IMG/VR virus record: IMGVR_UViG_3300010365_001171
Span: 21,118 to 85,117 of that record
Direction: 5' to 3' (one strand)
Origin: a virus
Lineage: Duplodnaviria; Caudoviricetes
DNA length: 64,000 nt
Shown here: one piece after another, positions 1-64,000 of the stretch
Layout of the letters: the number at the start of each line of letters is the position of its first letter
How positions within the stretch are numbered: the stretch's first letter is position 1
The notes under the pieces: model-generated
The model's database searches: none
Told to the model about the DNA's origin: nothing
Seen by the model: only the letters and a program-made list of their open reading frames with translations
Made by a program: the position numbers and the translations under genes

Positions 1-2
1 AT

Positions 3-1247
3 TTTGGAGCTATTGCTTCTAAAAACAATACACTAGCTATAAAAACAAAGTTAAAAAATAAAATTTGTAATGATATCTTTTTTATAAATAGTGCTGCTGC
101 TATTAAAAATGGGTTTATAGAATCTTTTTTAGATGGTATTTTTTATGAGAAAAATGAAATTTATGATTTAAGCTCTATTAAAAAAATTAATAATGTAAAA
201 CATTTTAATTTTAAAGATAAATACAATGTATCAGATTATAAAAAAGATTATTTAAAACAAATCGAAGAAGCGAGTAACGATGTAAAGTTTAAAAATAACT
301 TTGATCTTTTAAAATTTTATCGTAAATATCTCAAAGATTTTTCTTTTGGCGTAGAATTAGAATTTTCAAATGGCTATATTAGACCTGAAGATTGTTTTTT
401 AAATAATTTTGTAGGATTACGAGACGGCTCAGTGGCTGAAACAGGATCAGAGTTAGCATCTTTACCGATTTTTGATTACAGAGGTATTCATAAAGTTAAA
501 AATATGATGGAAATCCTTGAAACTCGTACTAGTGTAGATCATACTTGTTCTACACATATCCATGTAGGCAATTTACGTACAGATAACCTATTTATTTCTA
601 ATATTTATAAAGTATTACTTAGTTTACAAAATGAGCTTTACCAAGCATTTCCTCAAACACGTAATCAAGAAGTGAACGGAAAAAGGTATTGTGCACCATT
701 ACCAAAACTAGATCTTACTTTAAACAGAGGAAATTTAAAATCTGGGTTGACTAAAAATGTTGAAAAAATATTTGCGAGTTCAAATGGTGGAAGAGGCTAT
801 GAAAAAGCCCACTCTTCTTTAGAATTAAGACAAGTTGAAAACGGGTTGTTTAAAAAAGTTTTACGAGAAACATATTACTGTAAAAAATCAAACATTTCTG
901 TTTATGATGGCATTCCTAAGTATAATATTCCAGCAAGGTACTTTATAGTTAATTTTTTTAATTTTCTACTTAAGCCTGTAAAAACAATGGAATTTAGAAT
1001 AATGGAAGGAACTTCTAGTTTTAACGCCTTTATTAATTGGGTATCATTAATTGTTGCAATAATTAAATACGCCGAAAAATTACACCCAATGAAAAACATT
1101 GATGGGTTAACTTTAAAAACAGTAATTTCTGATTATTTTGAAACAAAAGAAGCCTCAAAATTAATCACTTATTGGGAGAAAAGAAAAGAAATTTTTAAAG
1201 TAGACATTAAAAACAGTAAATTACTAAACGATTTTAAAATATATTAA
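3..1247 (+). CDS. Putative amidoligase (glutamine synthetase/COOH-NH2 ligase-like fold), 5' partial
   Basis: The frame of ORF 432..1247 is open back to position 3. The upstream part encodes FSFGVELEFSNG and LRDGSV, followed by CSTHIHVG and KTMEFR, the motif order typical of amidoligase enzymes. The GTG at 432 is therefore not the true start. Confidence 0.8.
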   Translation, partial: FGAIASKNNTLAIKTKLKNKICNDIFFINSAAAIKNGFIESFLDGIFYEKNEIYDLSSIKKINNVKHFNFKDKYNVSDYKKDYLKQIEEASNDVKFKNNFDLLKFYRKYLKDFSFGVELEFSNGYIRPEDCFLNNFVGLRDGSVAETGSELASLPIFDYRGIHKVKNMMEILETRTSVDHTCSTHIHVGNLRTDNLFISNIYKVLLSLQNELYQAFPQTRNQEVNGKRYCAPLPKLDLTLNRGNLKSGLTKNVEKIFASSNGGRGYEKAHSSLELRQVENGLFKKVLRETYYCKKSNISVYDGIPKYNIPARYFIVNFFNFLLKPVKTMEFRIMEGTSSFNAFINWVSLIVAIIKYAEKLHPMKNIDGLTLKTVISDYFETKEASKLITYWEKRKEIFKVDIKNSKLLNDFKIY

Positions 1248-1249
1248 AA

Positions 1250-2953
1250 ATGCAAAAAGAAAAATTATTTAATTTTTTTATATCTGCCAATCAAATTGAA
1301 GAGTTTGAATGGTTGAATAAAATCGGCGGTAAAAGAGTAAATACGCTTGAAGAGGCACAAGTAATACTTTTTAATGGAGGAACAGATATAAACCCTATTA
1401 TGTACGGGGAAAAACGTGGGAGATATACAAATATTTCTGATTTAAAAAGAGATAAAGAAGAAGTGGAAGATTACTTCAAAGCACAAAAACTAGGTTTAAT
1501 TTGTGTAGGTGTATGCCGTGGGTTAAATGTGGCCCACGTTAAACAGGGTGAATTCAGGGAACGCTGAAACGCCAATCCTGAGCTAAGCATTAAAAGAAAT
1601 TTTAATGAAAGTGCAACGACTAGCAGTCGAGACTAAGTTTTCAGTGTTATATCTGGAAATACGTCAGTAATACTGCCAAGAGCGCCCTGAATTTTATAAT
1701 GTTCAATTATTTTATTAATATTTTTAGAAAAATTTTGCAGTTGTAAAAAATCTGCTGCATTTTTCATAGAATTTGCTAGACGAGAAATTATCCATATATT
1801 TCCTTTAATATACCCTTTAGAGTTGTCTATCCTGTCTACAGTGGCCCTATTAAATTTATTTGAATTACCTTTTGAAGTGTAATCCAATTTGATATTTAAT
1901 AAAGGGCATACCTCAGGTAATTCAATGTCAGAGTAATGTAAATTAAAATCATCATTTATATTATTTTTATTTCTTTTAGATGAATATTTTATATTTCTTA
2001 TAATATAACCTCTTATTCTATCTAAATCACTTAAATATATATTTTGAAATAATTTATGAGGTAAATTATAAAAATTACGTAATTCACATACTCTTTGGGT
2101 ATTAATTTTTTTTCTTATAAACAAAGGATGTTTTTGTAACTTTAAAATTATATCAGGAATTTTTTGATTATTTAAATATAAATCAGTAAAAAAATTTTTA
2201 AATTCCTTATGTTCTAAAAGTTTCCTTATAACTAACGCACATGGTAAATTGCTTTGTTCTCTTATTCTTCTTACAAAATCTATATTCTTGTGGAGTTTAA
2301 GTGCAATTTCTTTATTAGTTAGTCCTTGTTTAATTAAATTTAAAATTAATAATTTCTCGTTCATTGTAATATGATTATTATGTTATATATTACAATATAA
2401 TAAAAATAATTTGAAATAACAAATATAAAATTATGATATAGTCTGACCTTATACAAAAAAAAGTATAAGAAGTAGAGGATAAAGAGCCTTTACGATAACA
2501 TTAGCACAACTTCTCACTGTTTTAAACGGTGGAAAATTAATACAACATGTTGAAAAACATAATGCTCCCCATAATTATATAGATATTTATGGCACGGATA
2601 TTCTAATACCATCTTCTCACCATCAAATGATGTTGCCAAAAGAAGATGAAAACTGTATAATAATTGGGATAGCTCCATCTAATTTTACAGGCCGTTATTT
2701 AAATGGGGATAATAAAGAAATAACATTCACAAAAAATTTTATGGAAATTGAGACTTGTTATTTTAAAAAAACAAATTCTCTCTGTATTCAAACACATCCT
2801 GATTGGTATATTGACATAGGTATTAAAATATTTGGAGGTTATTTACTTAAACTATTAAATAAAGAAGTTATCTCACCTCAGGATACTTTACAAAGAAATT
2901 ACAGAATAACAAGAAGAATTCCTATTGAACGAATACAATTAAAAAAAAACTAA
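1250..2953 (+). CDS. Class I glutamine amidotransferase / peptidase C26 family protein, intron-split (exons 1250-1523 and 2505-2953, 240 aa spliced)
   Basis: Joining the exons gives ILFNGGTDINP..YGE, then GVCRG-S-QLLTVLNGGKLIQHV, SSHHQM and QTHPDW. The spliced length is 723 nt and in frame. Confidence 0.85.
1633..2364 (-). CDS. Intron-encoded His-Me finger (HNH-like) homing endonuclease with N-terminal HTH
   Basis: C-terminal LPEVCPLL...ATVDRIDNSKGYIKGNIWIISRLANSMKN motif; N-terminal LIKQGLTNKEIALKL HTH-like segment; lies inside the intron on the opposite strand. Confidence 0.8.
   Translation of the reverse strand: MNEKLLILNLIKQGLTNKEIALKLHKNIDFVRRIREQSNLPCALVIRKLLEHKEFKNFFTDLYLNNQKIPDIILKLQKHPLFIRKKINTQRVCELRNFYNLPHKLFQNIYLSDLDRIRGYIIRNIKYSSKRNKNNINDDFNLHYSDIELPEVCPLLNIKLDYTSKGNSNKFNRATVDRIDNSKGYIKGNIWIISRLANSMKNAADFLQLQNFSKNINKIIEHYKIQGALGSITDVFPDITLKT
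2392..2423 (-). promoter_or_regulatory. Putative promoter for the antisense endonuclease (TTTG-N20-TATATTGT)
   Basis: Minus strand reads TTTG, 20 nt, TATATTGT, ending 27 nt before the ATG at 2364. Same geometry as four other sites in the window. Confidence 0.55.
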
Positions 2954-2954
2954 A

Positions 2955-3650
2955 ATGAATAAAAAAATAATAGGCATACCGGGCTGGATCTTAGGAACAA
3001 GTGGTTTTGGTGTAAAAACACCATATATAGAGTATGTCTCAAGATTTGGAATACCTTTAATTTTAACACCTCAAATGAATGAGGTTATGCCAATAGATCT
3101 CTTATTTTTACCTGGGGGTGCAGATGTAGATCCACATAGATATGGAGAAACTCCTAGTTATCTTACTGGCAATCCAAATTTAATGCTAGAGTTTTTTGAC
3201 AAAACCATGCTACAAAGATATATTGATGAAGATATTCCAATAATTGCGTGTTGTCGTGGATTACAAACCGTAGTAGCGTTGTATGGTGGTAAATTAACAC
3301 AAGACTTACCTTTTCATTCTCAGTCTGCTCATAATACTCATATAGCACATACTCTTGCATTTACAGAGGGTTATGAGTATTTGGAAAAACAAAGCCGTCA
3401 TACAAATTCTAGGCATCATCAATGTGCTGATCCAAATAATTTGCCACAAGAATTAGAAATTATTGCGTTTGCGGAAGAATTACAAGGTAAACAAGCTATC
3501 ACTGACTACAGTGTACCAGAAGTAATAATTCACAGAGAAAAGAATATATTTCTTTATCAAGGACATCTAGAAGACTTACCGGGAGAAAATTTAGGAGATT
3601 TTGTATTTGATTTATACTTGAATGGTGGTAAAATTAAAAAACAACCTTAA
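2955..3650 (+). CDS. Peptidase C26 / gamma-glutamyl hydrolase-like class I glutamine amidotransferase
   Basis: LFLPGGADVDPHRYGE, IACCRGLQ nucleophile elbow, NSRHHQ, and YQGHLE His-x-Glu. Confidence 0.88.
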   Translation: MNKKIIGIPGWILGTSGFGVKTPYIEYVSRFGIPLILTPQMNEVMPIDLLFLPGGADVDPHRYGETPSYLTGNPNLMLEFFDKTMLQRYIDEDIPIIACCRGLQTVVALYGGKLTQDLPFHSQSAHNTHIAHTLAFTEGYEYLEKQSRHTNSRHHQCADPNNLPQELEIIAFAEELQGKQAITDYSVPEVIIHREKNIFLYQGHLEDLPGENLGDFVFDLYLNGGKIKKQP

Positions 3651-4467
3651 TTTAAAGGACTTTAAATTAGGTTTTGACCCAGAGTTTTTATTATTAGATA
3701 CAAATCTAAACAGACATGTATCTGGATTAACTTATAACTTTGGGGATAAGAGTAATGGACGAGAAATTTGTCCAGACTGTACGGTTGAAAATGACATGGT
3801 AACACTAGAAATAGTGTTACCACCAGTCAATATCGAAGATGGCTTAGACAAATGTTGGGAAAACTTTTCCACCGTAAAAGATTTACTACAAAAAGAATTA
3901 CCTGAAAATATCGTAATTGATTGTTGTAGTTATGCCGAATTTACCAAAGAAGAATTAGCCACGGAGAAAGCAAGTACAGGAGGATGTTCGATAGATTTTA
4001 ATGCATGGAATAATGGAGAACCAAATAAATCTCCAAAGTTTAAAACTCCTTACAGATCATCAGGGGCCCATATACATTTTGGAATGCCTACTCTTACCTA
4101 TAAGCAAATGGTTCAAATAGTAAAGTTAACAGATCTTTTTATTACGTTACCTTTAATTTTTAATCAAAGTAATATAGAGAGAAGAAAACTTTATGGGGCA
4201 GCTGGGGCCTTTAGATGTGTAGAAGGACGAGTTGAAGCAAGATCTCCTTCTAACTGTTACTGGTCTTCAAAAGAGGGGCTAGAATGGGTGTTTAATCAAG
4301 CTAAAATTATTCTTGGTTTAGTTGACACTGAAATCATGGAAACCGTTGAGTACTACAAAGAAAAAATTATTGAGGCAATAAACTTTGATAATTTAGAGTT
4401 AGCGACAGAGTTAATGGAAATATTTAATATTAAATACGCCCCATTACCTGTTTTAGAAACAACATAA
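3622..4467 (+). CDS. phiEco32-like COOH-NH2 ligase type 2
   Basis: LGFDPEFLL start, GCSIDFNAW, RSSGAHIHFG, RRKLYGAAGAFR and VEARSPSN motifs; amidoligase/GATase neighbourhood. Confidence 0.85.
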   Translation: MVVKLKNNLNLKDFKLGFDPEFLLLDTNLNRHVSGLTYNFGDKSNGREICPDCTVENDMVTLEIVLPPVNIEDGLDKCWENFSTVKDLLQKELPENIVIDCCSYAEFTKEELATEKASTGGCSIDFNAWNNGEPNKSPKFKTPYRSSGAHIHFGMPTLTYKQMVQIVKLTDLFITLPLIFNQSNIERRKLYGAAGAFRCVEGRVEARSPSNCYWSSKEGLEWVFNQAKIILGLVDTEIMETVEYYKEKIIEAINFDNLELATELMEIFNIKYAPLPVLETT

Positions 4468-4521
4468 AATAAACAGAGTTTATAATTTAATGTAAACTCT
4501 GTTTATTTTCTTTTATTTTTT
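4466..4521 (+). terminator. Intrinsic terminator after the ligase cluster
   Basis: 17-bp perfect inverted repeat AAAATAAACAGAGTTTA (4466-4482) / TAAACTCTGTTTATTTT (4493-4509), 10-nt loop, followed by a T-rich run. Confidence 0.7.
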
Positions 4522-4531
4522 ATAAAAAAAG

Positions 4532-4563
4532 TTTGTTTTTGATCTAATTAATACGTATATTAT
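4532..4563 (+). promoter_or_regulatory. Putative promoter TTTG-N20-TATATTAT, possibly leaderless
   Basis: TTTG 4532-4535, TATATTAT 4556-4563, then AGT and the ATG at 4567; directly downstream of a terminator. Confidence 0.6.
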
Positions 4564-4566
4564 AGT

Positions 4567-4953
4567 ATGGATTTTATCAAAATAAATGGCAATGTGCCCT
4601 CATCAAAAAATAGCAGAATTTTTAATTATAAATTAAAAAAATCTTTCCATTCTAAAACTACTCAAAAATTTGTAAAAAGTTCTGAGAGCGAATTCATAGA
4701 ACAAAAAGAAAAGTTTTTATCCTTAATAAAAAATAAAAGTAAACCTTTTAAAATAGGGCTACATTTTATTAGGGATTCAAAAAGAAAATGGGACTTTATA
4801 AATATGTGTCAAATTATTTTTGACTTAATGGTAAAAAATAATTGGATAGATGATGATAATACCAATGAAATAGTTCCATTTCCTGTAGAAATTGACAACG
4901 AATACTATACAGTAGATAAAAATTTAGCGGGGGTTTTAATAACTATATTATGA
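4567..4953 (+). CDS. RusA-like Holliday junction resolvase / endonuclease
   Basis: GNVPSSKNSR N-terminus and RKWDFINMCQIIFDLMVKNNWIDDDN, matching the RusA-type D-x-x-N...D...DD pattern. Confidence 0.7.
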   Translation: MDFIKINGNVPSSKNSRIFNYKLKKSFHSKTTQKFVKSSESEFIEQKEKFLSLIKNKSKPFKIGLHFIRDSKRKWDFINMCQIIFDLMVKNNWIDDDNTNEIVPFPVEIDNEYYTVDKNLAGVLITIL

Positions 4954-5681
4954 AAAATTTAGATAGAACTTTATATTACGAAGTTTCTGGTATTTATAAA
5001 ATTCAATCCCAGATTGATTCTAGATGTTATATAGGCTCAAGTAAAAATTTATATAAAAGAATAAACTCTCATATTAATGAATTAATTAATAAAAAACATC
5101 CTAATAGTAAATTACAAAATTTTATTAATAAGTATGGTATAGAGTGTTTAAATGTAGAAGTATTAATTTCAAACGTAGAATTATCTGATATTTATAAATT
5201 AGAAACTATTAAAATAAAAGAATATAAAGCTTTTGAAGAGGGATTTAATTTACAAGAAGAGGCAATACCTATTAAAGGGCGGCCATTAACAAGCGAACAC
5301 AAAGAAAAAATAAAAGCTACGCACATTAAAAATAAAGATAAAAATTTACCTATATATTTAAAAAATTTAAATTTAGCTAGAAAACAAGTTAAGTTAAATA
5401 ATGAAATTTTAAAACTAGTAGGTAAAAAAAGACAGGCCCCAAACAAAGGTATAAAGGCTTCAGACGAAACTAGATTTAAACAAAGAATGGTAAAATTAGG
5501 AAAACCGTCTTTAAAAAAAATCAAAGTAAATTGTTTATATAAAGATGGCACTTTTTACAAAACATATGACTCTATACAAGAGGCTGCAAATGCTTCTGGA
5601 GCAAACGTGCCTAATATATGTGCGGTATGTAAAAATAAAAGAAAATCAACAGCTGGCTTTTTATGGGCATACTGTGTATAA
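4950..5681 (+). CDS. Free-standing GIY-YIG homing endonuclease with NUMOD3/NUMOD1-like DNA-binding repeats
   Basis: SGIYKI...CYIGSS..L.KR...H; LTSEHKEKI and SDETRFKQR repeats; C-terminal YDSIQEAA...NICAVCKNKRKSTAGFLW. Confidence 0.88.
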   Translation: MKNLDRTLYYEVSGIYKIQSQIDSRCYIGSSKNLYKRINSHINELINKKHPNSKLQNFINKYGIECLNVEVLISNVELSDIYKLETIKIKEYKAFEEGFNLQEEAIPIKGRPLTSEHKEKIKATHIKNKDKNLPIYLKNLNLARKQVKLNNEILKLVGKKRQAPNKGIKASDETRFKQRMVKLGKPSLKKIKVNCLYKDGTFYKTYDSIQEAANASGANVPNICAVCKNKRKSTAGFLWAYCV

Positions 5682-5783
5682 AAGATAAAAGTAAAGATCG
5701 TGGTTATGGCGTGATATGCGAAGGGAAATAAATGAGATTTTATAGAGAGTATGTAATACACTATAAATAATCTACATTAATTA

Positions 5784-6329
5784 ATGGATTTTTTAAAATT
5801 ATATAGAACACCAATAAAACAAGTAAAACATTTTATACTGCCGTTATATAATATTCCTTATATTGAGGATAAAAATAAAGGTCTTGAGGCCTATTTTTAC
5901 GAAGATTCAGATTCTGAATATAAAGATACAATAGCGTTAGTAATAAAAAAAGACCAAGAAGATTATTATAAAGACTTTATTAATAATAACGTTTTAAAAA
6001 ACTCTTCTTTAGTAAATTATACTTGTAATGAAGGAGTAGACATTTACGTCTTTAGTGATGACTCATTAAAAGAGGACATCGAAAAAATTAAAGGCGGTAA
6101 AATTTCACAATTAAGTGCACAATCTAAAAAGAAAATAAAAGATTGGCATTTTAAAAGACTTAATAAAGATTCGGTTATTTTAAACTACTTTTTTAATCCA
6201 AAGACAGAGGATTTTAAGCTTTGCGCAAAGCAGCTGGGAGAATCTGAAGAAGATGTATCAAAAAGTGGGGAATTATGTCCTAAAATAAATTTAGCAAATG
6301 AGACTTTTAGAATTCCTAATTTTTTATAA
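5784..6329 (+). CDS. Hypothetical protein
   Basis: 181-aa ORF, ATG start, packed in the operon with the following genes. Confidence 0.7.
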   Translation: MDFLKLYRTPIKQVKHFILPLYNIPYIEDKNKGLEAYFYEDSDSEYKDTIALVIKKDQEDYYKDFINNNVLKNSSLVNYTCNEGVDIYVFSDDSLKEDIEKIKGGKISQLSAQSKKKIKDWHFKRLNKDSVILNYFFNPKTEDFKLCAKQLGESEEDVSKSGELCPKINLANETFRIPNFL

Positions 6330-6653
6330 ATGAAAACACTATTTAAATACGCAACTTACCTAAGAGATGAAAAAGGTGAAGTTATTGAAGATTCTTGGGC
6401 ATTAATTTCTGTAACCCCATCTAATGTATTAGAAGCTTATTTTGATAAGACAGAAAATATTTTAGTTGTTGTTATGGATTCGTCTAAAGAATATAAACAA
6501 TTCTTACCTTTAGTAACTAAAGCAGGTTACAAAAGAAACTCTAAAGGAGCGGTAATTGAACAACTTCAAGAAGTTCAAAGATACTTTCAAATTGAAATGA
6601 GAAAAGAAGACGAGATCGCTTTATTTTTAGATACTTTCTGTATTAATCCATAA
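6330..6653 (+). CDS. Hypothetical protein
   Basis: 107-aa ORF abutting the previous stop and overlapping the polA start (TAATG). Confidence 0.7.
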   Translation: MKTLFKYATYLRDEKGEVIEDSWALISVTPSNVLEAYFDKTENILVVVMDSSKEYKQFLPLVTKAGYKRNSKGAVIEQLQEVQRYFQIEMRKEDEIALFLDTFCINP

Positions 6654-9575
6654 TGTTTTTAGATTCTAAAAACTATGAAAGCTTAAAAAGGGATATGTTT
6701 AACGACATATCCCTTTTAACTTTTATACCATTAGATATAGAAACAACAGGTTTAAATTGTTGGTTTCATAAACCTTTGTTACTGATAATAAAAGGAGATA
6801 AACAAACATGGGTTTTAGATCTTAGAACAATTCCTAAAAAACAAATCTCTTCGTTATTAAAATATATTGGTACTGAAAAAACAATAGTAGGACATAACTT
6901 AAAGTTTGACTGTAAATTTCTAACATATCATTACAATGTAAAATTTAAAAGCGTTTTTTGTACCTATGTAAACAGCAGATTAATTTGGAATGGTATAAAA
7001 AGTAAAAAATACTCATTAAAATATTTAACTGAATTTTATATAGGAGAAATTTTAGATAAAGAAGTTAGAAACTCTTTTATAAACAAACCTGATGACTCTC
7101 CATTCACTGAAGAAGAGATAGTTTATGCTGAGGGAGATGTAAAATATTTGCTAGACATAAAACTTAAAATAGAAGAGTGCCTAGTAAAATATAATATGGA
7201 GTTTTTATCTGAATTAGAAAATAAGTTTTTACTTTGTCTTGTACAAATGGAATTAGAAGGTGTAAAAATAGATCATGAAAAATGGACTAAAAATATACAG
7301 GATTGGGAAGCAGAGCGTTTAAATATGATATCTAATTTAGATAAAGAATTATTTAATTTGTCTAAAAAATTTAAAGCTCTTTCTTATGCTTCTTTTGACG
7401 TAAAGGTAGACGAAGACCGTTTAAAGGTAACACAGAAAAATTTATTTTTTGACGATACAATTATAGACATTGAAAAAAAAGCTAGAATAAATTGGTCTTC
7501 CCCAACTCAAATTAAACAAATAGCTTATTATTGTCAGATTTTTCTAGACAGTACAGGAGAGGATGCCTTATTAGAGTATAATAAAAAAAACATAGGGAAT
7601 CCTTTAGAACACCTATTTGAATTATTAGTTGGAGATGGAAATAAAGTAAAAGGTCTTAGACAAATTGAAAAATTACTTTCTACTTATGGAGAAACATTTT
7701 TTAAAATTGAAAATAGTATTACTGGAAAAATTCACACCAGTTTTAGTCAAGTAAATACTGAAACAGGTAGACTTAGTTCAGGAGATACTAAATCTGATGG
7801 TAAAAAAATGAATTGGGGAGTTAACCTTCAAAATATTCCGGCCGATAATAAAATTAGAAACTGCTTTATCCCTGATGAAGGTTATTTATTTTGTAGTTCA
7901 GATTTAAGTGGTAAAAATAAAAATTGATAGTATCAAAAATATTTCATATATTGAAATAAAAGGATACTATGTACGAATTGCATCAAGACATTAAAAATTT
8001 ATACGAATCAGGTTTATATCCTGTTGATATAGCTAAAAAACTAAACAAACATTTAACTTCTGTTAAAAGAATTTTAATTAAATATTATAAAGAATTACGA
8101 GTTGAATCTAAAAGTTCAATAAATAATATTTTATTTGAAAATCTGAAAAATAGAGATGTTAATTATTTTTTAGGCTTATTAGCTACTGATGGTTGTATAG
8201 TTAATTCACGTATAACTTTATCTTTACATGAAAAAGATTTAGATATAATTGTTAAGTACAAAGATTTTTTAAAAACAAAAAATAAAATAGCTTATCAAAA
8301 ACATACTAAATTCAATTCAACACAAGTAAGAATAAGTGTTAGAAATAAAACTGTAACACAAAGATTAATTTCTTATGGTATTACAAGTAAAAAAAGTGAA
8401 ACATTATGTTTGAGTATTCCAATAACATGGGATATGTTTAGAGGGTTTGTTGATGGAGATGGATCAATTTCAGGTATTAATAAAAATAAAGGTTGTAGAA
8501 TTCAAATAGCTACAATTTCCGAAAAGTTTAAAGATCAAATCCAAGAATTTTTAAAATTAAATAAAATTGATTTTAAAACGTACAAATCTAAAAATATTTA
8601 TCAAATAACTATACATAAAGACTCAGAAGTATTAAAATGTTTTGATAACATGTACAAAGACACTGAAACTTATATAAAAAGAAAGTTTCATAGCGCCACA
8701 CTTTATAGAAATATATTGGAAAATAAACCACTTAAATTCAGGGAAAACGTGTCGACAACCCTGAGCGAAATCTATTGACCTTTAAGGTAAATTAAACAAA
8801 TAGAGACGTGCAGAGACTATAATAGTGGGGACTTAACCATTTTATGGAAAGTTCAAGGGATAGTCCAAATAGAATAAAACTATAGGCAGAGATACGTGTA
8901 GCAGCTTCTGATTCACAAGAATCAGTATTAATTAAAGGATTTTCAGAAGGATTAGATTTCCATAGTGTATTAGCACAGGTATCTTTTAGAATTATTTTAA
9001 ACGACCCCGATTTAATTGTTACCAGCGAAATAAATAAACAATATAGAACAGCCCATAAAGCTGTCTTATTTGGTTATATTTACGGCGGCGGACCACAAAG
9101 AATTAGCCAAATTTTAAATATTCCGATAGAAACAGCAAAGCTAGTATATATGCAACTTAAAAAAACATTACCAACTTTAGACCGTTATTTAACTGATAGT
9201 GCAAAATTTGCAACAAAAAATTATTACATAAATGGGTCAAAAAGAACAAATAGAAGAAGATGGTTTTCTGACTTTTTTGAAGGTAAGATGGAGGCGCATG
9301 AGGTAGAAAGACAAGCTAAAAATATGCCTGTGCAAGCAACCAATGCAGATATGATTAAAGAAGCAATTATAGAAGTTATAGAATATTTTGAATCAATAGG
9401 AAATATTGCTAAACTTTTATTCACTGTACATGATGAATTAGATTTTGTTATACCAATAGGAAGGCAAGACATTGCAGAAAATGTAAAAAATATTATGGAG
9501 AACGTAGGAAATAAATATTTAACAAATGTAAAAATGGTTTCAGATTTAACAATAGACACATGCTGGAAGAAATAA
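6653..9575 (+). CDS. polA: DNA polymerase family A with 3'-5' exonuclease, intron-split (exons 6653-7912 and 8886-9575, 649 aa spliced)
   Basis: Exonuclease motifs LDIETTG, GHNLKFD and YAEGDV; TETGRLSS; NLQNIP. Spliced motif A reads SDLSG-AEIRVAA, motif B RTAHKAVLFGYIYG, motif C TVHDEL. Confidence 0.93.
7923..7954 (+). promoter_or_regulatory. Putative internal promoter for the intron ORF (ATTG-N20-TATATTGA)
   Basis: ATTG 7923-7926, 20 nt, TATATTGA 7947-7954, 14 nt before the ATG at 7969. Confidence 0.5.
7969..8778 (+). CDS. Intron-encoded LAGLIDADG homing endonuclease with N-terminal HTH
   Basis: Two LAGLIDADG-like helices, YFLGLLATDGCI and MFRGFVDGDGSI; N-terminal IKNLYESGLYPVDIAKKL. Confidence 0.88.
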   Translation: MYELHQDIKNLYESGLYPVDIAKKLNKHLTSVKRILIKYYKELRVESKSSINNILFENLKNRDVNYFLGLLATDGCIVNSRITLSLHEKDLDIIVKYKDFLKTKNKIAYQKHTKFNSTQVRISVRNKTVTQRLISYGITSKKSETLCLSIPITWDMFRGFVDGDGSISGINKNKGCRIQIATISEKFKDQIQEFLKLNKIDFKTYKSKNIYQITIHKDSEVLKCFDNMYKDTETYIKRKFHSATLYRNILENKPLKFRENVSTTLSEIY

Positions 9576-10183
9576 AGCCAACTCTTAGTATATATGCAGA
9601 TTTTCCTCTACATTTACAGGAGTTAATTAAAGAAGAAGTAAAAAATCAAGGAAATTCTTTTAACCCTAGATCAAGTAAGTCATCATCAAACGGGTTTCAT
9701 TGGGCCTCCTCTATAATGGGGCCTGATTTTTGGGGTAGTATTTTAGAATACGGAAATATGGATAGACATATTTTTAAAGGGTCTATGACCATAGAAAAGT
9801 TAGGAGGTTTTAAAAATAACGGGTACGTTATACATGTATGTACTTCACCTGTAATACGCAGTTTAGGTGATTTATTTAGTTTAGAACTTTCAATTTTTAA
9901 TAATTATCTAAACAATTTACATTTTCATCCAATAAATTTGGCTGAACTAGTAAGGTTACAAACATACAAAGAAGGTTATTTTGATTTTTTTTGTATAAAA
10001 AATTTTTATTTAATTGTAAAATTCCCATTAAAAATTTTGTTAAGAAAGTTTTACGAACACTTCAACAAAGATTTTGATATTATAGATATAAAAACACTTA
10101 ACAAAAGGGAGCTAGTTATATATTTTTCGATATTGTTTAACTTAAAATTTATAAAGAAACACCCCATAAATGGATATTTTTAA
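9560..10183 (+). CDS. Hypothetical protein
   Basis: 207-aa ORF overlapping polA and nrdB, consistent with operon packing. Confidence 0.65.
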   Translation: MLEEIKPTLSIYADFPLHLQELIKEEVKNQGNSFNPRSSKSSSNGFHWASSIMGPDFWGSILEYGNMDRHIFKGSMTIEKLGGFKNNGYVIHVCTSPVIRSLGDLFSLELSIFNNYLNNLHFHPINLAELVRLQTYKEGYFDFFCIKNFYLIVKFPLKILLRKFYEHFNKDFDIIDIKTLNKRELVIYFSILFNLKFIKKHPINGYF

Positions 10184-11114
10184 AAAAAGAGTAAATTATA
10201 AACCATTTGAGTACCCGGAAGTAGTTAATTTTACAGACGCAATAGACAAATCTTTTTGGACTGTAACAGAACTAAACTTTACTGCTGATATTCAAGACTT
10301 CCACAGTAATTTAAGTTTAATTGAAAAAGAAGCTGTAAAAAGATCATTATTAGGAATATCTCAAATTGAAGTAGGAGTAAAAACTTTTTGGGGAAATCTT
10401 TACAGTATACTTCCAAAGCCAGAATTCAACGGTTTAGGAAGTACTTTTGCCCACAATGAGTGGATACACTCTCAAGCTTATGCAAAATTAAATGAGTTAC
10501 TAGGTTATAATGATGAATATGAGAAAATAATTAAATTAAAAGTTTTTCAAGATAAGTTAAATGCTATAGAAGAAAACATGTCTAGTAAAGATATTGTTAG
10601 CAAAATATTGTTTTTTATTCTTATTATTGAGAACTGTAGTTTATTTTCACAATTTGCTATAATTTTAGCTTTTACTCGTTTTAAAGGTTTAATGAAAAAC
10701 GTAAGTAATGTCATTGCTTGGACAAGCGTTGATGAAGAACTTCACGCAAGCGCAGGAATATACATTTTAAATAAACTAAAAGAAGAAGGTCATGAAATTA
10801 ATATTGAATTTGTTTACGCTACAATTAAAGAATATTTAAAATTAGAAGAGAATCTTTTAGATTGGATATTTGAATTGGGAGAATTTGAATTTTTTAGTAA
10901 AAAGAATTTATTAGATTTCATGAAAGGTAGACTAGATGATGCTTTAGTTAAATTAAATATACCTAAATTATTTAATGTTGCTAACGAAGATTTATATCCT
11001 ATGAAATGGTTTAATGAAGAAATTTATTCAAACGCAATGGATGATTTTTTCGCGAAAAGACCCACAGATTACACAAAACATGACAAATCAATAAGTCCCG
11101 AAGACTTGTTTTAA
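10170..11114 (+). CDS. nrdB: Ribonucleotide reductase class I small (beta) subunit
   Basis: YKPFEYP, FWTVTEL, SQIEVGV, NEWIHSQAY, IENCSLFSQF and VDEELHA di-metal ligands; DDFFAKRPTDY C-terminus. Confidence 0.95.
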   Translation: MDIFKKRVNYKPFEYPEVVNFTDAIDKSFWTVTELNFTADIQDFHSNLSLIEKEAVKRSLLGISQIEVGVKTFWGNLYSILPKPEFNGLGSTFAHNEWIHSQAYAKLNELLGYNDEYEKIIKLKVFQDKLNAIEENMSSKDIVSKILFFILIIENCSLFSQFAIILAFTRFKGLMKNVSNVIAWTSVDEELHASAGIYILNKLKEEGHEINIEFVYATIKEYLKLEENLLDWIFELGEFEFFSKKNLLDFMKGRLDDALVKLNIPKLFNVANEDLYPMKWFNEEIYSNAMDDFFAKRPTDYTKHDKSISPEDLF

Positions 11115-11126
11115 AACAATTTAAAT

Positions 11127-13214
11127 ATGGAAAATACAAATTTTTGGTGGCTCAATGAAGAGAGTGAGCAGATACTAAATCGAGGATACTTATTAAAAGG
11201 GGAATCAACAGAAGGCGCTGTAGATCGTATAACTAAGGCAGCTGCAAATCGTCTTAAAATGCCTCAATTAGCAGAAAAGTTTAAAGACTTGATAGCTAAG
11301 GGTTGGATGAGTTTAAGCTCTCCAATTTGGGCTAATATGGGCACAGAAAGAGGATTACCTATAAGCTGTTTTAATGTACATTTACCAGATGGAATTGAAG
11401 AAATAACACATAAGTTAGGAGAGGTTATTATGCAAACCAAAATTGGTGGAGGAACATCTGGCTACTTTGGTGAATTAAGATCTCGTGGTAGCACTGTTAC
11501 TGATAACGGTAAAAGTAGCGGTGCGGTTAGCTTTATGAAGCTTTTCGACACGGCAATGGACACTATTTCTCAAGGTGGCGTTCGCAGAGGCGCTTTTGCA
11601 GCTTATTTAGATGTAGAACATACTGACATTGAAGAATTTTTAGAAATTAAAAATGTTGGAAACCCTATACAAAATTTATTTACAGGGGTATGTGTTACAG
11701 ATCTTTGGATGCAGGAAATGATCGAAGGAGACAGAGAAAAAAGAATTGTTTGGTCTAAAATTCTGGAATCAAGACAACAAAAAGGAACTCCTTACATTTT
11801 CTTTACTGATAATGTAAATAGAAACAAACCTAAAATTTATAAGGATTTAAATTTACAGATTAATTCCTCTAATCTATGTGTTGCTCCCTATACCGAAATT
11901 CTTACCGATAAAGGAGAGTTTCATATTGAAAAATTAGAAGGGCAAGATATTAAAGTATGGAACGGAGAGGAATTTTCAAATACTAAAGTATTCAAGACTG
12001 GAGAAAATCAAAAGTTAACAAGAGTTGAGGTAGAAGTTACTTATTTAGATAAATCTACAGAAACTAAACGACTGGACTGCACAGAGTATCATAAATGGTA
12101 TGATATTAATGGTGATCAAATTATAACTAAAGATATAGAAATTGGACAAGAGTTGCTTACATGGGAAACTCCTGATTCTGTAGTAGTTAAAGCTGTTGTT
12201 ATTAATATACAATCTCTTCCAGATCTTTCTGATACTTATTGTTTTACAGAACCTAAGAGAAATATGGGAATGTTTAATGGATTACTAACTGGGCAGTGCT
12301 CTGAAATAGCCCTTCCATCTACTAAAGACGAATCTTTTATTTGTTGCCTATCTTCTATGAACTTGGAATTGTATGACGAATGGAAAGATACAGACGCAGT
12401 AGAAACAGCAATCTTCTTTTTAGACGCTGTGTTAGAGGAATTTATTGCTAAAACAGAAGGTAATTATTATCTTACTAACGCAAGAAATTTTGCAATTAGG
12501 CACAGAGCTATAGGTTTGGGAGCACTCGGATGGCACTCTTATCTACAAAAAAACATGCTCCCTTTTGAGGGTATGAAGTCCAAACAACTTACAAATAGTA
12601 TTTTTAAAAACATAAGTGAAAAAGCCCATGAAGCCTCTGTAAAACTTGCAGAACTGTTTGGTACAGCTCCCATCTTTAAAGACGCTAAAGAGGGCACTAA
12701 AGGCCGCAGAAATACTACTCTACTTGCAATCGCCCCTACCACATCGAGTTCAGCAATTCTTGGACAGGCCTCTCCGGGTATTGAACCCTTCAGCAGCAAT
12801 TATTTTAAAGCTGGATTAGCTAAAGGTAACTTTATGCGAAAAAATAAATATCTAGAAATAATTTTAGAAGAAAAAGGTTATAATAATGAAGATGTTTGGA
12901 GAACTATTATGATGGATAGTGGTTCTGTAAACAAATTAGACTTTTTAACAAAAGAGGAAAAAGATGTTTTTAAAACCTTTAAAGAAATCAGTCAGTTGGA
13001 GATCATCCAACAAGCCTCCATTAGACAGAAATTTATAGATCAAGCACAAAGTTTAAATTTAAATATACCTTCTACTATGGAAGTAAAAGATGTAAATAAA
13101 TTAATTATTGAAGCTTGGTCATTAGGAATTAAAACTCTTTATTATCAAAGAAGTCAAAGTGTAGCGAAAGAAATGGTAAATAATTTAGTAACTTGTGCAT
13201 CCTGTGAATCATGA
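11127..13214 (+). CDS. nrdA: Ribonucleotide reductase class I large (alpha) subunit containing a mini-intein
   Basis: SLSSPIWAN, GLPISCF, GGGTSG, SNL-C...CSEI after intein removal, AIAPTTSSS, and C-terminal CASCES. Confidence 0.95.
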   Translation: MENTNFWWLNEESEQILNRGYLLKGESTEGAVDRITKAAANRLKMPQLAEKFKDLIAKGWMSLSSPIWANMGTERGLPISCFNVHLPDGIEEITHKLGEVIMQTKIGGGTSGYFGELRSRGSTVTDNGKSSGAVSFMKLFDTAMDTISQGGVRRGAFAAYLDVEHTDIEEFLEIKNVGNPIQNLFTGVCVTDLWMQEMIEGDREKRIVWSKILESRQQKGTPYIFFTDNVNRNKPKIYKDLNLQINSSNLCVAPYTEILTDKGEFHIEKLEGQDIKVWNGEEFSNTKVFKTGENQKLTRVEVEVTYLDKSTETKRLDCTEYHKWYDINGDQIITKDIEIGQELLTWETPDSVVVKAVVINIQSLPDLSDTYCFTEPKRNMGMFNGLLTGQCSEIALPSTKDESFICCLSSMNLELYDEWKDTDAVETAIFFLDAVLEEFIAKTEGNYYLTNARNFAIRHRAIGLGALGWHSYLQKNMLPFEGMKSKQLTNSIFKNISEKAHEASVKLAELFGTAPIFKDAKEGTKGRRNTTLLAIAPTTSSSAILGQASPGIEPFSSNYFKAGLAKGNFMRKNKYLEIILEEKGYNNEDVWRTIMMDSGSVNKLDFLTKEEKDVFKTFKEISQLEIIQQASIRQKFIDQAQSLNLNIPSTMEVKDVNKLIIEAWSLGIKTLYYQRSQSVAKEMVNNLVTCASCES
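11877..12296 (+). mobile_element. Mini-intein (140 aa, no endonuclease) at the catalytic N-L-C-x-E site, ending in Gly-Gln
   Basis: Begins CVAPYTEILTDKG; contains a CTEYHKW block B and DTYCFTEPKRNMGMFNGLLTGQ blocks F/G; next residue is Cys. Excision gives SSNL-CSEI. Confidence 0.92.
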
Positions 13215-13780
13215 CGATAAATATTAAAGAAAAAACTAAAGAGGAAGTTGATACACCATTAAGAATTATTTATTCTGGTAATATTAACACAGGACTTGAA
13301 ATTTATGAAGAGTTTTTTAAATTACATAAAAAAGCGAGTAAAAGAAACCTTTTATTAAAATCTTTAGACCCTGATAAAGTAGATATAAAAAGTATTACTG
13401 AAGATTGTTTTTTTACTGTGTCCGATACAGGCTTTAAAAAAGATAAACAATTAACAGAGTTAGAATTTTTTGGAGGAAAATTTTTTTATATTACGGAAAC
13501 AGTTAAAAGTTTAGCATGTAGTGTATATTTAGAAGATTTTCAATTAGAAGCTTTTGGTAAAATTGTAAACACTGCTTTAGATGGGGATATAATTTTAAAT
13601 TGTAATAATGAAATTATTAAAGTTCCTTCAATATACATTTGGGATGTAAGAGATAAAACAGAACAACCTTCTCGATTATTAGAAAAATCTACTATTTTTT
13701 TATCTACAAAGATGAGTTTTATAAAAAAAAAGAAATTGTTAAATAATTTTTATTACGATAATATAAGTGCTAAATATTAA
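13211..13780 (+). CDS. Hypothetical protein
   Basis: 189-aa ORF with ATGA overlap with nrdA. Confidence 0.65.
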   Translation: MTINIKEKTKEEVDTPLRIIYSGNINTGLEIYEEFFKLHKKASKRNLLLKSLDPDKVDIKSITEDCFFTVSDTGFKKDKQLTELEFFGGKFFYITETVKSLACSVYLEDFQLEAFGKIVNTALDGDIILNCNNEIIKVPSIYIWDVRDKTEQPSRLLEKSTIFLSTKMSFIKKKKLLNNFYYDNISAKY

Positions 13781-14204
13781 ACTTATAAATAAATCAAAAA
13801 ATGTAAATCCTAATTATCAAAGAGAAGGGGATGCAGGGGTTGATTTACATTGTGACTTAGAAACAGAAAAAGTTATTAAGCCTTTTGAAAGAGTTTTAAT
13901 TCCAACAGGTATTTACATCTCTTTACCGGAAAACTATGAAGCGCAAGTTAGGCCTAGAAGCGGTTTAGCAATTAACCACGGAATTACTGTAATTAATTCT
14001 CCAGGAACAATTGACAGTAACTATACAGGGGAAATTAAAATAGGATTAATTAATCTATCTACTACTGATTATACAATTTCTTCGGGAGAGCGGGTAGCTC
14101 AATTAGTTTTTAGTCCAGTAGAAAAAGTTAAATTTATTACAGTAGATGTACTTGAAAGTACTGCTAGAAATGAAAAAGGTTTTGGATCATCAGGAAAATT
14201 TTAA
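13767..14204 (+). CDS. dut: Trimeric dUTPase
   Basis: GDAGVDL, QVRPRSGLA, NSPGTIDSNYTGEI, GERVAQL and RNEKGFGSSG motifs. Confidence 0.96.
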   Translation: MLNIKLINKSKNVNPNYQREGDAGVDLHCDLETEKVIKPFERVLIPTGIYISLPENYEAQVRPRSGLAINHGITVINSPGTIDSNYTGEIKIGLINLSTTDYTISSGERVAQLVFSPVEKVKFITVDVLESTARNEKGFGSSGKF

Positions 14205-14209
14205 ACATT

Positions 14210-14238
14210 ATTGGGGGTACAAAAGCCCCCAATTTTTT
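14210..14238 (+). terminator. Intrinsic terminator after dut
   Basis: ATTGGGGG-TACAAAAG-CCCCCAAT hairpin followed by a T run. Confidence 0.8.
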
Positions 14239-14242
14239 AATT

Positions 14243-14395
14243 ATGACAAAAGAAATAAAAATACAAATAGAGGATGAGGTTACTTTCATTAATATAGAAT
14301 ATCAAAAAGATACTACAGGAAATATCGTGTTGCTTTCTGAAGTACCAGCTAATTTAAAAACCTTAATAATAAAAACCATAGAAAAAGATGACTAG
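14243..14395 (+). CDS. Small hypothetical protein (50 aa), not in the supplied ORF track
   Basis: MTKEIKIQIEDEVTF...KTIEKDD fills the gap between the terminator and the next ORF and overlaps its start. Confidence 0.55.
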   Translation: MTKEIKIQIEDEVTFINIEYQKDTTGNIVLLSEVPANLKTLIIKTIEKDD

Positions 14396-15041
14396 TCAAG
14401 TTTACGGAGTTTTTAAAGCTATAACGATTTCACAGAGATTCGGTGTGCCTTTTATTATTGACGATAACTTTCTAGTTTTTTTAGCATTACAAGAAAGTGT
14501 AAGTTATCGTTTAGATCCTGTACTTATTTTAGAAACAGTAAAAAAGCTATTAAATTTGTACCCTGAAAATACAAGTGAAATAAGATCTTTTTTATTTGAG
14601 GGTATAAAAATAGAGGATTCATTGAATTCAGACTTTTTAGTTTGTTTAATTCCTTTTATAAATGGAGGCTTTTATGGGAAAAAAAATATTTATTATGTCT
14701 TAGAATTAATGGGATACTTAAATCCAGGAAATATTTTAGAAACACAAGATCTTTTATTTATAAAGGAACCAAAAAAATCTGATATAGGTAAAACACCAAG
14801 AGTATTTTTAGAAAGGGCCCTTATTAAAAAAGAGCACACTTCTGAAATTATTTTTAGTATTATCAAAAGAAATGATACTTTAGAAAAAGCTCTTTTAGAT
14901 GTTATAAAATTAAAGTTACCCCCAGAATTTTTTTTTATTTTAGGAGCTTTATATGGCGTGATGTTGTATTATAAACCTGATTTAACGATAGTTTCTAAAA
15001 TATTACCTCAGCATATTTTTAATTCTTTAAAATTAAAATAA
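14388..15041 (+). CDS. Hypothetical protein, possibly a degenerate ADP-ribosylglycohydrolase fold
   Basis: Spacing of YGVFKAITISQRFGVPF, SLNSDFLVCLIP and TLEKALLDVI...ILGALYG echoes ARH/DraG helices, but the catalytic aspartates are absent. Confidence 0.35.
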   Translation: MTSQVYGVFKAITISQRFGVPFIIDDNFLVFLALQESVSYRLDPVLILETVKKLLNLYPENTSEIRSFLFEGIKIEDSLNSDFLVCLIPFINGGFYGKKNIYYVLELMGYLNPGNILETQDLLFIKEPKKSDIGKTPRVFLERALIKKEHTSEIIFSIIKRNDTLEKALLDVIKLKLPPEFFFILGALYGVMLYYKPDLTIVSKILPQHIFNSLKLK

Positions 15042-15475
15042 TGAGACTATTTTTAGATAAGTATTATAGTACAGAAACAATAGCTGATTTATCAAAAAAC
15101 GACACTTTTTTAATAAAAGAAGACAATAAAGTAGTTAAAATTGTTAAAGCTAGTTTATTATACGCAAGTTATCCTTGTGTGAGCTTTACAAAAGGTCACG
15201 AATTATTGGAATACTTTAAAGCTAATTATTTTAGGGTAGATGAAATTTGTCTTTCATACGAATCGGGGTTTAGTGATAAAGAAATACCTAAAACCAGCAT
15301 ACAAAGTCAAAAATTAAAGGCAAAAGTAAGTTTATTGAATGGGCCAAGGATTATTGATATTATATCAAAATTTTGTGAGGAAACTGAAATTATTGCTCCT
15401 ATATTTTATATCCACGAAACTGACTTACTTAGATTAAATTTATTTAATAAAGGAATATGCAAAGAAAAGAAATAA
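15041..15475 (+). CDS. Hypothetical protein
   Basis: 144-aa ORF with a TAATG overlap. Confidence 0.65.
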   Translation: MRLFLDKYYSTETIADLSKNDTFLIKEDNKVVKIVKASLLYASYPCVSFTKGHELLEYFKANYFRVDEICLSYESGFSDKEIPKTSIQSQKLKAKVSLLNGPRIIDIISKFCEETEIIAPIFYIHETDLLRLNLFNKGICKEKK

Positions 15476-15972
15476 AAAAAACAAAGTGTTTAAATACTAG
15501 AATTTGTAGGGCCTGTAATTCTTTTAGAAAGCCTAATTCTGTTTGTAAATGTTTACCAGTTAAAACGAATACTTTACAATCTTTGGATAAAAAACTAATA
15601 AAATTTTTTGTTGATAAAAATTGTATTTATATAGGAGACTTTTCTTGGAAAATCCGAAATAAAAATGTATTTATTAGTTTATTTTACGACACATATAAAG
15701 ATTATTATATAGGAGTTAAACCAGAGTACAGAAAAAACTTTTCCGGTAAAACTATTTTAGTCAAGTATTCTATTTTAAATATAAGAAATGTAGATCACCT
15801 AGTAATTAAATCAATTTTAGTGGAAGAGGAGTATTTAATTTCTTGTGCCTCTATACATAAAAACGTAAAAGGAAAAAATTTTATTACCGGGGGGTTACAA
15901 AAACCACAATCAAACGTAAAGATATTTACAAATTTAGTTTTAGTAGAAGGAAAATTTTATAAAAAATTATGA
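15457..15972 (+). CDS. Hypothetical protein with N-terminal Cys cluster (possible Zn ribbon)
   Basis: CLNTRICRACNSFRKPNSVCKC near the N-terminus. Confidence 0.55.
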   Translation: MQRKEIKKTKCLNTRICRACNSFRKPNSVCKCLPVKTNTLQSLDKKLIKFFVDKNCIYIGDFSWKIRNKNVFISLFYDTYKDYYIGVKPEYRKNFSGKTILVKYSILNIRNVDHLVIKSILVEEEYLISCASIHKNVKGKNFITGGLQKPQSNVKIFTNLVLVEGKFYKKL

Positions 15973-16727
15973 TTATAAAAAAAGATGGCGTAATATTAAA
16001 AACGTATTTAAAATTATTTGCAAAATTTGGATTTGAGCCAGCATTAAAAACCGATATTACAGATACCCCAACAACAACTTACTCAGAATTATTTACTTGG
16101 GCAGAAAATTGCCTTCGTATAGAGATAATAATAGAAAACAGGGTTATAAAAATATATAACACAGATGGTAAATTATTAAAATTAAATACGGTATTAGAAC
16201 ATTCTGAGATGTTACGAAAAACTATGTATACTTTATACGTTTTTATGACTAAGAACATAATAGAGTGTTATAAATCATTTAAATTTTATGGTAAATTTTA
16301 CAAAGATTTTAATTCTACTATTTCTATGTTAAATTATAATTCTAAAGAAGTCTATAAAAGAAAGCTTAACACTAAAAAAGATTTTACTTTTAATGAGGTT
16401 TTATTAGAAGCAACACAAGACTTATTAAACAAATTATTATTTAGAGAATCTGTACAGAGTAGTAATAATACTTTTGCTGATAAAAGTTGTATAAAATTTG
16501 TCCAATCATTAAATGATGCGTGTAATTTTAATTTAACCTCAAATTTTCATGAGGACAAAAAAATTGAAGACACTAAAACAGAGTTTATTAGATTAGAAGC
16601 TCTTTTAAAAAGTCTTAAAGCTGAAAAAGTAAAAGGCCCAGAAAGTATTTTAAAAATAATTAAATCCTTTAAAACATTAACAAAACCAGTAATTTTCAAA
16701 CAAATAAAATTTTATAAAGATGCTTAA
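15969..16727 (+). CDS. Hypothetical protein
   Basis: 252-aa ORF with an ATGA overlap. Confidence 0.65.
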   Translation: MIIKKDGVILKTYLKLFAKFGFEPALKTDITDTPTTTYSELFTWAENCLRIEIIIENRVIKIYNTDGKLLKLNTVLEHSEMLRKTMYTLYVFMTKNIIECYKSFKFYGKFYKDFNSTISMLNYNSKEVYKRKLNTKKDFTFNEVLLEATQDLLNKLLFRESVQSSNNTFADKSCIKFVQSLNDACNFNLTSNFHEDKKIEDTKTEFIRLEALLKSLKAEKVKGPESILKIIKSFKTLTKPVIFKQIKFYKDA

Positions 16728-16983
16728 AATAGGTGATATAGTTAGAGTAATAGATGACAAACAATATGAAAATCTAGAAGGAAAACCGGATTTAAAGTTA
16801 GGAGAAATTTGTTCTGTTCACAATTTACTTGTACACAATGGTTGTGTTCATGTGGATGTGGGTAAAAAAACGGATAAAAATTATATAAGATGTAAACATA
16901 CATTGGAAAACTTAGATTTAAATTTATTTAGGCAAAACACTGAATGGTGTTCACCAGATAGATTTGAATTAGTACAAAAATAA
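16720..16983 (+). CDS. Small hypothetical protein (SH3/KOW-like beta barrel)
   Basis: LKIGDIVRVI...RFELV pattern. Confidence 0.55.
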   Translation: MLKIGDIVRVIDDKQYENLEGKPDLKLGEICSVHNLLVHNGCVHVDVGKKTDKNYIRCKHTLENLDLNLFRQNTEWCSPDRFELVQK

Positions 16984-17273
16984 TGGTAAAAACATTTGAA
17001 AAAGTAATTTGTAACAGCAATATTATAAATCAAATAAATGCAGGGATTCGTTATTACAAAACACCCCAAATTTTTAGGCTTTGGTTCTATAAAACTAAAA
17101 ATGATGTATCAATATCTTTATTTTATAGGCTTAATTTTAAAGAGGATAATAATATAAGACAAATCGTTGAATTAAGTGAGGTTTACGAAAAATCTCCTAA
17201 GTACAAAAAAGATTTAAACCAAAAGAAAAAAAATGTGGGGATTTTAAAAAAATTATTAACTCTATTTAAATGA
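16983..17273 (+). CDS. Hypothetical protein
   Basis: 96-aa ORF, overlapping both neighbours. Confidence 0.6.
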   Translation: MVKTFEKVICNSNIINQINAGIRYYKTPQIFRLWFYKTKNDVSISLFYRLNFKEDNNIRQIVELSEVYEKSPKYKKDLNQKKKNVGILKKLLTLFK

Positions 17274-18172
17274 GCGGAAAGCGTTATAACAAAGGTAAAA
17301 TTAGGTATGATTTAATACCAACAGGTCCGATGAAATATTTAGGAGACACTTATACTAAAGGGGCCCATAAATATACCTTGTACAAGGACTCAGATGGTAA
17401 TTTTCATAAGGGGTCTGAAATAACTATCAAAGAATCTTTATCTATGGAAGTAATTGATTCTGGTGCCAATAATTGGCGTAAAGGTTTAAGCTTTATGGAA
17501 ACAATTGCTTCTGTAGAAAGGCATATAAGTGATTGGAAAGTAGGAAAAGAAATAGATGAAGATTTAGGTACTGCAAATTTATCAAATGCTGCGTGGGGTT
17601 TATTTTCTCTTTTAGAATTAGGTAAAACTCATCCTGAAAAAGACGATAGACCCTTTTGGTTTAATAAACAGTTTAAAAAAGTAGTGTTAGATTTAGACGG
17701 TGTTGTAGGAGCTTTTGAAGAGCACTTAATTAATAAGGGCTATATAGATAAAGATATTCCTGTAACACACTGGCAAGACCCTAGAATAAAGCCTATTTTA
17801 AAAATTATAAAAGAAGATAAAGAATTTTGGGTAAGTATGCCATTACTTATAGATGTTAAAAATTTAAATTATCCAATTGCGGGATACTGCACAGCTAGAA
17901 GTATACCCTTAGAATGGATAGAGGAATGGATGTTAATAAATTTAATACCACTTGCACCTATTTTAAAAGTAGATTTTGGGGAATCAAAATCAAAAGTTTT
18001 AAAAGAATTTGGTTGTGATATAATGATAGATGATTCAATTGAAAATTTTGTAGATTTAAACAGTTCGGGAATTTCTTGTTTTTTAAAAACAAGGACACAC
18101 AATAAGAATTACAATGTAGGAAACAGAAGAATAGATAATCTAGAAATTTTTTTAAATTCATTACAAGTATGA
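17270..18172 (+). CDS. dATP/dGTP diphosphohydrolase-like (DUF5664-type) domain fused to a HAD-family nucleotidase domain
   Basis: RYNKGKIRYDLIP, GAHKY, GANNWRKG and SVERH in the N-terminal half; VVLDLDGVV and IMIDDSIEN HAD motifs in the C-terminal half. Confidence 0.8.
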   Translation: MSGKRYNKGKIRYDLIPTGPMKYLGDTYTKGAHKYTLYKDSDGNFHKGSEITIKESLSMEVIDSGANNWRKGLSFMETIASVERHISDWKVGKEIDEDLGTANLSNAAWGLFSLLELGKTHPEKDDRPFWFNKQFKKVVLDLDGVVGAFEEHLINKGYIDKDIPVTHWQDPRIKPILKIIKEDKEFWVSMPLLIDVKNLNYPIAGYCTARSIPLEWIEEWMLINLIPLAPILKVDFGESKSKVLKEFGCDIMIDDSIENFVDLNSSGISCFLKTRTHNKNYNVGNRRIDNLEIFLNSLQV

Positions 18173-18612
18173 CACAAGTAGAATTGTGGAAAAGCCACTA
18201 TAAATATAAACATAAATTAAGATTCCCGATACACCTAGAACAACAATGGGAAAGTTTAGAAAATAAATCAATTGACAACTTTATTCTATTTTTTATTACA
18301 ACAGCTGTAAGTGCGAGCTCTCGTACTGTAAAAGGAAGTATTTATAGTAGTTCAGGGGGTTATGCAAGATCTTTATCTGATTTAATGAGTCATTTTAAAT
18401 ACTATTTTCCACAAGGAAACCTTATAGAATTACTAAAAGAATTAAATAAGTCATCTAATATTTACCCACTTTTTTGTAACGATGTTCAAAAATTAGTTCT
18501 TAAATATTCTTTTAATGGAGGAGGATTAATTGAAACGTGTCATAAGGTATTAACTAAAAATAAAAAAGATTTAAGATTAAATAAGCTTTTTGAAGAGTTA
18601 AACAATGGATAA
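18169..18612 (+). CDS. Hypothetical protein, paralog of 18605..19060
   Basis: Shares MTQ.E.WK..Y, KLR, KSI..FI..F, GG.ARS..D...HFKYYFP, FC.DV.K.V and KL.EEL with the next ORF. Confidence 0.75.
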   Translation: MTQVELWKSHYKYKHKLRFPIHLEQQWESLENKSIDNFILFFITTAVSASSRTVKGSIYSSSGGYARSLSDLMSHFKYYFPQGNLIELLKELNKSSNIYPLFCNDVQKLVLKYSFNGGGLIETCHKVLTKNKKDLRLNKLFEELNNG

Positions 18613-19060
18613 AATGACTCAATTAGAACAATGGAAGATTTACTATATGAATGGTGAAAAACTTCGTTTGGGGGTATCAAGTGAAAATGAATGGAAAAAA
18701 AGAGATGATAAAAGTATAACTGCTTTTATACAATATTTTTTTATGTCATGTAAAAATACAGAAGTAAGAAATGAAAATGGGGATTTTTTAAGTAATTGTG
18801 GCGGGAGGGCTAGATCTATAGATGATTTTGTGTTTCATTTTAAATATTACTTCCCAGGAGAATGTGTGTTTAAAGCTTTACTAGAATTAGGAAATTTAAA
18901 AGCTGTTACATTTTTTTGTAGTGATGTAAATAAACAAGTAGTTCATTTATTTTGTGATGATTTCGCCCTTAATGAATATGCAGTACATTGCATTGCTTTA
19001 AAACACTCTAATTTATCTTTTTATAAGTTACATGAAGAATTAAGAAACCATAAAAAATAG
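18605..19060 (+). CDS. Hypothetical protein, paralog of 18169..18612
   Basis: End-to-end colinear similarity with the preceding ORF. Confidence 0.75.
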   Translation: MDKMTQLEQWKIYYMNGEKLRLGVSSENEWKKRDDKSITAFIQYFFMSCKNTEVRNENGDFLSNCGGRARSIDDFVFHFKYYFPGECVFKALLELGNLKAVTFFCSDVNKQVVHLFCDDFALNEYAVHCIALKHSNLSFYKLHEELRNHKK

Positions 19061-19303
19061 ATGACTATTTTCGAAACGTATAAAAAATTAAAAACTATTA
19101 ACAAAGACAAAAAAAATATTTTAGATATTTTAATTGTATTTATTAATAGCTTACAAGGTGTTACAATTTTATCTTTAAATGATAAAGACGTTATTATAAA
19201 ATACTTCAAATACGAAGTAAGAGGCTTAGGAAAATCGTTATTAGCAAAATTAGATTCTTGTATGTATAGAATTAGTGTTAATTACAATAAAGTGAAAGAG
19301 TGA
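19061..19303 (+). CDS. Hypothetical protein (last gene of the + arm)
   Basis: 80-aa ORF that starts immediately after the previous stop and ends at the terminator. Confidence 0.6.
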   Translation: MTIFETYKKLKTINKDKKNILDILIVFINSLQGVTILSLNDKDVIIKYFKYEVRGLGKSLLAKLDSCMYRISVNYNKVKE

Positions 19304-19342
19304 AAAAGGCGTGGAAAATATCCACGCCTTTTCCTTTTTTTT
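19304..19342. terminator. Bidirectional intrinsic terminator at the convergence of the two genome arms
   Basis: AAAAGGCGTGGA (19304-19315) / TCCACGCCTTTT (19321-19332) 12-bp stem, A run upstream and T run downstream, between converging stops at 19303 and 19349. Confidence 0.88.
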
Positions 19343-19348
19343 TGACAA

Positions 19349-22300
19349 TTATAAATTCCTTTGTGCGTAATCAAATCCTTTGATTAATTCATGTGGATGG
19401 AATGTATTGCCAGAAATACCTATAATTTTTAATAAGTCTCCTAATACTTTAGGTGCGTCTGGGTCAAAGAATCCTTTTCCTTGTTTTAGATAAGCATTTT
19501 CTTCCCCTGTTAATAACCCAATTGTGTGCTTAACCAAGTTAGAAGTATTTCTATAATGCATACTATAAGCTACTGAAGGAGTTGTTAAAGTTTTACTAAT
19601 TTCATTAGCCCCAAGAACAGGCATAAATTGTTCTGTTTCAGAACGGGCTCTTTTAGCTAAATAAATAGCATGAAGTAAAAAGAAATTAGCATCCTTATCA
19701 GGTTCTCCATCACCATCTCCATCAGCTAAAGCTGTAAGAGCAGATGATATGATATATATACATAAGATCATTAGTATCTCAGCCGCAGCTCTTTTTAAAT
19801 TAGCTTTTTGTAATGGTGTTTGTGATGTCCACCAATTTTTTGGATTTGTTAAACGTTCTTTACCTGTAACTACATTAAAAAGCTCTTTAATAACAGAATT
19901 ATAGAAAGTAATATAAAAACCTTCTGTATAAGTATCACGCATTATATTAGCACGTAAACCTGAAAATCTTTTAGCAAATAATGGAACAAAAAACTTTCTA
20001 AAGAAAAAGGCCATTCTACCAACTGAATACCTTTCAACCATAGCTTGATTTAGCTTTGAATAATTACCATGAAGCCCTTCGTTTATACTCTGAATTTTAT
20101 TTATTAAATTAACTTCAGAATCTTGGGTATATTCCATTGTTTTAGAAAATGTTCCTCCATCATTTAACACATAGCTAACATCTCCTTCAGCAAATTCCAT
20201 TAGGCCTGTAACTTTAAAATTTTCTTCGTAAGCAGCTAATAAATTAGTAGTCTTACCTTTATAAGTCACAATTCTTGTTTTTAACATTCCTAACATAGTA
20301 GATATCTGTACTTCGTGCTCTCCTAAATGTCTTAAATAATTTGCAGGGCTATTTTGTACAATTTCTCTTAACGCAGTTCTTTTAAATCCTTCCTCTATGC
20401 TTTCCGAATATTCCCCTGTTATTGGGTCAAATAATGCAACTAATTTAGATATAAAAGACTTATTACCAGATTTAGTAAAATCTTTCATAAAATCTTTCGC
20501 ATAATTTAAATAAGCCGCTTCACCAATTTTCCACGTTTTATAATTAAAAAATTCATCTGACATAGATTCAATAGTAATTTGAATTCTAGCAGATACCCAG
20601 TTTACAACTGCACTAGGTATATTATAACTTAATGAAGTAAAAGCAGCAAAACCATTGACATTATCTACAAATTTAGAAAATACCCTGTTTTCTCCTCGCT
20701 TTTTATACTCTTTATAAATTTGTGTTAATATAAGTGCTTCTACTTGTTGTGCTCTATAATTTGTGTCGCCTTTAACAAACTTTTGAGATGTTAAAGTTAA
20801 CCCCCTAACTAAAGAATTTTGTTTAGCAGACTCTGGAGTATTTTCATTTAAAATTTTAGATATAGATTTAAAAGTAGGCAAAGATTTTTGAATTTCATTG
20901 GATTGAGCGACATCATATAAATAACCTGTAATATTCCCAAATACATCTAAAGATTGATCCTCCTCTGTTAACTTATTATTATATTTAACAGGTACAAATT
21001 GAAAAGGTTCACCGGATAATTCCGCTAATCCATAACCATTATCTTTATCTGACGCTGCAAATTTAAATCTATTTTTTGTATATGACCATATTTTTTGTCC
21101 CTTTTCTTTTATACTTCCTGAATTAAGAAGAGCTTCATTTAATTCTTGTTCCTTTCCACCTAAAAAATACCCTAATCTATTTTGAATAGTAGTTGTTTTT
21201 TGACTATTTAAATAATATTCTGTTAATTCACCTAAAAGTTTTTTTACTTCTGGATTAGTAGAAGCATTAGAATTTTTCCATTTAGACTCTTTTGGTAAAT
21301 AACTCTTTAAAGTTTCATCATATACAGACTTGTCATTTTTATAACTGTCTTTAATTTCTCTTGTTTTACTGTATTTATAATTTGGCGTGTTAATAATGTC
21401 TTCTTGCTTTTTAGGTCTAGTAACTGTCCAAATTGTAATCGGTTTACTAACTACTTTATATCCTTTGGAACGGTCGTCCCAAACAGTTTTATTATAATGA
21501 TTATCTAAATACCAAGAGCTATTTTTAAAGTTTTCTTCTACTTTTTTATTAAATTCTTCATCAGTCTCTCCTGTGTTTCTTACGGTACTCTGTTCAACTT
21601 CAAATTTTTTATTAGCAGAAACTTCTTCATAATAGGTTGTATTTACGGTTTCTTGTAATTTGTCAAGTTCTTTTATTAATTCAAAAATTTCTTTTTTATT
21701 TCCATTAGCACTAGAATTTTGTATTTTTAAATCAATACGTTTAAAATTTTCAAAATCTTCTGGAGTCATTTCTCCTTTTAATTGTGCGTCATCTATTCCT
21801 ATTCTATCTACCCAATAGGCCGGCAAACCATATTTTTGTATAATTTTATTAAATAATACTTTTTCATTCGTTGAAACTTCCCCATCATCTAAACGCAAAG
21901 TTTCCAATTCTTCTTGTATTTCTTTAATTTTAGCCGCCTGCGCTTCTGTATAAAGATCTCCTATAATCTGGTTTTGATCATCTTTTGCTTGTCTAGATCC
22001 CCTTAAAGTGGCTAAATCAAGTCTTAATTGTTCAACACGAGCAGCTTTTTTACTAGAAAGCTCTGCTAACCTATTATAAATTCTAGTTCTTTCTTCTATA
22101 AAAGAATCAGTATAAGAAGCTAAACTATTTTTTTGATGCCAAACAGATAGTTGAAATTTATAATCTTCCTCATTAATAAGTCCATCTGAAAGACGCTGTG
22201 AAAGAATGCTTTCAAAAACACTTCTATTTTTCTCCCATTTTGCGGCACCTTCTAGGTTATCTACGTTATCATTAAACAAGCCATTAACCTTTTCTCTATA

Positions 22301-23929
22301 AGAAGACAATTCTTCTGCGATGGCTAATTCTTTCCCTGTTTTTTCCTTACCTGTATAAGCATCATATTTACTATAAAGATTAGCTTTTTTTAATTGTAAT
22401 CTTTTATAATCTTTCCAATCTTCTACAGTTAAATTTAACTGGTTTTTATGCATATGATCAAAAAGTGTAATTTCTGCATTTACTTCATCTAAAGCTTCTC
22501 TTGATTCTAATGAGATATTATCAAAAACTTTATAAAATTCTTCGTTTCCAGGAAGTTCTAAATTCTCTCTCTCCCAAGATTTTAAATTCTTGAATAACTC
22601 ATTAACTGTCTTCATTTCTTCAGCGGTTTCAGCTGTTTTCCTAGCTTCAGAATAAGCTCTTTTTAATCTTTTATGCGCATTTAAAAATTCCCAATTAAAA
22701 GTTGTCATTAAAGCAAGTCTTTTTTCAACAACTTCTTCACCATTTTCATCAAAACTTAAAATATTTACCCATTGATATAAATCTTTATAAGATTCTTTTA
22801 AATTATTTTTATTTCCACCATTTAACGTAAATAATCTTTGCTGAAAAGTATCCAAAGTATCCTGTATAAGAATACCTTGTTTTCTTATGTTTCTCTGATG
22901 TGTATTTAATATTTTTTGCATAGCAGAAACAATAGGATCACCAGACATTCCAGCAGATTCTAAATAGGCACTTAAAATACCTACATCACCCCCTTTACCA
23001 AGTAAAATTTGCTTTATAAGATCCTTGGTAATTCTTTTATTATTTAAGGCCTTTAATTCTTTGGTATACTTATCTATCAACTTCTCATTTTGCTGCTCCT
23101 TAGCACGCTTTAAACGGGTGATAACCCTGCCTTTACGGGCCTCTAACTCAGGATGAGAACCTTCAAGACTATCTTTCATAGCTTCTAATCTTTTTATTTC
23201 CGAAACATCGCCTAATTTATTAGCTTCTACTAATTGTTCATTTATATCAGACAATTGAGATAAAATATTCACATTATTTCCTGAAATATCCATATTCTTA
23301 AACACATCATATAATGTATTAACAACATGATCAAAAGATTTATTATTATACTGAGCTTTAATAAAGCTAAGATTTCTTTCTAATTTAGTTAAAGCAACAT
23401 ATACATCATTAGTATCAGGTATATCATTTAAAATAAAATAGTTTTTTAATTCTCCTACTACATCTAAATATGCTACAGCAAAGTTATTAGCATCAAACAA
23501 CTGATTATAAATTTCAATTGGATTATCTTTATACTTATCCATAGTTTCTATAAAATGCTTCTTAATAGCCTCAGAAGTTACTATACCAGACTGTAAAAAA
23601 GCTACAATAGACTGCGCTTGTTTTAAAGTTTCATCTGTAGTTCCTTTATTCAAAGAGCTAAGTCTTGAAGAGGCCTCTTTAAGTTCTGGAAACTTATGTC
23701 TAAGGGCATTAAACCACTCTAAACTATAAGAGGCATTTAAAAAAATTTTTATATTTTCAAATGCTTTTACAAGACCAGAATCCTTTAATGAATCTAAAGA
23801 GTTAACTAAGTCATTTATATTTTTATTTAATTTTTTTTCTTGTAAAAAATCAAACATGGCATCTTCTGATGCAAACTCAAATAATCTACCTGACCCTTCG
23901 TCAGTAAATGTATATTTACAACTACTCAT
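19349..23929 (-). CDS. Large virion cargo/ejection protein (1526 aa), helical, with a C-terminal hydrophobic segment
   Basis: Last gene of the giant-ORF array that contains the virion RNAP. Hydrophobic helix AAAEILMILCIYIISSALTALA; LHGNYS...MFFRKF region resembles LPD38-like polyvalent protein C-termini (recalled, not searched). Confidence 0.7.
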   Translation of the reverse strand: MSSCKYTFTDEGSGRLFEFASEDAMFDFLQEKKLNKNINDLVNSLDSLKDSGLVKAFENIKIFLNASYSLEWFNALRHKFPELKEASSRLSSLNKGTTDETLKQAQSIVAFLQSGIVTSEAIKKHFIETMDKYKDNPIEIYNQLFDANNFAVAYLDVVGELKNYFILNDIPDTNDVYVALTKLERNLSFIKAQYNNKSFDHVVNTLYDVFKNMDISGNNVNILSQLSDINEQLVEANKLGDVSEIKRLEAMKDSLEGSHPELEARKGRVITRLKRAKEQQNEKLIDKYTKELKALNNKRITKDLIKQILLGKGGDVGILSAYLESAGMSGDPIVSAMQKILNTHQRNIRKQGILIQDTLDTFQQRLFTLNGGNKNNLKESYKDLYQWVNILSFDENGEEVVEKRLALMTTFNWEFLNAHKRLKRAYSEARKTAETAEEMKTVNELFKNLKSWERENLELPGNEEFYKVFDNISLESREALDEVNAEITLFDHMHKNQLNLTVEDWKDYKRLQLKKANLYSKYDAYTGKEKTGKELAIAEELSSYREKVNGLFNDNVDNLEGAAKWEKNRSVFESILSQRLSDGLINEEDYKFQLSVWHQKNSLASYTDSFIEERTRIYNRLAELSSKKAARVEQLRLDLATLRGSRQAKDDQNQIIGDLYTEAQAAKIKEIQEELETLRLDDGEVSTNEKVLFNKIIQKYGLPAYWVDRIGIDDAQLKGEMTPEDFENFKRIDLKIQNSSANGNKKEIFELIKELDKLQETVNTTYYEEVSANKKFEVEQSTVRNTGETDEEFNKKVEENFKNSSWYLDNHYNKTVWDDRSKGYKVVSKPITIWTVTRPKKQEDIINTPNYKYSKTREIKDSYKNDKSVYDETLKSYLPKESKWKNSNASTNPEVKKLLGELTEYYLNSQKTTTIQNRLGYFLGGKEQELNEALLNSGSIKEKGQKIWSYTKNRFKFAASDKDNGYGLAELSGEPFQFVPVKYNNKLTEEDQSLDVFGNITGYLYDVAQSNEIQKSLPTFKSISKILNENTPESAKQNSLVRGLTLTSQKFVKGDTNYRAQQVEALILTQIYKEYKKRGENRVFSKFVDNVNGFAAFTSLSYNIPSAVVNWVSARIQITIESMSDEFFNYKTWKIGEAAYLNYAKDFMKDFTKSGNKSFISKLVALFDPITGEYSESIEEGFKRTALREIVQNSPANYLRHLGEHEVQISTMLGMLKTRIVTYKGKTTNLLAAYEENFKVTGLMEFAEGDVSYVLNDGGTFSKTMEYTQDSEVNLINKIQSINEGLHGNYSKLNQAMVERYSVGRMAFFFRKFFVPLFAKRFSGLRANIMRDTYTEGFYITFYNSVIKELFNVVTGKERLTNPKNWWTSQTPLQKANLKRAAAEILMILCIYIISSALTALADGDGDGEPDKDANFFLLHAIYLAKRARSETEQFMPVLGANEISKTLTTPSVAYSMHYRNTSNLVKHTIGLLTGEENAYLKQGKGFFDPDAPKVLGDLLKIIGISGNTFHPHELIKGFDYAQRNL

Positions 23930-23933
23930 ATTT

Positions 23934-24344
23934 TTAACAATTATTTATTATGCTTCCGTTATCATTTAATTTACTGATATAATCTGGATTATCAAAACTT
24001 TTTTCAATATTTATTTTTTCTTTTTTTGATTCTTGGCTATTTTCTATATTTTTTAAGGTAGCTACAAGATTATCAGAAAAGGCTTCAAAATCACTAGAAT
24101 TTTCAAATTCTATTTGTTTATCATAAACATATTCTATTGCTTTTTGCAATCCTTTATCTATTGTAATGATACTTGAAACACCATTAACAGTTTCAACCTT
24201 GACTACATTAATATTATTCCAAGTACTGTTTAAATCTTTCATTACATTACGAGCAGCTACCGGGGAATTTCCCCAGTAGTCCTCAGTAATAAGTTTATTT
24301 ATAACACCCTTAATAGTTGTTTCTATATTTAATTTACAAGCCAT
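23934..24344 (-). CDS. Small cargo-array protein (136 aa) with Cys at both termini
   Basis: MACKLNIET...GSIINNC; tightly packed between neighbours. Confidence 0.7.
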   Translation of the reverse strand: MACKLNIETTIKGVINKLITEDYWGNSPVAARNVMKDLNSTWNNINVVKVETVNGVSSIITIDKGLQKAIEYVYDKQIEFENSSDFEAFSDNLVATLKNIENSQESKKEKINIEKSFDNPDYISKLNDNGSIINNC

Positions 24345-24345
24345 T

Positions 24346-25173
24346 TTAACAATCTTTTTGTGTAGTTACGGAAGAATTTATAATTTTTTGGAGTATTTGA
24401 GGATCTGAAATTGTAACCTTTCCAAAATTAGTTTTACCTGTTCCAATAATAGTATTATCAGGTAAAATAAAATACTTAGAATTATTATAAGTACTTTCTC
24501 TAAGGGTACCTTCTAAAAAGGATAAGTTAGCCTTAATTTTATTAAGAATAGTTTCATTTGTGACCTCTTTACCATTGGCAGTAAAATATTTACCATCTGT
24601 ACCGATATTATAAACAGCTCCTGATACTGTTATACTGGTCATATCAGCAGACTTTACTTTAGTTGTTTGAATAACAGCAGGTAATTCTTGAGAAGCATCG
24701 TTTGTTTTTTCTACTGCTAACCGTTCAAATTTAATAACTTTTACAAGACCTTCACCAGCAGCAGCTACTTCTATACGTTCTTTTTTAGCTTGAGCTGCAT
24801 GTTCTTGGTTATTTTCTAATTGAAGGTATTTCTCAAATTCGTCACTATTTTGAAATAATTCATTAATATTTACATCTGAAACTTCAGTAACTTTAATTTG
24901 TAGCATATTTGAGTTTCTAAAATTATTTTCTTTAATAATTAAAGTATCCCCTACACTTATTGGTCTATTTACCTCCAAAGTTAATTGTTTTTTCTGACCC
25001 TCTAAAATTCTATAATACTCTCCAGGAATAGTAGAAACATAAGAATTCATGTATTCAAAAGTAGAATCCAACTCTTCAACAATTTTTTCAAATTGAACTT
25101 GTGTACCAGATACACCAACAATATTCAAATAAGAACTTTTAACTTCTTTTTGTGTAAAATCATAAATTAACAT
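24346..25173 (-). CDS. Cargo-array protein (275 aa) with an ASCH-like domain and a C-terminal Cys
   Basis: ILEGQKKQLT..VGD..IKVTEV..VIKFE ASCH-like pattern; ends TTQKDC. Confidence 0.65.
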   Translation of the reverse strand: MLIYDFTQKEVKSSYLNIVGVSGTQVQFEKIVEELDSTFEYMNSYVSTIPGEYYRILEGQKKQLTLEVNRPISVGDTLIIKENNFRNSNMLQIKVTEVSDVNINELFQNSDEFEKYLQLENNQEHAAQAKKERIEVAAAGEGLVKVIKFERLAVEKTNDASQELPAVIQTTKVKSADMTSITVSGAVYNIGTDGKYFTANGKEVTNETILNKIKANLSFLEGTLRESTYNNSKYFILPDNTIIGTGKTNFGKVTISDPQILQKIINSSVTTQKDC

Positions 25174-28100
25174 ACTCTTTTTTTGCCATAACAGTTAACA
25201 TATCATGGTTATTTAAATTTTTACCTAAATCTACAAGAGCTGTAATTCTAAATTTATTAAAAGAATGCCCAAAGAAAACAACATCACCAACTCTATAACT
25301 TTTGTCCTCAATTTTTAAAGTGTCAATTGTTTTATCCCCTTCTTTTACTTGTGTAATAGTTACAGGAAGTGTTAAAGCAGTTTTTTTACCTTCTATAAAT
25401 AATTGTTCATTACTTAAAACCCTCGTTTTTACATTATAATAACTAACAGCGCTAGGACTAACAGCTTCAACATTTTGCCAAGCAGATAATTTAGCAGCGT
25501 TTTTAATATTAGTAAAACCATAAAAAGAAAATGTTCCAGTTGCGGGTGTTAAAGTACCTACAGTATCCCCTCCTAGTAAATCACTAGAAAAGTTAGGGTC
25601 TATTTCTATAAACGCGTTCTTCTTAGATACAATAGTAGGGGATAGTCTAAACAGTCCATTAGAAATCCTTAACTTATATTCTTTAAAATTACCAGTCCCT
25701 TTAGCAGAAATTTCTTTAAATATCCCACCATTATTTTGTCTAAATAAAGCAGGAAAATGGTCTAAAAATCCTTTAAAGAGATTTGTACCAGATTGTGTCT
25801 GAGTTATTTGGCTGATAAAGCTATCTATAAGGGGTCTTACAACATTTCTAAACTCTTCACTAGGTATAAGTTCATTAAAAGTTGTACCTGTTTTAGATAT
25901 ACCATTCTCTACCAAATTAGTATAAATTAAATCTTTAAAAAATGTTCTAACATCATCTGCAAATTTTTCATCGGGATGCGTAAATTCCAGTAAATCACTA
26001 AATTGTTTTTCATACGCATTTGCTAACCTACCTGTTATTCTATCACCTTCATACGTAATACTAACAATATTAGAGTTTTTAGATTCTTTTTTAGAAAATA
26101 AATTTATAAATCTAGTTTCTTTAGCATTTGGCATTACTTCTTCAAATCTATTTTGAAGATTATTTAATCTTGTTCCAATATTATTTTCACCTGATAACAT
26201 TTTGGCATATTTGGTAAAAATATTATTTACAAATTTACCTTCAACTATTAAACCATTTTGAACAATAAAAGATATTAATTGATTATAAAAAAGCTTTTCC
26301 ACTTTTTCAACGGACTTAGCACCATAAATACCTGCTTTAGTTAAATCTAATTTAATTTTAGCAAGTGTATCTAAAACCAAAGGATTAGAGGACAATGGAA
26401 ATAACGGTGTAAATAACTCTTTTAATAAATCAAAATTTTCAAATGCCCTTATTGGAGTTTCATTTTTAATTCTATTATAAACAACACTAGGAAAAATATT
26501 GTCTGTTTTACTATACTTAGTAACCTTTTGAGATTTATCTATCAATGACATAATATTTGAAGTCTTTCCAGTATCAAAATTTAATGTGCCGGTAACATCT
26601 CTCAACAAACCACTTTGAAATAATAACTCATCTAATTGAGCTAAATATATTAATTGTCTTTTACTAGAAGGGGAATTTTTATCAAAATTTAATGGCATAA
26701 TTAAATCATCAGCCAAAGATTTTGAAATTCTTTCATAAGAAGAATTAGCATATTTTACATAATTAGATAAAAAATCGTTCTTAATACCTTTAAATCCTTT
26801 ATTAGAATCAGAGTACTTTTCTACTAGTGAGTCTTGAACAAAGCTTTTAAAATTACCAGATAATTCCTCATTTCTAGATCTTGAAAATGCAATTTTTAAA
26901 AATTTAGATTCTTTCATATTCAACATCTTAACGTAATCACGTATAATTGGTTGATTCATAAAGTTAGCTACATCAATAGGTGAAGTTCCCATTTGTAACA
27001 TATGAAATATTACAGGGGCCATCATTTTACCTGCATTCATATAAAATATAAAGGGTTCTTTTGCTATATCCACATACGCATTTATAAATTGTGAAAATAA
27101 CTCTGATTTTTTAATATCGTCTAAAGTATAACTATGTGAATAATCAATATGTTCAACACCGTCAACAATTACTTTACGATGAGGTAAAAAATACATTACC
27201 TCACGTTTATCTACAAAATTAGATAAATAAGCACCAGAACTTTGGTACAATTGAGTAAATGTGTTTGCTAAGGCAGCTATACCTAAAGTATCTTTACCTC
27301 CTAAAAATGCATTAAACTGCTCTAATATATTTAAAGCATCTAATACTAATGTAGGAGATTTAGATAAATTAAATTCTCCTGTTCTGGCACCAACAGCAGC
27401 TTTAATCTTATCTGCTATTTGATCTTTGATAATATTAGTTGAGTTAGGAGTAACCATACCTTCAAAAGATTCTGGCATTAAAAGACTTTTAACAGCAACG
27501 TCTAACAATCTATTAGAAAAAACAGTTTTTATACCATTTTTATCAAACGTTTTAGTTAAGATAAATGGTTTACTTCCTTCTTCTATTCCACCACTTATTT
27601 TGTACTGAAAAATATTTAATTTATCCACATCAAAATCTGATCCAGCACTAACAACAATTTCTGATGGTACAATAATAGTACTTGCCATAGAAGGATCTAA
27701 GAACTCTACTACTTGCATAACTTCAATTGAATTAAGCCCCTGTGTAGGAATCCTATAACCAACCATAGTTAAGAATTTTTTATTCTTTTCTACCCACTTA
27801 CCCTCTTTAGAATTTTCATCTAATCGAGCAGCCATCAATATAGCATTAAGGTCTTTTATAGACTCTGCTAATGTTTCCCTTTTAAAATTCTTACCTTCAA
27901 ATTCTAATGCTAATAAAGCCATATGTTTATTAGGGTCAAAAGAAATTTTTACTTGCATAGCAAGAGTTTCTCCTGTATTAGGGTCTATTCTATAAAAAGC
28001 TAAATCTTTACTATAACCTTTATTTTTAAATCTTTCTTTTACATATGTTTTTTCAAAACCAGTTACAGAAGCTTGTACTAAAGCGTCACCATAAACCTTT

Positions 28101-31100
28101 TGATTTACAAGACGGTTGTTTATAATACTAAATAAAATCTTTTCAACGATTAGTTTATTTTTAGCTCCTTCTAAATCACTAACAGAAAGCTCTACTTCAT
28201 CTTTGCTACCTTTTTTAGTAATAGTTTTAAACGTATCTAATACAGAATTAGGTAAATCTCGCCTTTGAATTTCTTGTTTAATTAAATCTCTTAAATTAGA
28301 CCAATTTGTTATAGTAGATTTTTCATTGATTTGCTTAATTCCTAATTCTTTAATTAAACCATCTTTTTCATGATTTACCATGTCCTGTAAAAGGGTATTA
28401 TACTCATGATATAACTTAAATATTGGAGAAAGTTTTATTTTTTCATCCAAAGTTAGGTTAAACCAGTTATCATCTTTTACATCTACTGGTACACCCCCAT
28501 TAAACTTATCTTGAAAAAGTAGTTTTCTATACTGAGTACCAAAAGTATTTTCAGTCTTCATTTTAGGGGCTATTTTAACCTGATTTTTCATAAACTTCCA
28601 AAAAATAGTTTGGGTAGTTAATTCTTTATCATTAAAATCACCATCTTCACCATAAAAATCATTTATTTGTCCATTTTCATCAGTAAGCGTTTCTATTTTA
28701 GAGCCAGACGCAAATGTAGCATAACCAACCCTCTGTCTTAACATTCTATTATTTAATTTTTCGTAAGGTGTACCAGCTATTACAGATGGTATTAAAGGTA
28801 CAATAGCGTATTTATGTAAAGCTGGAACAAATAACCCTAAGCTATTCTTAATTCCACCAGTATATTGATCTTTTCTTACAGGAAATAGAGCTATTTCTTC
28901 ATTAGATAATGCTTCTCCTGTAATAATTTTTACAAAGGCGTTTTCTTGCTTTTCTGACCAACTCTCAGTTCTTAAAGAATCTACTCGATACCACTCTAAA
29001 GTACAAACAGCAGTAGCATCAGGTTCTTCATAACCTTCATGACCTTCTTCAAGTGCTTTACCCCTATAAAGTTCTAATACATCTAATTTATCTACGTATT
29101 CTTCAGCAGTCTCTTCAGAAAATCCCTCTTTTAATTTTTGGTTTTTTATACCAGCTCTAATAGTTTCATAAAATTGAGATACATTTCTAACATCCTTAAA
29201 TACAGCTACCTTAAACTCATTTGAAATTTGAAAATCAGCTTCATCTAATAAGTCATTTTCATACATGTAATTTCTTGACTGCAAAAGAGTATTAGGATTA
29301 TTACGCAAGAAACGTAACATCTCATCATCTGTTCTAGCCATTGTACCAGTAGCAGAAAAACCAGAAAAGCGTTTAAATGGATCTTTATAAAAAGCTAAAT
29401 CACCATATAATACTCTCATATTTTCTGCATTCAAAATAAAAGAAATAGTAGAATAAGCATGCGCTATTTCTTTTATAGTTAAAGATTTTCCGTCTCTGTA
29501 TTTAATACTTCCAAATAATCCTGAAATTCCTTCAACCATTTTACCATCATCCCCCTCATAGGCTAACAAAGATAGTCCACCATCTAAAAGTGCTTTTTCC
29601 ATAGCCACTGCTGTACCATTTTTGCCTAAAAAGTAAGTTGTTATAGAATCTTTAATTCTTTCTCCTTTAGGGCCTAATATGTACTCTTTTGCTAATAAAA
29701 CAGCGTGGTCTGGGGAAGAGGCAGAATCTATTAAACTTTGTAGATCTGCTTTCACTCCATTAGATAATAAAGCGTCGAAAATTACAAAAGTTGTTGCTTT
29801 TTTATCATAAATTTTAGAATTTAATTTAGTAGTTTTAGCAATTTTAATACGTTTAATTTCTGAAAGGAGAAGATCACGCATAAAAGTTCCTCCTGCAATA
29901 TGTGAACTATTTATATTTCTTAAACTAATCACTGACGCTTCTTCAAGTGATATAGGAGTATTTAATTTTTTACCTGAATTATCTTTACCCCAACTAGACA
30001 TTTTATAAGCATAAGCAGAAGATTTATCCCCAGTTCTAATGTTTTCTTGTACTCCTATAGAAAGTGCATTAAGAATATCCATAGAAAGTTTATCAAAAGC
30101 GGCTAGTTTAGTAGTGACTTGTCCCTTTTCATTCAAATTTTCTGAAGCTACCTTTAAAATATCTAAGCCATTATAACTAATTAAACTATATGTAACATTT
30201 TTACCGTTCTCTTTATTTCTTTCCCAAATACCTTCTGTATTTTTAGTAAATAATCTATTAATAACTAAACTACCTAATAACATTGGATTGGCATCCGGAT
30301 TTAAATGGTTATACTCAGGTAATGCAAAGATTTCATTTAAAGTTTCATACTCTGGATTATTTAAAGTATTAGACAATAGAGTCATATAGTTATTTAACTG
30401 GTGCTCATACTCTGGCTTATCTGCTGCATTATAAATAGACGGCTCAAAAAATGTAGAAGAGTATTTTAATTCAATTTCCCCTAATCTTTTTAAATCTTTT
30501 TTTCTACCAATAATAGCCTGTCCTTTTAAATCTTTAAATGATGAGTACTCAAGCATATCTCCTATTACATTATTAATAGGATTATTATTGCTTATCATAG
30601 TAGTTATCCATCTATGTATATCATGTATAATGTCAAAGTTACCCTCTGACTGATAATTTTTTAATATTAAATCAAATTCTCCACTTTTTACTGCGTCTTC
30701 ACTCAAATCTATACCTAAAGCCTTTAAAAATTCAACCCTTTTTGCCTTAATCTCATTAATTACAGGTTTAAAGGTAGGCTTTGAAAACATTTCATCTGTT
30801 ATTTCTATAGAATAAAATGGAAAATCAGCCAAAAAATCTTTAAATAAAAACTTAACCCCATTTACACCTTTAAAGGCATACGGAGAATCTTCAAAGTTAG
30901 TTTTCCAACTATCGAACAAACGCTCTTCTGATTTATTATTTGCTCTTTTTAACGAAATTGATCCTTTTTTAGAATCATATAAGGACACTTCTCTTGGAAC
31001 TAAGGTATTACTAAAAGTATGATAAAAATCACTTCTTTTAATAGTTGCCTGTAAAGTTAATTTTGAAGGGTTTTTACCTCCCAAATAATGAATAACAGTA

Positions 31101-33196
31101 AGAAGGCTAGGATTATCAGTAGATAAACTTTGTAATTTATCAATCATTACATTAATATCTGTAAGACCTGCTAAATTATTTAACATTACTTTCCACAATT
31201 GTATAGTATCGGCTTTATCCATAAAACCAAAAGAATTCAATTGGATAACATGCTTATCACCAGACGGAGTTACCTTTGGAATATTTTCAAGCAAACTTCT
31301 TAGTGCTATTGAAGCATCTGCATAAGAATCATTTTCGTTAGTATTTTCAAAACTATTACGAACTTTTTCTAATTCTTCTACTATTTCTTCGCCAGCATCA
31401 TTTACATTATCTTCATCCTCTTCGCTCTTTTCTATATTTTTTATGTTACGCTCTTCTAAATATTCAGACATGAGTACTTGATAGTTAGAGACTTCTCCAT
31501 TATCAGTCTGTACTTTATTGTTTAATATACTATTATACACCTTGTGTGCAAGACCCCATTTATCAAGCTTCTCTCCAAATATAGTATAGTAATTACTTAA
31601 ATCTTTATAAATTTTAGGAAAAACTTTACTATTAAATATTTTTACGGCCTCTTTGTCATTTAAATCAACATTATTTGCCATAGCATACTCAGTATACTTT
31701 ATATCAATATGGTCAAATAAACTATTTACAATTTTATCACTGTCTTGACCTAAATCATCAAATAAATAAGCGCTTCTATTTAAAGCCCCAAAAAATGAAC
31801 TTGAAGATTTAGTATAAGAATTTAAATTACCATTTTTTAAATCTGCATAAGCTTTTTCAATAGTAATATCTCCAAATAATTTATTTAAAAAAGCCTTAAT
31901 TTTTTCAAACAATGATTTGTTTTCTTTAATTAAAGAACTTTTACCCGTCTGCATAAAACCTCTAAAATCCTCTGCTATAAACTCTTCTAAAAATAAAGAT
32001 TTATCATGGTCATTTAAACTATTATAAATATCTCTATCTTTTTTATTTAATTTTCCTAAAGCTTCATTATAGAGACGATTTATTTGAGTGTCTAATAAAT
32101 ACATTTGGGAAAACTCGTGCCATGCCTCATGATATAGCGTACCAGAGGCCGCGTTAGCGTAAAGAGTAACACCTGCCCTAGTCCAAGTTCCAAATACATT
32201 ACTATTAATAGTAGCAGAAATGTTAAGTCTTGTCCCATTTAAATTAAGTCTTGAATTAAACCAATTTATTTCTTCAGTAGAAACATTTGTATTATTTTCA
32301 GCAATAGCAGTCCTATTTAATGTTAAACTTTTTAAATCCCTAGATTCTTCTAAAGTTAGTTCATTCCAAGTGTTACCAAATTCATCAGTAATAACTTTTA
32401 CATTCTCTTTACCATAAGTTTTATTAAGAATATTAGTTACAGTATTTTCATAGAAGTTATAAATAGGTTTTAAAGCACCAAATCCTTCAGTTTCTACTCT
32501 TTCAAGTTCTTGTTTAAGTTGAGTTATTTCTGTATTAACTCTTTCTTGGTCAGATTTAATTTTAGATACTGTTAAAATATTAGATTGTGTAGAATTTTCA
32601 TTAGCATATTTTTGAGCTTCTTCCTCATTAGTAAATTCTTTATCATTTTCTCCAAAAACATCAAACATATCTCTTACTAACCAAGTATTATCTAATCTAA
32701 ATTTTTGATTTTCAAGTTCTTTAATTCTACCTTCTGTCTGTTTCTTAAATTCTTCTAAAGTAGTATGTCCTTCAACTTTACTAGCAGTATTACCACTAGG
32801 AAATAACACTTTTTCATATCCTTTCTTAGCACTATCTTGTATAATAGATTTAACAAAGAATGTTACCCAGTTATTATCTTTTTGAAGTAATTTAGTAAAA
32901 GCATCTGCATTATCTAAATATGTATCTAAAAATGTTTCCCAAGTTTTAGTATATTCATTTGCATTTATCTCAGTACCGTTCTTATAATAATGCCAGACAT
33001 TTTTATCATCTTTTTTTGCAGTATATTTATTATTTTCAAATTCAAAATTATTTCTCCATTTCTGAAATAAATCAGATTGAACCTCCATCACTCTCCTAAC
33101 TTTTTGGATAGAAAGAAATTGAGGATTGATTACTTGATTTATAAATTCTTCTTTAGAATTATAAGTTGTTCCTTTATATGTGTATTTACAAGCCAT
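25160..33196 (-). CDS. Virion-packaged DNA-dependent RNA polymerase (crAss-like, phi14:2 gp66 type) with a zincin domain
   Basis: GYRIPTQGLNS and AGSDFDVDKL catalytic loop (DFDVD at 27623-27637); HEAWH zincin motif at 32117-32131; 2678-aa single chain; C-terminal ASCH-like segment. Confidence 0.9.
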   Translation of the reverse strand: MACKYTYKGTTYNSKEEFINQVINPQFLSIQKVRRVMEVQSDLFQKWRNNFEFENNKYTAKKDDKNVWHYYKNGTEINANEYTKTWETFLDTYLDNADAFTKLLQKDNNWVTFFVKSIIQDSAKKGYEKVLFPSGNTASKVEGHTTLEEFKKQTEGRIKELENQKFRLDNTWLVRDMFDVFGENDKEFTNEEEAQKYANENSTQSNILTVSKIKSDQERVNTEITQLKQELERVETEGFGALKPIYNFYENTVTNILNKTYGKENVKVITDEFGNTWNELTLEESRDLKSLTLNRTAIAENNTNVSTEEINWFNSRLNLNGTRLNISATINSNVFGTWTRAGVTLYANAASGTLYHEAWHEFSQMYLLDTQINRLYNEALGKLNKKDRDIYNSLNDHDKSLFLEEFIAEDFRGFMQTGKSSLIKENKSLFEKIKAFLNKLFGDITIEKAYADLKNGNLNSYTKSSSSFFGALNRSAYLFDDLGQDSDKIVNSLFDHIDIKYTEYAMANNVDLNDKEAVKIFNSKVFPKIYKDLSNYYTIFGEKLDKWGLAHKVYNSILNNKVQTDNGEVSNYQVLMSEYLEERNIKNIEKSEEDEDNVNDAGEEIVEELEKVRNSFENTNENDSYADASIALRSLLENIPKVTPSGDKHVIQLNSFGFMDKADTIQLWKVMLNNLAGLTDINVMIDKLQSLSTDNPSLLTVIHYLGGKNPSKLTLQATIKRSDFYHTFSNTLVPREVSLYDSKKGSISLKRANNKSEERLFDSWKTNFEDSPYAFKGVNGVKFLFKDFLADFPFYSIEITDEMFSKPTFKPVINEIKAKRVEFLKALGIDLSEDAVKSGEFDLILKNYQSEGNFDIIHDIHRWITTMISNNNPINNVIGDMLEYSSFKDLKGQAIIGRKKDLKRLGEIELKYSSTFFEPSIYNAADKPEYEHQLNNYMTLLSNTLNNPEYETLNEIFALPEYNHLNPDANPMLLGSLVINRLFTKNTEGIWERNKENGKNVTYSLISYNGLDILKVASENLNEKGQVTTKLAAFDKLSMDILNALSIGVQENIRTGDKSSAYAYKMSSWGKDNSGKKLNTPISLEEASVISLRNINSSHIAGGTFMRDLLLSEIKRIKIAKTTKLNSKIYDKKATTFVIFDALLSNGVKADLQSLIDSASSPDHAVLLAKEYILGPKGERIKDSITTYFLGKNGTAVAMEKALLDGGLSLLAYEGDDGKMVEGISGLFGSIKYRDGKSLTIKEIAHAYSTISFILNAENMRVLYGDLAFYKDPFKRFSGFSATGTMARTDDEMLRFLRNNPNTLLQSRNYMYENDLLDEADFQISNEFKVAVFKDVRNVSQFYETIRAGIKNQKLKEGFSEETAEEYVDKLDVLELYRGKALEEGHEGYEEPDATAVCTLEWYRVDSLRTESWSEKQENAFVKIITGEALSNEEIALFPVRKDQYTGGIKNSLGLFVPALHKYAIVPLIPSVIAGTPYEKLNNRMLRQRVGYATFASGSKIETLTDENGQINDFYGEDGDFNDKELTTQTIFWKFMKNQVKIAPKMKTENTFGTQYRKLLFQDKFNGGVPVDVKDDNWFNLTLDEKIKLSPIFKLYHEYNTLLQDMVNHEKDGLIKELGIKQINEKSTITNWSNLRDLIKQEIQRRDLPNSVLDTFKTITKKGSKDEVELSVSDLEGAKNKLIVEKILFSIINNRLVNQKVYGDALVQASVTGFEKTYVKERFKNKGYSKDLAFYRIDPNTGETLAMQVKISFDPNKHMALLALEFEGKNFKRETLAESIKDLNAILMAARLDENSKEGKWVEKNKKFLTMVGYRIPTQGLNSIEVMQVVEFLDPSMASTIIVPSEIVVSAGSDFDVDKLNIFQYKISGGIEEGSKPFILTKTFDKNGIKTVFSNRLLDVAVKSLLMPESFEGMVTPNSTNIIKDQIADKIKAAVGARTGEFNLSKSPTLVLDALNILEQFNAFLGGKDTLGIAALANTFTQLYQSSGAYLSNFVDKREVMYFLPHRKVIVDGVEHIDYSHSYTLDDIKKSELFSQFINAYVDIAKEPFIFYMNAGKMMAPVIFHMLQMGTSPIDVANFMNQPIIRDYVKMLNMKESKFLKIAFSRSRNEELSGNFKSFVQDSLVEKYSDSNKGFKGIKNDFLSNYVKYANSSYERISKSLADDLIMPLNFDKNSPSSKRQLIYLAQLDELLFQSGLLRDVTGTLNFDTGKTSNIMSLIDKSQKVTKYSKTDNIFPSVVYNRIKNETPIRAFENFDLLKELFTPLFPLSSNPLVLDTLAKIKLDLTKAGIYGAKSVEKVEKLFYNQLISFIVQNGLIVEGKFVNNIFTKYAKMLSGENNIGTRLNNLQNRFEEVMPNAKETRFINLFSKKESKNSNIVSITYEGDRITGRLANAYEKQFSDLLEFTHPDEKFADDVRTFFKDLIYTNLVENGISKTGTTFNELIPSEEFRNVVRPLIDSFISQITQTQSGTNLFKGFLDHFPALFRQNNGGIFKEISAKGTGNFKEYKLRISNGLFRLSPTIVSKKNAFIEIDPNFSSDLLGGDTVGTLTPATGTFSFYGFTNIKNAAKLSAWQNVEAVSPSAVSYYNVKTRVLSNEQLFIEGKKTALTLPVTITQVKEGDKTIDTLKIEDKSYRVGDVVFFGHSFNKFRITALVDLGKNLNNHDMLTVMAKKEYVNL

Positions 33197-33199
33197 AAT

Positions 33200-33874
33200 T
33201 TACTTCTTTTTTGTTAATGAAGGATTTTTAAAATTTAGAACAGTAGTATTTTCTAACAAATTAAAATATTCTTTCCAGGTTTGATTAGATACAAATCTCA
33301 AAATACTTCTATAATTAAAATCATATTCTTTACAAATTTGTTTAATTGTTTTAATATTACTTTCTTTATTTGCAATATCTACAAATTTTAAAATCTGTTC
33401 TGAATTTACTTTATCTCCAATTCTATTACCTTTAATTTGGTTTACTATTTTAGATACTTTTTCTTTAGTTTCTTTAGAATGAGTTTTACCTAATTTCAAT
33501 TGTCTTTGTGCTTCTTTTTGTTCAGGAGTTCTAATTTTGCCTTTTAGAGATTCAGAAAGATTTTGTTTATGTTCTGATGTAAAAATTCTGTTTAAATTTG
33601 AACCTGCTGTTGGGCAAATATTATATTTAGGTAACAATGTATCTATATAATGTTGTTCTCTAACAAGTAAATTTTCTTTTTCACATTCTTCAATTAAAGT
33701 TATTAAAAAAGAATCTTCTTTATATTTATTAAATGCTCTTTGAAGTTTAATTGAGTAATGTTTATTTTGTCTTAATAAACATAAGTGAGAACCTTTTCTA
33801 ACATTGAAATTAGAACAAGAACCTATATACAAGTTTCCATTTATAGTATTTTCTATTTTATAAATTCCTACCAT
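33200..33874 (-). CDS. Free-standing GIY-YIG homing endonuclease with NUMOD3-like repeats
   Basis: MVGIYKIENTINGNLYIGS..R..SH; FTSEHKQNLSES and HSKETKEKVS repeats. The ATG at 33874 is preferred over the GTG at 33883 in the ORF track. Confidence 0.88.
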   Translation of the reverse strand: MVGIYKIENTINGNLYIGSCSNFNVRKGSHLCLLRQNKHYSIKLQRAFNKYKEDSFLITLIEECEKENLLVREQHYIDTLLPKYNICPTAGSNLNRIFTSEHKQNLSESLKGKIRTPEQKEAQRQLKLGKTHSKETKEKVSKIVNQIKGNRIGDKVNSEQILKFVDIANKESNIKTIKQICKEYDFNYRSILRFVSNQTWKEYFNLLENTTVLNFKNPSLTKKK

Positions 33875-33875
33875 C

Positions 33876-36800
33876 TTATCCACAATTAACTTCTAATATA
33901 CCACTTTTTTTCATAATTTCTATCAAATTATCAATATCTTTTTCTTGATAATTTTGTTTTTCATCTGCTCTCATCCAACCAATTGTATTATCTGTTTTAA
34001 ACTGGGCGTGAGATTGTATAGAAGGAACTATCATAGGAGTTTCAATGTTAGCTTCTATATAACTTCCATTAGTACCACCTGGAACTGTTAAGTTAAAATA
34101 ATGTTGAGTATTTTCAGTAGTTTGTTCTCTTGCTTTTAAATATTCTTCTTTTGTTATTTCTTGTGGTTCTGTAAATGTATCAGGTTCCCACATTTGAAAG
34201 TTTTGAGAGTCTGTAATATCAGATACTTCAAAAATTTGAAGTCCATTTGAACTATATCCTCTTCTATAATATTTATTATTTAATACAAAACCATCAGTAG
34301 TATTATCTTTATCTAGTTGTTTTTTAGCGGTATTAATCTCAACACTATAACTATAATTGGAAGCTAATTCTAAAACTATTTGTTCTCTTAAATCAGATTG
34401 TTGAGATTGTAAAATATACTCTTTAAATCCTTCTATATCTTGTTTAGAACCCAATATATGAATTTGTTCGGGTTCAAATACTACAAAAACATCCCCTCTA
34501 GTATCAAAGTCAATAGTATTTCTTCTAATTGTAGTATTATTATTTTCTTTAATATTTAAAATAGCTGGTATAATTCTAGTACCTACCCTATCTGCAATTT
34601 TATATGAACCAAAATAAAAACCCTTAGCCATGTCGTCACTTCTTAGGCCCTGACCTTTACCTATAAAAGATTTATCAAAATTATCAAATTTAGGTTTTTC
34701 TCTCCCAGAATTATCGAAACCTCTTGTACCATGATAAACAATATCTTTTACTTTACTACCAGGAAATATAGTATCTAAATATTGAGAATATTGCTCTGAT
34801 GTACCTATATTAGCTAATTCAGGATTAGATTCAAATAATTCTGGTACACCTTTTGTAGGCTCTGTATTAGAAATTATTTTTTCTCTATCAGTAATATCTA
34901 AATCTAAAAGTAATTGTTTTTGAGCACTAGGTATTTGAAGTTCAGTTAAAATTTTATTTAAATCCCAACCATTCTTTTTACCTTTTTCAAATACTTGTTT
35001 AGCCTTATCAGAAGATAAAATATCTACAGCTTTTAAATTATAATCTACTTTACTTAAATTTAAAGAACTAGACTCTATAACAGAATTAGCTTGATTATTA
35101 ATTTTTCTATTTTCAACTTTGTTAAGTAAAACATTTATATCAGAATTTGTAATTTTAAGAGTTATGCCTAAAGATTTTAAAACCTCTTTTATAAAAGCCA
35201 CTATTTTATTATACATAGTAGGGTTAGTAGTAGGAGTCTCTGCTAATTTAGCTATGTACTCTTGTCCAACTTGGCTTATTTCTGCTTTACTAAGAGATTT
35301 GATTTCTTTCCCATAATATAATTGACTAATTTTCTCTATAGCAGCTCTTTGTTGGCCGGAAGATTTTGTAACTAAGTCAGAAGCAAAAGTATCTAATTTA
35401 TCACCTAAATAATTTATAACGCCTGCGTGACCTAATGTTTCATGTCTATAAGTTTCTTCAGCCTCTCCCATTGTAGTTAGGTTAGACTGTATTAAGTACA
35501 CTTTTCCGGAAGCTTTATGATATAGACCTTTAACCTCACCTTCAGCCCCCATATTTTTAATAGCTTCTTGGATATCTAAAGGAAGTTCTGTTTCATATTT
35601 GACAATAACAGCATCAGGATACCGTTCCTGAAGCTTTTTAACACTCGTACCTCTAGTATCTTTTGTTACAGATGCTGTTTTACCTTTTTTAGATAAATCA
35701 ACTGAAAATGGAGTATCCTCATCATTGTCTAAACTATCAGCTTCATTTGCTTCAGTACTAATTTCTGTAGGATTTAATTCGTTAGAACCAGTTTTTATAG
35801 AATCCTCTTTTATGTTTAAACCGTCTGTGGAAAGAAGGTTTAACTGATCCTTTAAATATTTAAATAATTTTGGTGCTTTTTGTTCAAGCATTGCTTTACC
35901 TGTACCAATACCATCAGCAGGTATTACAATTGTTTTACCACTATCTTTAGCTTGTTGAATAGCTTCATCTACTTGTTGTTTAAATTGATTAAAATCTGCA
36001 TCAGTAAAGTAAGAAGAGTTATTAAATGTAGCTATTTTATACTCTATTTGCCAAGCTTTATTTAACTTAGGTTTTACTTTAGAATTAAAATAATCAACAG
36101 ACCACCCTTCTAAAGAACTCCATTGTTCAGGGGTTTTACCACTACCTACTAATTTATGTAAAGGTTTAGTAACTTCAACTAATACTTTTTTATTATTTTG
36201 CCCTTCCCACTCTATTACATCTCCTACCCTTAAATTTTTCCAATATTCAATATGGCCATCAGATTCATATCTTGTAGTAGCAGTCCTCTCACCTTTTTCA
36301 ATAGCTTCTAAAGTAGTATTAGCTATAACATCATTTCTCTTATTATCACCATAAGAAAAAGACATCTTACCTTTAGCAGAGGGTTTAGCTATATTACCTT
36401 CATTAGTCTTCCTATTCTTTTTAGTATCAATACCAATAGCATTAGGTAAACCTCTGATAACAGCTTGTGTAGATGAAGGTACGTATCCTATAGTTCTATC
36501 TGATGTATTATCACCAAATAAAAATACCTTATCAGTTTGCTTGGCTACATCAGCTCTAGTCCAAAAGCCATTAAAAAATTCTACTTTATTTAAACTAGGG
36601 TTTTGTGGAATTTCTAATTGCTCTCCCCTTTTATCAGAAGAATTTACTACCTCTTTAGTAGTATTAATATCTACAGTGCCTGCTACTGTTGTTTTGACAT
36701 CAAACTGGCCTTTATACACTAATAAAAGATCTAAAAATCTTTCTACAGTCCAATCCCCTTCTTTTAAATCAGTTGATTCTAATTTAGGTTTTAAAAGCAT

Positions 36801-37349
36801 GTCTACCCCTGACTTAAACTTAGTTACAGTTTTTCTAAAAGAATCTTCAACACCACTAAGAATTTTACCTGTTTTAGGGTCAAGTCTTTTATTACCCGCC
36901 AATTCAATTGCATTAGCGACTTTCTGTAAATTAAAATTTGTACCAGTAAGACCTTCTAAAGACTTTTCTAAGACTTCCTTATACAAAATACCATCAAGAT
37001 TTGCTAACAGCTTATTAAAAACTGTTGGGTTCTCTTTTTCGATTAATTGTAGAAAAGGCAGAGAAAAATGTTTTAATAACGTACTATTAGATACTACTTT
37101 TCCCTTATTAATGTATACGGTACCTTCGTTGTTAATAACACTTATTTGGTTAGTTAACAAATCATTTACAATACTGTTTACTTTATATGTTTTTGATTTT
37201 TCGAATGATTTAATAAAATCTTCCGAGGAACCCTTCATATCTGTATCAGAGGATTCATTTTGTATAAATTGAGCAACTGATACATACCCATACTTAGCAA
37301 TTGCCTTTGCGGCTTTTATTAACGTCTCTGACGTTAGACATACACTCAT
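33876..37349 (-). CDS. Polyvalent cargo protein (1157 aa): macro-like domain with ASCH insert, zincin metallopeptidase, ART-like domain
   Basis: VFLFGDN..GIGTG macro-like halves flank an ASCH-type GERTATTR..VGD segment; HETLGH at 35427-35444; IVYHGT..GFYFG..VVFEPEQIHILG; ends EVNCG. Confidence 0.75.
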   Translation of the reverse strand: MSVCLTSETLIKAAKAIAKYGYVSVAQFIQNESSDTDMKGSSEDFIKSFEKSKTYKVNSIVNDLLTNQISVINNEGTVYINKGKVVSNSTLLKHFSLPFLQLIEKENPTVFNKLLANLDGILYKEVLEKSLEGLTGTNFNLQKVANAIELAGNKRLDPKTGKILSGVEDSFRKTVTKFKSGVDMLLKPKLESTDLKEGDWTVERFLDLLLVYKGQFDVKTTVAGTVDINTTKEVVNSSDKRGEQLEIPQNPSLNKVEFFNGFWTRADVAKQTDKVFLFGDNTSDRTIGYVPSSTQAVIRGLPNAIGIDTKKNRKTNEGNIAKPSAKGKMSFSYGDNKRNDVIANTTLEAIEKGERTATTRYESDGHIEYWKNLRVGDVIEWEGQNNKKVLVEVTKPLHKLVGSGKTPEQWSSLEGWSVDYFNSKVKPKLNKAWQIEYKIATFNNSSYFTDADFNQFKQQVDEAIQQAKDSGKTIVIPADGIGTGKAMLEQKAPKLFKYLKDQLNLLSTDGLNIKEDSIKTGSNELNPTEISTEANEADSLDNDEDTPFSVDLSKKGKTASVTKDTRGTSVKKLQERYPDAVIVKYETELPLDIQEAIKNMGAEGEVKGLYHKASGKVYLIQSNLTTMGEAEETYRHETLGHAGVINYLGDKLDTFASDLVTKSSGQQRAAIEKISQLYYGKEIKSLSKAEISQVGQEYIAKLAETPTTNPTMYNKIVAFIKEVLKSLGITLKITNSDINVLLNKVENRKINNQANSVIESSSLNLSKVDYNLKAVDILSSDKAKQVFEKGKKNGWDLNKILTELQIPSAQKQLLLDLDITDREKIISNTEPTKGVPELFESNPELANIGTSEQYSQYLDTIFPGSKVKDIVYHGTRGFDNSGREKPKFDNFDKSFIGKGQGLRSDDMAKGFYFGSYKIADRVGTRIIPAILNIKENNNTTIRRNTIDFDTRGDVFVVFEPEQIHILGSKQDIEGFKEYILQSQQSDLREQIVLELASNYSYSVEINTAKKQLDKDNTTDGFVLNNKYYRRGYSSNGLQIFEVSDITDSQNFQMWEPDTFTEPQEITKEEYLKAREQTTENTQHYFNLTVPGGTNGSYIEANIETPMIVPSIQSHAQFKTDNTIGWMRADEKQNYQEKDIDNLIEIMKKSGILEVNCG

Positions 37350-40300
37350 TATAAACAGTCTTTATAAATTAAATAATCTTCTATTGTATTTGATTTTGAT
37401 AATTTGTGTTCTCTTAATACAAAAGCTTTAAATTTCTGATACTCTTCATTACTTACAAAGTTACCGCTATTTTCTAGCATTTCCAAATCTTTTTCAATAT
37501 TTTTTTCATCAGAAAAGAATTTTACACCTTGTGAAAATTTACTTGACAAAACATTAACAAAAGCGGTGTCCGTATAATTCTGTATTACTGGACTTCCCTT
37601 TTTTAAACTAAAATAAGGAGTGGTACTTTTAAACTTATTATCTAAAGAAATATTGATAGTTCCATTGTCATAAACATACTGTTTATAATCTCCTTTTACT
37701 ACCTCTAACTTTCCATTAACGATTTTAAACATATCAGTGGTTTCTTCATCAGTAGAAGTTTTATCAAAGTTTAAATTAATATTAAAATCTTTACCACCAT
37801 ATGTATAAGTCTTATTAACAACGGATTTAAAATCTTCTATATTATCTATATATTTAATGGAATTATCTTCAGGATTATAAAACTGAACAATGAATTTTAA
37901 TTCATCATTTTTATTATCTAAATAAAAACTAAACATAGGACGTTCTAAATTTGTAGAGTCTTTTAAAGCCAGCTCAGAATTAGTGTGTGTAGGAAAAAAG
38001 TTAAAATCTGATACATTATAAACATTACCTTCTTTATCATTAAATACATATTGACCAAATTTATTTTTACCACCTTTTGTAGTAATATAAGCAGTCTTAA
38101 CGCCATCATTATATAAGTACTCTTGATCCGTATAAACTTCTAATTTAGTGCCCTCTAAAGTTTCAATGATAATTTTTTTATTAATATTAGTTTTATCTAT
38201 TTTTTCATTAAACAAGTACTTATTTAATAACTTAGATAATTCTAAACTGGCAGCGCCAGTTTGTTTATTATCCCCCATATAACTAAGTACGTATTTAGGT
38301 ATATCACCACTGAATAATGATTCAAAATAATTTAAAGCTTCACTTTCACTAAAACTTTTTGGTTGTATAAATATTCGATATTGCCCGTAATTAAAAAATG
38401 GAAGATTCTTCTTTTTTTCTTTCCCGGTATTTTTATCTTCCGCATAAAACTTAATCTGTTTAGGATTAGTTAAACCATAAGAAGTTGGTTTAGGGTCATT
38501 TGGCGTTATAACTACATGTCCTACATTAGAAAAAGATATATTATACATCATAGGCTTAGCTTTATGGCTACCCGCTAAAGAAACAATCTCTGCTGTTTGA
38601 CTATTATAAGTTTCTTCAAATTTAGCAATAGCAGCCTCTTCTGTTAAACCCTCAGCAAGATAATTATTAATCATTCTTTCTCTTCTACCATTAAATGAAC
38701 GAATATCGCCATTAACAAACCGTTCATTCATATTTTTTTGACTAGGTAGATTAGTAGTTACTATATTCATAACATCTCCATAACCAACATCCCCTGGATT
38801 TAGTAATTCACCTTCTCTGTTAAAGTACAACATATTACCATCCTTATCTGTAATATGACCTTCTAAAAACCTTTGTTTATCTTGGTACTCTTCGTTGGTA
38901 TTTACTGCATAGCCGCCAAATGACTGTCTTGCTAGTTTTCCAGCCTCATAAGCAGCTTCAAAAGTATTTCCTTGAGGTGTGCCCAAAGAAGCATTTCTAG
39001 TAGCTAAAGGCCATGAAATATCAGGCTGAGAAAATGTTATTGCATACTTATCTTTATTACCCTGTTGATCATGGGAAATAAATTCAAAGACTTTAAGATT
39101 TCTGAGCTGTATTAAATTTGGCTTTGCGGCAGCTTTTTGTTCGGGAGTGCCATAAAGATATAATCTTTCCTCATTAAAATTATTTTCTGACTTAACAAAA
39201 GTATCAGCAGATTTACCAACAGCTGTTTCAACTGTTTCTACACCTGTAAAATCTTTTGGTGTAACAAATGGGCTAATAGTATCAACTTTAACAGGTTTTT
39301 TAGTCTCTTCAAGTAAAATATCTTGTATTTTATTGTCTATTAAATCATTTAAATTTGCAAATTCTTCATTAGTAATTAATTTTTTACTGAGGTATTTATT
39401 AATATCAGTTCTAACATCATTTAAATCTTGAATAGTTAAATTAGATAAATTTATTTTATTAATTATTTTGTTGGAAGGAGTAACTTTATTAACTGAATCA
39501 ATATCTTTTCCTTCTCTAAATTGTTCTGCTGCATTTTTTATGTTATTTATTAAATTATAATAATGTGGTATAGATTCTGTATTTAGTACTTCAATTAATG
39601 TATTTGGTGTAAAGTTTAAAAAGTTATTTAAAGCTTCTATAGAAGATGTATTAAAACTAAGTAATTGTAAAAGATCTTCTGGAAACTCAACATTTAAAAC
39701 ATTCTCAATAATAGTATGAAGTTGGCTTGAATTAAGATCTTCTAAGGAGTTTTTTGTTAAGAGATTCTCAAGAACATCACTATCAATAAATTCATTTGCT
39801 GCTTTTTCTGCTGCAATGTCTTTAAGATGTTGTTCTCTCATTTCCTCTAAAAAGATTTCTTCTGCATTCTCTTTTTGCTCTCTTTGTAAAACAGCCCTTT
39901 CTTCTAACTCCCTCTGCATGGCACTAAAAGACCCATGCGTTACCATTAAATCCAAAATTTCATTATACACATCCATATCGTCTTCAGTGTCCCTAGCACC
40001 TAACTCATGCCAAACACCTCCTGCAAAATCTGAAAAAGATGTGCCACCTGTTTTAGATAAATACCTTTTAAAACCTAAAAATTCTTTAGGAAACGGCCTT
40101 CTACCTATCCTAGTTTCAACTCTAGTGAACGCCTTAACTAAACTGTCTGAATTTATTTTAAATCTCTTTGAGTCGGGGGCTCCTGCAATACTTACTAAAA
40201 CTTCATCATTAAGATTAGCGGGCTCAAATTTAAGGAGTGATTCTTTAACATATTTTCTATAATCACGTCTTTCTTTACGCTCTTCTTTATTTTTTTTAAT

Positions 40301-43300
40301 TATTATTTTCTTTAGTCTTTCCACAAACCCTGTATAAATTTGAGCTTCTTTAGGATAAGCTTTTAAAATTGAATTAAGTTCACCTAAACTAGTGGCGGCT
40401 GAAGCTTTTTTAGAAAACTCCATAGTATTGCTTTGTTGGGCAGTAAATTTAGTATCTACTTTTCCTTGATTATCTTCACTAACTCCCTGTCCACTAGGAC
40501 TGCTTTGATCACTTGTTCCAGATTCATTTTGTTTTGTTTTATTGTTTTCTAATTCGTTTAGTTCTGCATCATATTTAGTAATAGCGTTTAAAACTTCATT
40601 ATATAGTTCTTTGGAGTCTATATTTGCGGCTTTTGCAACTAATTCTATATTGGGAGTATTTATTATTCTTGGATTACTTAAATCGAATCTTTTTGTAGTT
40701 TTATTTATGAAAACTTTTACTACTTCTCCTTTTTTACCATTATAACTGTTATTTGGAACTATATAAGCAACTCCTAAACTTAAATTAACAAATATCCCTG
40801 TATCATTAAAAGTATTATAATCCCATTTTGTAATATCACTATCTAAATTATTTTCTTGTATTTGAATCGCAGAATACGCTTCTAATGATACTAATCTACT
40901 ACCACCATAAGTACCATCATTCATTAAAAACAATTGCCCTTTCTTTAAATCTTCTTGTCTTGTTTGTTTTTTTAAATCTAATGATGCTTGGTTAATACCA
41001 CTGCCCGGAGTAACGACTTTTTCTTCTATTCTAGCGTCTTCTTTCTTAAAAGCGTCTAAAACTTCTTTAAACAACCCTAAAGTCATCAAACTATCCACTA
41101 AATCATCATTAGATAATAAGTCATCTAATGTCTTAATATCTTTGAGATTCTTAATAGAACCAGTTTTAATAATTTCATTTTCAACAGTTTCATAAATAGT
41201 ATTTAACGATTCCCCTAATGCATCTTCGTCTAATTTGAAATCTCCTAAAGACTCCATATTATAAACACTTAAATCAACTGGTTTAACTATTTGATTATTA
41301 CCAACTTTTATACCTAATAAAGTACTAAGTTGATTAGATAAAAAATCATAGTAAGATTCAGCAAAGTCAACCTCTTGTAATTTAGAAGCTAAAAATAATT
41401 TGGATGCTAAGCCTTTACCAAACAAATCAATTTTTAATTGATCGGCTTTTTCATTAGATAGTACACCTAATAAATGTTTTAATCCAGCCTCTTTATCAAG
41501 GTTCAAAGGTAAAACTTTATCGCCTACATCCTTATACACCTTTAGTTTATTACCCTCAATTTTAAAATAATAGTCGCCGTTAAAATTTTTATTCGTAGAA
41601 GAATATTTAGCGTACTCAGAGATTATTTTTTCTCTTAATTCTTTATTTTTTAATTCAATAGATTTTTCTTTTACAGCCTCAATCTTTTCATTAAAATATT
41701 TAGAAAGCTCCTCAATTTGGTCTTTAAATAGCGTTTCTAACATTTCGTTACCGGCTATTAAAGAAGCAAAATCTTTTAGATCTTCTTTAGAATTAATATT
41801 AGCATAAGCCATTTTTACATCTTCAGGCGCTATCTGAAACCCAAATTCATTAACTCCTTGCTTAATATGAACAAGTTCTCTATTTGACATTTCAAAGGCC
41901 CTTACTAAAAGACCTCGTAGCCTTCCCCTCTCACTAGAAGAAAAATCCTCTGTCCCAGTAATATCAAAAGAATAATTACCTTCACTGTCTTTAATTTCAA
42001 CCTTTACACCATGTTTCTTTTCAATATAATCTTTTAAATCATCAACAAAATCGTTATGAATTTCTTTTTTACCTACTCTTTTAGTAGCATTTAACTCAAA
42101 ATCTCCATCTTTAAACTCTTCGTCAGACAAGAAATCTTCAACATCTCTACTATGTGTAATATCATTTTGAATATCATTAAACTTTTTTTGTATTTCATGT
42201 GCATATTTTTGATTTGCAAGTTCATATTGGTGAACTGCAATATTGAATTTTTCAGGCTCTAATAAAGTTTCAAAAGCACTTTGACTAAACCTATACATAT
42301 CATTGTATGAACCTATTTTAGAAAAAGTATTACTTAATGAATTGATATTAATTTTATTTATATTAGAACCATTTACATGATTTATATAATTTATAAAATT
42401 TTCAGTTGTTCTATTTTTATGATAAGCCTCTAATAATTTAAGTTCTTTTGAAGTATTTAAATCTATGGCATCTTGTTGGCCTGCAATAATTGGAGTAAAA
42501 TCTTTGAATAACTCAGTAATTTCACTACTTTCAACACTTAATTTTAGCCTTTCTTTAAGTGTTTTTATTTTTTCTAATCTACTATTATCGTCAAAAGCGG
42601 TATTAATATTATCTCTTGTTATACCATGTTCTTTATTTAATGCATCAATTAATTTATCAGATTCCTCTACTGCAAATTCTTGATTATGTAAATTAAACAT
42701 TAAATCTTTTTTTGCCATTTCAAAAGAGACATGCTTAAATAAACTTTCTTGATCTCCTTCCTTAATTGTATAAGGATTTTCTAATTGTTTATCAATTTTG
42801 TTAAAGTTTTCTTCAATCTTACCAGCTTTTGAAATAATTTCATTGACGTAACTCTTAACTTGAGAGATATCTGCTTTTTCATCTAACCCAAAATTTCCTC
42901 TTATATCCTCATCGCTAAGTGTAGAAATATTTTTTAATTCTTCTAGCCTTCCAGCTAACATACCAGTTCTTAAACCAGAATAAATATATTCTTGTACTGC
43001 TTGATTTTTAAAAACATTATGAGATAATTCGTCCTGATTTTGAATAGAAGAATAAATACTATTTAATATATTACTTTGATTGTTTAAATGCGCCCTATTA
43101 AAATCAAGAGCATTTTCTACTAATTTTTCTGTAAAACCAGTTCTATTCTTATTTAAGTAATCTGCAAACTGTTGTTCATTAGACTTAACTTCTTTTTTAG
43201 ACACCTTACCCTGTATATTAGAAAAAGCTTTACCAACTAAAGAAATTGGTGTTCCCATTATAAATCCACCAAAAAATTCATCTGCGTCTTGTTGGTCAGA

Positions 43301-44773
43301 TGTAACAATTTCTTTCATTACACTGCTTAAATAACTCTCATTTTTTAAACCCTTTAATTGATTATCTATATAACGAGAAGCAGCACCGTCTAACCAAGCT
43401 TGACCAAGTTCTTGCACACCCTCAGAAAGGTTATCTGTACCTTTAGCAATTATATATTTGCCACTTTTAATACCAACTCTTTTTAACCAAGGTAATTCAG
43501 CAAGCATTTCGGCACTAGTTTTAGCAACACCATTTACAAATGTTATATTTGCAGCAGCTTTTTTAATTGCCGCAGCCTCCAAAGCTTTAGCTGATTTAAA
43601 AGAACTAAATAAAGCGGCCTCATTTATAAGATTAGTACCAAAAAGTAATGCGCTTTGCCAACCATAATCCATAGCATTTGCGTCAGAAGCAGCAGTGTTA
43701 AACTTAATTAAGTCTTTTTCTTCTGGTAAATACCCGTGTGATTCTTCAAATTCACGTTTAAATTTAGCTAAATTTTCTGCGTGATTCATTGCAACAGTTA
43801 CAGAGGCTTCACCAGTTGCTGCCCTAATATTTCTACCTAAATTTAATGTAGCTTGTGCATACTTTAAAACATTCGCTCCTTTACTAATTTCTCTTACACT
43901 GTTAATAATAGACCCTGCTTTATATACGTCTTTAGTTATTTCCCAAACCTTTCTTATCAAACTTAAATTTTTGGCAGTTCTGGCAGCCGTAATTACTGCT
44001 CCACCACCGGTGGCACCTCCTGTTAAAAGGGTTGCACCATAAATAGCTAAGGATTCTTCCATAGTCTGTGCTAAAGTACCAAGAGTAAAGCCCATACTTC
44101 CAGCTAATCCACCATAAAAACTAGCACTTCCAGCAACGCCTGGAATCCACTTAGCCGAACTTTCTGAGCCATAATTAGGAGAATTAAAAATAGGATTTTC
44201 CCAGTTATTTTTATTTGCTAATTGATTTGGGTCATACCCTAAATCAAATAAAGCATCCATATTACCAGTAGAAATTGCTTTAAAATCTCTACCATAAGAT
44301 TTCCAGCTATCATTATGAGAAACAACTAGTCCATCCCAAAGATTTTTCATAGCATTTCCTAAAATTTCTCCACCACCTTGATGCTCTTCATAAACAGCTA
44401 AGTTATCCCTACCAATTATATAACCAAAATCTTTCCAAGTATCAGAAGCTTTATAGTTAGCTTGATTAAAAGACTTTTGGCTTTCAAAACTTAAAGGTGC
44501 TTTATCGCCTACAGTAACGTTACTTAAAGGTTTAAATCCCAAAGCTCCCTCAATACTTACAGTTTCCCCCTTATCATTTGCCAATAAATTATTTTTATTT
44601 ACATCCGCAGGGTTATAAACAGAAGGTAAAGTTATACCTATAGATTTAGGTATAACAATGGGTTTTGATTTAGGCGCGTCCATTTTTAAAGAGTCTAGCG
44701 TGTCTATATTTGCTGGATTATCTATGTTATTAGAAGGACCTGTAGTAATTTTTTGGCTATAATCTTGTATCAT
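37349..44773 (-). CDS. Giant virion cargo/ejection protein (2474 aa) with an N-terminal Gly/Ala-rich hydrophobic region
   Basis: FYGGLAGSMGFTLGTL..IYGATLLTGGATGGGAVITAA; SEGVQELGQ motif; position in the cargo array; ends YKDCL. Confidence 0.7.
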   Translation of the reverse strand: MIQDYSQKITTGPSNNIDNPANIDTLDSLKMDAPKSKPIVIPKSIGITLPSVYNPADVNKNNLLANDKGETVSIEGALGFKPLSNVTVGDKAPLSFESQKSFNQANYKASDTWKDFGYIIGRDNLAVYEEHQGGGEILGNAMKNLWDGLVVSHNDSWKSYGRDFKAISTGNMDALFDLGYDPNQLANKNNWENPIFNSPNYGSESSAKWIPGVAGSASFYGGLAGSMGFTLGTLAQTMEESLAIYGATLLTGGATGGGAVITAARTAKNLSLIRKVWEITKDVYKAGSIINSVREISKGANVLKYAQATLNLGRNIRAATGEASVTVAMNHAENLAKFKREFEESHGYLPEEKDLIKFNTAASDANAMDYGWQSALLFGTNLINEAALFSSFKSAKALEAAAIKKAAANITFVNGVAKTSAEMLAELPWLKRVGIKSGKYIIAKGTDNLSEGVQELGQAWLDGAASRYIDNQLKGLKNESYLSSVMKEIVTSDQQDADEFFGGFIMGTPISLVGKAFSNIQGKVSKKEVKSNEQQFADYLNKNRTGFTEKLVENALDFNRAHLNNQSNILNSIYSSIQNQDELSHNVFKNQAVQEYIYSGLRTGMLAGRLEELKNISTLSDEDIRGNFGLDEKADISQVKSYVNEIISKAGKIEENFNKIDKQLENPYTIKEGDQESLFKHVSFEMAKKDLMFNLHNQEFAVEESDKLIDALNKEHGITRDNINTAFDDNSRLEKIKTLKERLKLSVESSEITELFKDFTPIIAGQQDAIDLNTSKELKLLEAYHKNRTTENFINYINHVNGSNINKININSLSNTFSKIGSYNDMYRFSQSAFETLLEPEKFNIAVHQYELANQKYAHEIQKKFNDIQNDITHSRDVEDFLSDEEFKDGDFELNATKRVGKKEIHNDFVDDLKDYIEKKHGVKVEIKDSEGNYSFDITGTEDFSSSERGRLRGLLVRAFEMSNRELVHIKQGVNEFGFQIAPEDVKMAYANINSKEDLKDFASLIAGNEMLETLFKDQIEELSKYFNEKIEAVKEKSIELKNKELREKIISEYAKYSSTNKNFNGDYYFKIEGNKLKVYKDVGDKVLPLNLDKEAGLKHLLGVLSNEKADQLKIDLFGKGLASKLFLASKLQEVDFAESYYDFLSNQLSTLLGIKVGNNQIVKPVDLSVYNMESLGDFKLDEDALGESLNTIYETVENEIIKTGSIKNLKDIKTLDDLLSNDDLVDSLMTLGLFKEVLDAFKKEDARIEEKVVTPGSGINQASLDLKKQTRQEDLKKGQLFLMNDGTYGGSRLVSLEAYSAIQIQENNLDSDITKWDYNTFNDTGIFVNLSLGVAYIVPNNSYNGKKGEVVKVFINKTTKRFDLSNPRIINTPNIELVAKAANIDSKELYNEVLNAITKYDAELNELENNKTKQNESGTSDQSSPSGQGVSEDNQGKVDTKFTAQQSNTMEFSKKASAATSLGELNSILKAYPKEAQIYTGFVERLKKIIIKKNKEERKERRDYRKYVKESLLKFEPANLNDEVLVSIAGAPDSKRFKINSDSLVKAFTRVETRIGRRPFPKEFLGFKRYLSKTGGTSFSDFAGGVWHELGARDTEDDMDVYNEILDLMVTHGSFSAMQRELEERAVLQREQKENAEEIFLEEMREQHLKDIAAEKAANEFIDSDVLENLLTKNSLEDLNSSQLHTIIENVLNVEFPEDLLQLLSFNTSSIEALNNFLNFTPNTLIEVLNTESIPHYYNLINNIKNAAEQFREGKDIDSVNKVTPSNKIINKINLSNLTIQDLNDVRTDINKYLSKKLITNEEFANLNDLIDNKIQDILLEETKKPVKVDTISPFVTPKDFTGVETVETAVGKSADTFVKSENNFNEERLYLYGTPEQKAAAKPNLIQLRNLKVFEFISHDQQGNKDKYAITFSQPDISWPLATRNASLGTPQGNTFEAAYEAGKLARQSFGGYAVNTNEEYQDKQRFLEGHITDKDGNMLYFNREGELLNPGDVGYGDVMNIVTTNLPSQKNMNERFVNGDIRSFNGRRERMINNYLAEGLTEEAAIAKFEETYNSQTAEIVSLAGSHKAKPMMYNISFSNVGHVVITPNDPKPTSYGLTNPKQIKFYAEDKNTGKEKKKNLPFFNYGQYRIFIQPKSFSESEALNYFESLFSGDIPKYVLSYMGDNKQTGAASLELSKLLNKYLFNEKIDKTNINKKIIIETLEGTKLEVYTDQEYLYNDGVKTAYITTKGGKNKFGQYVFNDKEGNVYNVSDFNFFPTHTNSELALKDSTNLERPMFSFYLDNKNDELKFIVQFYNPEDNSIKYIDNIEDFKSVVNKTYTYGGKDFNINLNFDKTSTDEETTDMFKIVNGKLEVVKGDYKQYVYDNGTINISLDNKFKSTTPYFSLKKGSPVIQNYTDTAFVNVLSSKFSQGVKFFSDEKNIEKDLEMLENSGNFVSNEEYQKFKAFVLREHKLSKSNTIEDYLIYKDCL

Positions 44774-44775
44774 AA

Positions 44776-47700
44776 TTATTTAATAAAAATTTGTGCAGAT
44801 GGGTAAAGTCTAAGAAAATCACTTTTGGTCATTTTATAAGTACCATCAGCTTCTAGTTCATTTTTATTTGCTTTTAAAATAGCTTTAACTTTTTCTTTAG
44901 CGTCTTTAGAATGTATTAAGTCATATAATGCAGATACATTAGAGGCATCAGCCTGTAAATTATTATACAAATCTACGGGATTCCCCAAAGATTCTCTTGT
45001 CTCTAAATATCTTTGACCGTCTTCAAATTGTACGGAGCCGTCTTGATTGATTATAACTGTCTCGCCGGATGTTTTTATTGTTTTAATTGAACTTTGAATA
45101 GAAACCTTACCTGTACCTGGCTGTGCACTTAATTTTCCTGAATAAGCATTATTACTAACTGGATAAGACCTTCCATTACTTAAAGACATTTGCATATTAA
45201 CATCTTCAGATTTTTCAGCAGGTACAGTTGTTACAAAAGTATAATTACCTGTTGTTTTAGACTTAGTTAAACCATATTGACTAGCTAGTTGACCAATAGT
45301 TAAATTTTTGTTATTACTTACATTTTTAACTGTTTCATATAAAGTTTTTCCGTCTATTTCATAAACTTGTTTTTGTTTTCCATTTCTAGTTGGGTAAATA
45401 GTTACATTTGAAAATATGTCCTTATTTTGTAAAGCTGTAGATAATTCTATACTAAATTTACCATCAAGATTCATAGCAGCTTGAGAAGCAGTAAAAGAAT
45501 TATAAGCTTTTTCAGACCCATATTTTAATGACCCCGGTCCAACTATATTTCTATTAAGATCTGCTGGGTTTGATGATATTGCTTTTTTTTGTTTTTCCTT
45601 AAAATCTTGGAAAGTAGGCAAATTTCCGATTCGGCCTAAATACATTTCATAAATAGCCTCTTTACTCAAACTATTATTACCCACATATCTATCAATACCT
45701 TTATTTTTTTCTATGGTGGCGGGTAACTGATCTAAGGTTACATACACTGTTTCGCCTTCTCTCAAATGTTTTGCAATTTTTTCTTGCCCAGGTTTCCAAA
45801 CAGTTACCGCAAATTTAGTAACACCATTTTCAACCCTAATCACACTTTGTGCACCACGCCCTTGTGGAATAATTTTACCCTCAGAAATAGCCTGCATTAA
45901 ATTTGCGCTGTACTTATTAGCGTTATCAAAAGAACCTGGATAATCACGTTCTAAAACGTTGTATGTAGGACTTGCTAATTTAGTAGTAAGAGCTTTTATA
46001 GTAGTCGCTTTATTTTCTCTTAAATTAAGTATATCAGAGTAAATAATATCGGCATCATTTTGAACTTTTCTTATAGTCCCTAAAGCGTTTGAACTTAACC
46101 CAAAATTACTTTTACCTGTATTACGAATATGTTTAGATTCACTAATAACAGCATTTGTAACTAATTTAGATACCGTATTAAAAGGAGTAGTTGCTAAATC
46201 TACGTTGGCAGCTATCAATCCTTTTCTTTGTAACTCTGTAAAAATCTCTTTTAAATAAACTTGTTTTGCTTTAAGTTCAGGAGAGGACTTTGAATTTAAT
46301 ACTTTATTAAAAGGAGTTATATTAGAACCATACGCCCAAGATCTAAGCAAATCATTTCCTAAATTTTGTTTTGTTGTTGTATTATTTAAAGGTAAAATGC
46401 CGCTTATAATAGTGTTAATATTTCCCTCTACAGAAGAAAGATAATCTTCAGTTCTTCCATTAACAGCAGTATTATATTCGGCAACAGTTTGTGGATTTGT
46501 TAAAGGGTCATTATCAGGATCACCTGGAACCCCTTGACTATCAATAGCAGCTCTTTCAGCAGCAGCTCTTTCAGCAGCTGTTCCTGGTTTAGAATTATTA
46601 ACTTCAATAGCTATTTGACCCTCCAATTTTTTTAATTCTACCTCTCTGTTATACTGTGTTGTAGCTGCATTAGCGTCTATAGCAGCTTTAGTGGAAATCT
46701 CATAATTTCTTTGATTATTAGAAACAGCCTGTATTTTGTCTTGTTGTTGGAAATTTCTGGTTTGCATATTAATTTCATTAGGCTTATAGGTATTACTATA
46801 AGTAGCACCAGCATAAGATGTAGCTAAATTATCAAGAACTTTATCACTGTACTCATTCATAAATGCCTGTTTACCAAATTTAAGTACAATGTCCTCATCA
46901 GATAAACCAATTAATTCCTCATTAGATTTTTTTAAAGCCTCATTCATAGGCGTAATAGTTTTAGCAACAGCAGAGTACTCTTCAAAAGCTTTTTTATCTT
47001 CCGGTGTAAAATTTTCTTTGCCTTTTTTATTTAATTCATTTAATTTTAAAGTAACTTTACCAAGTAATTCATCATTGCCTTTTATAGCATTAACAGTGTG
47101 AGCTGAAGCAGATTCTACGGCTCTTTTACCCATAGATAAATCGCTTTCTCCGGGTTTCCTACTTCTTTCATATAATACATCTGCTTCTATACCAAGTTGT
47201 TCACGATCAGATCCAGACATAGAAGCCTGATAAAGCCCTTTAATAAAAGCAATAGAGCCTTTACCATTAGTTTCAGTTCTTAACCAGTCACCATCAAAAG
47301 ATTGTATAGTTTGAATTAATTTACCGTCTTTAGCAAATTTCATAAAATTTTTACCTGTATTTGAATACGGTTTATAAGCAACTTTATTTGCTGCACTCGC
47401 ACCTAAACCATCCCAACCACCATTTTTATAACCAGTATAACCATTTTGTACTTGCTCTAAATTAAAGCTATTAGCAAGCTCTCTAATTGCAGGGTCAGTA
47501 GATTTTAAATACGTGTTATAAGTGGCATATTGACTTTTATAAAATTTGTTAAGTCCTACATCTGTAATAATATTGGGGTTTGTTACAATTGGATCTAATA
47601 ATTTTGTTGCTTTAGTTACATTTTGCTCTATTGAAAAGTCAACAGTGCTCATTTTTTCTATCTCAGGTTTTAATTCTTTGTACTTATTATCAATAAAGTC

Positions 47701-47883
47701 CTGTGATTCTTGTAATCCTACCTCTAAATTTAATGCGTTAGAGTAGGAATTGGCAACAGCGGTCACGCCACTATCATATTTAGCCTCTCTAGAAGCTAAA
47801 TCTTTAGCCATAAGTTCAAGAGGTTGTTGATATATATAAGGTGCGTAAACACTCGGATCTGTCTTATGTTGGTATGTAGCCAT
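44776..47883 (-). CDS. Virion cargo protein (1035 aa)
   Basis: N-terminus MATYQHKTDPSVYAPYIYQQPLELM of crAss-like cargo type; first gene after a terminator and promoter. Confidence 0.65.
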   Translation of the reverse strand: MATYQHKTDPSVYAPYIYQQPLELMAKDLASREAKYDSGVTAVANSYSNALNLEVGLQESQDFIDNKYKELKPEIEKMSTVDFSIEQNVTKATKLLDPIVTNPNIITDVGLNKFYKSQYATYNTYLKSTDPAIRELANSFNLEQVQNGYTGYKNGGWDGLGASAANKVAYKPYSNTGKNFMKFAKDGKLIQTIQSFDGDWLRTETNGKGSIAFIKGLYQASMSGSDREQLGIEADVLYERSRKPGESDLSMGKRAVESASAHTVNAIKGNDELLGKVTLKLNELNKKGKENFTPEDKKAFEEYSAVAKTITPMNEALKKSNEELIGLSDEDIVLKFGKQAFMNEYSDKVLDNLATSYAGATYSNTYKPNEINMQTRNFQQQDKIQAVSNNQRNYEISTKAAIDANAATTQYNREVELKKLEGQIAIEVNNSKPGTAAERAAAERAAIDSQGVPGDPDNDPLTNPQTVAEYNTAVNGRTEDYLSSVEGNINTIISGILPLNNTTTKQNLGNDLLRSWAYGSNITPFNKVLNSKSSPELKAKQVYLKEIFTELQRKGLIAANVDLATTPFNTVSKLVTNAVISESKHIRNTGKSNFGLSSNALGTIRKVQNDADIIYSDILNLRENKATTIKALTTKLASPTYNVLERDYPGSFDNANKYSANLMQAISEGKIIPQGRGAQSVIRVENGVTKFAVTVWKPGQEKIAKHLREGETVYVTLDQLPATIEKNKGIDRYVGNNSLSKEAIYEMYLGRIGNLPTFQDFKEKQKKAISSNPADLNRNIVGPGSLKYGSEKAYNSFTASQAAMNLDGKFSIELSTALQNKDIFSNVTIYPTRNGKQKQVYEIDGKTLYETVKNVSNNKNLTIGQLASQYGLTKSKTTGNYTFVTTVPAEKSEDVNMQMSLSNGRSYPVSNNAYSGKLSAQPGTGKVSIQSSIKTIKTSGETVIINQDGSVQFEDGQRYLETRESLGNPVDLYNNLQADASNVSALYDLIHSKDAKEKVKAILKANKNELEADGTYKMTKSDFLRLYPSAQIFIK

Positions 47884-47900
47884 TAACTAAATTTTATATT

Positions 47901-47932
47901 ATAATATATTCTTTTTTGACTGTATTAACAAA
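47901..47932 (-). promoter_or_regulatory. Putative promoter TTTG-N20-TATATTAT for the cargo/RNAP array
   Basis: Minus strand TTTG (47932-47929), 20 nt, TATATTAT (47908-47901), ending 17 nt before the ATG at 47883. Confidence 0.6.
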
Positions 47933-47954
47933 AAAAATTAAATGCCTTAAACAT

Positions 47955-47987
47955 AAAAAATTAGGAAGCTCTAAGAACTTCCTAATT
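47955..47987 (-). terminator. Intrinsic terminator
   Basis: AATTAGGAAG (47959-47968) / CTTCCTAATT (47978-47987) stem with a U tract on the minus strand. Confidence 0.75.
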
Positions 47988-48006
47988 ATTAATTAAAAAT
48001 GTTAAA

Positions 48007-48636
48007 CTATTTAGGTTGTTTTGGGTTAAGCGTTGCTTTAGCCCATTGTTGCATGTAAATTTGCATTAATTTAGGATCAGTTTCTGCCAAAGCTCTAAGT
48101 TCCGCAAGTTGTTCGGCCTGTGTTTTAGTAGGACTTTTACTAGCAGCTGCAATAGCATCTTCCATATTTGTACTTTTAACTTTACGTGTACGGCCCTCTG
48201 CATCTAACTGCATATTATCACCATACATACTATTAATAAGATTACGCTGTAATTTGTTATTATAGTTTTGGGCAAGTGTACCATTAAGCCCTCTAAGAGC
48301 CCCCATACGCTCCTCATATATATTTTGCCTAACTGCATCCATCTCGCTATTATACTGTCTAGCATTACCCATTAAATCAGCCCCACGATTAAGTATAAGA
48401 TTTTGTAAGACCTCATTTTTACGATCTTGTCTTTGTACATTACCATTATACTCTTGACCAGAAATTTGATTTAAAGCATTAGCAGAATTAGCAGCTACCT
48501 GTGTATTATTTATAGCAGCTTGTGCAGAAGTAGTAGATAAAGCATTATTAGCGTTTGTAGCAGTTGAGGCAGCTTGTCTAACACCTTCTCTTTGAGCCTC
48601 TAAATCTAGTGGGGACTCATTTTGCACCAACCCCAT
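48007..48636 (-). CDS. Ala/Gln/Asn-rich virion protein (209 aa), possibly the 3' part of the upstream gene
   Basis: In the same frame as 48673..50052, separated by 36 nt containing one further stop. Confidence 0.55.
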   Translation of the reverse strand: MGLVQNESPLDLEAQREGVRQAASTATNANNALSTTSAQAAINNTQVAANSANALNQISGQEYNGNVQRQDRKNEVLQNLILNRGADLMGNARQYNSEMDAVRQNIYEERMGALRGLNGTLAQNYNNKLQRNLINSMYGDNMQLDAEGRTRKVKSTNMEDAIAAASKSPTKTQAEQLAELRALAETDPKLMQIYMQQWAKATLNPKQPK

Positions 48637-48672
48637 AGCTTGTGGAATACCAAAATTTCATAACGCTTTGGA

Positions 48673-50052
48673 TTAAATATTTGGAGGAGTTAAAGCAGAA
48701 GCAGCCATTAAAGCATTTAAATTCTCCATCATATTGTACCCAGTATCATTAACCTGCCCTGTCTCATATTCAGTAGCAGCTTTAGAGGCAGTTCTAGGTA
48801 TCATATCAGGCTGAATAGTAGGCATGGCCGGTGTTTCTACAGGACTAGAAAAAGAGGCTGGATTAGAGGGCATTTCTACTGGTGCTCTTCCTGTCTGTAC
48901 TTCACCTTCTGTAAAATCTATGTATGATATACCTGCATTAACAGCTCCACTAGCATTATATTCCTTAATAATATCTTCTTTTGTTTTACCATAATCAGAC
49001 ATTAATTGATCTTCACTCATTTTTCCATCTACAAGATCTTGGAAAGAAACTCTTCCAGCTTTTTTACCTTTCATATTTAAACCCCATGTAGGAGTAGAAG
49101 CTGAGTACTTCCCCCATCTACTATCCATACCATAAGGACCAGTAGTGTTATCATCAAAGTAATTTTTTCCAGTTTTAGCGAAAAACGCTGGATTATAAGT
49201 TCTTTGAAAAGTTCCCGGGTCTTCGGGGGAATATAATGAATTGCCTGTGTAACTTCTGGCAGCATTTAATTTGTTTAATTGGATTCTTTTAGTATCTTCT
49301 GTTACACCTCCAAAATTACCATCTTTTGTTTTACTTTGTGTTTTAAGGGGTAAATATGGATTAACTCCATCAATATTTAAAGTTCCATTATTTAATTCAT
49401 CAATAAAGTCCCTTCCCTGATATTGATAAAAACCCTTATCAAAAATAGAAAGTGATTGAGGTATATTATCAACTTTTATTTTTCTTTTAGTAGTTGGCTC
49501 ACCTCCAAAAGCAAATTTTCCACTATTTTCTCCCGGTTGATTTTGAACCTCTCCTGTTTTATTTTCTAGTCCACCCAGATAAATTTGGGCCAAATCTGGT
49601 ACCCCATTTGGTAATCCTTTAATAGTTTCTTGTATTAACGAAAGAGCAGATAATTTATTAAGAATATTACCAGTCATCATTTCAGCTGTTTTAGCATCAA
49701 TCTTATATGGAGTGCCTAATTTATCTAAATGGTTATTAAAGTTTTTAAGAGGCCCACTAGAGCTAATATCTGCCATAGAATAAGTTTTATTTTCACTTAA
49801 CCAAGGAAACATACTCTTAACCTCTTTGCCTTTAACATTAACCTTATCTGAAAATACAAAATCCCCCTTCTCTAATGTAGTAGGAACTCCACCAGCTTTA
49901 TGAGATTTAGCATTTTTACCCTGAACTGTAAATAATCCAGTTTTATTAAAAATAACCTCATTTTTTTCAATTTCAGCATTTCCAGCCTCATCTGGATTTA
50001 TTTCTAAATTTTTCTTAGCATTACTAGCTAAAGAATCTAATTTATCTAACAT
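48673..50052 (-). CDS. Virion internal protein (459 aa)
   Basis: AEIEKNEV..SHKAGGV..GDFVFSD segment of crAss-like virion type; contains KFAFGG. Confidence 0.65.
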   Translation of the reverse strand: MLDKLDSLASNAKKNLEINPDEAGNAEIEKNEVIFNKTGLFTVQGKNAKSHKAGGVPTTLEKGDFVFSDKVNVKGKEVKSMFPWLSENKTYSMADISSSGPLKNFNNHLDKLGTPYKIDAKTAEMMTGNILNKLSALSLIQETIKGLPNGVPDLAQIYLGGLENKTGEVQNQPGENSGKFAFGGEPTTKRKIKVDNIPQSLSIFDKGFYQYQGRDFIDELNNGTLNIDGVNPYLPLKTQSKTKDGNFGGVTEDTKRIQLNKLNAARSYTGNSLYSPEDPGTFQRTYNPAFFAKTGKNYFDDNTTGPYGMDSRWGKYSASTPTWGLNMKGKKAGRVSFQDLVDGKMSEDQLMSDYGKTKEDIIKEYNASGAVNAGISYIDFTEGEVQTGRAPVEMPSNPASFSSPVETPAMPTIQPDMIPRTASKAATEYETGQVNDTGYNMMENLNALMAASALTPPNI

Positions 50053-51327
50053 TTATCTATATTTTAATATATTATTAATATAAGCATTATCCATTACACT
50101 ACCACCAAACTCTAAATATTTAGGGTTAACTTTAGCTTTACTTAAAGAATCTAATTTAGCTTCACCGCCCTCTTCATATTTATGAACGCTATTAGCAAAA
50201 TCTAATCTTCTTTGAATACTTGATGCTTTTTCATGTTCAGCGGGACGCTCGAATTTATTCATAATTGCGTAAACAGACCCAGTTAAATCTTGTCCTTTTA
50301 GCGCTTTTTTAGCGCCTTTTTCATTCGTATTTAATTCGTGAGCTATAAAATCTAATTGTAAATAAGGATCAGCTGCATCTTTACCTTGAGTTTTTGCATA
50401 ATTAAATAAATTGGTTTTTCTTTTGCCTAACCACTGCGCTAAACCAAAAGCTCCAATACCATTAGTAACACCAGAATTTAAATAGCTTTCAGCAAAAAGA
50501 TTACCCAAAATACCAGAAGACTCTTCTTTAGTAAGTCCATGATTAGATACTAAATAGTCCCTATAATTAGCTGCTGTTTTTACAAGATTTTTATTACTTA
50601 CTGCATAATTATTTGCGTTATTTGGTGAAAAACCATCATAAGAAGAGTTAGAAGAGTTAGAATTATCTACAGGGCTCATTTTCCCAGCTTCCCCTAAATC
50701 ACTATATTTACTATAATCAATTTCCTCTTCTTGCACAGGAGCAGCTTGTTCCTCTTCTTGCACTTGTTCAGGCGCATCATCAAGGCCATTTAAAAAGTCA
50801 ATATCTTCTTGATCTTCTTGGTCTTCCTGATTTTCATAGTCTACTTCTTCCATATCTGCAAAATCTCCTCCATCTTCCATATATACATTTGAACCGTATC
50901 TTTGGCCTTGAGTTAAAGATGTTATTCCTGGTTGAAGCATTCCGTGTTTTCTATAGTAACGGTCTTCAGACTTTTTATTAAGATTGTTAGCTATTGTACC
51001 CATACCATAATTAACAGCTGCTATAGCCATAGTAGGATCTATAGTTTTAGTCATTTGTTTACCAACAGGAGCCTGTGCAGCCTCCACAGGAGACATAGCT
51101 TGTATTTGTGGGTTATAGTCAGGAACGGCTTGATTGTTAGGATCAGTAACAAATTGAATTATATTATTAAACATAGCTTCATCACCCGTCGCATAAGGAT
51201 TCTGTATATAAGAGGGATTTAATGAACCATTCTTTACTTCATCTTGATTAAATCCACCACCAAAAGCAAATTTTTCCGGGTCTATATATAGATCCCCTGA
51301 GTTTATTAAGTCAAAAATATCAGTCAT
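50053..51327 (-). CDS. Virion protein with phage tail lysozyme (Phage_lysozyme2-like) domain
   Basis: SSGILGNLFAES, AFGLAQWLGKRK, QLDFIAHEL and KFERP motifs after an acidic linker. Confidence 0.85.
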   Translation of the reverse strand: MTDIFDLINSGDLYIDPEKFAFGGGFNQDEVKNGSLNPSYIQNPYATGDEAMFNNIIQFVTDPNNQAVPDYNPQIQAMSPVEAAQAPVGKQMTKTIDPTMAIAAVNYGMGTIANNLNKKSEDRYYRKHGMLQPGITSLTQGQRYGSNVYMEDGGDFADMEEVDYENQEDQEDQEDIDFLNGLDDAPEQVQEEEQAAPVQEEEIDYSKYSDLGEAGKMSPVDNSNSSNSSYDGFSPNNANNYAVSNKNLVKTAANYRDYLVSNHGLTKEESSGILGNLFAESYLNSGVTNGIGAFGLAQWLGKRKTNLFNYAKTQGKDAADPYLQLDFIAHELNTNEKGAKKALKGQDLTGSVYAIMNKFERPAEHEKASSIQRRLDFANSVHKYEEGGEAKLDSLSKAKVNPKYLEFGGSVMDNAYINNILKYR

Positions 51328-54300
51328 TATCGAAAAGATTTAGTTGTTTTTGTAAAAATTAATTTTAAAATCATGTGATACATAGGATCATTGCCAGTTT
51401 CTTTTATTAAGACCACTTTATGCCACAGATGTCTAAAACGTTTTCTTTCTGAGAATTTTTTATTATAATCAACCCAGTCAGAATTAATAGTTCTAGTATA
51501 ACCATTTGGATGAATATTTATAACAGGACTAATATGTTCAATAAATTCTCCTCTATTTCTTGTGATATCATCAAAATTATTTAATCTATATTTTTGTTCT
51601 TCTTTATAATATTTAACTTTAACAGTATTATTCATAGAATAACTATCTATTGTCTTATGCGGATTATCCTTATTTGCTACCGACATCAGACGTAAGCCAG
51701 AATTTTGCTCTGAATTGTAAATAAAGAATTTATTAAAATTATAGTCTAATAAATGATGAGAATCTTTATCGTTATTTAAATATCTATAACACTCTAAATA
51801 ATACTCTATACTAGATAGAATACTTGTAGAAGAAGTATTTAATAGGTATTCAACCTCAAATGTATGCTGGTCCCCATAAAAATTACAGTAAGTTTCAAAA
51901 GAAGTATTATGTTTCCAAATTTTATTCTTTTTAACTGTTGAAAAAGTATTTTCATTTTGAAATACCCAAGAAGGTACCCAACTATGATTAGAAATCCAAG
52001 TTTGATCTTTTACATTATAAGAAATAGTAAAAGAGCAATCAGTAAAATATTCTGATTCTAAGTCTATTATAATACGACTTGAAGTATTAGCATCTACTCT
52101 ATCTATAATTGTACAATCTTGTCCTATAACAACTCCACTACATTTTCCGGGATAAGGAGGCCTTTCGCTGCCCTCTGGTGCGAAACAAAGCTGTGTAACA
52201 GGATCATAAGTATCTCCAAGTGAACACATAGGATCTAAAATAATAACTTTTTCACAGACACCTAAAGAAGAATTATAATCATATCCTTCAGGACATTGCA
52301 CATCTCCTCCGTCTATATAAAAATTTTGACCATCAAATTGTACAATACCTTCATATTCAGGTTTAAGTTCAAAATCTCTTTTATGCAAATAGTATACGCT
52401 GTCTTTATTGTCAAAAGAAGAGAATAAACCAACACCTTTAACTGGATTATCTTTTAGAGGGTACTCCGGAAACTGCTCCAATAATCTAGAAGGTAAGAAT
52501 TTTTTAAACCACCACTCTTTATTTAAAGTTATATCACTTAAACCGTCTGCATATAAAAATATTCTCCCCTGTCTTTGAGAAGGGTAAAATAAACCATACT
52601 GAGTTTGATTAAAAGCGTGTTTAGATTGACAATTACCAAAAGCATAATCTGTCACAGATAAAGGAGAGGGCTCTCTAGAAAATAAGCCACCGTCTCCAAT
52701 AGTTATCTTTAAATTACTATCAGTTTGTAATGTATCAATAGTTTGATGTATAAAAGGTGCAGAGTTGTCAAAGAAAAACATTAACCCTTTTCTATCTAAA
52801 TATTTAACCCCTGTTATCTTACCATTTTCTTTTGGAAACCTATACTTATTATTATTTAAATAAACTAACCAATTATCCTTTAAAGCTTCTTTATTTGCTG
52901 GTAAGGAGTATATAACTTGATTAGGGTAATAAGTATAGCAAGACTCTGCTTTAATCGGATTATACGCAGCTATTTGACTTGCTCCTATAATCTCTGTTAA
53001 TTCTTTAGTATAAGATTTATCAAATTTATAATAATTATCAAAGTCTTGTATGTCAGACCTAAATAAAGAAGGTAAATCTGTATAGCTAGTTTCATTATAA
53101 TGTTTAAACTGAATTTCTTCGTCCCAATCTCTAAGATCTAAATTAAAATCAGATTCACAATAAAAATTTATAACTCCATTATTACTTAAATAAAATTTAC
53201 CATCTTCCACATAAAAAACAGTAGTTTTGTCTTTCTGTTTTGGACTAAACTTATAAGGTTTTTCACAAGAAAAGAATCTATTTTTATGAGGTAAATCCCA
53301 TCCATTTAACTTATTCCAAAGATTGGCTGCCTTTGAAGTTTTATTTTCAGCATTATTAGTAGTTCCCTCCATATCAGTAGTATCAGCAGCGCCCGCCTCT
53401 CCATTAGCAGAATTACTTCCTTGAGGATCGTTATCTCCATCAGAGCCAGAAAAGTCACTTGAACTAGAGGCTAAGCCTCCGCCATTATACCAATCCATAG
53501 GATCAAACTTTCTAGAATCTAGCCAGTGTGTAGGATAACTTACATTAAAATAATTTCTATAATCAAATTCCCACCCATCTTTTTCATCAAAACCAGTTTG
53601 GTTATAATAATGCATTTTACGTTTAACTGTAAATTTATTTATATAACAATCTCCCCCAAACACAGGACCAGAAGAATATGTATTAGCATTAGTTAAATCA
53701 ACTTCTAAATGGCCAGTACTTAAATACTGTGTATTATATAATTGACCATATTGTCCAGGCTTATCTACCTTTAAAGTAGCATAATAAGAAGACGCAGTAG
53801 CAGTATGTTTTAATTTATCACACGCATCATAGTCTTCAGGAATACCTCTACTATTATCAATTGTAGTAGGAACTTTAATAGCTGAAGTAGTTTTAATAAT
53901 TAAAGCACTTTCTCTCTTATAATTATTTATAGGTAAACTACCAACTTGTTGTGCTACAGGAAGTAAATAATTTAATATCTCAATTCCTCTACGAACATCT
54001 CCATCTGGTTGGTTTAAGAACTTACTGTATGTAGCAACACCATTATACTGATAAGCATATTGAATTGCTGGAATAGCTGCATAAATTAAATCTAATGCTT
54101 TAGTAGCCCCCTCATTAAAAAGTATTGGAAAAGCAAAAGTTCCAGTTAATACATTATAACCCCCAGTAAAAGAGTTATACGCACCACCATCAGTTTTATG
54201 AGAATAGTTAGTACCAGGAATCCATTTAGCGGCCCTTCTTGCACTGTCTGCAAAAACAACACCTGCTGGAATAAGCCAAGGCTCTAATAAAGCTCCACCA

Positions 54301-56438
54301 AGTACAGCAGCTACGATAGCAGTATTTGCTAACGCCTGTATACCTACACCTATGTAATACATAATAAGAGATACTGTACCATAACCAGTACCTGAACCAA
54401 ATACAGATGCAACATCTCCGCCTAAAGGGGCTGGCGTAGCAGTATACTGAACAGTTCTTTTACCAACTATACCGACTACAGCCTCCGCCATACCTACTAT
54501 ACCTGCTAATAAAAAACCAAAATCTCTTATAATTTTTTGTTTTGGGTGTTTATAGACTTCATTCCACTCACCATAAGTTTGTCCAATTTCTTCAGTTTCA
54601 ATTTTAAGTTCAGTGGCTGTTAATTTTGGCTTTCCTATATGAGCTAAAGGTGAATGAAAACTATAATAATTAGTTTTACTAATTCTATGTAAATCTGTGT
54701 AGGTGTCTTTAAAAGGAAACTCTCTATGAGATAAATATGGGTCTGCCCTTAAATCATTAAATGGATAATTTTGATATAAAGTTTCTTTTTCAGTAGAAGG
54801 ATCTATATAAGAACGCATGTTAAACAACATACCCCTAGCAATAACGGATCTATTACCTTTTCTAGTCTCTCTAAGTATTCTATATCCTACTATATCTTTT
54901 TCTTTTACACCATCAAAATTTAGGGGATGCTCAATATTAGTAAAATCAACTCCCATAATAATCATAGACTTATCATCAATATTATTACTATGTATATGAG
55001 CTATTTTAGAACTAGGAAATTTATGATGTCTAATTTTTTTACAGGCAAGTGTACCCCAAACATCTGGTTTATTAGGATATTCTTCTACACTTTCATGATA
55101 GGACATCTCACCCGTACCTGCTACATATTCGGAACACTCGTCTTCATTGGTTAAAGTAAATCCACCTGATGCACTTCCATAACCTTTCCACTTAGGAACA
55201 GCTTCTTTAGATCTACAAATATTAGATTGAGTTTCAAAAGAATCTTTTCCAGTTATAATTGTTAAATCTGTTGATTTAGAAGAACGGCCGGGGATATGAT
55301 AGGCAGGCCCCCATTTACCATTTTTATAAAGCCATTGAATAGCAAATGAATAAACCTCATCTCTATAATACCCTACTTTATTTCCCCCATTTTTATAATA
55401 ATTCTTAGGTACTCTATATGCAACCCAATTAGATTGTATCTTATTAGCCTGACTTTGATAGTTTAATTCAGGCCTTGTTTTTACTCCATACCATAATGCA
55501 TAATCACCTGCTACAGAAAATCCATCAGCACCGTACCAAGAAGGTGTAGTAGCCAGAACCTCATTTGCAGATATAGTCTCTCCAGTATTTTCATAAATAC
55601 TTACAAATTTTGTACTTATAGAATAAGTACCAATAATTTTATAAGTTGTTTGTTGATTTACTGTAGCAATAAGAATTAATTGAAACTCATCAAAATTCTC
55701 ATCTAAATTACTTAAAGTAACTTCAAGTTCTCCTGTAGAATTATTATGAGAAAATATAGATTGAGGAGAAGTTATATTTAAAACATCGGTTAGTCTTTGT
55801 AAATTATCAGAATAAATTATTCCTACCTGATAAGAACCATTTTCAAGTTGTCCGGAATTACCTAATTGAATAGACATCTCAGGAACTTTTATATTTCTTT
55901 CAGCTAGTAAACTATTACAATCTAGCTCAGTTTCGTTATATCTTTTAATTTGACAATCTCCTGACTTTATCCATTCAAATGTATAGGGAATTTCGTCTAG
56001 TTTAAGATACCTTCTTGGATTTCTATTACCATCAGCCCAGTATATAACCTCTGAACAATCAGCAGACTCTCTTGAGCCTCCTACAATGAGATTGTCTGTA
56101 GAGAAATTTAAACATCCTCCACGTACAATTACATCGTAAGTACAGCCAGCTTCATTATAAATACCTATTTCATTAACAGTGTTATCTGTAAAAAAGACGG
56201 CGTGTCTACGTTCTGATAATTCTATACTTCCTATAAGTGTAAGATTATTATTAAAATCTACACATTCAATATTAGAAGGCTCATTAGAAATAGTGTATTT
56301 ATTTCCATTATGAGTATTTAACTTAGCATTTAAAGCATAAGTATATTGACCTTCTTTATTTAAAAACTGTGGGTCAATATCAGTATTAATACCAGAGAAA
56401 AATAAATTAGTTTTTACTTCCCTATTATTTTGTTCCAT
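51327..56438 (-). CDS. Tail stabilisation / muzzle-like protein (1703 aa)
   Basis: GINTDIDP..YALNA N-terminus, GYYRDEVYSFAI, FGGDCYI, GNCQSK and W..NHSW.P motifs; lies directly after two ring-protein-like genes. Confidence 0.75.
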   Translation of the reverse strand: MEQNNREVKTNLFFSGINTDIDPQFLNKEGQYTYALNAKLNTHNGNKYTISNEPSNIECVDFNNNLTLIGSIELSERRHAVFFTDNTVNEIGIYNEAGCTYDVIVRGGCLNFSTDNLIVGGSRESADCSEVIYWADGNRNPRRYLKLDEIPYTFEWIKSGDCQIKRYNETELDCNSLLAERNIKVPEMSIQLGNSGQLENGSYQVGIIYSDNLQRLTDVLNITSPQSIFSHNNSTGELEVTLSNLDENFDEFQLILIATVNQQTTYKIIGTYSISTKFVSIYENTGETISANEVLATTPSWYGADGFSVAGDYALWYGVKTRPELNYQSQANKIQSNWVAYRVPKNYYKNGGNKVGYYRDEVYSFAIQWLYKNGKWGPAYHIPGRSSKSTDLTIITGKDSFETQSNICRSKEAVPKWKGYGSASGGFTLTNEDECSEYVAGTGEMSYHESVEEYPNKPDVWGTLACKKIRHHKFPSSKIAHIHSNNIDDKSMIIMGVDFTNIEHPLNFDGVKEKDIVGYRILRETRKGNRSVIARGMLFNMRSYIDPSTEKETLYQNYPFNDLRADPYLSHREFPFKDTYTDLHRISKTNYYSFHSPLAHIGKPKLTATELKIETEEIGQTYGEWNEVYKHPKQKIIRDFGFLLAGIVGMAEAVVGIVGKRTVQYTATPAPLGGDVASVFGSGTGYGTVSLIMYYIGVGIQALANTAIVAAVLGGALLEPWLIPAGVVFADSARRAAKWIPGTNYSHKTDGGAYNSFTGGYNVLTGTFAFPILFNEGATKALDLIYAAIPAIQYAYQYNGVATYSKFLNQPDGDVRRGIEILNYLLPVAQQVGSLPINNYKRESALIIKTTSAIKVPTTIDNSRGIPEDYDACDKLKHTATASSYYATLKVDKPGQYGQLYNTQYLSTGHLEVDLTNANTYSSGPVFGGDCYINKFTVKRKMHYYNQTGFDEKDGWEFDYRNYFNVSYPTHWLDSRKFDPMDWYNGGGLASSSSDFSGSDGDNDPQGSNSANGEAGAADTTDMEGTTNNAENKTSKAANLWNKLNGWDLPHKNRFFSCEKPYKFSPKQKDKTTVFYVEDGKFYLSNNGVINFYCESDFNLDLRDWDEEIQFKHYNETSYTDLPSLFRSDIQDFDNYYKFDKSYTKELTEIIGASQIAAYNPIKAESCYTYYPNQVIYSLPANKEALKDNWLVYLNNNKYRFPKENGKITGVKYLDRKGLMFFFDNSAPFIHQTIDTLQTDSNLKITIGDGGLFSREPSPLSVTDYAFGNCQSKHAFNQTQYGLFYPSQRQGRIFLYADGLSDITLNKEWWFKKFLPSRLLEQFPEYPLKDNPVKGVGLFSSFDNKDSVYYLHKRDFELKPEYEGIVQFDGQNFYIDGGDVQCPEGYDYNSSLGVCEKVIILDPMCSLGDTYDPVTQLCFAPEGSERPPYPGKCSGVVIGQDCTIIDRVDANTSSRIIIDLESEYFTDCSFTISYNVKDQTWISNHSWVPSWVFQNENTFSTVKKNKIWKHNTSFETYCNFYGDQHTFEVEYLLNTSSTSILSSIEYYLECYRYLNNDKDSHHLLDYNFNKFFIYNSEQNSGLRLMSVANKDNPHKTIDSYSMNNTVKVKYYKEEQKYRLNNFDDITRNRGEFIEHISPVINIHPNGYTRTINSDWVDYNKKFSERKRFRHLWHKVVLIKETGNDPMYHMILKLIFTKTTKSFR

Positions 56439-56440
56439 TC

Positions 56441-57268
56441 TTAGCTATTTTGTATAGGGTTAAAGTATTTATTAACTGCTCTTCGTCTGTTGTATTGAAC
56501 AGCAGCTGCAATTTCAGAAATCTCTGGTGTATTAACAATACTATTAGCAATACGTCTAGCATCCCTTAATTCTTGTTTAACAAGTTGTAATCTATTAATA
56601 ACTGAGTCATCTCCATTAAGATAAAGGCTTTCAAAAATTTTAGCTTTTAACGCGTATTCATAATAAGAGTTTATAATATCATGATCTAACACTAATAAAT
56701 TACCATCTTCATCTTCCATAGATCCAATGTAATTAAGCATTACTTTACCAGTATTAAAACTAGAAACAACATATCCTGATTTAAACATTAAATCATAAGG
56801 AGTTTTATGTCTGCTAAATTCCCCATTATTTAGATTTACAGGAATAACTTTATTAATATTATACTCTTGAACTTCTCCGTGTTTCACAACTTTATAAGGA
56901 ACGCAACAAGTGTACTCAACAGCGCAATCTTCTTTAAAAGCTTGCATGTTTTCAGCCCACTCACAGTCATGAATTTCAACGTTTTCACTAGCTAAAGACT
57001 CTGCATAAGCTTTATGTGTATATGAAGAACAAATATAAGCAAAATTTGCCTTATAGAAATTAGAAGGTAAGGAGGCTTTATTTTCCTTTATTTCTAACAT
57101 TACTTCATACTCTTTATTTAACTTAAATCCAAGTTCTTTATTTATTCTTAAAACCTCTTTAATCATTGCTCCTACATTAAATGCAGAGTCTAAATCATAG
57201 CCGCTTAAATCATCCATAGCAGAAGCCAATAAACTATCAAAAGTTCTATACTTTAAATTATATCCCAT
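56441..57268 (-). CDS. Tail ring / tubular protein-like
   Basis: 275 aa; VMLNYIG..DEDGNLLV.DH..YYEYALK pattern and position upstream of the stabilisation protein. Confidence 0.6.
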   Translation of the reverse strand: MGYNLKYRTFDSLLASAMDDLSGYDLDSAFNVGAMIKEVLRINKELGFKLNKEYEVMLEIKENKASLPSNFYKANFAYICSSYTHKAYAESLASENVEIHDCEWAENMQAFKEDCAVEYTCCVPYKVVKHGEVQEYNINKVIPVNLNNGEFSRHKTPYDLMFKSGYVVSSFNTGKVMLNYIGSMEDEDGNLLVLDHDIINSYYEYALKAKIFESLYLNGDDSVINRLQLVKQELRDARRIANSIVNTPEISEIAAAVQYNRRRAVNKYFNPIQNS

Positions 57269-57924
57269 TATTTAGTGTTTTCGTTTTTATCAACTTTTTC
57301 TTGACTAGGCAATTGAACTACAGGATTTAAATCCTTCATTACATTACTAACTAACTCTCCTATAAGATAGTCAGGACAATTAAATCTTTTACTTTGCATA
57401 GGAGCGCATGTTTCAACAAGATTACAAGGATCCACAGGATCTTCGTTTGCGGCTAACATAAATAAAAAATCCCATTCTATATTAGGGGAATAAATATAAT
57501 CATTATAAATCCAATAATATTTATTAGTATCATATTTATAAACAGTTGATTTCTTTTTATTTAACCAATTGCCTACAGTAGTAGGATAGACTTTAACTAC
57601 TTTATCTAAGGAGCTTACAAACCCAATTAAAGGGCCAGAATCATCACTCATTATTTCTGGTAGTTTATCTTTAGATCTTTTAACCATACAAAAAGAAGAA
57701 ATATCACAGCATTCTGCTATATCAACATCTATTAACTCAATACATGAGTTAGGAGTCATAACCTTAGCATTCGTTAAAATTTTGTTTTTCTTTGCCTCTC
57801 TTTTAATAAGCCAAGATCTGTGTTTTTTACACAAAGCAAAAACTTCCCTATCAGTCAAATCATTGTCTGCGCTAGTAAGTCTGAAAACACCTCTGATTTG
57901 ATTTATTAATTCTCCTATTAACAT
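57268..57924 (-). CDS. Tail ring protein-like
   Basis: 218 aa; CIELIDVDIAECC, RSKDKLPEI, YWIYNDYIY and CPDYL patterns of crAss-like ring proteins. Confidence 0.6.
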   Translation of the reverse strand: MLIGELINQIRGVFRLTSADNDLTDREVFALCKKHRSWLIKREAKKNKILTNAKVMTPNSCIELIDVDIAECCDISSFCMVKRSKDKLPEIMSDDSGPLIGFVSSLDKVVKVYPTTVGNWLNKKKSTVYKYDTNKYYWIYNDYIYSPNIEWDFLFMLAANEDPVDPCNLVETCAPMQSKRFNCPDYLIGELVSNVMKDLNPVVQLPSQEKVDKNENTK

Positions 57925-58499
57925 TCTTTTTTTAATTTAGTTATAAATTTCATATTTTGGGAAAATACTTTTAAGTCCCCCACCCTTAAATAAACGTAAG
58001 GGTTTTTTTTAGTTTCTTTATTAATTATATCTCTTAAAAAATGACTTTGTTTAAATAACCAATACTCTTTAAATTTATACTTTTTAGTATTACCAGACAA
58101 AGAATTATGATAAGTTTTAGGATAAAGTTCATCTGTTTCAGGAGACTTTCTTAAAATATCTTGATTATACTTTTTAGACAACTCAAAATCATTATATTTT
58201 TTATAATTTGATTTTTTAAACATAACTATACAAAGATTCCCCAGTCCATGAGGAAATGTTATACCGTCTCTATTATTAACCATTTCTTTTATCCCATACT
58301 CAGATAATTTTTTTATTACATTAGAAAATTTTTTAAGAAGAAAACCTTTACGGGTTTCAGCCGTAAGTAATGGCAACAATTCTTTAAAGTCTGTTTTTTC
58401 TACAAGCTTTAAAACTTTTGAAACAGTGTAAGGATCAAAAGTTTTTAAATCTAAATCCCAAATATGTGTTTTAGGAATATTTTTTGGTATATTTTCCAT
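57918..58499 (-). CDS. IHF/HU-like basic DNA-binding protein
   Basis: Lys-rich 193 aa; IKEMVNNRDGITFPHGLGNLCI matches the HU/IHF-like strand-turn of crAss-like IHF proteins. Confidence 0.5.
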   Translation of the reverse strand: MENIPKNIPKTHIWDLDLKTFDPYTVSKVLKLVEKTDFKELLPLLTAETRKGFLLKKFSNVIKKLSEYGIKEMVNNRDGITFPHGLGNLCIVMFKKSNYKKYNDFELSKKYNQDILRKSPETDELYPKTYHNSLSGNTKKYKFKEYWLFKQSHFLRDIINKETKKNPYVYLRVGDLKVFSQNMKFITKLKKEC

Positions 58500-58502
58500 A
58501 CT

Positions 58503-58534
58503 TAAATATAACTAAAAAAATTAAGCTTTACAAC
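58503..58534 (-). promoter_or_regulatory. Putative promoter GTTG-N20-TATATTTA, possibly leaderless
   Basis: Minus strand GTTG (58534-58531), 20 nt, TATATTTA (58510-58503), then AGT and the ATG at 58499. Confidence 0.55.
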
Positions 58535-58564
58535 TAATTAGCAGTTTAAATAATATAATAAATT

Positions 58565-58590
58565 AAAAAAGGGGGCTAACTAGCCCCCTT
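58565..58590 (-). terminator. Intrinsic terminator containing the stop codon of the phosphoesterase gene
   Basis: GGGGGCTAACTAGCCCCC hairpin (58571-58588) with a U tract on the minus strand. Confidence 0.8.
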
Positions 58591-59859
58591 CATAAACCCT
58601 TCAAATGTTGCAACTAATCCTTCAACATAATTATGCACTAAAACCAGGCCTTTTCTTTGATTAAGTATAAACCCTTTTTCATTGTGCCAGGTATCTGTCT
58701 GAGATAAACTAGGAAATTGTTTTATAATAACACCATTTAATTCTTTTTCCATAAAATGATGCTTATCCCCTACATGTATTCTTTTATACAAAGTTTTACC
58801 CCAATCTTCCGAAAACTCTTGAGACATAATTCCAGGCAAACTTTCTAATTTACAATTACCATGATGATACATAATACAAGTATTTCCATAAACTAATACT
58901 TTTCTAGGTTTAGAGGAAACTGAAAACTCAATAGTTGGACAATTTCTAAAGTAGGCTTTCAAAGCGTGTGTTAAATAAAACTCCTTAGACTTACCATGGT
59001 TTCCAGGAACACCAATAACATTAATATTAGAACTATAAGTCATTAATTTTTCAATAACATTAACTAATAAATTGAAACCCTTCTCATAAGCTGTATCCCA
59101 GTATTCATTTATCTCTTGTACATTTAAACTAGAAGCTGTTGCATTATGAATATTATCTGTATTAAAGAAATCATTACCAACTATAAATGCAATCTTATCA
59201 ATATTACAAGACTTAGCTGCTTTATTAACTAAATCAAAAATTAAATTAAAATACTTTTGTCCTAATTCATCAAAAGACTCTCCTTCTAAACCTCTCTTAT
59301 CAATATGTAAATCAGGTATAGTAATCTCTAATAAATTTTTATCAGCTCTTGGACCTTTAACTTCTTTATGAACATTTACATATTGTTTCTTAGATTCAAA
59401 TGTTTTTAAAAAATTCATGAAGTTAGATTCAAATTTAGCTTCCTTATTTTTTAATTTAAATTGGGCTGTAACCAACCAACCTTTTGATTTTGCTTTAGAG
59501 TAATAATTACAAAGTACATATTCATCTGTATTTATTTTATGATCTTTAATTACTTGCTCCGGTCTAGGAGGATTTAAATAATATGTATTTACTGTAATTT
59601 CACCCAATTCTAAATTATGGTTGTAACTACCAAGCATCTCTTCTGTACTAGCTTCAACTAATTCTTCTACATTAGTATTGACAACTTCTTCATTCTTACG
59701 GCGTTGTCTTTTTAAATGTGATCTCCAAATATCATTAGTGTATGTGGATCTCTTTTTGTTAGGTTGCCCTATTTTAACATTAAATTTATTTGCTACTTCA
59801 AGCCATGTCATATCAACTGGCTTTCCGTTGTTTTGTGTTAAAAATTGTAATAATGTCAT
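58576..59859 (-). CDS. Calcineurin-like metallophosphoesterase / nuclease with a possible N-terminal HTH
   Basis: PDLHID, VGNDFFN, PGNHG, YHHG and VGDKHH metal-binding motifs. Confidence 0.85.
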   Translation of the reverse strand: MTLLQFLTQNNGKPVDMTWLEVANKFNVKIGQPNKKRSTYTNDIWRSHLKRQRRKNEEVVNTNVEELVEASTEEMLGSYNHNLELGEITVNTYYLNPPRPEQVIKDHKINTDEYVLCNYYSKAKSKGWLVTAQFKLKNKEAKFESNFMNFLKTFESKKQYVNVHKEVKGPRADKNLLEITIPDLHIDKRGLEGESFDELGQKYFNLIFDLVNKAAKSCNIDKIAFIVGNDFFNTDNIHNATASSLNVQEINEYWDTAYEKGFNLLVNVIEKLMTYSSNINVIGVPGNHGKSKEFYLTHALKAYFRNCPTIEFSVSSKPRKVLVYGNTCIMYHHGNCKLESLPGIMSQEFSEDWGKTLYKRIHVGDKHHFMEKELNGVIIKQFPSLSQTDTWHNEKGFILNQRKGLVLVHNYVEGLVATFEGFMKGAS

Positions 59860-59883
59860 ATTTTATGTTATTAATTTATACTA

Positions 59884-59907
59884 CAAAGTTACGAACTATT
59901 TTTCGTA
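59884..59907 (-). promoter_or_regulatory. Bacteroidota-type -7 box TAACTTTG with an overlapping palindrome
   Basis: TAACTTTG (59891-59884) matches TAnnTTTG; TACGAA-N6-TTCGTA inverted repeat at 59890-59907. Confidence 0.55.
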
Positions 59908-59927
59908 GTTGGTGCTAAATAGTTGTT

Positions 59928-59959
59928 AAAAGAAAAAAGAACGTAAGAATACGTTCTTT
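59928..59959 (-). terminator. Intrinsic terminator after the endolysin
   Basis: AAAGAACGTA (59936-59945) / TACGTTCTTT (59950-59959) stem, 4-nt loop, U tract on the minus strand. Confidence 0.78.
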
Positions 59960-59992
59960 AAAATGAAGTAAACCAAAAAAACTTCATTTGTA

Positions 59993-60565
59993 TTATAATA
60001 TATAAGATAAAAACTTAACTGCGTAAGTTTCAATTAATGCTGCTTTATCTGTTCCATTAATTATTGTGCGAGCACCTTTAAAATTAGTTACCTTAGAGTT
60101 AATAAAGTCAGAAAGTTTTTTTGTAGTATAGATACCGTGAATCATCCCATATACAATAGCAAACGCTGCAACATCAATACTAAGAAGTAACCCAGGATTT
60201 TTAACAACATCTATATCTTTACCAAATCTATCAATAATAGGCTGTCTTAATTTTTTATAATTATCAAGCCAAGTAACTTGTGCAAACCCATAACCTATAT
60301 GAGGATAATATTTTTTAGCTCTTAAATATGATTCAGGCCCTTTTTCTTTAATAGGTACAAACCGTTGAATCTTACCGGTGCTTTTACCATCATAGTCAAA
60401 TGCTTCATGATAAGCTGTTGCTAATATATAAGCTACTTGCGTTTTTAAGGTTATTCCTTGAGAAGCTGCTTCTTTAAGGATAGCAGTAATAGAGTCAACC
60501 TGTAACTGAGAGTATGAGCCATTAAATAAAGGCTTTTTAGCCCCATCAAAATTAAATTGTAACAT
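59993..60565 (-). CDS. Endolysin, glycoside hydrolase family 19-like
   Basis: QVAYILATAYHE, GYGFAQVTWLDNY and GARTIINGTDKA motifs; lies at the end of a membrane-protein cassette. Confidence 0.8.
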   Translation of the reverse strand: MLQFNFDGAKKPLFNGSYSQLQVDSITAILKEAASQGITLKTQVAYILATAYHEAFDYDGKSTGKIQRFVPIKEKGPESYLRAKKYYPHIGYGFAQVTWLDNYKKLRQPIIDRFGKDIDVVKNPGLLLSIDVAAFAIVYGMIHGIYTTKKLSDFINSKVTNFKGARTIINGTDKAALIETYAVKFLSYIL

Positions 60566-60569
60566 AGTA

Positions 60570-61010
60570 TTATTTTAGAATTAAAAAAGCAGCCGCAAGG
60601 ATTATTAAAGAAACCCCGCCAATTTTTATTTGTCCAACAGTGTTTTTATTTTTTAAATGCTTTATTTCATTAGCGTATATATTATTCCTTAAATTAGTTT
60701 CTTTAATACACATGTTTAATAATGTATCTTTTTCTGCAACTCTTAATTCTAATTCTTTGGTTCTAGACATAGCGTTATTATATTTAGCAGTCTGTATTTT
60801 ACCAAAGTTTTGAGATTCTTCTAAATCGCCCTTTAACATTTTTACCTCTTCTTGTGATCTTTTAAAAGAAATTAAATCGTTATTAATTTTAGTAATAGTA
60901 GTATTTCTAACAAATGTGTATTTAGAACTATCTATTGGCATAGTCTCGCTCCCATTGCTGTACAATGATACTAGCAGGGGTGTTATTAGAAGTATTAATA
61001 TCTTTCTCAT
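60570..61010 (-). CDS. Spanin-like protein (signal-like N-terminus, coiled coil, C-terminal TM)
   Basis: MRKILILLITPLLVSL; coiled-coil-like middle; IGGVSLIILAAAFLILK C-terminus; lysis context. Confidence 0.45.
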   Translation of the reverse strand: MRKILILLITPLLVSLYSNGSETMPIDSSKYTFVRNTTITKINNDLISFKRSQEEVKMLKGDLEESQNFGKIQTAKYNNAMSRTKELELRVAEKDTLLNMCIKETNLRNNIYANEIKHLKNKNTVGQIKIGGVSLIILAAAFLILK

Positions 61011-61326
61011 ATTGTATTTGCTTTATTGTATAAAAGTTATATTTAAAACTATCTTTTACTCTTATTCTTTCTACAATACTAAAAAAAGTATCTTCTAATT
61101 CTTTTTTTCTTGACAAATCTAAACTATCCTCATACATATATCTAGAACTGTTTAGCTTTATAAAGTTCTCTGTAGAAAGTGGTTCAGTTAATTTAGTAGG
61201 AAAAAAATTATTAATTATAGCCGTTATAGACATAAACAAAAAAGAGAGTAAAACTATTGCGCCTGTTATATTTATCCAATTTAATTTAATATTACTTATT
61301 ACTTTCATTTTTAGAGCATTTAACAT
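60928..61326 (-). CDS. Single-pass membrane protein, i-spanin-like (true start possibly 61308)
   Basis: INITGAIVLLSFLFMSITAII TM followed by a soluble region; overlaps the next gene by 83 nt. Confidence 0.45.
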   Translation of the reverse strand: MLNALKMKVISNIKLNWINITGAIVLLSFLFMSITAIINNFFPTKLTEPLSTENFIKLNSSRYMYEDSLDLSRKKELEDTFFSIVERIRVKDSFKYNFYTIKQIQYEKDINTSNNTPASIIVQQWERDYANR

Positions 61327-61666
61327 TTATAAAAGAAATTATACCTAGAGCAATTAGAACCGAAGTTACGTTATATAAGACAGGTTTATCCATAATTTGA
61401 TCAAGAAATAATTCTTTTATTAAAGTTATAAGCCTTCCACCACTACCCATAAAAAGAAGTAACATAGACACACTTATACTAGCATCCTTTTTTATAGAAA
61501 AAAAAGTTACAAGAAATAAAACAGACATTGATATAATGGCTAAAAATTGTGTAAAAATTGATAAGTAAAAATTATCAGTTATTACAAAACTTACTAACAA
61601 AAGTAATATACCGAGTATTCCAACAATAGTTAAACTACTCGTTAGAGCCTGTGTCACTACCGACAT
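61292..61666 (-). CDS. Multi-pass membrane protein (holin/antiholin-like)
   Basis: About four hydrophobic helices. The Met at 61666 is preferred over 61729 to limit overlap with the upstream gene. Confidence 0.5.
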   Translation of the reverse strand: MSVVTQALTSSLTIVGILGILLLLVSFVITDNFYLSIFTQFLAIISMSVLFLVTFFSIKKDASISVSMLLLFMGSGGRLITLIKELFLDQIMDKPVLYNVTSVLIALGIISFINVKCSKNESNK

Positions 61667-62063
61667 CTTTTGGCATTTCTTCATAGTTTTCAGTCTCTCC
61701 GTCTGTGAGAGGTGTTGTGCTTTCTCCATTTACTTTATTGTTTGCCCATTTACGGATAAAATCTTTAAAAAATTCTGCAAAAAATTCACTTTTTATAGAA
61801 CCTAAACCAACTATAACTACACTACCAAAAAAAGATGCTGCCCATATAAGTATTAAATTTATAGATAATTTAATATCTTTATCTAAAGTATATAAGAACA
61901 TCAAAAAAGCTGCGCCTATACTAAATATAAACATAAAAAAAATCTTAGTGCCTCCTGGTAAAACCTCTTTTTTATTATAATACTCAAGACCTAATCTAAA
62001 TGCAAAACCAATTATAGACACAATAATAACAGCCGCAATTTGTAAACTTGTAATATTTTGCAT
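61635..62063 (-). CDS. Putative holin
   Basis: Three hydrophobic helices and a charged acidic C-terminal tail, upstream of the endolysin. Confidence 0.55.
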   Translation of the reverse strand: MQNITSLQIAAVIIVSIIGFAFRLGLEYYNKKEVLPGGTKIFFMFIFSIGAAFLMFLYTLDKDIKLSINLILIWAASFFGSVVIVGLGSIKSEFFAEFFKDFIRKWANNKVNGESTTPLTDGETENYEEMPKDVGSDTGSNE

Positions 62064-62132
62064 CTTTTAAAATTAATTCATACAGTACAGATTATGATAC
62101 AATAATATACGAAAAATAAACAGAATAAAAAA

Positions 62133-62525
62133 TTATTGCTTATTTTTAACATTATTATTATGTATAATAACAGCTTTCTCTACATGATTTTTGTCTAAAA
62201 AATTTAAAACAGCACATAAAAAAATACCTGTTTTAGAAAGAGTATTTAAAGTTTTGTTAATTCCTAAACAATAAGAAATAGTTTCATCATTATAACCAAA
62301 TGAATGATAGAAACTTGTTTTGACTAAACAACGATTCCAAAGAGTTCTAAACTCTCGACAAGCAAACTTGTCGATGTTTAACGCCGTGCTGAAAAAATAC
62401 CCACAAATAGTTTCATAAAAAGTTTTCCTCCCAACAAACAATACTAAAATTAGATTGATGAAAGTTAATGGGAAAAATAGCAGGATCGCTATTATCGTTA
62501 ATGCAATATTCTTTAATAAAACCAT
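62133..62525 (-). CDS. Hypothetical membrane protein
   Basis: N-terminal hydrophobic stretch; IDKFA..LWN..FG..DETIS..LG..L..LDKNH pattern. Confidence 0.6.
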   Translation of the reverse strand: MVLLKNIALTIIAILLFFPLTFINLILVLFVGRKTFYETICGYFFSTALNIDKFACREFRTLWNRCLVKTSFYHSFGYNDETISYCLGINKTLNTLSKTGIFLCAVLNFLDKNHVEKAVIIHNNNVKNKQ

Positions 62526-62986
62526 TTTGAAAGGTATTGATTGATTAATAAATTTTTATTGTCCTCTATTTCATTTTTCTTACCAGTAAAGTATTCTAAT
62601 AAATAAGTAGCAAGTTCTACATTAGTAGAAAAAAGATTAGTAATTGTTTCAGTTAAAACTGCCCCGATACTTAAATTAAAATCAGAATAATAAAATTCTT
62701 GTTCACACCCTAATTTTTTATGTACATCAAATAACATATCTACGGTGATTGTAAGTGGAATAAAAGTATTTAGAAACACTTCGTTTATATCATCAGTCTT
62801 ACTAAAAGTATCCCTAATTATATTCACGAACTTTGCAACACTATCAAGAGGGTATTTTGAGATAGTTTGTCCTATAAAAAAAACATCCTTTCTTTTAAGG
62901 TTAAGGGTGATTAATTCGTTGCCGTAAAATTTTATCACATTAGGAGTTGGCAAAACATCCTCTGTTATGTTTATATCTTCTTGCAT
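62513..62986 (-). CDS. Hypothetical protein
   Basis: 157-aa ORF overlapping the next gene. Confidence 0.6.
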   Translation of the reverse strand: MQEDINITEDVLPTPNVIKFYGNELITLNLKRKDVFFIGQTISKYPLDSVAKFVNIIRDTFSKTDDINEVFLNTFIPLTITVDMLFDVHKKLGCEQEFYYSDFNLSIGAVLTETITNLFSTNVELATYLLEYFTGKKNEIEDNKNLLINQYLSKWFY

Positions 62987-63040
62987 TTTATTTTATTTTA
63001 TTTAAAGTGTATTATCAAATCATAACTGTTGATTTGTATT

Positions 63041-64000
63041 TTATTGATTACCATTAGAGTTGACGATCACCCATACCCAATGCAGACCGTCAGTATTTAT
63101 CGACTTGATAGTGATAGAACTAAATCTATCAGGAAATGCCCCACCACTTGCGCTGTCTGCGAACTTTGCAGATGTTAGTTTATCGATTGTTAAGCCTAGG
63201 GAGTGATAGACGCTTTCTCCAGTAAGATTAATATACCGAATAGAAGAGTCTGAATTTCTATTCGAGATTGTTATTATGCGGTCTTTAAAGTTTACCGCTA
63301 ATGGAATATTAAGGTCAATATCTCCTGTACCATTATCCCACCTAATAACGTGTTCTACATTATTATCTACGCTGCTATTTGTCGAAATTATTTGTGTCTT
63401 ACTTGAATAACCTCCATTAGTATCTATTCCCTTACTACCTATTCCATTATGAGGGTATGGTACAGCGTATTCATAAGTATTTTCTTCCCACTCTGAAATT
63501 TCTGATGTCAAGTAGCCAGCGGCAGCATGATTTCCCCAATCATAAGATACCCTTGAATTTTCAATGTCTTTTTGTAATTGTGAGTATGATATTGCTTCAT
63601 TTGGGCCACCAGCAACACCCTTTATGTCCGTAAGTAATTGGTATGTAATGCCATCAATACTGTGAGATATCTTTGTACGAATATCGAAATAACCATGAGC
63701 TGTTACATGGGTAATATCATATTCTGCGCCTAAGTCAATGACTACTTCACCTAGAATATTTGTGTTATTAAAATAAGAGAAACCCCCAGTATCACCATCA
63801 ACTAAAATTGAAGCTGGCTGCCCATTAAATGAAGAGATGTTAGTTCCTGTTACTGTTTTACTTAGTGCGACGTTTACAAAATCAGAATAAACCTCAAATT
63901 CGGTCATTGAAATATACCCACCATTCCATCCTGATACACTAGAGGCTGTCAACTTAATATATCTAGCACGGAAAGTAGATTGAAATAATGATTTAAGTTT
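63041..64000 (-). CDS. Tail fibre / receptor-binding protein with discoidin (F5/8 type C)-like domains, 5' partial
   Basis: The frame is open to the window end and reads FRARYIKLTAS..SMTEFEVY, then NVALSKTVTG..LVDGD..VVIDLG; YDWGNHAAAGYLT fibre motif. Confidence 0.7.
   Translation of the reverse strand, partial: KLKSLFQSTFRARYIKLTASSVSGWNGGYISMTEFEVYSDFVNVALSKTVTGTNISSFNGQPASILVDGDTGGFSYFNNTNILGEVVIDLGAEYDITHVTAHGYFDIRTKISHSIDGITYQLLTDIKGVAGGPNEAISYSQLQKDIENSRVSYDWGNHAAAGYLTSEISEWEENTYEYAVPYPHNGIGSKGIDTNGGYSSKTQIISTNSSVDNNVEHVIRWDNGTGDIDLNIPLAVNFKDRIITISNRNSDSSIRYINLTGESVYHSLGLTIDKLTSAKFADSASGGAFPDRFSSITIKSINTDGLHWVWVIVNSNGNQ

Follow-up and report, generated by a model that had tools for sequence, protein, structure and literature searches.

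A Peptidase_C26 gene in viral DNA (Duplodnaviria; Caudoviricetes) was found to be interrupted by what we read, with a probability of about 0.8, as a mobile group I intron that carries an endonuclease gene, antisense to the ribozyme, in the terminal loop of P8, the tail of the encoded protein being dictated by the RNA core. All coordinates refer to the window, i.e., the whole stretch of 64,000 nt that was analyzed (IMGVR_UViG_3300010365_001171, positions 21,118 to 85,117). The ribozyme lies on the plus strand and the reading frame on the minus strand, and the same register between frame and core was observed in metagenomic phage contigs for 22 distinct full-length ORFs.

Insertion site and ribozyme core of the intron

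The insertion point of the intron is the catalytic Cys elbow of the amidotransferase gene (Table 1). Exon 1 ends in ..GVCRG plus one base of the following codon, and the predicted splicing joins the exons as CRG-S-Q, where intron-less relatives read GICRG(S/N/A)QLL. The terminal G of the intron, followed by C(A/U)CA(A/G), was kept in all of the loci in which exon 2 could be located. Another 3' splice site, G2494, had been considered from the similarity to the other intron of this genome and was dropped, since the frame of that other intron forces a splice site about 10 nt further on and only G2504 gives both the CxGxQ motif and P10.

Pairing was examined at 39 pairs over 32 distinct intron cores. 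In this comparison 94.9% of the cells were paired, versus 77.9% in shuffles and 37-45% when the partner strand was slid, and compensatory changes were found at 26 of the 39 pairs. The ribozyme core is thus intact and evolves through compensatory changes. Twenty distinct exon/guide combinations were observed in P1 (CGUGGGU/GCCCACG, AGAGGGU/GCCCUCU, AGAGGAU/GUCCUCU, and CGAGGGU/GCUCUCG among them), and the compensatory changes in this helix track the synonymous Arg and Gly codons of the exon. The helices of the P4-P5-P6-P6a domain (1554..1612) were 97.9%, 100%, and 84% paired, with compensatory changes at 14 of 17 pairs. The P7 5' strand was invariant across the 32 sequences and is therefore uninformative for covariation.

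An extra paired arm between the P7 5' strand and the P3 3' strand is a trait of subgroup IA, and such an arm is present at 1623-1676. Its outer stem, inner stem, and hairpin were all 100% paired, with compensatory changes at 4/5, 1/3, and 1/4 pairs, respectively. P8 also covaries: a helix of 5-16 bp and of differing sequence was found in the loci in which both strands were located (at least 7 bp in all save three), L018 and L027 having been mis-located in this comparison owing to an adjacent second intron. The segment 2424..2443, comprising the P8 3' strand, J8/7, and the P7 3' strand, was 85-87% identical to introns of Staphylococcus, Bacillus, and Clostridium phages. In run X9, possibly an RNA library, coverage fell mainly on the 3' motif at 2447-2503, which is widely shared, and stemmed from introns of other organisms; the four runs compared with the window gave no information on strand or expression.

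Table 1. Positions in the window of the exons, the intron core, and the antisense gene.
Feature	Position	Strand	Evidence or remark
Exon 1, Peptidase_C26 / class I glutamine amidotransferase gene	1250..1523	+	PF07722 E 1.7e-7; phrog_7218
Group I intron, 981 nt	1524..2504	+	P7.1-type extension (IA-like); RF00028 E 4.3e-9; covariation
P1	exon CGUGGGU 1517-1523 / guide GCCCACG 1532-1538	+	U1523-G1532 at the 5' splice site
P10	UGUG 1528-1531 / exon 2 CACA 2505-2508	+	
P3	1544-1550 (CAGGGUG) / 1683-1689 (CGCCCUG)	+	99.1% paired; compensatory at 4/7 pairs
P4	1554-1559/1576-1581	+	
P6	1582-1584/1610-1612	+	
P6a	1588-1595/1600-1607	+	
P7	GACUA 1618-1622 / UAGUC 2439-2443	+	Aligned to GACUA of the RF00028 model
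P7.1 arm	1623..1676	+	Outer stem 1623-1627/1672-1676; inner 1631-1633/1663-1665; hairpin 1638-1644/1653-1659
P8	1691-1698 (AUUUUAUA) / 2424-2431	+	
J8/7	2432-2438	+	
P9 hairpin	2448-2454/2463-2469	+	
Second hairpin	2472-2478/2487-2493	+	Loop AUAAAGAG
Terminal G	2504	+	
Homing-endonuclease-like ORF, 243 aa	1633..2364	-	PHROG profiles; in the P8 loop
TAnnTTTG match TATATTTG	2420..2427	-	63 nt before the ATG; 4-nt overlap with the P8 3' strand
Sigma-70-like site TTGTTA-17-TATATT	2394..2422	-	9/12 positions match
Exon 2, amidotransferase gene, (..S)QLLTVLNGGKLIQHV...	2505..2953	+	phrog_7218 2.2e-12; intron-less relatives

The endonuclease-like gene, its relatives, and its proposed promoter

The first-pass annotation had placed an endonuclease reading frame antisense inside the P8 loop, and the position of this minus-strand ORF against the plus-strand RF00028 match bears this out. 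The predicted protein consists of HTH domains (residues 1 to about 100), an EndoVII/HNH-like region (about 110-221), and a clade-specific tail (222-243). It matched the profiles phrog_3322 (1.1e-19), phrog_1035 (endonuclease VII; 7.9e-11), and phrog_3118 (HNH; 4.7e-10). At the N-terminus, a weak match to HTH_23/GerE was obtained, and VIA aligned residues 1-51 with HTH domains (Z 5-6) but produced no clear hit for the nuclease domain, its list being taken up by the N-terminal HTH. Pfam and NCBIfam held no nuclease family matching the protein, and a sequence search of the PDB with the family profile returned HTH matches only. The best Foldseek match for the nuclease domain was the PacI HNH enzyme, a weak one (E 0.41, probability 0.57), and the AlphaFold model of this domain alone was poor (pLDDT 63.7). 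A total of 191 homologues of the ORF were found, the window's own protein excluded. In the family alignment of 27 sequences (42-54% identity), D177, N189, and N198 were invariant. The motif DRID stands at the place of the EndoVII motif, DHDH.

The antisense ORF lay between two C26 exons in all nine of the homologue contigs, and a DNA pattern search yielded 31 further loci. When relatives were searched for in viral contigs by means of the endonuclease, one weak relative (L004) was found. Eight of the nine IMG/VR relatives were intron-less at the C26 site. Furthermore, one contig of run X6 lacked exactly 981 nt; the sequence across its junction (GG|AG CACAA) points to DNA of an intron-less allele more than to spliced RNA. 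The ORF was decayed in L030 and L044, and decay or loss was observed among these two loci and L020, L022, L029, and L033. Intron-less, ORF-less, and ORF-bearing forms hence coexist.

These data bear on two other explanations of the locus. The amidotransferase might be split into two separately translated pieces by a free-standing endonuclease gene, with no intron involved, an arrangement known from mobE and nrdA in Aeromonas phage Aeh1. The RF00028 match (1487-1757, plus strand), obtained by E-value threshold, indeed scored 42.3 bits, under the Rfam gathering score of 50, and a scan of the whole window at this gathering threshold gave no hit. Nevertheless, the covariance model cannot span the 725-nt P8 insert, and the ORF-less relatives reached 50.0-61.4 bits, at or above the gathering score. 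A split would moreover part CRG from QLL inside one helix, and a start codon is absent from the exon 2 junction; together with the full covarying core, the pairing of P1 and P10 with the exons, and the conserved terminal G, this makes the split gene extremely unlikely. It is a good deal easier to imagine, though still doubtful, that the endonuclease copy in the window is already inactive, in an early stage of decay within a homing cycle, and that the intron persists by vertical descent and self-splicing only. The protein carries R at residue 173 and N at residue 132, positions occupied by H and R, respectively, in each of the 26 full-length homologues, and relatives show the ORF decay and loss described above. 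On the other side, all 243 codons stand in an intact frame, the window's protein departs from conserved columns six times where the other members do so 0-8 times, and the H173 column is filled by S in more distant relatives, so that H173 may not be catalytic.

The gene had also been credited with a promoter-like site of its own, the sigma-70-like site. This site did not hold up, because such sites were as frequent in the region (14) as in shuffles (12.5 +/- 3.1), i.e., at chance. A different box, TAnnTTTG, does support a promoter in the family: it was found in 14 of 24 distinct ORF-upstream regions, compared with 1.73 +/- 1.24 in shuffles and 0/24 on the opposite strand. In the window the box stands unusually far from the ATG. 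TAnnTTTG is a Bacteroidota-type box. The intron lineage occurs in phage-like metagenome contigs, and the upstream box suggests Bacteroidota hosts; nevertheless, TAnnTTTG was not enriched before ORFs genome-wide (4%, versus 7% in the reverse-complement control), and the host is therefore not named with confidence. The endonuclease ORF was the only minus-strand ORF of at least 150 aa within a 19-kb plus-strand block, and no terminator-like site was present on either strand between 1200 and 3000. The endonuclease gene would be transcribed from this conserved box in the P8 loop. Since the endonuclease is encoded opposite to the ribozyme strand, ribosomes would never cross the ribozyme, and the conflict between translation and splicing known from T4 td/I-TevI would give way to possible head-on transcription and to pairing of sense with antisense RNA.

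Overlap of the protein tail with the ribozyme core

The 66 nt that encode Y223 to T243 and the stop (1633-1698) are complementary to the P8 5' strand, J3/8, the P3 3' strand, and the entire P7.1 arm. The P8 5' strand corresponds to Y223-K224 and part of I225, the P3 3' strand to Q226-G227 and the last base of the A228 codon, and the P7.1 arm to codons G230-T243 and the stop codon. The assignment of the C-terminal codons to the P7 extension and the P3 3' strand in the first-pass annotation was thus confirmed, GCCCUG at 1684-1689 included, and it extends to the 22 distinct ORFs. The stop codon is read from the complement of a conserved CUA in the core, which belongs to GACUAAG in the window and to the P7 strand GACUAG in most relatives. 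Two core positions serve as stop registers, in 15 and 9 loci, the 15 using the CUA of the P7 5' strand, and the extreme C-terminus is read in two frames (..KLSLDS and ..LKT before the stop).

The tail sequence QGALGSITDVF was almost invariant, and the identity at third codon positions was higher in the tail (0.72) than in the best-conserved nuclease block (0.61). The bases at 1618-1698 were conserved to a mean of 0.87 in ORF-less or decayed introns versus 0.82 in ORF-bearing ones, with the same consensus in 71 of 81 columns; those ORF-less introns that sit at the C26 site may have lost the ORF recently by deletion and are hence a weaker independent control. The ORF-less intron L018, which resides in an unrelated gene, retains the CGAGACUAAGUUU..AAAUAUGUCAGUAA motif. 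The end of the free-standing relative S-CBS4 gp060 aligned to about residue 221 of the window protein, without the tail. At covarying pairs S231 is replaced by N, D, I, or K, with the pairing preserved. Because the bases are equally conserved without the ORF, the free-standing relatives are shorter by about 20 residues, and two stop frames occur, the tail is best read as "core creep" on the antisense strand. The overlap would have arisen as the ORF extended to the next available stop, and the tail peptide would be conserved as a side effect of selection acting on the RNA. The dual constraint that had been proposed for these bases hence stands for the RNA, through covariation, and is not supported for the protein, given the equal conservation in ORF-less introns, the two end frames, and the variable S231.

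Under true dual coding, the 20-residue tail would have a job in the endonuclease, for instance in DNA contact or folding, and selection would act on the same bases both as protein and as catalytic RNA. The invariance of I232, T233, D234, F236, and K242 in the 27 sequences could be taken in this sense, as could the four base changes in the ITDVF codons, three synonymous and one V to I; the tail was also modeled with moderate confidence (pLDDT 69-79) and a short helix at 232-235, compatible with a structural role. Yet the bases are conserved as well where no ORF is present, even in the intron of another gene, the tail is absent from relatives outside introns, the terminus is read in two frames, and residue 231 is free to vary where the RNA pair covaries, which makes dual coding quite improbable. 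Antisense regulation, with a putative endonuclease mRNA that pairs with P7.1-P3-P8 of the pre-mRNA, lowers splicing, and so couples the endonuclease to the output of the amidotransferase, had been raised in the first-pass annotation and appears improbable. The conserved promoter box in the P8 loop, the absence of terminator-like sites on both strands, and the isolation of the ORF in its plus-strand block are in its favor, and interference has been discussed for nuclear antisense endonuclease genes (PMC9548176); the overlap, however, is explicable without any regulatory role. The complementarity of the endonuclease mRNA to the ribozyme would reach further if the transcript were unterminated. 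A function of the overlap in both ways at once, in which the endonuclease needs its tail and the putative mRNA from the P8 promoter is a built-in antisense RNA against the ribozyme core, was considered very improbable.

Comparison with described introns

The antisense core creep proposed here has its nearest published counterparts in T4 td/I-TevI, B. thuringiensis nrdF, and the Synechococcus lividus LSU intron, described under the name core creep by Edgell et al. 2011 (PMC3073962). In both settings an ORF in a peripheral loop runs into core helices until the next stop; the 66-nt overlap lies inside the published range (9-81 nt), and the length of the extension depends on the lineage, as that hypothesis predicts. 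In the listed cases, however, the ORF is on the ribozyme strand and one RNA is both translated and folded, whereas here it is on the complementary strand, frame and core overlap only as DNA, and conserved core bases, read in complement, supply the stop. With the ORF on the minus and the ribozyme on the plus strand, the intron is therefore a variant, and not a member, of the described cases.

Antisense genes of the His-Cys box family are known from nuclear rDNA group I introns, namely Dir.S956-2/I-DirII of Didymium iridis and Dsq.L2066/I-DsqI of D. squamulosum (PMC9548176; PMC3073962). They share with the window an endonuclease gene on the opposite strand of a group I intron, with its own promoter (a predicted one in the window), and antisense interference has been raised as a question. 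They differ in being eukaryotic, of group IE, and equipped with Pol II promoters, polyadenylation, and spliceosomal introns, and their gene resides in a peripheral insertion (a P9.2 segment in Dsq.L2066), whereas the window holds an IA-like phage intron with an EndoVII/HNH-like nuclease gene in P8. For Didymium, we found no C-terminus written in the core described in these papers. HNH genes in P8, in the sense orientation, have been described in the DNA polymerase intron of Bacillus phage SPO1 (I-HmuI) and in cyanophage Pf-WMP3 (I-PfoP3I; PMC3428280), the SPO1 ORF overlapping P8 by 9 nt (Table 1 of PMC3073962). These are likewise IA-type introns (IA-like in the window) that interrupt a conserved catalytic motif of a phage gene and hold the gene of an HNH-type nuclease (EndoVII/HNH-like in the window) in the P8 loop, but differ from the present intron in orientation, HNH subfamily, and host gene. 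In our literature search no antisense endonuclease gene was found described in a bacterial or phage group I intron, and such genes are not mentioned in reviews of bacterial introns (PMC3984707) and of the mobile elements of T4 (PMC2988022). An Oedogonium chloroplast paper returned by this search was set aside as irrelevant.

The overlap between an endonuclease ORF and a ribozyme core has so far been discussed only for same-strand cases, in which translation and folding compete on one molecule, as in T4 td/I-TevI. The intron family described here represents the opposite solution, in which the gene is turned round and the complement of a catalytic RNA dictates how the protein ends. With at least 22 natural variants, RNA covariation and amino-acid change can be compared, and the family offers a clean natural case of a peptide segment made and frozen by constraint on the opposite strand, as well as a test bed for the effect of antisense transcription on self-splicing in bacteria. 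If the two-sided function were true, the intron would balance its own spread against the expression of the host gene through sense/antisense pairing, and this would be a mode of regulation undescribed for bacterial or phage group I introns.

The intron and the antisense gene within the C26 gene

The source record of the window is an 85-kb IMG/VR virus from activated sludge (29% G+C, estimated completeness 70%). One C26 gene of its ligase cluster was split in two exons, and the sole long ORF in the gap between them (243 aa, 2364->1633) was on the minus strand, being the only minus-strand ORF of at least 150 aa within the first 19 kb of the window. The Rfam group I model matched the plus strand between the exons (1487-1757, 42.3 bits, E 4.3e-9). 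It fell short of the gathering score, since a 725-nt insert in P8 is too long for the model to span; the same intron lacking the ORF reached 50-61 bits in relatives. The intron map was drawn by hand and then checked against relatives.

Features of the split C26 gene, the ribozyme core and the antisense ORF in the window
Feature	Position	Strand	Description
Amidoligase / C26 amidotransferase / COOH-NH2 ligase cluster	3-4467	+	Includes the split C26 gene
C26 exon 1	1250-1523	+	Last residues encoded ..GVCRG
5' splice site	after U1523	+	P1: exon CGUGGGU pairs with GCCCACG 1532-1538
P10	1528-1531	+	UGUG pairs with exon 2 CACA
P3	1544-1550/1683-1689	+	Mapped by hand, checked on relatives
P4	1554-1559/1576-1581	+	Same
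P6 and P6a		+	Same
P7	1618-1622/2439-2443	+	Same
P7.1 arm, three stems	1623-1676	+	Same
P8	1691-1698/2424-2431	+	Same
3' hairpins, two		+	Same
Intron 3' end	G2504	+	Final base, hand map
C26 exon 2	2505-2953	+	Continues QLLTVLNGGKLIQHV
Y223-I225 codons		-	Complement of P8-5'
Q226-A228 codons		-	Complement of P3-3'
G230-S231 codons		-	Complement of outer P7.1 stem
D234 codon		-	Complement of inner P7.1 stem
F236-T243 codons		-	Complement of P7.1 hairpin
Stop codon	1633-1635	-	Includes C1633 of inner stem
R173 and N132 codons	1846-1848 and 1969-1971	-	Departures at invariant columns (H173R, R132N)
TAnnTTTG match	2427->2420	-	63 nt upstream of ATG; overlaps P8 3' strand

The guide covaried with synonymous Arg and Gly codons of the exon (20 distinct exon/guide combinations); a comparable exon/guide pairing occurs at the 5' splice site of T4 td. 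The predicted spliced product, CRG-S-Q, agreed with eight intron-less relatives, reading GICRG(S/N/A)QLL. Exactly 981 nt were absent from a 321-nt contig of one public run, whose library type is unrecorded, and the letters at its junction point more to an allele without the intron (CRG-A-Q) than to spliced RNA.

Among 32 distinct sequences, the pairing of 39 named pairs was 94.9%, compared with 77.9% in column shuffles and 37-45% when the partner was slid, and both-sided changes were observed in 26 of them. P8 was a helix of 5-16 bp, varying in sequence between loci and of at least 7 bp in all but three, as compared in loci with both strands located; in the related loci L018 and L027 it was mis-located owing to a neighbouring second intron.

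The last 70 nt of the intron (2430-2501: J8/7, P7 3' strand and P9 hairpins) showed 85-87% identity to sequences that lack annotation in phages of Staphylococcus, Bacillus, Clostridium and Clostridioides; in Staphylococcus phage PMBT8, for instance, the match is in a split tape-measure gene. The ligase cluster was followed, after 500 nt, by a free-standing ORF of GIY-YIG type (243 aa, 4950-5681), and a GIY-YIG gene also adjoined the intron copy of a related locus, L009.

Conservation of the C-terminal tail

The first-pass annotation had described the end of the ORF as the complement of the ribozyme core, and this was correct: with residue n placed at 1636+3(243-n), the overlap was 66 nt, that is, 21 codons and the stop. 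The tail QGALGSITDVF was the best-conserved stretch apart from the nuclease motif, with I232, T233, D234 and F236 invariant in the protein alignment despite 42-54% overall identity.

The tail bases were kept at the same site in ORF-less (L020, L022, L029) and decayed (L030, L044) introns, and also in L018, where an intron without an ORF lies in an unrelated gene of higher GC content. Conservation of 1618-1698 was 0.87 in introns lacking an intact ORF, ORF-less and decayed together, versus 0.82 in ORF-bearing ones, the two consensuses being identical in 71 of 81 columns. A free-standing relative in Synechococcus phage S-CBS4 ended at about window residue 221, and a crAss-like phage relative, in sense orientation within a split DNA polymerase gene, had a different C-terminus. 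At covarying stem pairs S231 was replaced by N, D, I or K with the pairing retained, and identity at third codon positions was 0.72 for the tail, above the 0.61 of the best-conserved nuclease block. These four comparisons point to the RNA as the cause of tail conservation. The tail may nevertheless have a role in the protein: its AlphaFold pLDDT was 69-79, and of four base changes seen in the ITDVF codons three were synonymous. The earlier proposal of a double constraint on the core bases was supported on its RNA side, through covariation, but not on its protein side, the bases being kept equally without the ORF.

The simplest account of the tail is an antisense form of "core creep" (PMC3073962): the ORF would have been extended until the core complement supplied a stop, and the tail peptide would have been frozen afterwards by the RNA.

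In the sense-oriented crAss-like relative (CrAssphage cr116_1, NC_055882; L046:1-2075), the nuclease domain was 53% identical over 78 residues and was flanked by two fragments annotated as DNA polymerase I, a split that is probably an unannotated intron.

The endonuclease family and its promoter

The window protein had 191 metagenomic homologues, its own entry not counted. N-terminal HTH domains were followed by an EndoVII/HNH-like domain, the latter matched by PHROG profiles only. The antisense ORF lay between two C26 exons in all nine homologue contigs fetched, and a DNA pattern drawn from P7/P7.1 yielded 31 further loci. The distinct full-length antisense ORFs numbered 22. Their stop fell within the sequence complementary to P7 strand GACUAG at 15 loci (tail ..KLSLDS*) and 13 nt earlier, as in the window, at nine (..LKT*). 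At another locus (L005:2000-3400), the intron and antisense ORF interrupted the C26 gene at a point 10 nt nearer its 5' end (..GUAGGGAU / intron / AUGUCGUGGGUUUCAG..), preceding the Cys-Arg-Gly codons, unlike the window's insertion point, which follows them.

The window copy carried R173 and N132, the latter followed by a 4-residue insertion, where 26 of 26 aligned homologues had H and R. Judged from these two invariant columns the copy may be dead, but the H173 column is occupied by S in relatives at greater distance, which speaks against a firm reading. ORF decay and loss were seen in relatives, as expected from a homing cycle.

A sigma-70-like promoter had been proposed for the ORF, but the site matched at 9 of 12 positions, a level reached by chance in the region. 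Instead, TAnnTTTG, known as the -7 box of Bacteroidota promoters, was present no more than 70 nt ahead of the ATG in 14 of the 24 upstream regions compared, which were distinct and had diverged elsewhere (1.73 +/- 1.24 expected from shuffles), and in 0 of 24 on the opposite strand. Its spacing to the ATG was usually 28-45 nt. This motif supports a predicted promoter of its own for the antisense ORF family, and a minus-strand RNA, if made, may act on splicing. No terminator-like site was found 3' of the ORF in a scan of the region.

Other introns and known systems

Some 7 kb ahead of the window start, the same genome carried another group I intron (L002:650-1797; RF00028, 50.8 bits), which interrupted a DnaB-like helicase gene, held a LAGLIDADG-type sense ORF (301 aa) in its 5' part and had the 3' end motif ..GGAUAAAGAGCC.UUACGAUAA.. 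in common with the window's intron. L018 (500-1186) and L027 contained two group I introns close to each other, scoring 104.7 and 61.4 bits, in a gene of higher GC content, the weaker having the P7.1 motif of the window's intron without an ORF. Window 7913-8885 gave no Rfam match at the gathering threshold.

Endonuclease ORFs that overlap core helices have been described in sense orientation (PMC3073962, Table 1), whereas the window's ORF is antisense. Antisense endonuclease genes are known from myxomycete nuclear rDNA introns (PMC9548176), and HNH genes in P8 from phage introns (SPO1). Neither antisense nor opposite orientation is mentioned in a review of group I introns in bacteria (PMC3984707), and our literature searches found no antisense endonuclease gene in a phage group I intron. 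What this analysis adds is the register of the tail peptide against the ribozyme core, the family-wide conservation of this register, and the evidence pointing to the RNA as its driver.

Follow-up and report, generated by a model that had tools for sequence, protein, structure and literature searches.

Paired terminal cysteines between RNA polymerase-block proteins of crAss-like phages and a possible disulfide tether

Described Systems

The closest described system is the RNA polymerase (RNAP) cargo block of the Crassvirales, formed by gp67-gp66-gp65 in phi14:2 and by gp47-gp50-gp49 in crAss001. Mass spectrometry has placed proteins of this block in the virions of both phages. Close to a megadalton of protein, including the polymerase that starts the infection, has to be packed, put in order and ejected by these phages. 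In the structural study of crAss001, the ejection order was left to “packing and interactions”; the study also reported inter-chain disulfides in the tail and capsid proteins of the virion (PMC10172136). Cleavage of fused polyproteins has been suggested by Drobysheva et al.; this would make a tether between the proteins unnecessary and counts against the one proposed below.

The N4-like phages (Schitoviridae) are similar in that a giant virion RNAP is ejected with partner proteins (gp50, gp51 and gp52). The N4 ejection proteins contain no Cys in 4294 aa, so the avoidance of Cys by ejected proteins extends beyond crAss-like phages. Unlike the crAss-like chain, N4 lacks terminal Cys altogether, and the putative tether appears to be specific to crAss-like phages.

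In the AB-type toxins, such as diphtheria toxin and the clostridial neurotoxins, two chains derived from one polypeptide are held by a single disulfide, and one of them crosses a narrow channel unfolded before being freed by cytosolic reduction. The crAss-like chain would work alike, and its members are also fused in relatives, the bond here being putative. There is no homology between the two, and the toxin is one nicked gene product, whereas the crAss-like proteins come from separate genes, carry their Cys at the extreme termini and would be joined serially, up to five at a time. In modular PKS and NRPS systems, short C- and N-terminal docking elements order consecutive proteins non-covalently. 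These proteins are not translocated and follow no Cys rule, and their likeness to the crAss-like chain is conceptual only. A further parallel is found in Aeromonas phage Aeh1, whose nrdA is split by the free-standing homing endonuclease mobE. The known endonuclease-split genes have products that reassemble non-covalently and are not, to our knowledge, described as carrying matched Cys at their termini.

The Cargo Block and Its Cysteines

The DNA analysed here, referred to as the window, is a 64,000-nucleotide stretch of the IMG/VR virus record IMGVR_UViG_3300010365_001171. It shares the RNAP, the last protein and the giant neighbours with the blocks of phi14:2 and crAss001, both of which show its terminal-Cys pattern. 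It differs from them in having five chain members instead of three, a 136-aa linker with two Cys, and a homing-endonuclease gene that interrupts one junction. The relevant features, all on the minus strand, are as follows:

44776-51327, minus strand: proteins of 1035, 209, 459 and 424 aa, upstream of the chain; free of Cys
37349-44773, minus strand: 2474-aa protein, start of the chain; no head Cys, its sole Cys being the penultimate residue, 2473
33876-37349, minus strand: 1157-aa protein, second chain member; Cys 4 and Cys 1156, no others
33200-33874, minus strand: GIY-YIG homing-endonuclease gene of 224 aa, outside the chain; five internal Cys
24346-33196, minus strand: virion-type RNAP gene, third chain member; open reading frames 25160-33196 (2678 aa) and 24346-25173 (275 aa)
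23934-24344, minus strand: 136-aa linker protein; Cys 3 and Cys 136, no others
19349-23929, minus strand: 1526-aa protein, end of the chain; head Cys 4 and internal Cys 1390, no tail Cys

The RNAP is homologous to phi14:2 g066 and the crAss002 RNAP (tblastn) and matches the phi14:2 gp66 structure (PDB 6VR4, E = 2e-16). The DxDxD catalytic motif of two-barrel RNAPs is invariant in the RNAP alignment. The two reading frames result from a 2-nt deletion inside the gene at the stop codon 25160-25162, as the RNAP frame is uninterrupted and 2950 aa long in five independent assemblies that share 99.987% identity over 15 kb. The 2678-aa frame has Cys 3 and 1398, and the last residue of the 275-aa frame is its sole Cys; the intact 2950-aa protein of these assemblies has Cys at 3, at 1398 and at its last residue.

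The chain thus runs from the 2474-aa protein through the 1157-aa protein, the RNAP (2950 aa) and the 136-aa protein to the 1526-aa protein. A Cys pair is present at four of its four junctions, and its two outer ends lack Cys. A preliminary description of this DNA had claimed these four junctions and the near-absence of other Cys in the cargo proteins, and every terminus and count it gave was reproduced. It had also named two Cys-less junctions. The one between the 1035- and 2474-aa proteins (44776/44773) stands and is the only genuine Cys-less junction of the window. The other (25160/25173) does not, because it is a frameshift within the RNAP gene and not a boundary, and it cannot be used as a negative control.

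Against PHROGs, nothing was found for the cargo proteins beyond one weak match of unknown function in the 1157-aa protein, and against Pfam the only matches above threshold were DUF7831 in that protein and a phage tail lysozyme domain in the 424-aa protein. The 1526-aa protein is a homologue of crAss001 gp49 (E = 1.5e-32) and phi14:2 gp65 (E = 3e-19). For the 136-aa protein, a pattern scan and a protein search found no homologues outside near-identical genomes, and similarity to the 1157-aa protein was not detectable; small linkers with two Cys do occupy the same chain position in other phages. Other genes of the window contain 1-4% Cys, against none in the 1035-, 209-, 459- and 424-aa proteins, which are probably further ejected cargo outside the Cys-linked chain. 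The ring protein and a 1703-aa tail protein of the window are rich in Cys. In a set of ten small Cys-rich proteins from the window, no thioredoxin or thiol-oxidase domain was found.

Distribution of the Pairing Rule

The rule is obeyed by phi14:2, crAss001, crAss002, cr8_1, cr108_1, cr118_1, cr125_1 and FpV4. In phi14:2, the last residue of gp67 (Cys 1797) is its sole Cys, gp66 has only Cys 3 and 2179, and gp65 has only Cys 3. In crAss001, Cys is found at 2339 of the 2341 residues of gp47, at 5 and 2404 in gp50 and at 5 in gp49.

A survey of IMG/VR covered 75 non-identical loci (RNAP identity 26-34%) with 134 junctions, and the starts of the reading frames were picked without regard to Cys. 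Cys was present on both sides at 109 junctions and on neither at 19, leaving six discordant (Fisher p = 3e-17, with relatedness not corrected for). All six have an explanation: at one, the start codon of a gene lying behind a homing endonuclease was miscalled; two belong to one phage seen at two loci, with the tail Cys at -19; at the other three, unrelated genes are inserted between the flanking chain members. The rule also holds in 231 database homologues. Such a count across crAss-like genomes was the comparative check put forward in the preliminary description, and its outcome is strongly positive.

The head Cys lies at positions 3-6 and the tail Cys within the last 1-9 residues, usually followed by 0-4 residues, the exception being the one at -19. 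Internal Cys amount to 61 of 438,130 residues in the 75 loci and 57 of 441,186 in the 231 homologues (~0.014%), an avoidance of about 100-fold. At this frequency, a Cys would be expected by chance within the terminal 6-10 residues at ~0.1% of termini, but it is observed at essentially all termini that face a junction. The pattern is far beyond chance. Internal Cys are more frequent in gut families; the 4422-aa protein of cr8_1, for one, has 15. This counts against the tether reading, as does the tail Cys at -19. No description of the terminal-Cys pattern was found in the literature searched, including papers on the cargo block of phi14:2 and crAss001.

Gene Fission, Fusion and Inserted Genes

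The last ~300 aa of the 1157-aa protein and the head of the RNAP form one contiguous conserved domain in 174 of 228 homologues, and no Cys is present in the linker of the contiguous domain. Where a fused form was defined by a reading frame starting 3100-3700 aa ahead of the catalytic motif, the junction Cys were never present in fused forms and always present in split forms (59 of 59 agree). For the junction upstream of the RNAP, these cases represent only 3-5 phylogenetically independent contrasts, all concordant (sign test p = 0.25). Fused homologues are known for both kinds of junction, and in apparent splits without Cys, inspection revealed an intron or a frameshift. AF2 applied to the naturally fused homologue P0075, with 27 relatives in the alignment, gave a model too poor for use (mean pLDDT 52, pTM 0.32).

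In the window, the GIY-YIG gene is inserted exactly between the tail of the 1157-aa protein and the head of the RNAP, the two halves of this domain, and here the likeness to nrdA and mobE lies. Other junctions holding a GIY-YIG gene are those of L098, the P0027 contig, L020, L048, L063 and L076. In L098 and the P0027 contig, as in the window, the gene separates the two domain halves, an arrangement restricted to the 1157-aa/RNAP junction.

The preliminary description had proposed that the termini dock through disulfides or a metal site and that the linked proteins pass the tail as an ordered train released by reduction. The proposal is partly supported. A tail-to-head link at the level of the protein is supported, because the pairing tracks fission and fusion and is independent of gene adjacency; the chemistry of the bond, the ejection order and the redox release are hypothetical.

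Proposed Mechanism and Alternatives

On balance, it is considered probable from the sequence patterns that the split cargo of the RNAP block docks head-to-tail, after which a single inter-chain disulfide would secure each junction. The giant proteins would be translated as separate chains, and at each junction one protein would contribute its tail Cys, from within its last 1-9 residues, and the next its head Cys at position 3-6. The product in the window would be a linear thread, about 8,240 residues long (2474 - 1157 - RNAP 2950 - 136 - 1526), in which the disulfide stands in for the peptide bond of the fused forms in other phages. As the Cys are at the extreme ends, the bond would leave only short stubs and the junction could still fit a narrow tail channel. 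The remaining Cys would have been purged to avoid knots, given that disulfides do arise in such virions. Counting against this mechanism, the cytoplasm is reducing at the time of assembly and many hosts live in the anoxic gut; the disulfide could therefore arise only once packaging or release has taken place, and a bond formed so late would require a putative prior step of non-covalent docking. Upon entry, host reductants may part the proteins.

There is about an even chance that this extends to the Crassvirales in general. Their cargo would be joined post-translationally into a covalent thread of several thousand residues, ejected like a polyprotein and cut by host reductants. Such re-stitching would allow giant genes to be fragmented repeatedly, by homing endonucleases and other events, with their function kept, and the rule may explain their tolerance of repeated fission. 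The conserved and predictive rule offers a concrete mechanism for the ordering of the cargo.

The same topology could be achieved by other chemistry, with the tail and head Cys bridging a metal ion or forming another thiol-based link. The pairing rule fits this equally well, and a metal bridge needs no oxidising environment, which suits gut phages. It is nonetheless thought unlikely, as there is a single Cys on each side with no conserved second ligand (His, Cys or Asp) adjacent to it, no CxxC or similar motif, and widely variable flanking residues. Two related arrangements were considered and rejected. The Rad50-type zinc hook depends on a CxxC motif or on two or more ligands in each chain, and each terminus here has one Cys with no conserved second ligand. 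For a split intein with protein trans-splicing, no Hint or intein domain was found by Pfam in either the 1157-aa protein or the RNAP, and the tail Cys has just 0-4 residues after it and the head Cys 2-5 before it.

Docking could also be purely non-covalent, with the termini serving as a small docking module and the Cys having a structural role and forming no bond. The tail of the 1157-aa protein and the head of the RNAP make up the two halves of a single domain, and short conserved motifs adjoin some junctions, namely a tail motif ending in Cys together with an aromatic-rich head (12-14 homologues). In proteins that otherwise shun Cys about 100-fold, a structural role would, however, accept Ser, Ala or Val, whereas Cys is the sole invariant residue across very different junctions, and this reading is judged quite unlikely. 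Support for the idea of “two junction classes” is limited to motifs of at most 10 residues.

It is more doubtful still that the terminal Cys bind a third partner (the portal, the inner capsid or a DNA end), homodimerise, or cyclise the proteins that have two. Cyclisation would likewise balance the counts of head and tail Cys if the first and last proteins also paired. Cyclisation is impossible in chains of two proteins, and these readings leave unexplained why a tail Cys occurs only where the next protein has a head Cys and why both Cys are gained at fission sites and lost on fusion.

An artefact at the nucleotide or annotation level (a DNA motif at the junction, translational coupling or start-codon choice) would fit the tight junctions of the window, which have gaps of 0-4 nt, are AT-rich and have TGT on either side, but it is essentially refuted, as the crAss001 genes for gp47 and gp50 lie on opposite strands, the surveyed intergenic gaps span -11 nt to 1.3 kb, some of them with inserted genes, the residues flanking the Cys differ, and the starts were chosen independently of Cys.

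Use of the Rule in Annotation

The Cys rule can serve as an annotation tool. It correctly flagged the frameshift in the RNAP gene of the window, allowing its correction. It likewise flagged the RNAP gene of cr108_1, where a group I intron (Rfam, 80 bits) lies behind an apparent Cys-less split, and this intron fits the rule. Among published genomes, the rule points to a start-codon error in crAss002, whose published start is likely mis-annotated.

Cysteine Distribution in the Gene Block

On the minus strand, nine genes run in an unbroken series from 51327 to 19349, and in the six final open reading frames (ORFs) of this block cysteine is nearly confined to the termini. The termini and cysteine counts of the preliminary description were correct in every case.

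Cysteine positions in the six final ORFs of the block
2474 aa, minus strand: Cys 2473 only
1157 aa, minus strand: Cys 4 and 1156
2678-aa ORF, minus strand: Cys 3 and 1398
275-aa ORF, minus strand: sole Cys is the last residue
136 aa, minus strand: Cys 3 and 136
1526 aa, minus strand: Cys 4 and 1390

The upstream proteins of 424, 459, 209 and 1035 aa are all free of cysteine. The cysteine content of the remaining window genes is 1–4%, with a 1703-aa tail protein (24 Cys) and the crAss ring protein 2 (8 Cys, PF25702) being rich in this residue. Cys-rich structure gives way abruptly to Cys-free cargo:

50053-51327, minus strand: Cys-free 424-aa protein with a phage tail lysozyme domain (PF18013)
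51327-57924: Cys-rich structural tail proteins, adjoining the 424-aa protein

The Polymerase Frameshift and the Corrected Chain

The 2678-aa and 275-aa ORFs overlap by 14 nt, and the junction between them (25160/25173) had been given as a second Cys-less junction. This junction is not a boundary but a frameshift in the window assembly. Essentially the same phage is represented by five independent assemblies (L088-L092; 99.987% identity over 15 kb, zero mismatches), which carry two additional bases at the stop codon of the 2678-aa ORF (window 25160-25162) and read through. The 2-nt deletion reflects either misassembly or a defective variant. The intact RNA polymerase (RNAP) of the five assemblies is a single 2950-aa protein with cysteines at position 3, position 1398 and the last residue. 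The actual chain of cargo proteins is thus 2474 → 1157 → RNAP 2950 → 136 → 1526; all four of its junctions carry a Cys pair, and both outer ends lack cysteine. The tails and heads at 37349, 33876/33196, 24346/24344 and 23934/23929 appear to form two alternating look-alike classes over at most 10 residues; comparison of the 136-aa and 1157-aa proteins found no wider homology.

Matches to phi14:2 g066 and the crAss002 RNAP (tblastn) and to PDB 6VR4, together with a retained catalytic Asp motif, identify the 2950-aa protein as a crAss-type two-barrel RNA polymerase. The 1526-aa protein is a homologue of phi14:2 gp65 and crAss001 gp49, both of which are virion components by mass spectrometry. A conserved HExxH-type motif, located approximately 270 residues into the RNAP protein of locus L063 and near residue 2075 in locus L083, hints at a metalloprotease module within the chain.

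Conservation Among crAss-Like Phages

The terminal-Cys pattern is conserved across the whole group. In phi14:2, gp67 ends in its sole cysteine, gp66 carries just Cys 3 and 2179, and gp65 has Cys 3 alone. In crAss001, gp47 has a single cysteine (2339 of 2341), the cysteines of gp50 are at 5, 1334 and 2404, and gp49 has Cys 5 alone. As gp47 is encoded on the strand opposite to gp50 and gp49, the pairing is independent of gene adjacency and junction DNA. The rule is also obeyed in all six of crAss002, cr8_1, cr108_1, cr118_1, cr125_1 and FpV4.

An IMG/VR scan with an RNAP-core alignment yielded 80 loci (26–34% identity). Co-occurrence of terminal cysteines, proposed earlier as a check, was counted at 134 junctions between same-strand ORFs of at least 400 aa in 75 non-identical loci. 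Both sides carried the cysteine at 109 junctions, neither at 19 and only one at 6 (Fisher p = 3e-17, kinship ignored). The six discordant junctions dissolve on inspection: one reflects a wrongly called start behind a homing endonuclease, in two, from two loci of a single phage, the tail Cys stands 19 residues short of the end, and three border on unrelated genes that contain Cys and separate chain members. Several "gaps" hold small proteins of 170–323 aa with exactly two cysteines, one per end; these are analogues of the 136-aa protein. Internal cysteines number 61 in 438,130 residues in the 75 loci and 57 in 441,186 residues in a further set of 231 homologues taken from databases, 213 of which have a terminal Cys. 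The head Cys lies at position 3–6, and the tail Cys is mostly followed by 0–4 residues.

The rule also has predictive use. Two ORF breaks without a Cys pair, the window frameshift and an intron in cr108_1, are not protein breaks. The latter is a group I intron within the catalytic Asp motif of the RNAP gene (L095:21790-22108; Rfam RF00028, 80 bits); in the record, each of the two exons is entered as a hypothetical protein of its own. In crAss002 gp33, the annotated start (L006:16602-16700) is probably 32 codons too early. A start at the Met of the 33rd annotated codon would place the head Cys at position 3, as in all relatives. The 170-nt gap upstream of this gene contains a terminator-like hairpin.

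Proposed Role of the Terminal Cysteines

The best reading of these sequences is that one inter-chain disulfide at each junction would join the cargo proteins end to end, and that this linear chain would act as the counterpart of the fused polyprotein of other phages. In support of this reading, the crAss001 structure paper (PMC10172136) describes many inter-chain disulfides in virion structural proteins, so the virion is oxidising enough, at least after purification. A metal bridge in place of the disulfide, purely non-covalent docking, or engagement of other partners by the terminal cysteines are possible alternatives. According to the same paper, the cargo must partially unfold and pass through constrictions, which accounts for the purge of internal cysteines and the placement of the remainder at the extreme ends.

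The virion RNAP and two ejection partners of phage N4 (gp50, gp51 and gp52; L097) have no cysteine in 4294 residues. They are Cys-free like the crAss cargo, but without terminal Cys. Cys avoidance therefore extends beyond the crAss-like phages, to which the putative tether appears to be specific. Literature searches turned up no description of the terminal cysteines of the cargo. A term search of the phi14:2 RNAP preprint and of the paper on the crAss001 structure was equally negative; the search listing of the polyvalent-protein paper did not display the word cysteine. The window contributes a five-member chain, the 136-aa linker, an endonuclease at a split domain and the frameshift correction.

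Fission, Fusion and the Split Domain

BLAST mapping showed that RNAP ORFs starting 3100–3700 residues ahead of the catalytic motif are fused with the upstream protein, and none of these has a head Cys. Those starting 1460–2840 residues ahead always have one, with start position and head Cys agreeing in 59 of 59 cases. The fused or split state changed at least nine times on the RNAP-core tree; the 3–5 phylogenetically independent contrasts are all concordant, a number below sign-test significance.

One conserved domain is divided between the tail of the 1157-aa protein and the head of the RNAP, each holding half of it. Of 228 homologues, 174 carry this domain uninterrupted, and there the linker at the split point is variable and Cys-free. 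Twelve homologues start at this split and 14 end there, with short conserved motifs and the invariant Cys. GIY-YIG homing endonuclease genes lie exactly at the domain split in three phages and at Cys/Cys junctions in four further loci:

Window 33200-33874, minus strand: 224 aa, five internal Cys, between the 1157-aa and RNAP genes with spacers of 1–3 nt; domain split
L098:10089-10871: domain split
P0027 (homologue contig): domain split
L020:12361-13050: Cys/Cys junction
L048:19557-20042: Cys/Cys junction
L063:10024-10641: Cys/Cys junction
L076:11362-12087: Cys/Cys junction

The presence of these genes at splits and junctions in several lineages suggests that homing-endonuclease insertion is one source of giant-gene fission. 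A second GIY-YIG/NUMOD-like endonuclease gene is present in the replication-side gene block of the window (4950-5681, plus strand).

Follow-up and report, generated by a model that had tools for sequence, protein, structure and literature searches.

Paired single-cysteine protein ends as candidate clasps in the putative cargo array of an uncultured crAss-like phage

What do the short matched peptides at the ends of consecutive phage proteins do when each carries a single cysteine? The question is raised by a minus-strand gene array at 19349-44773 of the window, the 64,000-nucleotide stretch of DNA analyzed here (positions 21,118 to 85,117 of IMG/VR record IMGVR_UViG_3300010365_001171). At four of the five junctions in this array a C-terminal cysteine (the tail Cys, 0-1 residues from the end) faces an N-terminal cysteine in the next protein (the head Cys, at residue 3-4). 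The six array proteins contain only 10 Cys in 8,246 aa (0.12%), far under the 1.1-1.6% of the other genes in the window, and eight of the ten lie at junction ends, a placement that is not chance. The fifth junction, g2678/g275, is a 14-nt overlap with no Cys, and the upstream neighbor g1035 marks the boundary where the first three-protein chain starts (Table 1).

Table 1. Coordinates, terminal peptides, and cysteines of the array genes and the upstream neighbor. Numbers in parentheses within a peptide give the residue number of the Cys.
Feature	Coordinates	Strand	Description	N-terminal end (Cys codon)	C-terminal end (Cys codon)	Other Cys
g1035	44776-47883	-	upstream neighbor; no clasp at the g2474 junction			zero in whole protein
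g2474	37349-44773	-	2474-aa putative cargo protein		class-2 tail ..IEDYLIYKDCL-stop, Cys 2473 (37355-37357)	none
g1157	33876-37349	-	N-terminal piece of split, putative virion-RNA-polymerase-block protein	MSVCLTSETLIKAA; class-2 head MSVC(4)LTSETLIKAA (37338-37340)	NLIEIMKKSGILEVNCG-stop; class-1 tail ..NLIEIMKKSGILEVNC(1156)G-stop (33882-33884)	none
GIY-YIG homing endonuclease gene	33200-33883	-	within class-1 junction g1157/g2678; 224-227 aa; start GTG at 33883 or, likelier, ATG at 33874			5, ordinary content
g2678	25160-33196	-	C-terminal piece of split protein	MACKYTYKGTTYNSKEEF; class-1 head MAC(3)KYTYKGTTYNSKEEF (33188-33190), then RRVMEVQSDLFQK	no Cys	1398
g275	24346-25173	-		no head Cys	class-2 tail ..VTTQKDC(275)-stop (24349-24351)	none
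g136	23934-24344	-	linker protein	MACKLNIETTIKGV; class-2 head MAC(3)KLNIETTIKGV (24336-24338)	class-1 tail ..DYISKLNDNGSIINNC(136)-stop (23937-23939)	none
g1526	19349-23929	-		MSSCKYTFTDEGSGRLFEFASEDAMF; class-1 head MSSC(4)KYTFTDEGSGRLFEFASEDAMF (23918-23920)	no Cys	1390, in a hydrophobic segment before an acidic run

An earlier note on this DNA had sorted the junctions into two sequence classes that run class 2, class 1, none, class 2, class 1 along the array. The terminal sequences it quoted are exact on translation, and the translated ends bear out that order. The division into two classes holds in part. Compared with shuffled sequences, class 1 is the robust class (p=0.003 for heads, p=0.03 for tails), while class 2, judged on the window alone, is marginal (p=0.07 for heads, p=0.10 for tails). 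The idea that there are two classes only does not extend to the wider group, where at least four head/tail families are inherited pairwise.

The giant array proteins of this uncultured phage are probably injected into the host, and we infer their virion localization from family, gene position, and the purging of Cys. The g1157 protein matches DUF7831 (1.8e-27) and has a weak vRNAP_dom match (17.7 bits, below the cut-off of 27). In Bacteroides phage crAss001 the giant RNA-polymerase cargo proteins gp47, gp50, and gp49 were detected in virions (Bayfield et al. 2023, PMC10172136). These proteins share the terminal-Cys rule: the only Cys of gp47 is residue 2339 of 2341, that of gp49 is residue 5, and gp50 has Cys at 5, 1334, and 2404 of 2412. 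The virions contain many structural disulfides, which the main text of that study, where the word cysteine is absent, does not tie to the cargo proteins (PMC10172136). Ejected giant proteins almost without Cys are also found in the Schitoviridae, where the suppression of Cys in N4 gp50 and DEV gp71-gp73 has been attributed to passage through the periplasm (PMC11445570). The Schitoviridae proteins are essentially Cys-less, however, whereas the array proteins keep exactly one Cys at each neighbor-facing end.

The same pattern is present in relatives of the array. Across 80 related IMG/VR loci, non-redundant and merged across endonuclease ORFs, tail Cys and head Cys were both present at 79 junctions, both missing at 64, and discordant at 21 (Fisher p=5e-23, a value inflated by shared ancestry, which makes the counts phylogenetically dependent). 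Of the 79 paired junctions, 73 have the tail Cys within 0-3 residues of the end and 71 have the head Cys at residue 3-4. Several of the discordant junctions are start-codon miscalls or contain another inserted ORF; Cys heads behind proteins without a tail Cys occur in L151, L158, and L189. Elsewhere Cys is nearly eliminated, with 103 in 368,325 core residues (0.028%) of 158 giant ORFs, 110 of which have none. The tails and heads were found at protein termini only, with no internal copies in 388 large ORFs or proteins, and they are missing where relatives are unsplit. In other genomes a given head family is always accompanied by the same tail family, as the earlier note had expected. Many junctions enclose endonuclease genes of ~0.5-0.9 kb or ferritin-like genes.

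The origin of class 1 can be traced at the g1157/g2678 junction. The gene at 33200-33883, which the earlier note did not mention, encodes a GIY-YIG endonuclease (PF01541 6e-9, 36.5 bits against a cut-off of 22.6; NUMOD3 3.8e-5; phrog_314 homing endonuclease 7e-29). Its catalytic domain and NUMOD-type region, together with uninterrupted alleles of the host gene, identify it as a free-standing homing endonuclease. In L001, L002, and P0002 the host domain, HAQF.TDN.IGW.R.D plus RR.LEVQSDLFQK, is a single ORF without the strand-Cys/Cys-hairpin insert, and in unsplit relatives the RRVMEVQSDLFQK segment of g2678 adjoins the GWMRADE block of g1157. Judged by these relatives, the junction is a true gene split. 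The arrangement of helix-G-strand-Cys-stop, GIY-YIG homing endonuclease, and Met-Ala-Cys-hairpin-helix recurs as a cassette in at least 20 related loci, and the endonuclease of the window is 30-50% identical to those found in this cassette in relatives. There are at least three insertion points within the one host domain: after GW.R.D (the window, L121, L144, and L188), after EVQSD.FQK.R (L149, L171, L179, and L169), and inside IIQ.SAK..KILFP (L191 and L196). Other proteins carry the cassette as well. Among the 150 best relatives of g2678, 13 start at residue 1 with MACKY.(Y/F).G..Y; in the remainder the domain is mostly internal and homology begins near residue 30. A tblastn search with residues 1-310 of g2678 found nothing in GenBank phages. 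The several insertion sites and the absence from unsplit relatives imply that class 1 is a mobile unit with its own tail and head. Such a cassette would split a host gene yet supply the means to re-join both products. The endonuclease gene may later disappear, as at the g136/g1526 junction, where a class-1 head profile run against 50 ORFs ranks the head of g1526 second (E=0.018).

A precedent is the NrdA gene of Aeromonas phage Aeh1, where a mobE insertion split the gene and endonuclease-derived tails, the extensions of NrdA-a and NrdA-b, restore assembly (Crona et al. 2011, PMC3045599). In both cases the gene is split by a free-standing endonuclease, with neither intron nor intein, and the products have unique C- and N-terminal extensions that are missing from unsplit homologues; the three other Cys-paired junctions of the window (overlapping at TAATG or separated by 1 or 4 nt) are too short for an intron. 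The Aeh1 endonuclease is of the HNH type, however, and its tails, a one-off charged pair without paired Cys, are needed by the heterodimers for dimerization rather than to hold the two halves together. The pair described here is instead a conserved, portable, Cys-tipped family at many sites, with a putative role as a clasp.

Class 2 and the other helical families would be inherited junctions. The head of g136 is homologous to a head in L198 (p=1.5e-4), for g275 the relative P0153 ends in ..YKKTC, and one of the class-2 junctions of the window is kept in a relative. Profiles built from the helical families of the relatives missed class 2 of the window. One of these helical families is orthologous to the gp47/gp50 junction of crAss001, and the class-2a profiles of the relatives detect the N-terminal end of gp50 with the head (E=1e-4) and the C-terminal end of gp47 with the tail (E=0.007). 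Unlike the array, the genes of gp47, gp50, and gp49 contain no class-1 cassette, and gp47 and gp50 lie on opposite strands.

We consider it reasonably probable that the junction peptides are the halves of small clasps on consecutive cargo proteins of the virion that dock, become joined by a disulfide, and are ejected as a linked thread. Each clasp would dock the C-terminal end of one protein to the N-terminal end of the next and so bring the lone cysteines of the two partners side by side. A disulfide would most likely form there, tying the proteins head to tail with stubs of 0-4 residues, and in the window this would give two chains, g2474-g1157-g2678 and g275-g136-g1526. The Cys pair, to which the earlier note gave no role, is probably central to the mechanism. 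AlphaFold2 models are consistent with docking. For class 1, a natural in-frame junction from L190, read through its TAA, gave an H-E-E-E-H arrangement (pLDDT 77-85, residues 23-68) in which the helix-G-strand-Cys tail and the Cys-hairpin-helix head are predicted to make one alpha-beta-beta-beta-alpha mini-domain, and a class-2a read-through gave pLDDT 77 and pTM 0.68. Both models are single chains through the stop codon built on sequences of relatives, and no alignment rows covered the tail in the class-1 one; Foldseek returned no significant fold match. A search for an Erv1/ALR thiol oxidase found no match in the 85-kb record (~70% complete), nor in any control genome, so this negative carries no weight.

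A disulfide between ends of this kind has been seen in cyanophage A4, where cryo-EM (PNAS 2025) resolved a bond from Cys1715 of gp27 to Cys5 of gp26, neighboring ejection proteins joined by docking of the upstream protein's C-terminal helix into its downstream partner (PMC12002296). The position of the cysteines, near the C-terminal end of one protein and the N-terminal end of the next, is that of four junctions in the window and 79 in the relatives. A4 belongs to another phage group with no sequence relation shown, and it has a single junction, without recurring head and tail families or an endonuclease cassette; the bond observed in A4 is only predicted here.

The earlier note had interpreted the classes as orthogonal docking codes, like those of PKS/NRPS systems, in which class matching sets the order of assembly. 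Part of this proposal is retained. The tails and heads behave as matched, specialized terminal modules, being confined to termini, missing from unsplit relatives, paired by family and, for class 1, mobile as a cassette and folded together in a read-through model. The strict matching of head and tail families in the window and its relatives also speaks for a code. The parallel to PKS/NRPS docking domains is one of analogy, namely short matched elements at the termini of consecutive polypeptides. There is no sequence or fold relation and the array proteins are not megasynthases, so they are not members of that group. The claim that the classes set assembly order fares poorly. Each class occurs twice in the array, so two classes cannot specify a unique order among four junctions, and cross-pairing within a class is expected unless another discriminator exists. 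Such a discriminator could come from the residues flanking the Cys, as across 12 class-1 pairs the residue preceding the tail Cys covaries with the one following the head Cys, and L182 and L196 each have two class-1 junctions of different subtype (..D/K-C facing CKY.. and ..V/Q-C facing CII..). In the window itself, however, the Cys-proximal residues are nearly identical (..VNC and ..NNC with CKYT and CKYT; ..KDC and ..KDC with CL and CKL), and class 2 is marginal. Tight translational coupling of neighbors could also set the pairing in the window without a code, although in crAss001 the genes of gp47 and gp50 are on opposite strands. Matching is trivially expected from common origin, by cassette insertion or vertical descent, and is more simply explained if heads and tails are halves of one split module that were inherited or inserted together. 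We therefore regard an order-setting code as unlikely.

Alternatively, the paired Cys might coordinate a bridging metal, Zn or Fe, perhaps together with a second junction, or they might have some other thiol chemistry. Exactly one conserved Cys per side in proteins otherwise free of Cys would fit any thiol-specific role, and the cytoplasm is reducing during virion assembly. This reading is rather improbable, as alignments show no additional conserved His, Cys, or Asp ligands near the ends, ends of these kinds are disulfide-bonded in the A4 structure (PMC12002296), and crAss001 virions contain many disulfides (PMC10172136).

A peptide bond made by split-intein remnants or a minimal trans-splicing element is very unlikely. 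In split inteins the N-intein begins with Cys or Ser at the extein border and the C-intein ends with His-Asn before Cys, Ser, or Thr. The order of gene piece, endonuclease gene, and gene piece with a Cys at the break recalls fractured genes, which have split inteins flanking a homing endonuclease gene (PMC2677866). The likeness in matched terminal elements and an intervening endonuclease gene does not extend to sequence or fold. At E<=0.01 the array proteins have no Hint or intein match in Pfam, the added peptides measure ~20-30 aa on each side whereas a split intein has roughly 100 + 35 aa, the Cys adjoin the stop and start at the inner ends and not the extein borders, the conserved His-Asn is missing, and most junctions have no endonuclease.

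Translational recoding, in which a ribosome would take off at the tail Cys codon and land at the head Cys codon to make one polypeptide, as in T4 gene 60, hardly merits consideration. In its favor, all eight junction Cys codons are TGT, and at three of the four junctions the stop lies at most one codon after the tail Cys, with the head Cys codon 10-16 nt beyond. Against it, TGT is the Cys codon to be expected given 28% G+C, an ATG precedes the Cys of every head by 1-4 codons, spacing and frame vary from -14 to +47 nt, whole genes sit within many junctions, and gp47 and gp50 of crAss001, which bear the tail and head, are on opposite strands.

The clasp model leads to a broader proposal, in which we place somewhat less than even confidence. 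A homing-endonuclease cassette may have found a third route to harmlessness besides introns and inteins. It would split the gene of a giant ejected protein and bring along a divided alpha-beta-beta-beta-alpha mini-domain with a Cys at each of its two free ends; after docking, a disulfide would re-tie the halves into an almost linear thread still able to go through the tail unfolded. More generally, the RNA-polymerase cargo of crAss-like phages may be ejected as a disulfide-linked train whose members are joined by family-specific clasps. The class-1 cassette would then widen the ways in which selfish endonucleases neutralize the damage of gene splitting, for which Aeh1 NrdA is so far the one case. 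If the clasps bind as we propose, they would offer protein engineering very small natural parts (~20 + 25 aa), possibly self-locking and reducible. The conserved rule of one Cys per facing end in cargo otherwise free of Cys, together with the matched peptides, bears on the general problem of how podophages get megadalton amounts of protein through a narrow tail, and it leads to a hypothesis testable in cultured crAss001, that the cargo leaves the virion as a covalently linked thread.

Cysteine is nearly absent from the giant proteins of the array that closes the virion module (named here by length, g2678 having 2,678 residues), except where neighbouring proteins adjoin. Six array proteins hold 10 cysteines in 8,246 residues and 8 of these lie at junctions, in the C-terminal peptide of one protein (the tail) or the N-terminal peptide of the next (the head). 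In g2474, g275, g1157, and g136 cysteine occurs at junction ends only, while the remaining window has a cysteine content of 1.1-1.6%. Neither this distribution nor the homing endonuclease gene enclosed by the first class-1 junction was mentioned in the earlier note. The two non-terminal cysteines fall one per protein in g2678 (Cys1398) and g1526 (Cys1390), a depth shared by Cys1334 of crAss001 gp50 (all ~1330-1400). The g1526 residue sits in a hydrophobic segment (AAAEILMILCIYIISSALTAL) that is followed by an acidic run, DGDGDGEPD; a similar DDDDD run is present in the C-terminal regions of relatives.

The window derives from an 85-kb IMG/VR virus record of 28% G+C, and its virion module was recognised by PHROG virion structural and tail matches. 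DUF7831 is present in g1157, where the virion RNA polymerase domain of crAss type scored weakly and below the cut-off. The conserved N-terminal domain of g2678 (residues 1-310; EVQSDLFQKGR ... NNWVTFF.KSIIQDSAKKGYEKVLFP.G.TASKVEGH) belongs to no Pfam or PHROG family. A tblastn search gave no match to it among 50,697 GenBank phage records, yet a profile-free HMMER scan of a metagenomic protein library returned 729 relatives, and on this ground the phage looks like a member of a largely uncultured branch, kin to the crAss-like phages. Against GenBank phages g1157 gave short, weak matches only. In a set of 5.8 billion proteins, g136 and the first 200 residues of g1157 had zero relatives and g275 had one.

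Features of the array, its junction families, and related loci
Feature	Position or insertion point	Tail	Head	Occurrence
Virion module	64000 down to 19349, minus strand			window
Closing array, in order: g1035, g2474, g1157, GIY-YIG endonuclease gene, g2678, g275, g136, g1526	19349 end			window
g2678	25160-33196			window
g2678 residues 1-310	32267-33196			window
g1526	19349-23929			window
Family 2a		..F..L..EE...I.WQ.KNC	C(I/V)N.s.PEY..LL	relatives
Family 2b		..LLE.MGY.p.EIGKILKSIC	CPNKNLEEWKLLV..RGED.AYYLWDK	relatives
Family 3		..QGISDEEIL..L.LEEDPFKC	C(D/E/Q)(I/V)K(V/L)NSI	relatives
Class-1 unit, site 1	after GW.R.D			window, L121, L144, L188
Class-1 unit, site 2	after EVQSD.FQK.R			L149, L171, L179, L169
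Class-1 unit, site 3	inside IIQ.SAK..KILFP			L191, L196
Ferritin-like gene	8790-9275			L156
Ferritin-like gene	5751-6227			L141
Permuted domain order	1-16123			L001
Permuted domain order	giant ORFs			L168, L127
Permuted domain order	1374-6764			L198

Translation reproduced each junction peptide quoted in the earlier note, as well as its junction order of class 2, class 1, none, class 2, class 1. The proposed division into two sequence classes stood in part. Class 1, a helix-G-strand-Cys tail with a Cys-hairpin-helix head, exceeded shuffled sequences within the window (heads p=0.003; tails p=0.03), whereas class 2, a KDC-type tail with a C(K)L..ET.IK head, was marginal (heads p=0.07; tails p=0.10). 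We then took every consecutive same-strand ORF pair from 80 related IMG/VR loci (L numbers), merged across endonuclease ORFs and made non-redundant. Cysteine was present in both tail and head at 79 junctions, in neither at 64, and in one only at 21 (Fisher p=5e-23, a value inflated by ancestry), and several of the 21 are start miscalls or contain another inserted ORF. The cores of the relatives' giant ORFs have 0.028% cysteine, with 110 of 158 free of it. In L151, L158, and L189 a Cys-bearing head lies downstream of a protein without a tail cysteine; these heads are either unpaired or have a partner encoded elsewhere. The proteins just upstream in L158 and L189 start M(K/Y)(Q/K)NINxEAE.. and form one family.

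The relatives contain at least four consistently paired head/tail families, class 1, 2a, 2b, and 3, and additional recurring pairs outside these. Profiles of the helical families 2a, 2b, and 3 did not detect the class-2 heads and tails of the window, which also had no significant likeness to crAss001 ends. The g275/g136 junction is kept in the sole relative found, P0153, where the first ORF ends ..YKKTC* and the next begins one base later with MPCPIEIRK.. and shares homology with the head of g136 (p=1.5e-4); this downstream ORF has 1,797 residues and its sole cysteine at position 3. The 2b tail (for example in L119, L143, and L152) we take to resemble helices one and two of a UBA-like three-helix bundle, with its MGY loop, and the 2b head helix could presumably provide the third. 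The domains of the giant proteins occur in permuted order from one phage to another: in L001, sequence homologous to residues 1385-2102 of g2678 precedes the region of the g1157/g2678 junction, and L198 has a g136-type head fused to a g1157-like domain.

Class 1 could be followed as an insertion. Among the best 150 of the 729 g2678 relatives, 13 begin at residue 1 with MACKY.(Y/F).G..Y....EF, and in most of the others the domain is internal and homology starts at about residue 30, so that the head is lacking. A single ORF in L001, L002, and the relative P0002 spans both the HAQF.TDN.IGW.R.D and RR.LEVQSDLFQK blocks; two helices already in L002 are separated in the window by an added stretch, roughly ILEVNCG* ... 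MACKYTYKGT. From alignments of 16 class-1 tails (A2) and heads (A3), the unit is helix-(S)G-x-L-x-(I/V)-x-C-x*, a GIY-YIG gene, and an M-A-C-hairpin-helix, and it occurs at three points of one host domain. It is also present in unrelated contexts, at g136/g1526, in L190 and L004, and at the first junction in both L182 and L196. Because there are multiple sites, the endonucleases at separate sites are mutually homologous, and no head motif occurred at an internal position among 388 large ORFs and proteins, the tail, endonuclease, and head would move together as a cassette. At g136/g1526 the putative clasp of tail and head is retained without an endonuclease. For junctions other than the class-1 site, no unsplit ORF with contiguous tail and head flanks was found, only permuted domain orders. 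In L156 (5e-20) and L141 (1e-7) a ferritin-like gene (PF00210) lies exactly at the junction, where it separates a tail that ends in cysteine from a head that begins with one, and these junctions are therefore landing sites for non-endonuclease genes as well. In phage Aeh1, a split NrdA is assembled by endonuclease-derived tails (PMC3045599). We found no published description of matched Cys-tipped terminal modules, or of an endonuclease cassette bearing them, in a literature search of incomplete coverage.

The virion cargo proteins of the cultured phage crAss001 obey the terminal-cysteine rule: gp47 has a single cysteine at 2339 of 2341, gp49 a single one at 5, and gp50 has cysteines at 5, 1334, and 2404 of 2412. 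Searched against 39 crAss001 ORFs, the 2a head profile matched the N-terminal end of gp50 alone (E=1e-4), and the best crAss001 match of the 2a tail profile was the C-terminal end of gp47 (E=0.007). Since gp47 and gp50 are encoded on opposite strands, pairing would have to act between finished proteins and not via ribosome hopping, which we rejected on this ground and in agreement with the ferritin-like genes inside the L156 and L141 junctions. Chance and split inteins were also weighed and rejected. Cysteine suppression is a hallmark of the ejected proteins of N4-like phages, where it is ascribed to passage through the periplasm (PMC11445570). Cryo-EM of cyanophage A4 shows gp27 docked in gp26 by its C-terminal helix, with a Cys1715-Cys5 disulfide (PMC12002296). 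Many structural disulfides occur in crAss001 virions; the main text of the paper on them (PMC10172136) assigns none to the cargo proteins and does not use the word "cysteine". No Erv1/ALR thiol oxidase was detected in the phage record, a negative that is uninformative because the family gave no match in any control genome.

We modelled class 1 with AlphaFold2 from the natural in-frame junction of L190, read through its TAA (95 residues; alignment A6, head rows only). Residues 23-68 (pLDDT 77-85) form a helix and strand from the tail, then a strand-strand hairpin and helix from the head. This single-chain model of a relative is compatible with the tail strand joining the head hairpin to make up a sheet of three strands. 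Foldseek against the PDB found nothing significant; the top rows (E>=0.4) were dsRBDs, which have the same alpha-beta-beta-beta-alpha order. The class-2a read-through model (alignment A7, first row L124) was all-helical (pLDDT 77, pTM 0.68) and had no Foldseek match in the PDB.

The earlier note had likened these junctions to PKS/NRPS docking domains, with two orthogonal classes that set assembly order. The ends are matched and specialised and very probably interact, which makes docking a reasonable guess at their function. The order code is unsupported, because each class is used twice here with near-identical Cys-proximal residues, the relatives hold more than two head/tail families, and common origin already explains the class matching. 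Among 12 class-1 pairs, tails that end in (D/N/K)-C occur with heads that begin with C-K and tails that end in (V/Q/P/S)-C with heads that begin with C-(I/Y/S), a hint of finer specificity within class 1 that reflects only three or four independent events. The reading that we favour, at somewhat better than even confidence, is that each tail and head form a clasp, bringing two cysteines side by side so as to link the proteins head to tail, and in this window such clasps would join the array proteins into two chains of three proteins each.

Follow-up and report, generated by a model that had tools for sequence, protein, structure and literature searches.

By computational analysis, we found that a single domain is broken between two neighboring giant proteins in a window of 64,000 nucleotides (the whole stretch of DNA analyzed here, from the Caudoviricetes record IMGVR_UViG_3300010365_001171), with a free-standing homing endonuclease gene lying between its two halves. 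We consider it probable that the endonuclease fractured the domain, that short docking peptides at the broken ends reassemble it, and that the arrangement spreads by homing.

Results

We investigated the boundary between two long open reading frames on the minus strand. The upstream ORF (33876-37349) encodes a 1157-aa protein, P0001, whose C-terminus reads ...YFNLTVPGGTNGSYIE..SHAQFKTDNTIGWMRADEK, followed by QNYQEKDIDNLIEIMKKSGILEVNCG and the stop codon. The downstream ORF (25160-33196) encodes a 2678-aa protein that begins with MACKYTYKGTTYNSKEEFINQVINPQFLSIQK and continues with VRRVMEVQSDLFQK...NNWVTFFVKSIIQDSAKKGYEKVLFP...FYEN (Table 1). An earlier sequence-only reading of this DNA had quoted these sequences, which are indeed present where it placed them on the minus strand, and had proposed that the SH....W.R.D and E(I/V)QSD blocks are the halves of one domain. 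The proposal proved right: of the 120 best metagenomic homologs, 100 carry the two halves on a single polypeptide, 20-90 aa apart, and both motifs share one ORF in 67 of 80 IMG/VR loci. The linker between the halves varies, spanning 22-91 aa in most homologs. Proteins with both halves contiguous, which that reading had named as a check, therefore exist, and the closest relatives (P0005-P0008, L008, and L022) are among those in which the domain is contiguous. In contiguous homologs, the counterpart of the N-half lies immediately upstream of the E.QSD half, and all invariant family residues are retained in both the N-half and the C-half. By this comparison with homologs, the two segments are confirmed as halves of one domain of ~415 aa. 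In the alignments, the break is in the first variable loop of the domain, where the order is tail, stop, endonuclease gene, start, and head. The domain belongs to the giant proteins of the virion module in these phages, which are predicted to be packaged and ejected. The 2678-aa protein, which the sequence-only reading calls an RNAP, has no Pfam match, and only an AGSDFDVDK motif at residues 1851-1859 was seen in it.

The domain family is known here from metagenomes only. A tblastn search with both halves against 50,697 GenBank phage records gave no match, nor did phmmer with the 2678-aa protein against PDB sequences, and the split domain in the window proteins matched no Pfam family. When 51 contiguous homologs were scanned against Pfam (E <= 0.1), no family recurred consistently, including the LPD/polyvalent-protein models; ART-PolyVal, MuF_C, Zeta_toxin, or PDDEXK were found on neighboring regions of some homologs. 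A single-chain model of a contiguous homolog (m49ff6c4e4b30) was of moderate confidence (pLDDT 66, with the conserved N-half core below 50), and Foldseek found no match to this contiguous-domain model in the PDB at E <= 0.001. A wide VIA-align search matched only its long helical hairpin (residues ~285-385; Z 8-10), and we rejected these matches as generic coiled-coil look-alikes such as SMC and ESCRT.

Table 1. Positions in the window of the split domain, its docking peptides, the endonuclease gene, and a related junction
Feature	Position	Strand	Description
Domain N-half	33957..34412	minus	P0001 residues ~980-1131; core NLTVPGGTN..SHAQF..GWMRADEK
C-terminal docking tail	33879..33956	minus	QNYQEKDIDNLIEIMKKSGILEVNCG; P0001 residues 1132-1157, 26 aa; stop codon 33876-33878
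GIY-YIG + NUMOD3 homing endonuclease gene, free-standing	33200..33874	minus	224 aa, ATG at 33874
N-terminal docking head	33101..33196	minus	MACKYTYKGTTYNSKEEFINQVINPQFLSIQK; 32-aa MAC... start of the 2678-aa protein (residues 1-32)
Domain C-half	32312..33100	minus	2678-aa protein residues 33-~295; VRRVMEVQSDLFQK .. NNWVTFFVKSIIQDSAKKGYEKVLFP .. FYEN; homologs found
Docking junction of the same tail/head class as at the split domain, without endonuclease	23834..23990	minus	136-aa protein end ..DNGSIINNC; 1526-aa protein start MSSCKYTFTDEG..

The gene between the halves encodes a protein that matches Pfam GIY-YIG with 36.5 bits (cutoff 22.6) and NUMOD3 with 24 bits (cutoff 20.4), as well as PHROG homing endonuclease families (best E 2e-28, PHROG 314). 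This ORF occupies the entire gap between the 1157-aa and 2678-aa ORFs, leaving spacers of 1 and 3 nt. The endonuclease gene did not feature in the sequence-only reading.

The peptides on either side of the endonuclease gene are missing from contiguous versions of the domain. In 162 contiguous loops, profiles of the tail and the head found nothing that exceeded the shuffled controls, whereas the tail is conserved in other split loci. Head-like 'Y.Y.NG..Y..EE' stretches that we had seen by eye in some contiguous loops were not supported when the profile was compared on contiguous and shuffled loops (1.9% vs 0.5% scored at least 6 bits, and none reached 12 bits). The head profile recovered 102 cluster representatives, with the match starting at protein residue 1 in 99 of them. 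Between close pairs, changes in the head are mostly synonymous (e.g., 7 synonymous vs. 1 non-synonymous in one pair, and 10 vs. 6 in another), and those in the tail are often synonymous, with smaller and mixed counts. The only Cys residues of P0001 are at positions 4 and 1156, and a Cys lies within the first five residues in 106 of 120 homolog giants, whose overall Cys frequency is 0.05%. The absence of tail and head from the contiguous loops supports their being an insertion in the domain's variable loop.

The layout of tail, GIY-YIG gene, and head was identical in every split locus examined. In all 10 look-ups, and in all 6 of the IMG/VR loci whose break falls between the N-half and E.QSD motifs, the head gene was immediately preceded by a GIY-YIG gene; no domain split without the tail/GIY-YIG/head module was seen among the loci examined. 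The same module is found in the second loop of the domain (L007, L085, L015, L051, and L061) and at an unrelated site (L003a and L095), bringing its insertion sites to at least three. The RRILEVQSDLFQKGR coding stretch lies between the two insertion loops of the domain. In L093 and L094, the domain is in three pieces, and the middle protein (136 or 127 aa) bears both a head and a tail. The split state is scattered on the domain tree, with only two or more changes forced and five on the best tree.

DNA identity across the locus is mosaic. Positions 34109-33116, covering the N-half core, tail, endonuclease gene, and head, form a single 994-nt block with 90% DNA identity to L006, and the two endonucleases share 90% amino-acid identity; positions 33085-32705, in the C-half, have 92% DNA identity to the contiguous allele L022. 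The head DNA is 88-92% identical to that of L004, L005, and L007, whose endonucleases are only 34-51% identical. This mosaic fits a spread linked to the endonuclease. The GIY-YIG gene is likely the cause of the domain split, and, because DNA identity is mosaic, it probably spreads the fracturing unit by homing with co-conversion of the flanks.

The halves were predicted to co-fold, as the sequence-only reading had expected of a domain reconstituted from two proteins. Complex predictions of P0001 residues 980-1157 with residues 1-296 of the 2678-aa protein, in which the tail docked on the head, gave ipSAE values of 0.75, 0.77, and 0.75, compared with 0.00 for the best control. Of 80 solved complexes, 58 reached the ipSAE mark, as did 2 of 110 mismatched pairs; this calibration applies only roughly here because our own alignments were used. 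At least 73% of contacts agreed between runs, and pLDDT was at least 79 for the partner and 61-63 for chain 1. The lowest-error contacts joined residues 1127-1131 with 33-37 and L1152-V1154 with Y5-Y7, and both tail and head were inside the confident predicted interface. The prediction supports binding of the halves, with the tail strand pairing with the head strand.

We propose that the fracturing unit consists of the docking tail, a stop, the free-standing GIY-YIG gene, a start, and the docking head. The halves would be translated separately, one closing the 1157-aa protein and the other opening the 2678-aa protein, and the Cys-ended peptides would probably rejoin them at the protein level, involving neither RNA splicing nor protein splicing. 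In the proposed fit, the tail (a helix and a strand, ..ILEVNC) would run antiparallel to the head (strand CKYTYK, turn, strand, helix), and the flanking domain strands MRADEK and VRRVM would pair beside the tail and head strands. A disulfide staple may be possible because the extrapolated register sets Cys1156 facing Cys3 in the model, and we give it somewhat less than an even chance. Disulfides are unlikely in the cytoplasm, and this one could form in the virion only.

Discussion

By analogy, the mobE-split NrdA of phage Aeh1 is a closer precedent than a split intein. In Aeh1, nrdA-a / mobE / nrdA-b encode a fragmented ribonucleotide reductase whose pieces are brought together by tails (Crona et al. 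2011, PMC3045599). There, as here, relatives have the gene in one piece, and a free-standing homing endonuclease gene interrupts it between two adjacent beta-strands. The C- and N-terminal tails have no counterpart in intact homologs and are thought to have arrived with the endonuclease; neither RNA nor protein splicing is needed to restore function, as we likewise propose here (PMC3045599). The two systems also differ. Aeh1 mobE has been described as HNH-family-like, whereas the endonuclease here is GIY-YIG, and each Aeh1 tail has a sequence of its own, thought to act through charge and expected to be undetectable by similarity (PMC3045599). Conversely, the tail and head here belong to a conserved family, with 102 cluster representatives of the head, that recurs at three or more insertion sites, with a predicted strand-strand fit and a Cys at each free end, and such pairs are also found without an endonuclease.

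Genes fractured by split inteins, reported in 2009, resemble this locus in having a free-standing endonuclease gene between the two halves of a conserved gene, and some of their cassettes bring their own control elements (PMC2677866); here, promoter look-alikes are found in L001, L003, L004, L005, and other loci. In contrast to those genes, this locus has no intein halves, so trans-splicing is not expected and the product would remain two polypeptides, and the host gene encodes a virion-module domain rather than a DNA-metabolism enzyme. As for insertions of the T4 gp39/gp60 type, we know of no conserved, portable tail family among them. The split topoisomerase gp39 / mobA / gp60 of T4 and other seg/mob insertions do have, as here, a free-standing endonuclease between pieces with tail-like extensions, whose role in assembly has only been speculated upon (PMC3045599, PMC2988022).

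The Cys tails and heads could also be general head-to-tail linkers of virion cargo, in which case the GIY-YIG gene would home into junction DNA without carrying the peptides and the halves would be held mainly by their own interface. Across 90 loci, at nearly every junction between neighboring giant ORFs a Cys lies close to the end of the upstream protein and the next protein opens with M-x(1-3)-C, these tails and heads fall into cognate classes, including classes unlike the split-domain pair, and class-1-like junctions occur without an endonuclease in the window (23929-23934), L060, and L068. The different endonuclease subtypes (34-51% identity) that adjoin near-identical head DNA would be expected if head DNA were the target. 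In addition, the Aeh1 NrdA tails are dispensable for fragment binding (PMC3045599), so the domain's own strands may suffice here. We nevertheless regard general linkage as an unlikely explanation: homologous tail/head pairs sit inside an otherwise contiguous domain, in two loops, and at an unrelated third site, always with an endonuclease, and must therefore have been moved there. Moreover, every split domain among the loci examined came with an endonuclease, and the block shared with L006 spans tail, endonuclease gene, and head in one piece.

That the split simply inactivated the domain, leaving decaying remnants with peptides that have no assembly role, seems very improbable given that every invariant residue persists in both halves, that the split state recurs in many lineages, that synonymous changes are in excess in the heads, that the three-piece versions retain a tiny middle protein with head and tail, and that binding is predicted by the complex model; the lack of any fold or family match for the domain would suit decay. 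We give still less credence to a very small split intein or other ligation system, which would form a peptide bond and remove the peptides. The sequence-only reading had described a split-intein-style insertion, and the insertion part of that description holds, the peptides being placed in a variable loop and absent from the contiguous loops, whereas intein-like chemistry is not supported: tail and head total 58 aa (26 + 32), far under the size of a HINT domain, and match no intein/HINT Pfam model; there is no conserved Cys/Ser/Thr at the start of the tail and no His-Asn at the end of the head; the residue before the Cys varies (N, K, D, P, Q); and the Cys residues are at the domain-distal peptide ends, the wrong place for splicing. 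The gene layout does match that of fractured genes with split inteins (PMC2677866), and the tails often end in Asn-Cys, which recalls a C-terminal intein junction, with Cys at both ends. There is next to no chance that a group I intron or ribosomal bypass removes the interruption from the RNA or during translation to yield one continuous protein. Group I introns often harbor GIY-YIG genes, but the intron reading was dropped because the stretch 32500-34500 gave no Rfam match even when E values up to 1 were allowed. The gap is taken up by the endonuclease ORF, and the short spacers offer no space beyond the ORFs; both tail and head are translated sequence, with the heads at residue 1 of almost all called proteins that contain them and under protein-level selection.

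Beyond the explanation that we favor, in which an endonuclease-fractured domain is reassembled by docking peptides, the tail-stop-GIY-YIG-start-head arrangement might represent a distinct class of mobile element with a portable cognate docking pair and a virion disulfide, one that breaks essential genes at many sites without splicing and can even leave one domain in three pieces. We put this forward tentatively and lean against it at present.

Self-splicing introns and inteins are known vehicles in which selfish endonuclease genes avoid damaging the genes that they enter. A third route, in which fragments are reassembled by short peptides, has been demonstrated once, in phage Aeh1, and its authors guessed that tail-mediated reassembly might be general but hard to detect (PMC3045599). 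The peptides described here form a recognizable and reusable family, found in ~100 protein clusters and at several insertion sites, which makes the idea of peptide reassembly testable at scale. If the mobile-element reading is true, the unit would be a third functional solution alongside introns and inteins. If confirmed, the docking pair would also be a natural and very small (26 + 32 aa) heterodimerizing tag, possibly disulfide-locked, for split-protein engineering. Finally, the finding is relevant to what keeps the giant proteins of the virion module in order in these phages.

Results and Discussion

We investigated whole-domain homologs of the divided domain using residues 30–260 of the 2678-aa protein, which carries its C-half, as the query. 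Of the 694 metagenomic proteins returned, the best 120 were scanned with both halves; in 100 of these 120, the half found in P0001 (the 1157-aa protein carrying the N-half) lay directly upstream of the E.QSD half in the same polypeptide. The sequence-only reading had taken the two blocks for halves of one domain, which these contiguous homologs bear out, and the end of P0001 (..NLTVPGGTNGSYIEANIETPMIVPSIQSHAQFKTDNTIGWMRADEK then QNYQEKDIDNLIEIMKKSGILEVNCG) and start of the 2678-aa protein (MACKYTYKGTTYNSKEEFINQVINPQFLSIQK then VRRVMEVQSDLFQK...) were both present exactly as it gave them. The split domain comprises P0001 residues ~980–1131 and residues ~33–295 of the 2678-aa protein, about 415 aa, with three conserved blocks (NLTVPGGTNYTENEI.TP.I.PSIKGHAQF.TD.GIGWFRSD, KTRRILEVQSDLFQKGR and NQFLQLLNKDNNWVTFFVKSIIQDSAKKGYEKVLFP.G.TASKVEGH), and all of its invariant residues are retained in the window copy. 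The window break falls inside the GWFRSD-to-KTRR linker, which is 22–91 aa long in most homologs and has no conserved sequence. The closest relatives are contiguous (proteins P0005–P0008, 60–73% identity, and loci L008 and L022).

The locus consists of four abutting minus-strand ORFs: P0001, a 224-aa ORF, the 2678-aa protein and then more ORFs downstream. The 224-aa ORF, absent from the sequence-only reading, encodes a homing endonuclease of the GIY-YIG type that also bears a NUMOD3 motif (Pfam: 36.5 and 24 bits, respectively, both exceeding cutoffs; PHROG homing-endonuclease families: E down to 2e-28), and is set off by spacers of 1 nt upstream (TAA g ATG) and 3 nt downstream (TAA att ATG).

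Features of the split locus and its surroundings in the window
Feature	Position	Strand	Basis
P0001, 1157 aa	33876–37349	−	ORF
GIY-YIG/NUMOD3 homing endonuclease ORF, 224 aa	ATG at 33874 down to 33200	−	Pfam, PHROG
2678-aa protein	25160–33196	−	ORF
Block shared with L006, 994 nt	34109–33116		blastn
C-half segment resembling L022	33085–32705		blastn
AGSDFDVDK motif (residues 1851–1859 of the 2678-aa protein)	27620–27646		
Region of the 2678-aa/275-aa ORF overlap	25160–25193 and 24346–25173		
Docking-class junction without endonuclease	23929–23934		
Stretch of giant ORFs	19349–44773		

The same arrangement recurs elsewhere. A GIY-YIG gene was directly upstream of the gene with the MAC.. head (the N-terminal peptide, 32 aa in the 2678-aa protein) in all 10 head-bearing homologs looked up on contigs (L001–L007, L093–L095), preceded by a gene with the Cys-ended tail (26 aa in P0001) in 7 of 7 checked (L001–L007). 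When IMG/VR was scanned separately for the N-half motif, 80 loci came up; both motifs share one ORF in 67, and 6 are broken after the N-half, all 6 of which had the tail, GIY-YIG ORF and MAC head; no split locus without this module was found among the loci examined. A finer scan revealed a second insertion site just past ..QSDLFQKGR (L007, L085, L015, L018, L051, L061), and a third, unrelated site adjoins an ELF..NPELAN motif (L003a, L095). In L093 (2643–4768) and L094 (1966–3493), the domain is split three ways: a small central protein of 136 or 127 aa consists of head, RR..E.QSDLFQKGR block and tail, and its gene is flanked by two GIY-YIG genes.

Some relatives (L006 4001–4600, P0130, P0142) have a P-loop kinase (AAA_33/Zeta_toxin) between head and C-half, so the loop also accepts whole inserted domains. 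Additionally, L001, L003, L004, L005, L056, L007, L061 and L051 have a spacer of 35–45 nt between tail stop and endonuclease start that contains a look-alike of the Bacteroidota −33/−7 promoter (TTTG .. TAnnTTTG), which apparently arrived with the endonuclease gene; the spacer is missing from the window, L006 and L054–L058.

The docking pair had been read as a split-intein-style insertion, of which the insertion stood and the intein did not. Profiles of the tails and heads in split loci were tested on 162 distinct contiguous loops, each of which was also shuffled ten times. The tail profile matched none of the 162 loops at ≥6 bits, and the head profile matched 1.9% of loops versus 0.5% of shuffles at ≥6 bits and none at ≥12 bits; the pair is thus an insertion and not a reshaped loop. 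As for an intein, tail and head total only 58 aa with no HINT hit, the domain-side boundaries have no conserved nucleophile or His-Asn, and the Asn preceding the tail Cys is not conserved. An intron is likewise improbable: no Rfam family matched across 32500–34500, even with E allowed up to 1, and the ORFs leave no space between them.

A profile of 17 heads matched 102 of 1.84 billion representative proteins (E ≤ 0.001), 99 of them from residue 1, the other three being repeat proteins with 9–14 partial matches; by this search, the head module is strictly confined to protein N-termini. Head sub-families track particular downstream sequences, i.e., particular insertion sites, and no protein with a fused, internal tail–head unit was seen. 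Head changes between close pairs are mostly synonymous (synonymous:non-synonymous, 7:1, 5:2, 4:1, 3:0 and 10:6), and tail changes are fewer and mixed (3:0 and 1:0 in some pairs, 3:8 in another), a pattern indicating that the docking peptides are translated.

The halves were also predicted to co-fold, as the sequence-only reading anticipated. For P0001 980–1157 (alignment A3) with residues 1–296 of the 2678-aa protein (alignment A4), ipSAE was 0.75, 0.77 and 0.75, versus 0.00 for the best of three controls; contact agreement between runs was at least 73%, and pLDDT was at least 79 for the partner and 61–63 for the other chain. Among 80 solved complexes, 58 reach this mark, as do 2 among 110 mismatched pairs; these counts are rough, as our own alignments were used here. 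No solved relative was found, so it seems unlikely that the model simply reproduced a known complex. Contacts with the lowest error join the two loop-flanking strands (R1127–K1131 with V33–M37), followed by the tail strand antiparallel to the head strand (L1152–V1154 with Y5–Y7). Extending this predicted register would place C1156 opposite C3, from which we infer a putative disulfide. This fits the cysteine census: P0001 has cysteines at positions 4 and 1156 only, and 106 of 120 homolog giants have one among residues 1–5, with Cys making up 0.05% overall.

Signs of mobility were found at the DNA level. A single block, 90% identical to L006, takes in the conserved N-half core, tail, entire endonuclease gene and 27 head codons; past the head, L006 continues into its kinase insert. 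The window C-half is instead 92% identical to contiguous L022. Such a mosaic is what homing should leave when one flank is co-converted. The head of the window is 88–92% identical in DNA to that of L004, L005 and L007, whose endonucleases share only 34–51% amino-acid identity with that of the window. On a domain tree built without tail and head columns, 5 changes of the split state are required, of which well-supported branches force at least 2, and the window clusters with contiguous L008 and L022.

The "RNAP" label of the 2678-aa protein has its sole basis in AGSDFDVDK, which resembles the motif with which two-barrel RNA polymerases bind metal; a Pfam scan of this protein gave no family. The sole vRNAP_dom match is weak, falling below cutoff (E 0.005), and lies at residues 476–527 of P0001, beside DUF7831. 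In the near-identical P0004 (2950 aa), the 2678-aa protein and the next ORF of the window (275 aa) form one fused protein, so the window copy is shifted or slips at the ORF overlap.

Across the window's giant ORFs and loci L001–L092, nearly all neighbouring pairs have Cys-tail/Cys-head junctions, with Cys in the last 1–5 residues upstream and M-x(1-3)-C opening the following protein, in cognate classes such as ..KILKSIC / MA(N/T)CPNKNLEEWK, ..EEDPFKC(S) / M(V/S)C(E/Q)VKVNSIK and ..AIWQ.KNC / MSYCININHPEY; elsewhere within these proteins Cys hardly occurs, at about 0.3 per ~2400-aa protein. The docking class of the split locus also links neighbours without any endonuclease (window, L060, L068), and hence the endonuclease may carry the docking peptides, target their DNA, or both.

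For phage Aeh1, whose ribonucleotide reductase gene nrdA is split by the endonuclease gene mobE, Crona et al. (PMC3045599) described tail-based reassembly, which they proposed might neutralise gene fragmentation generally, and Dassa et al. (PMC2677866) described "fractured genes", split inteins around a free-standing endonuclease gene. The window locus shares its gene layout with both and its splicing-free principle with the former. However, Crona et al. expected such tails to vary case by case, evading similarity searches; here the tails belong to one conserved family that is portable and has paired cysteines at the termini.
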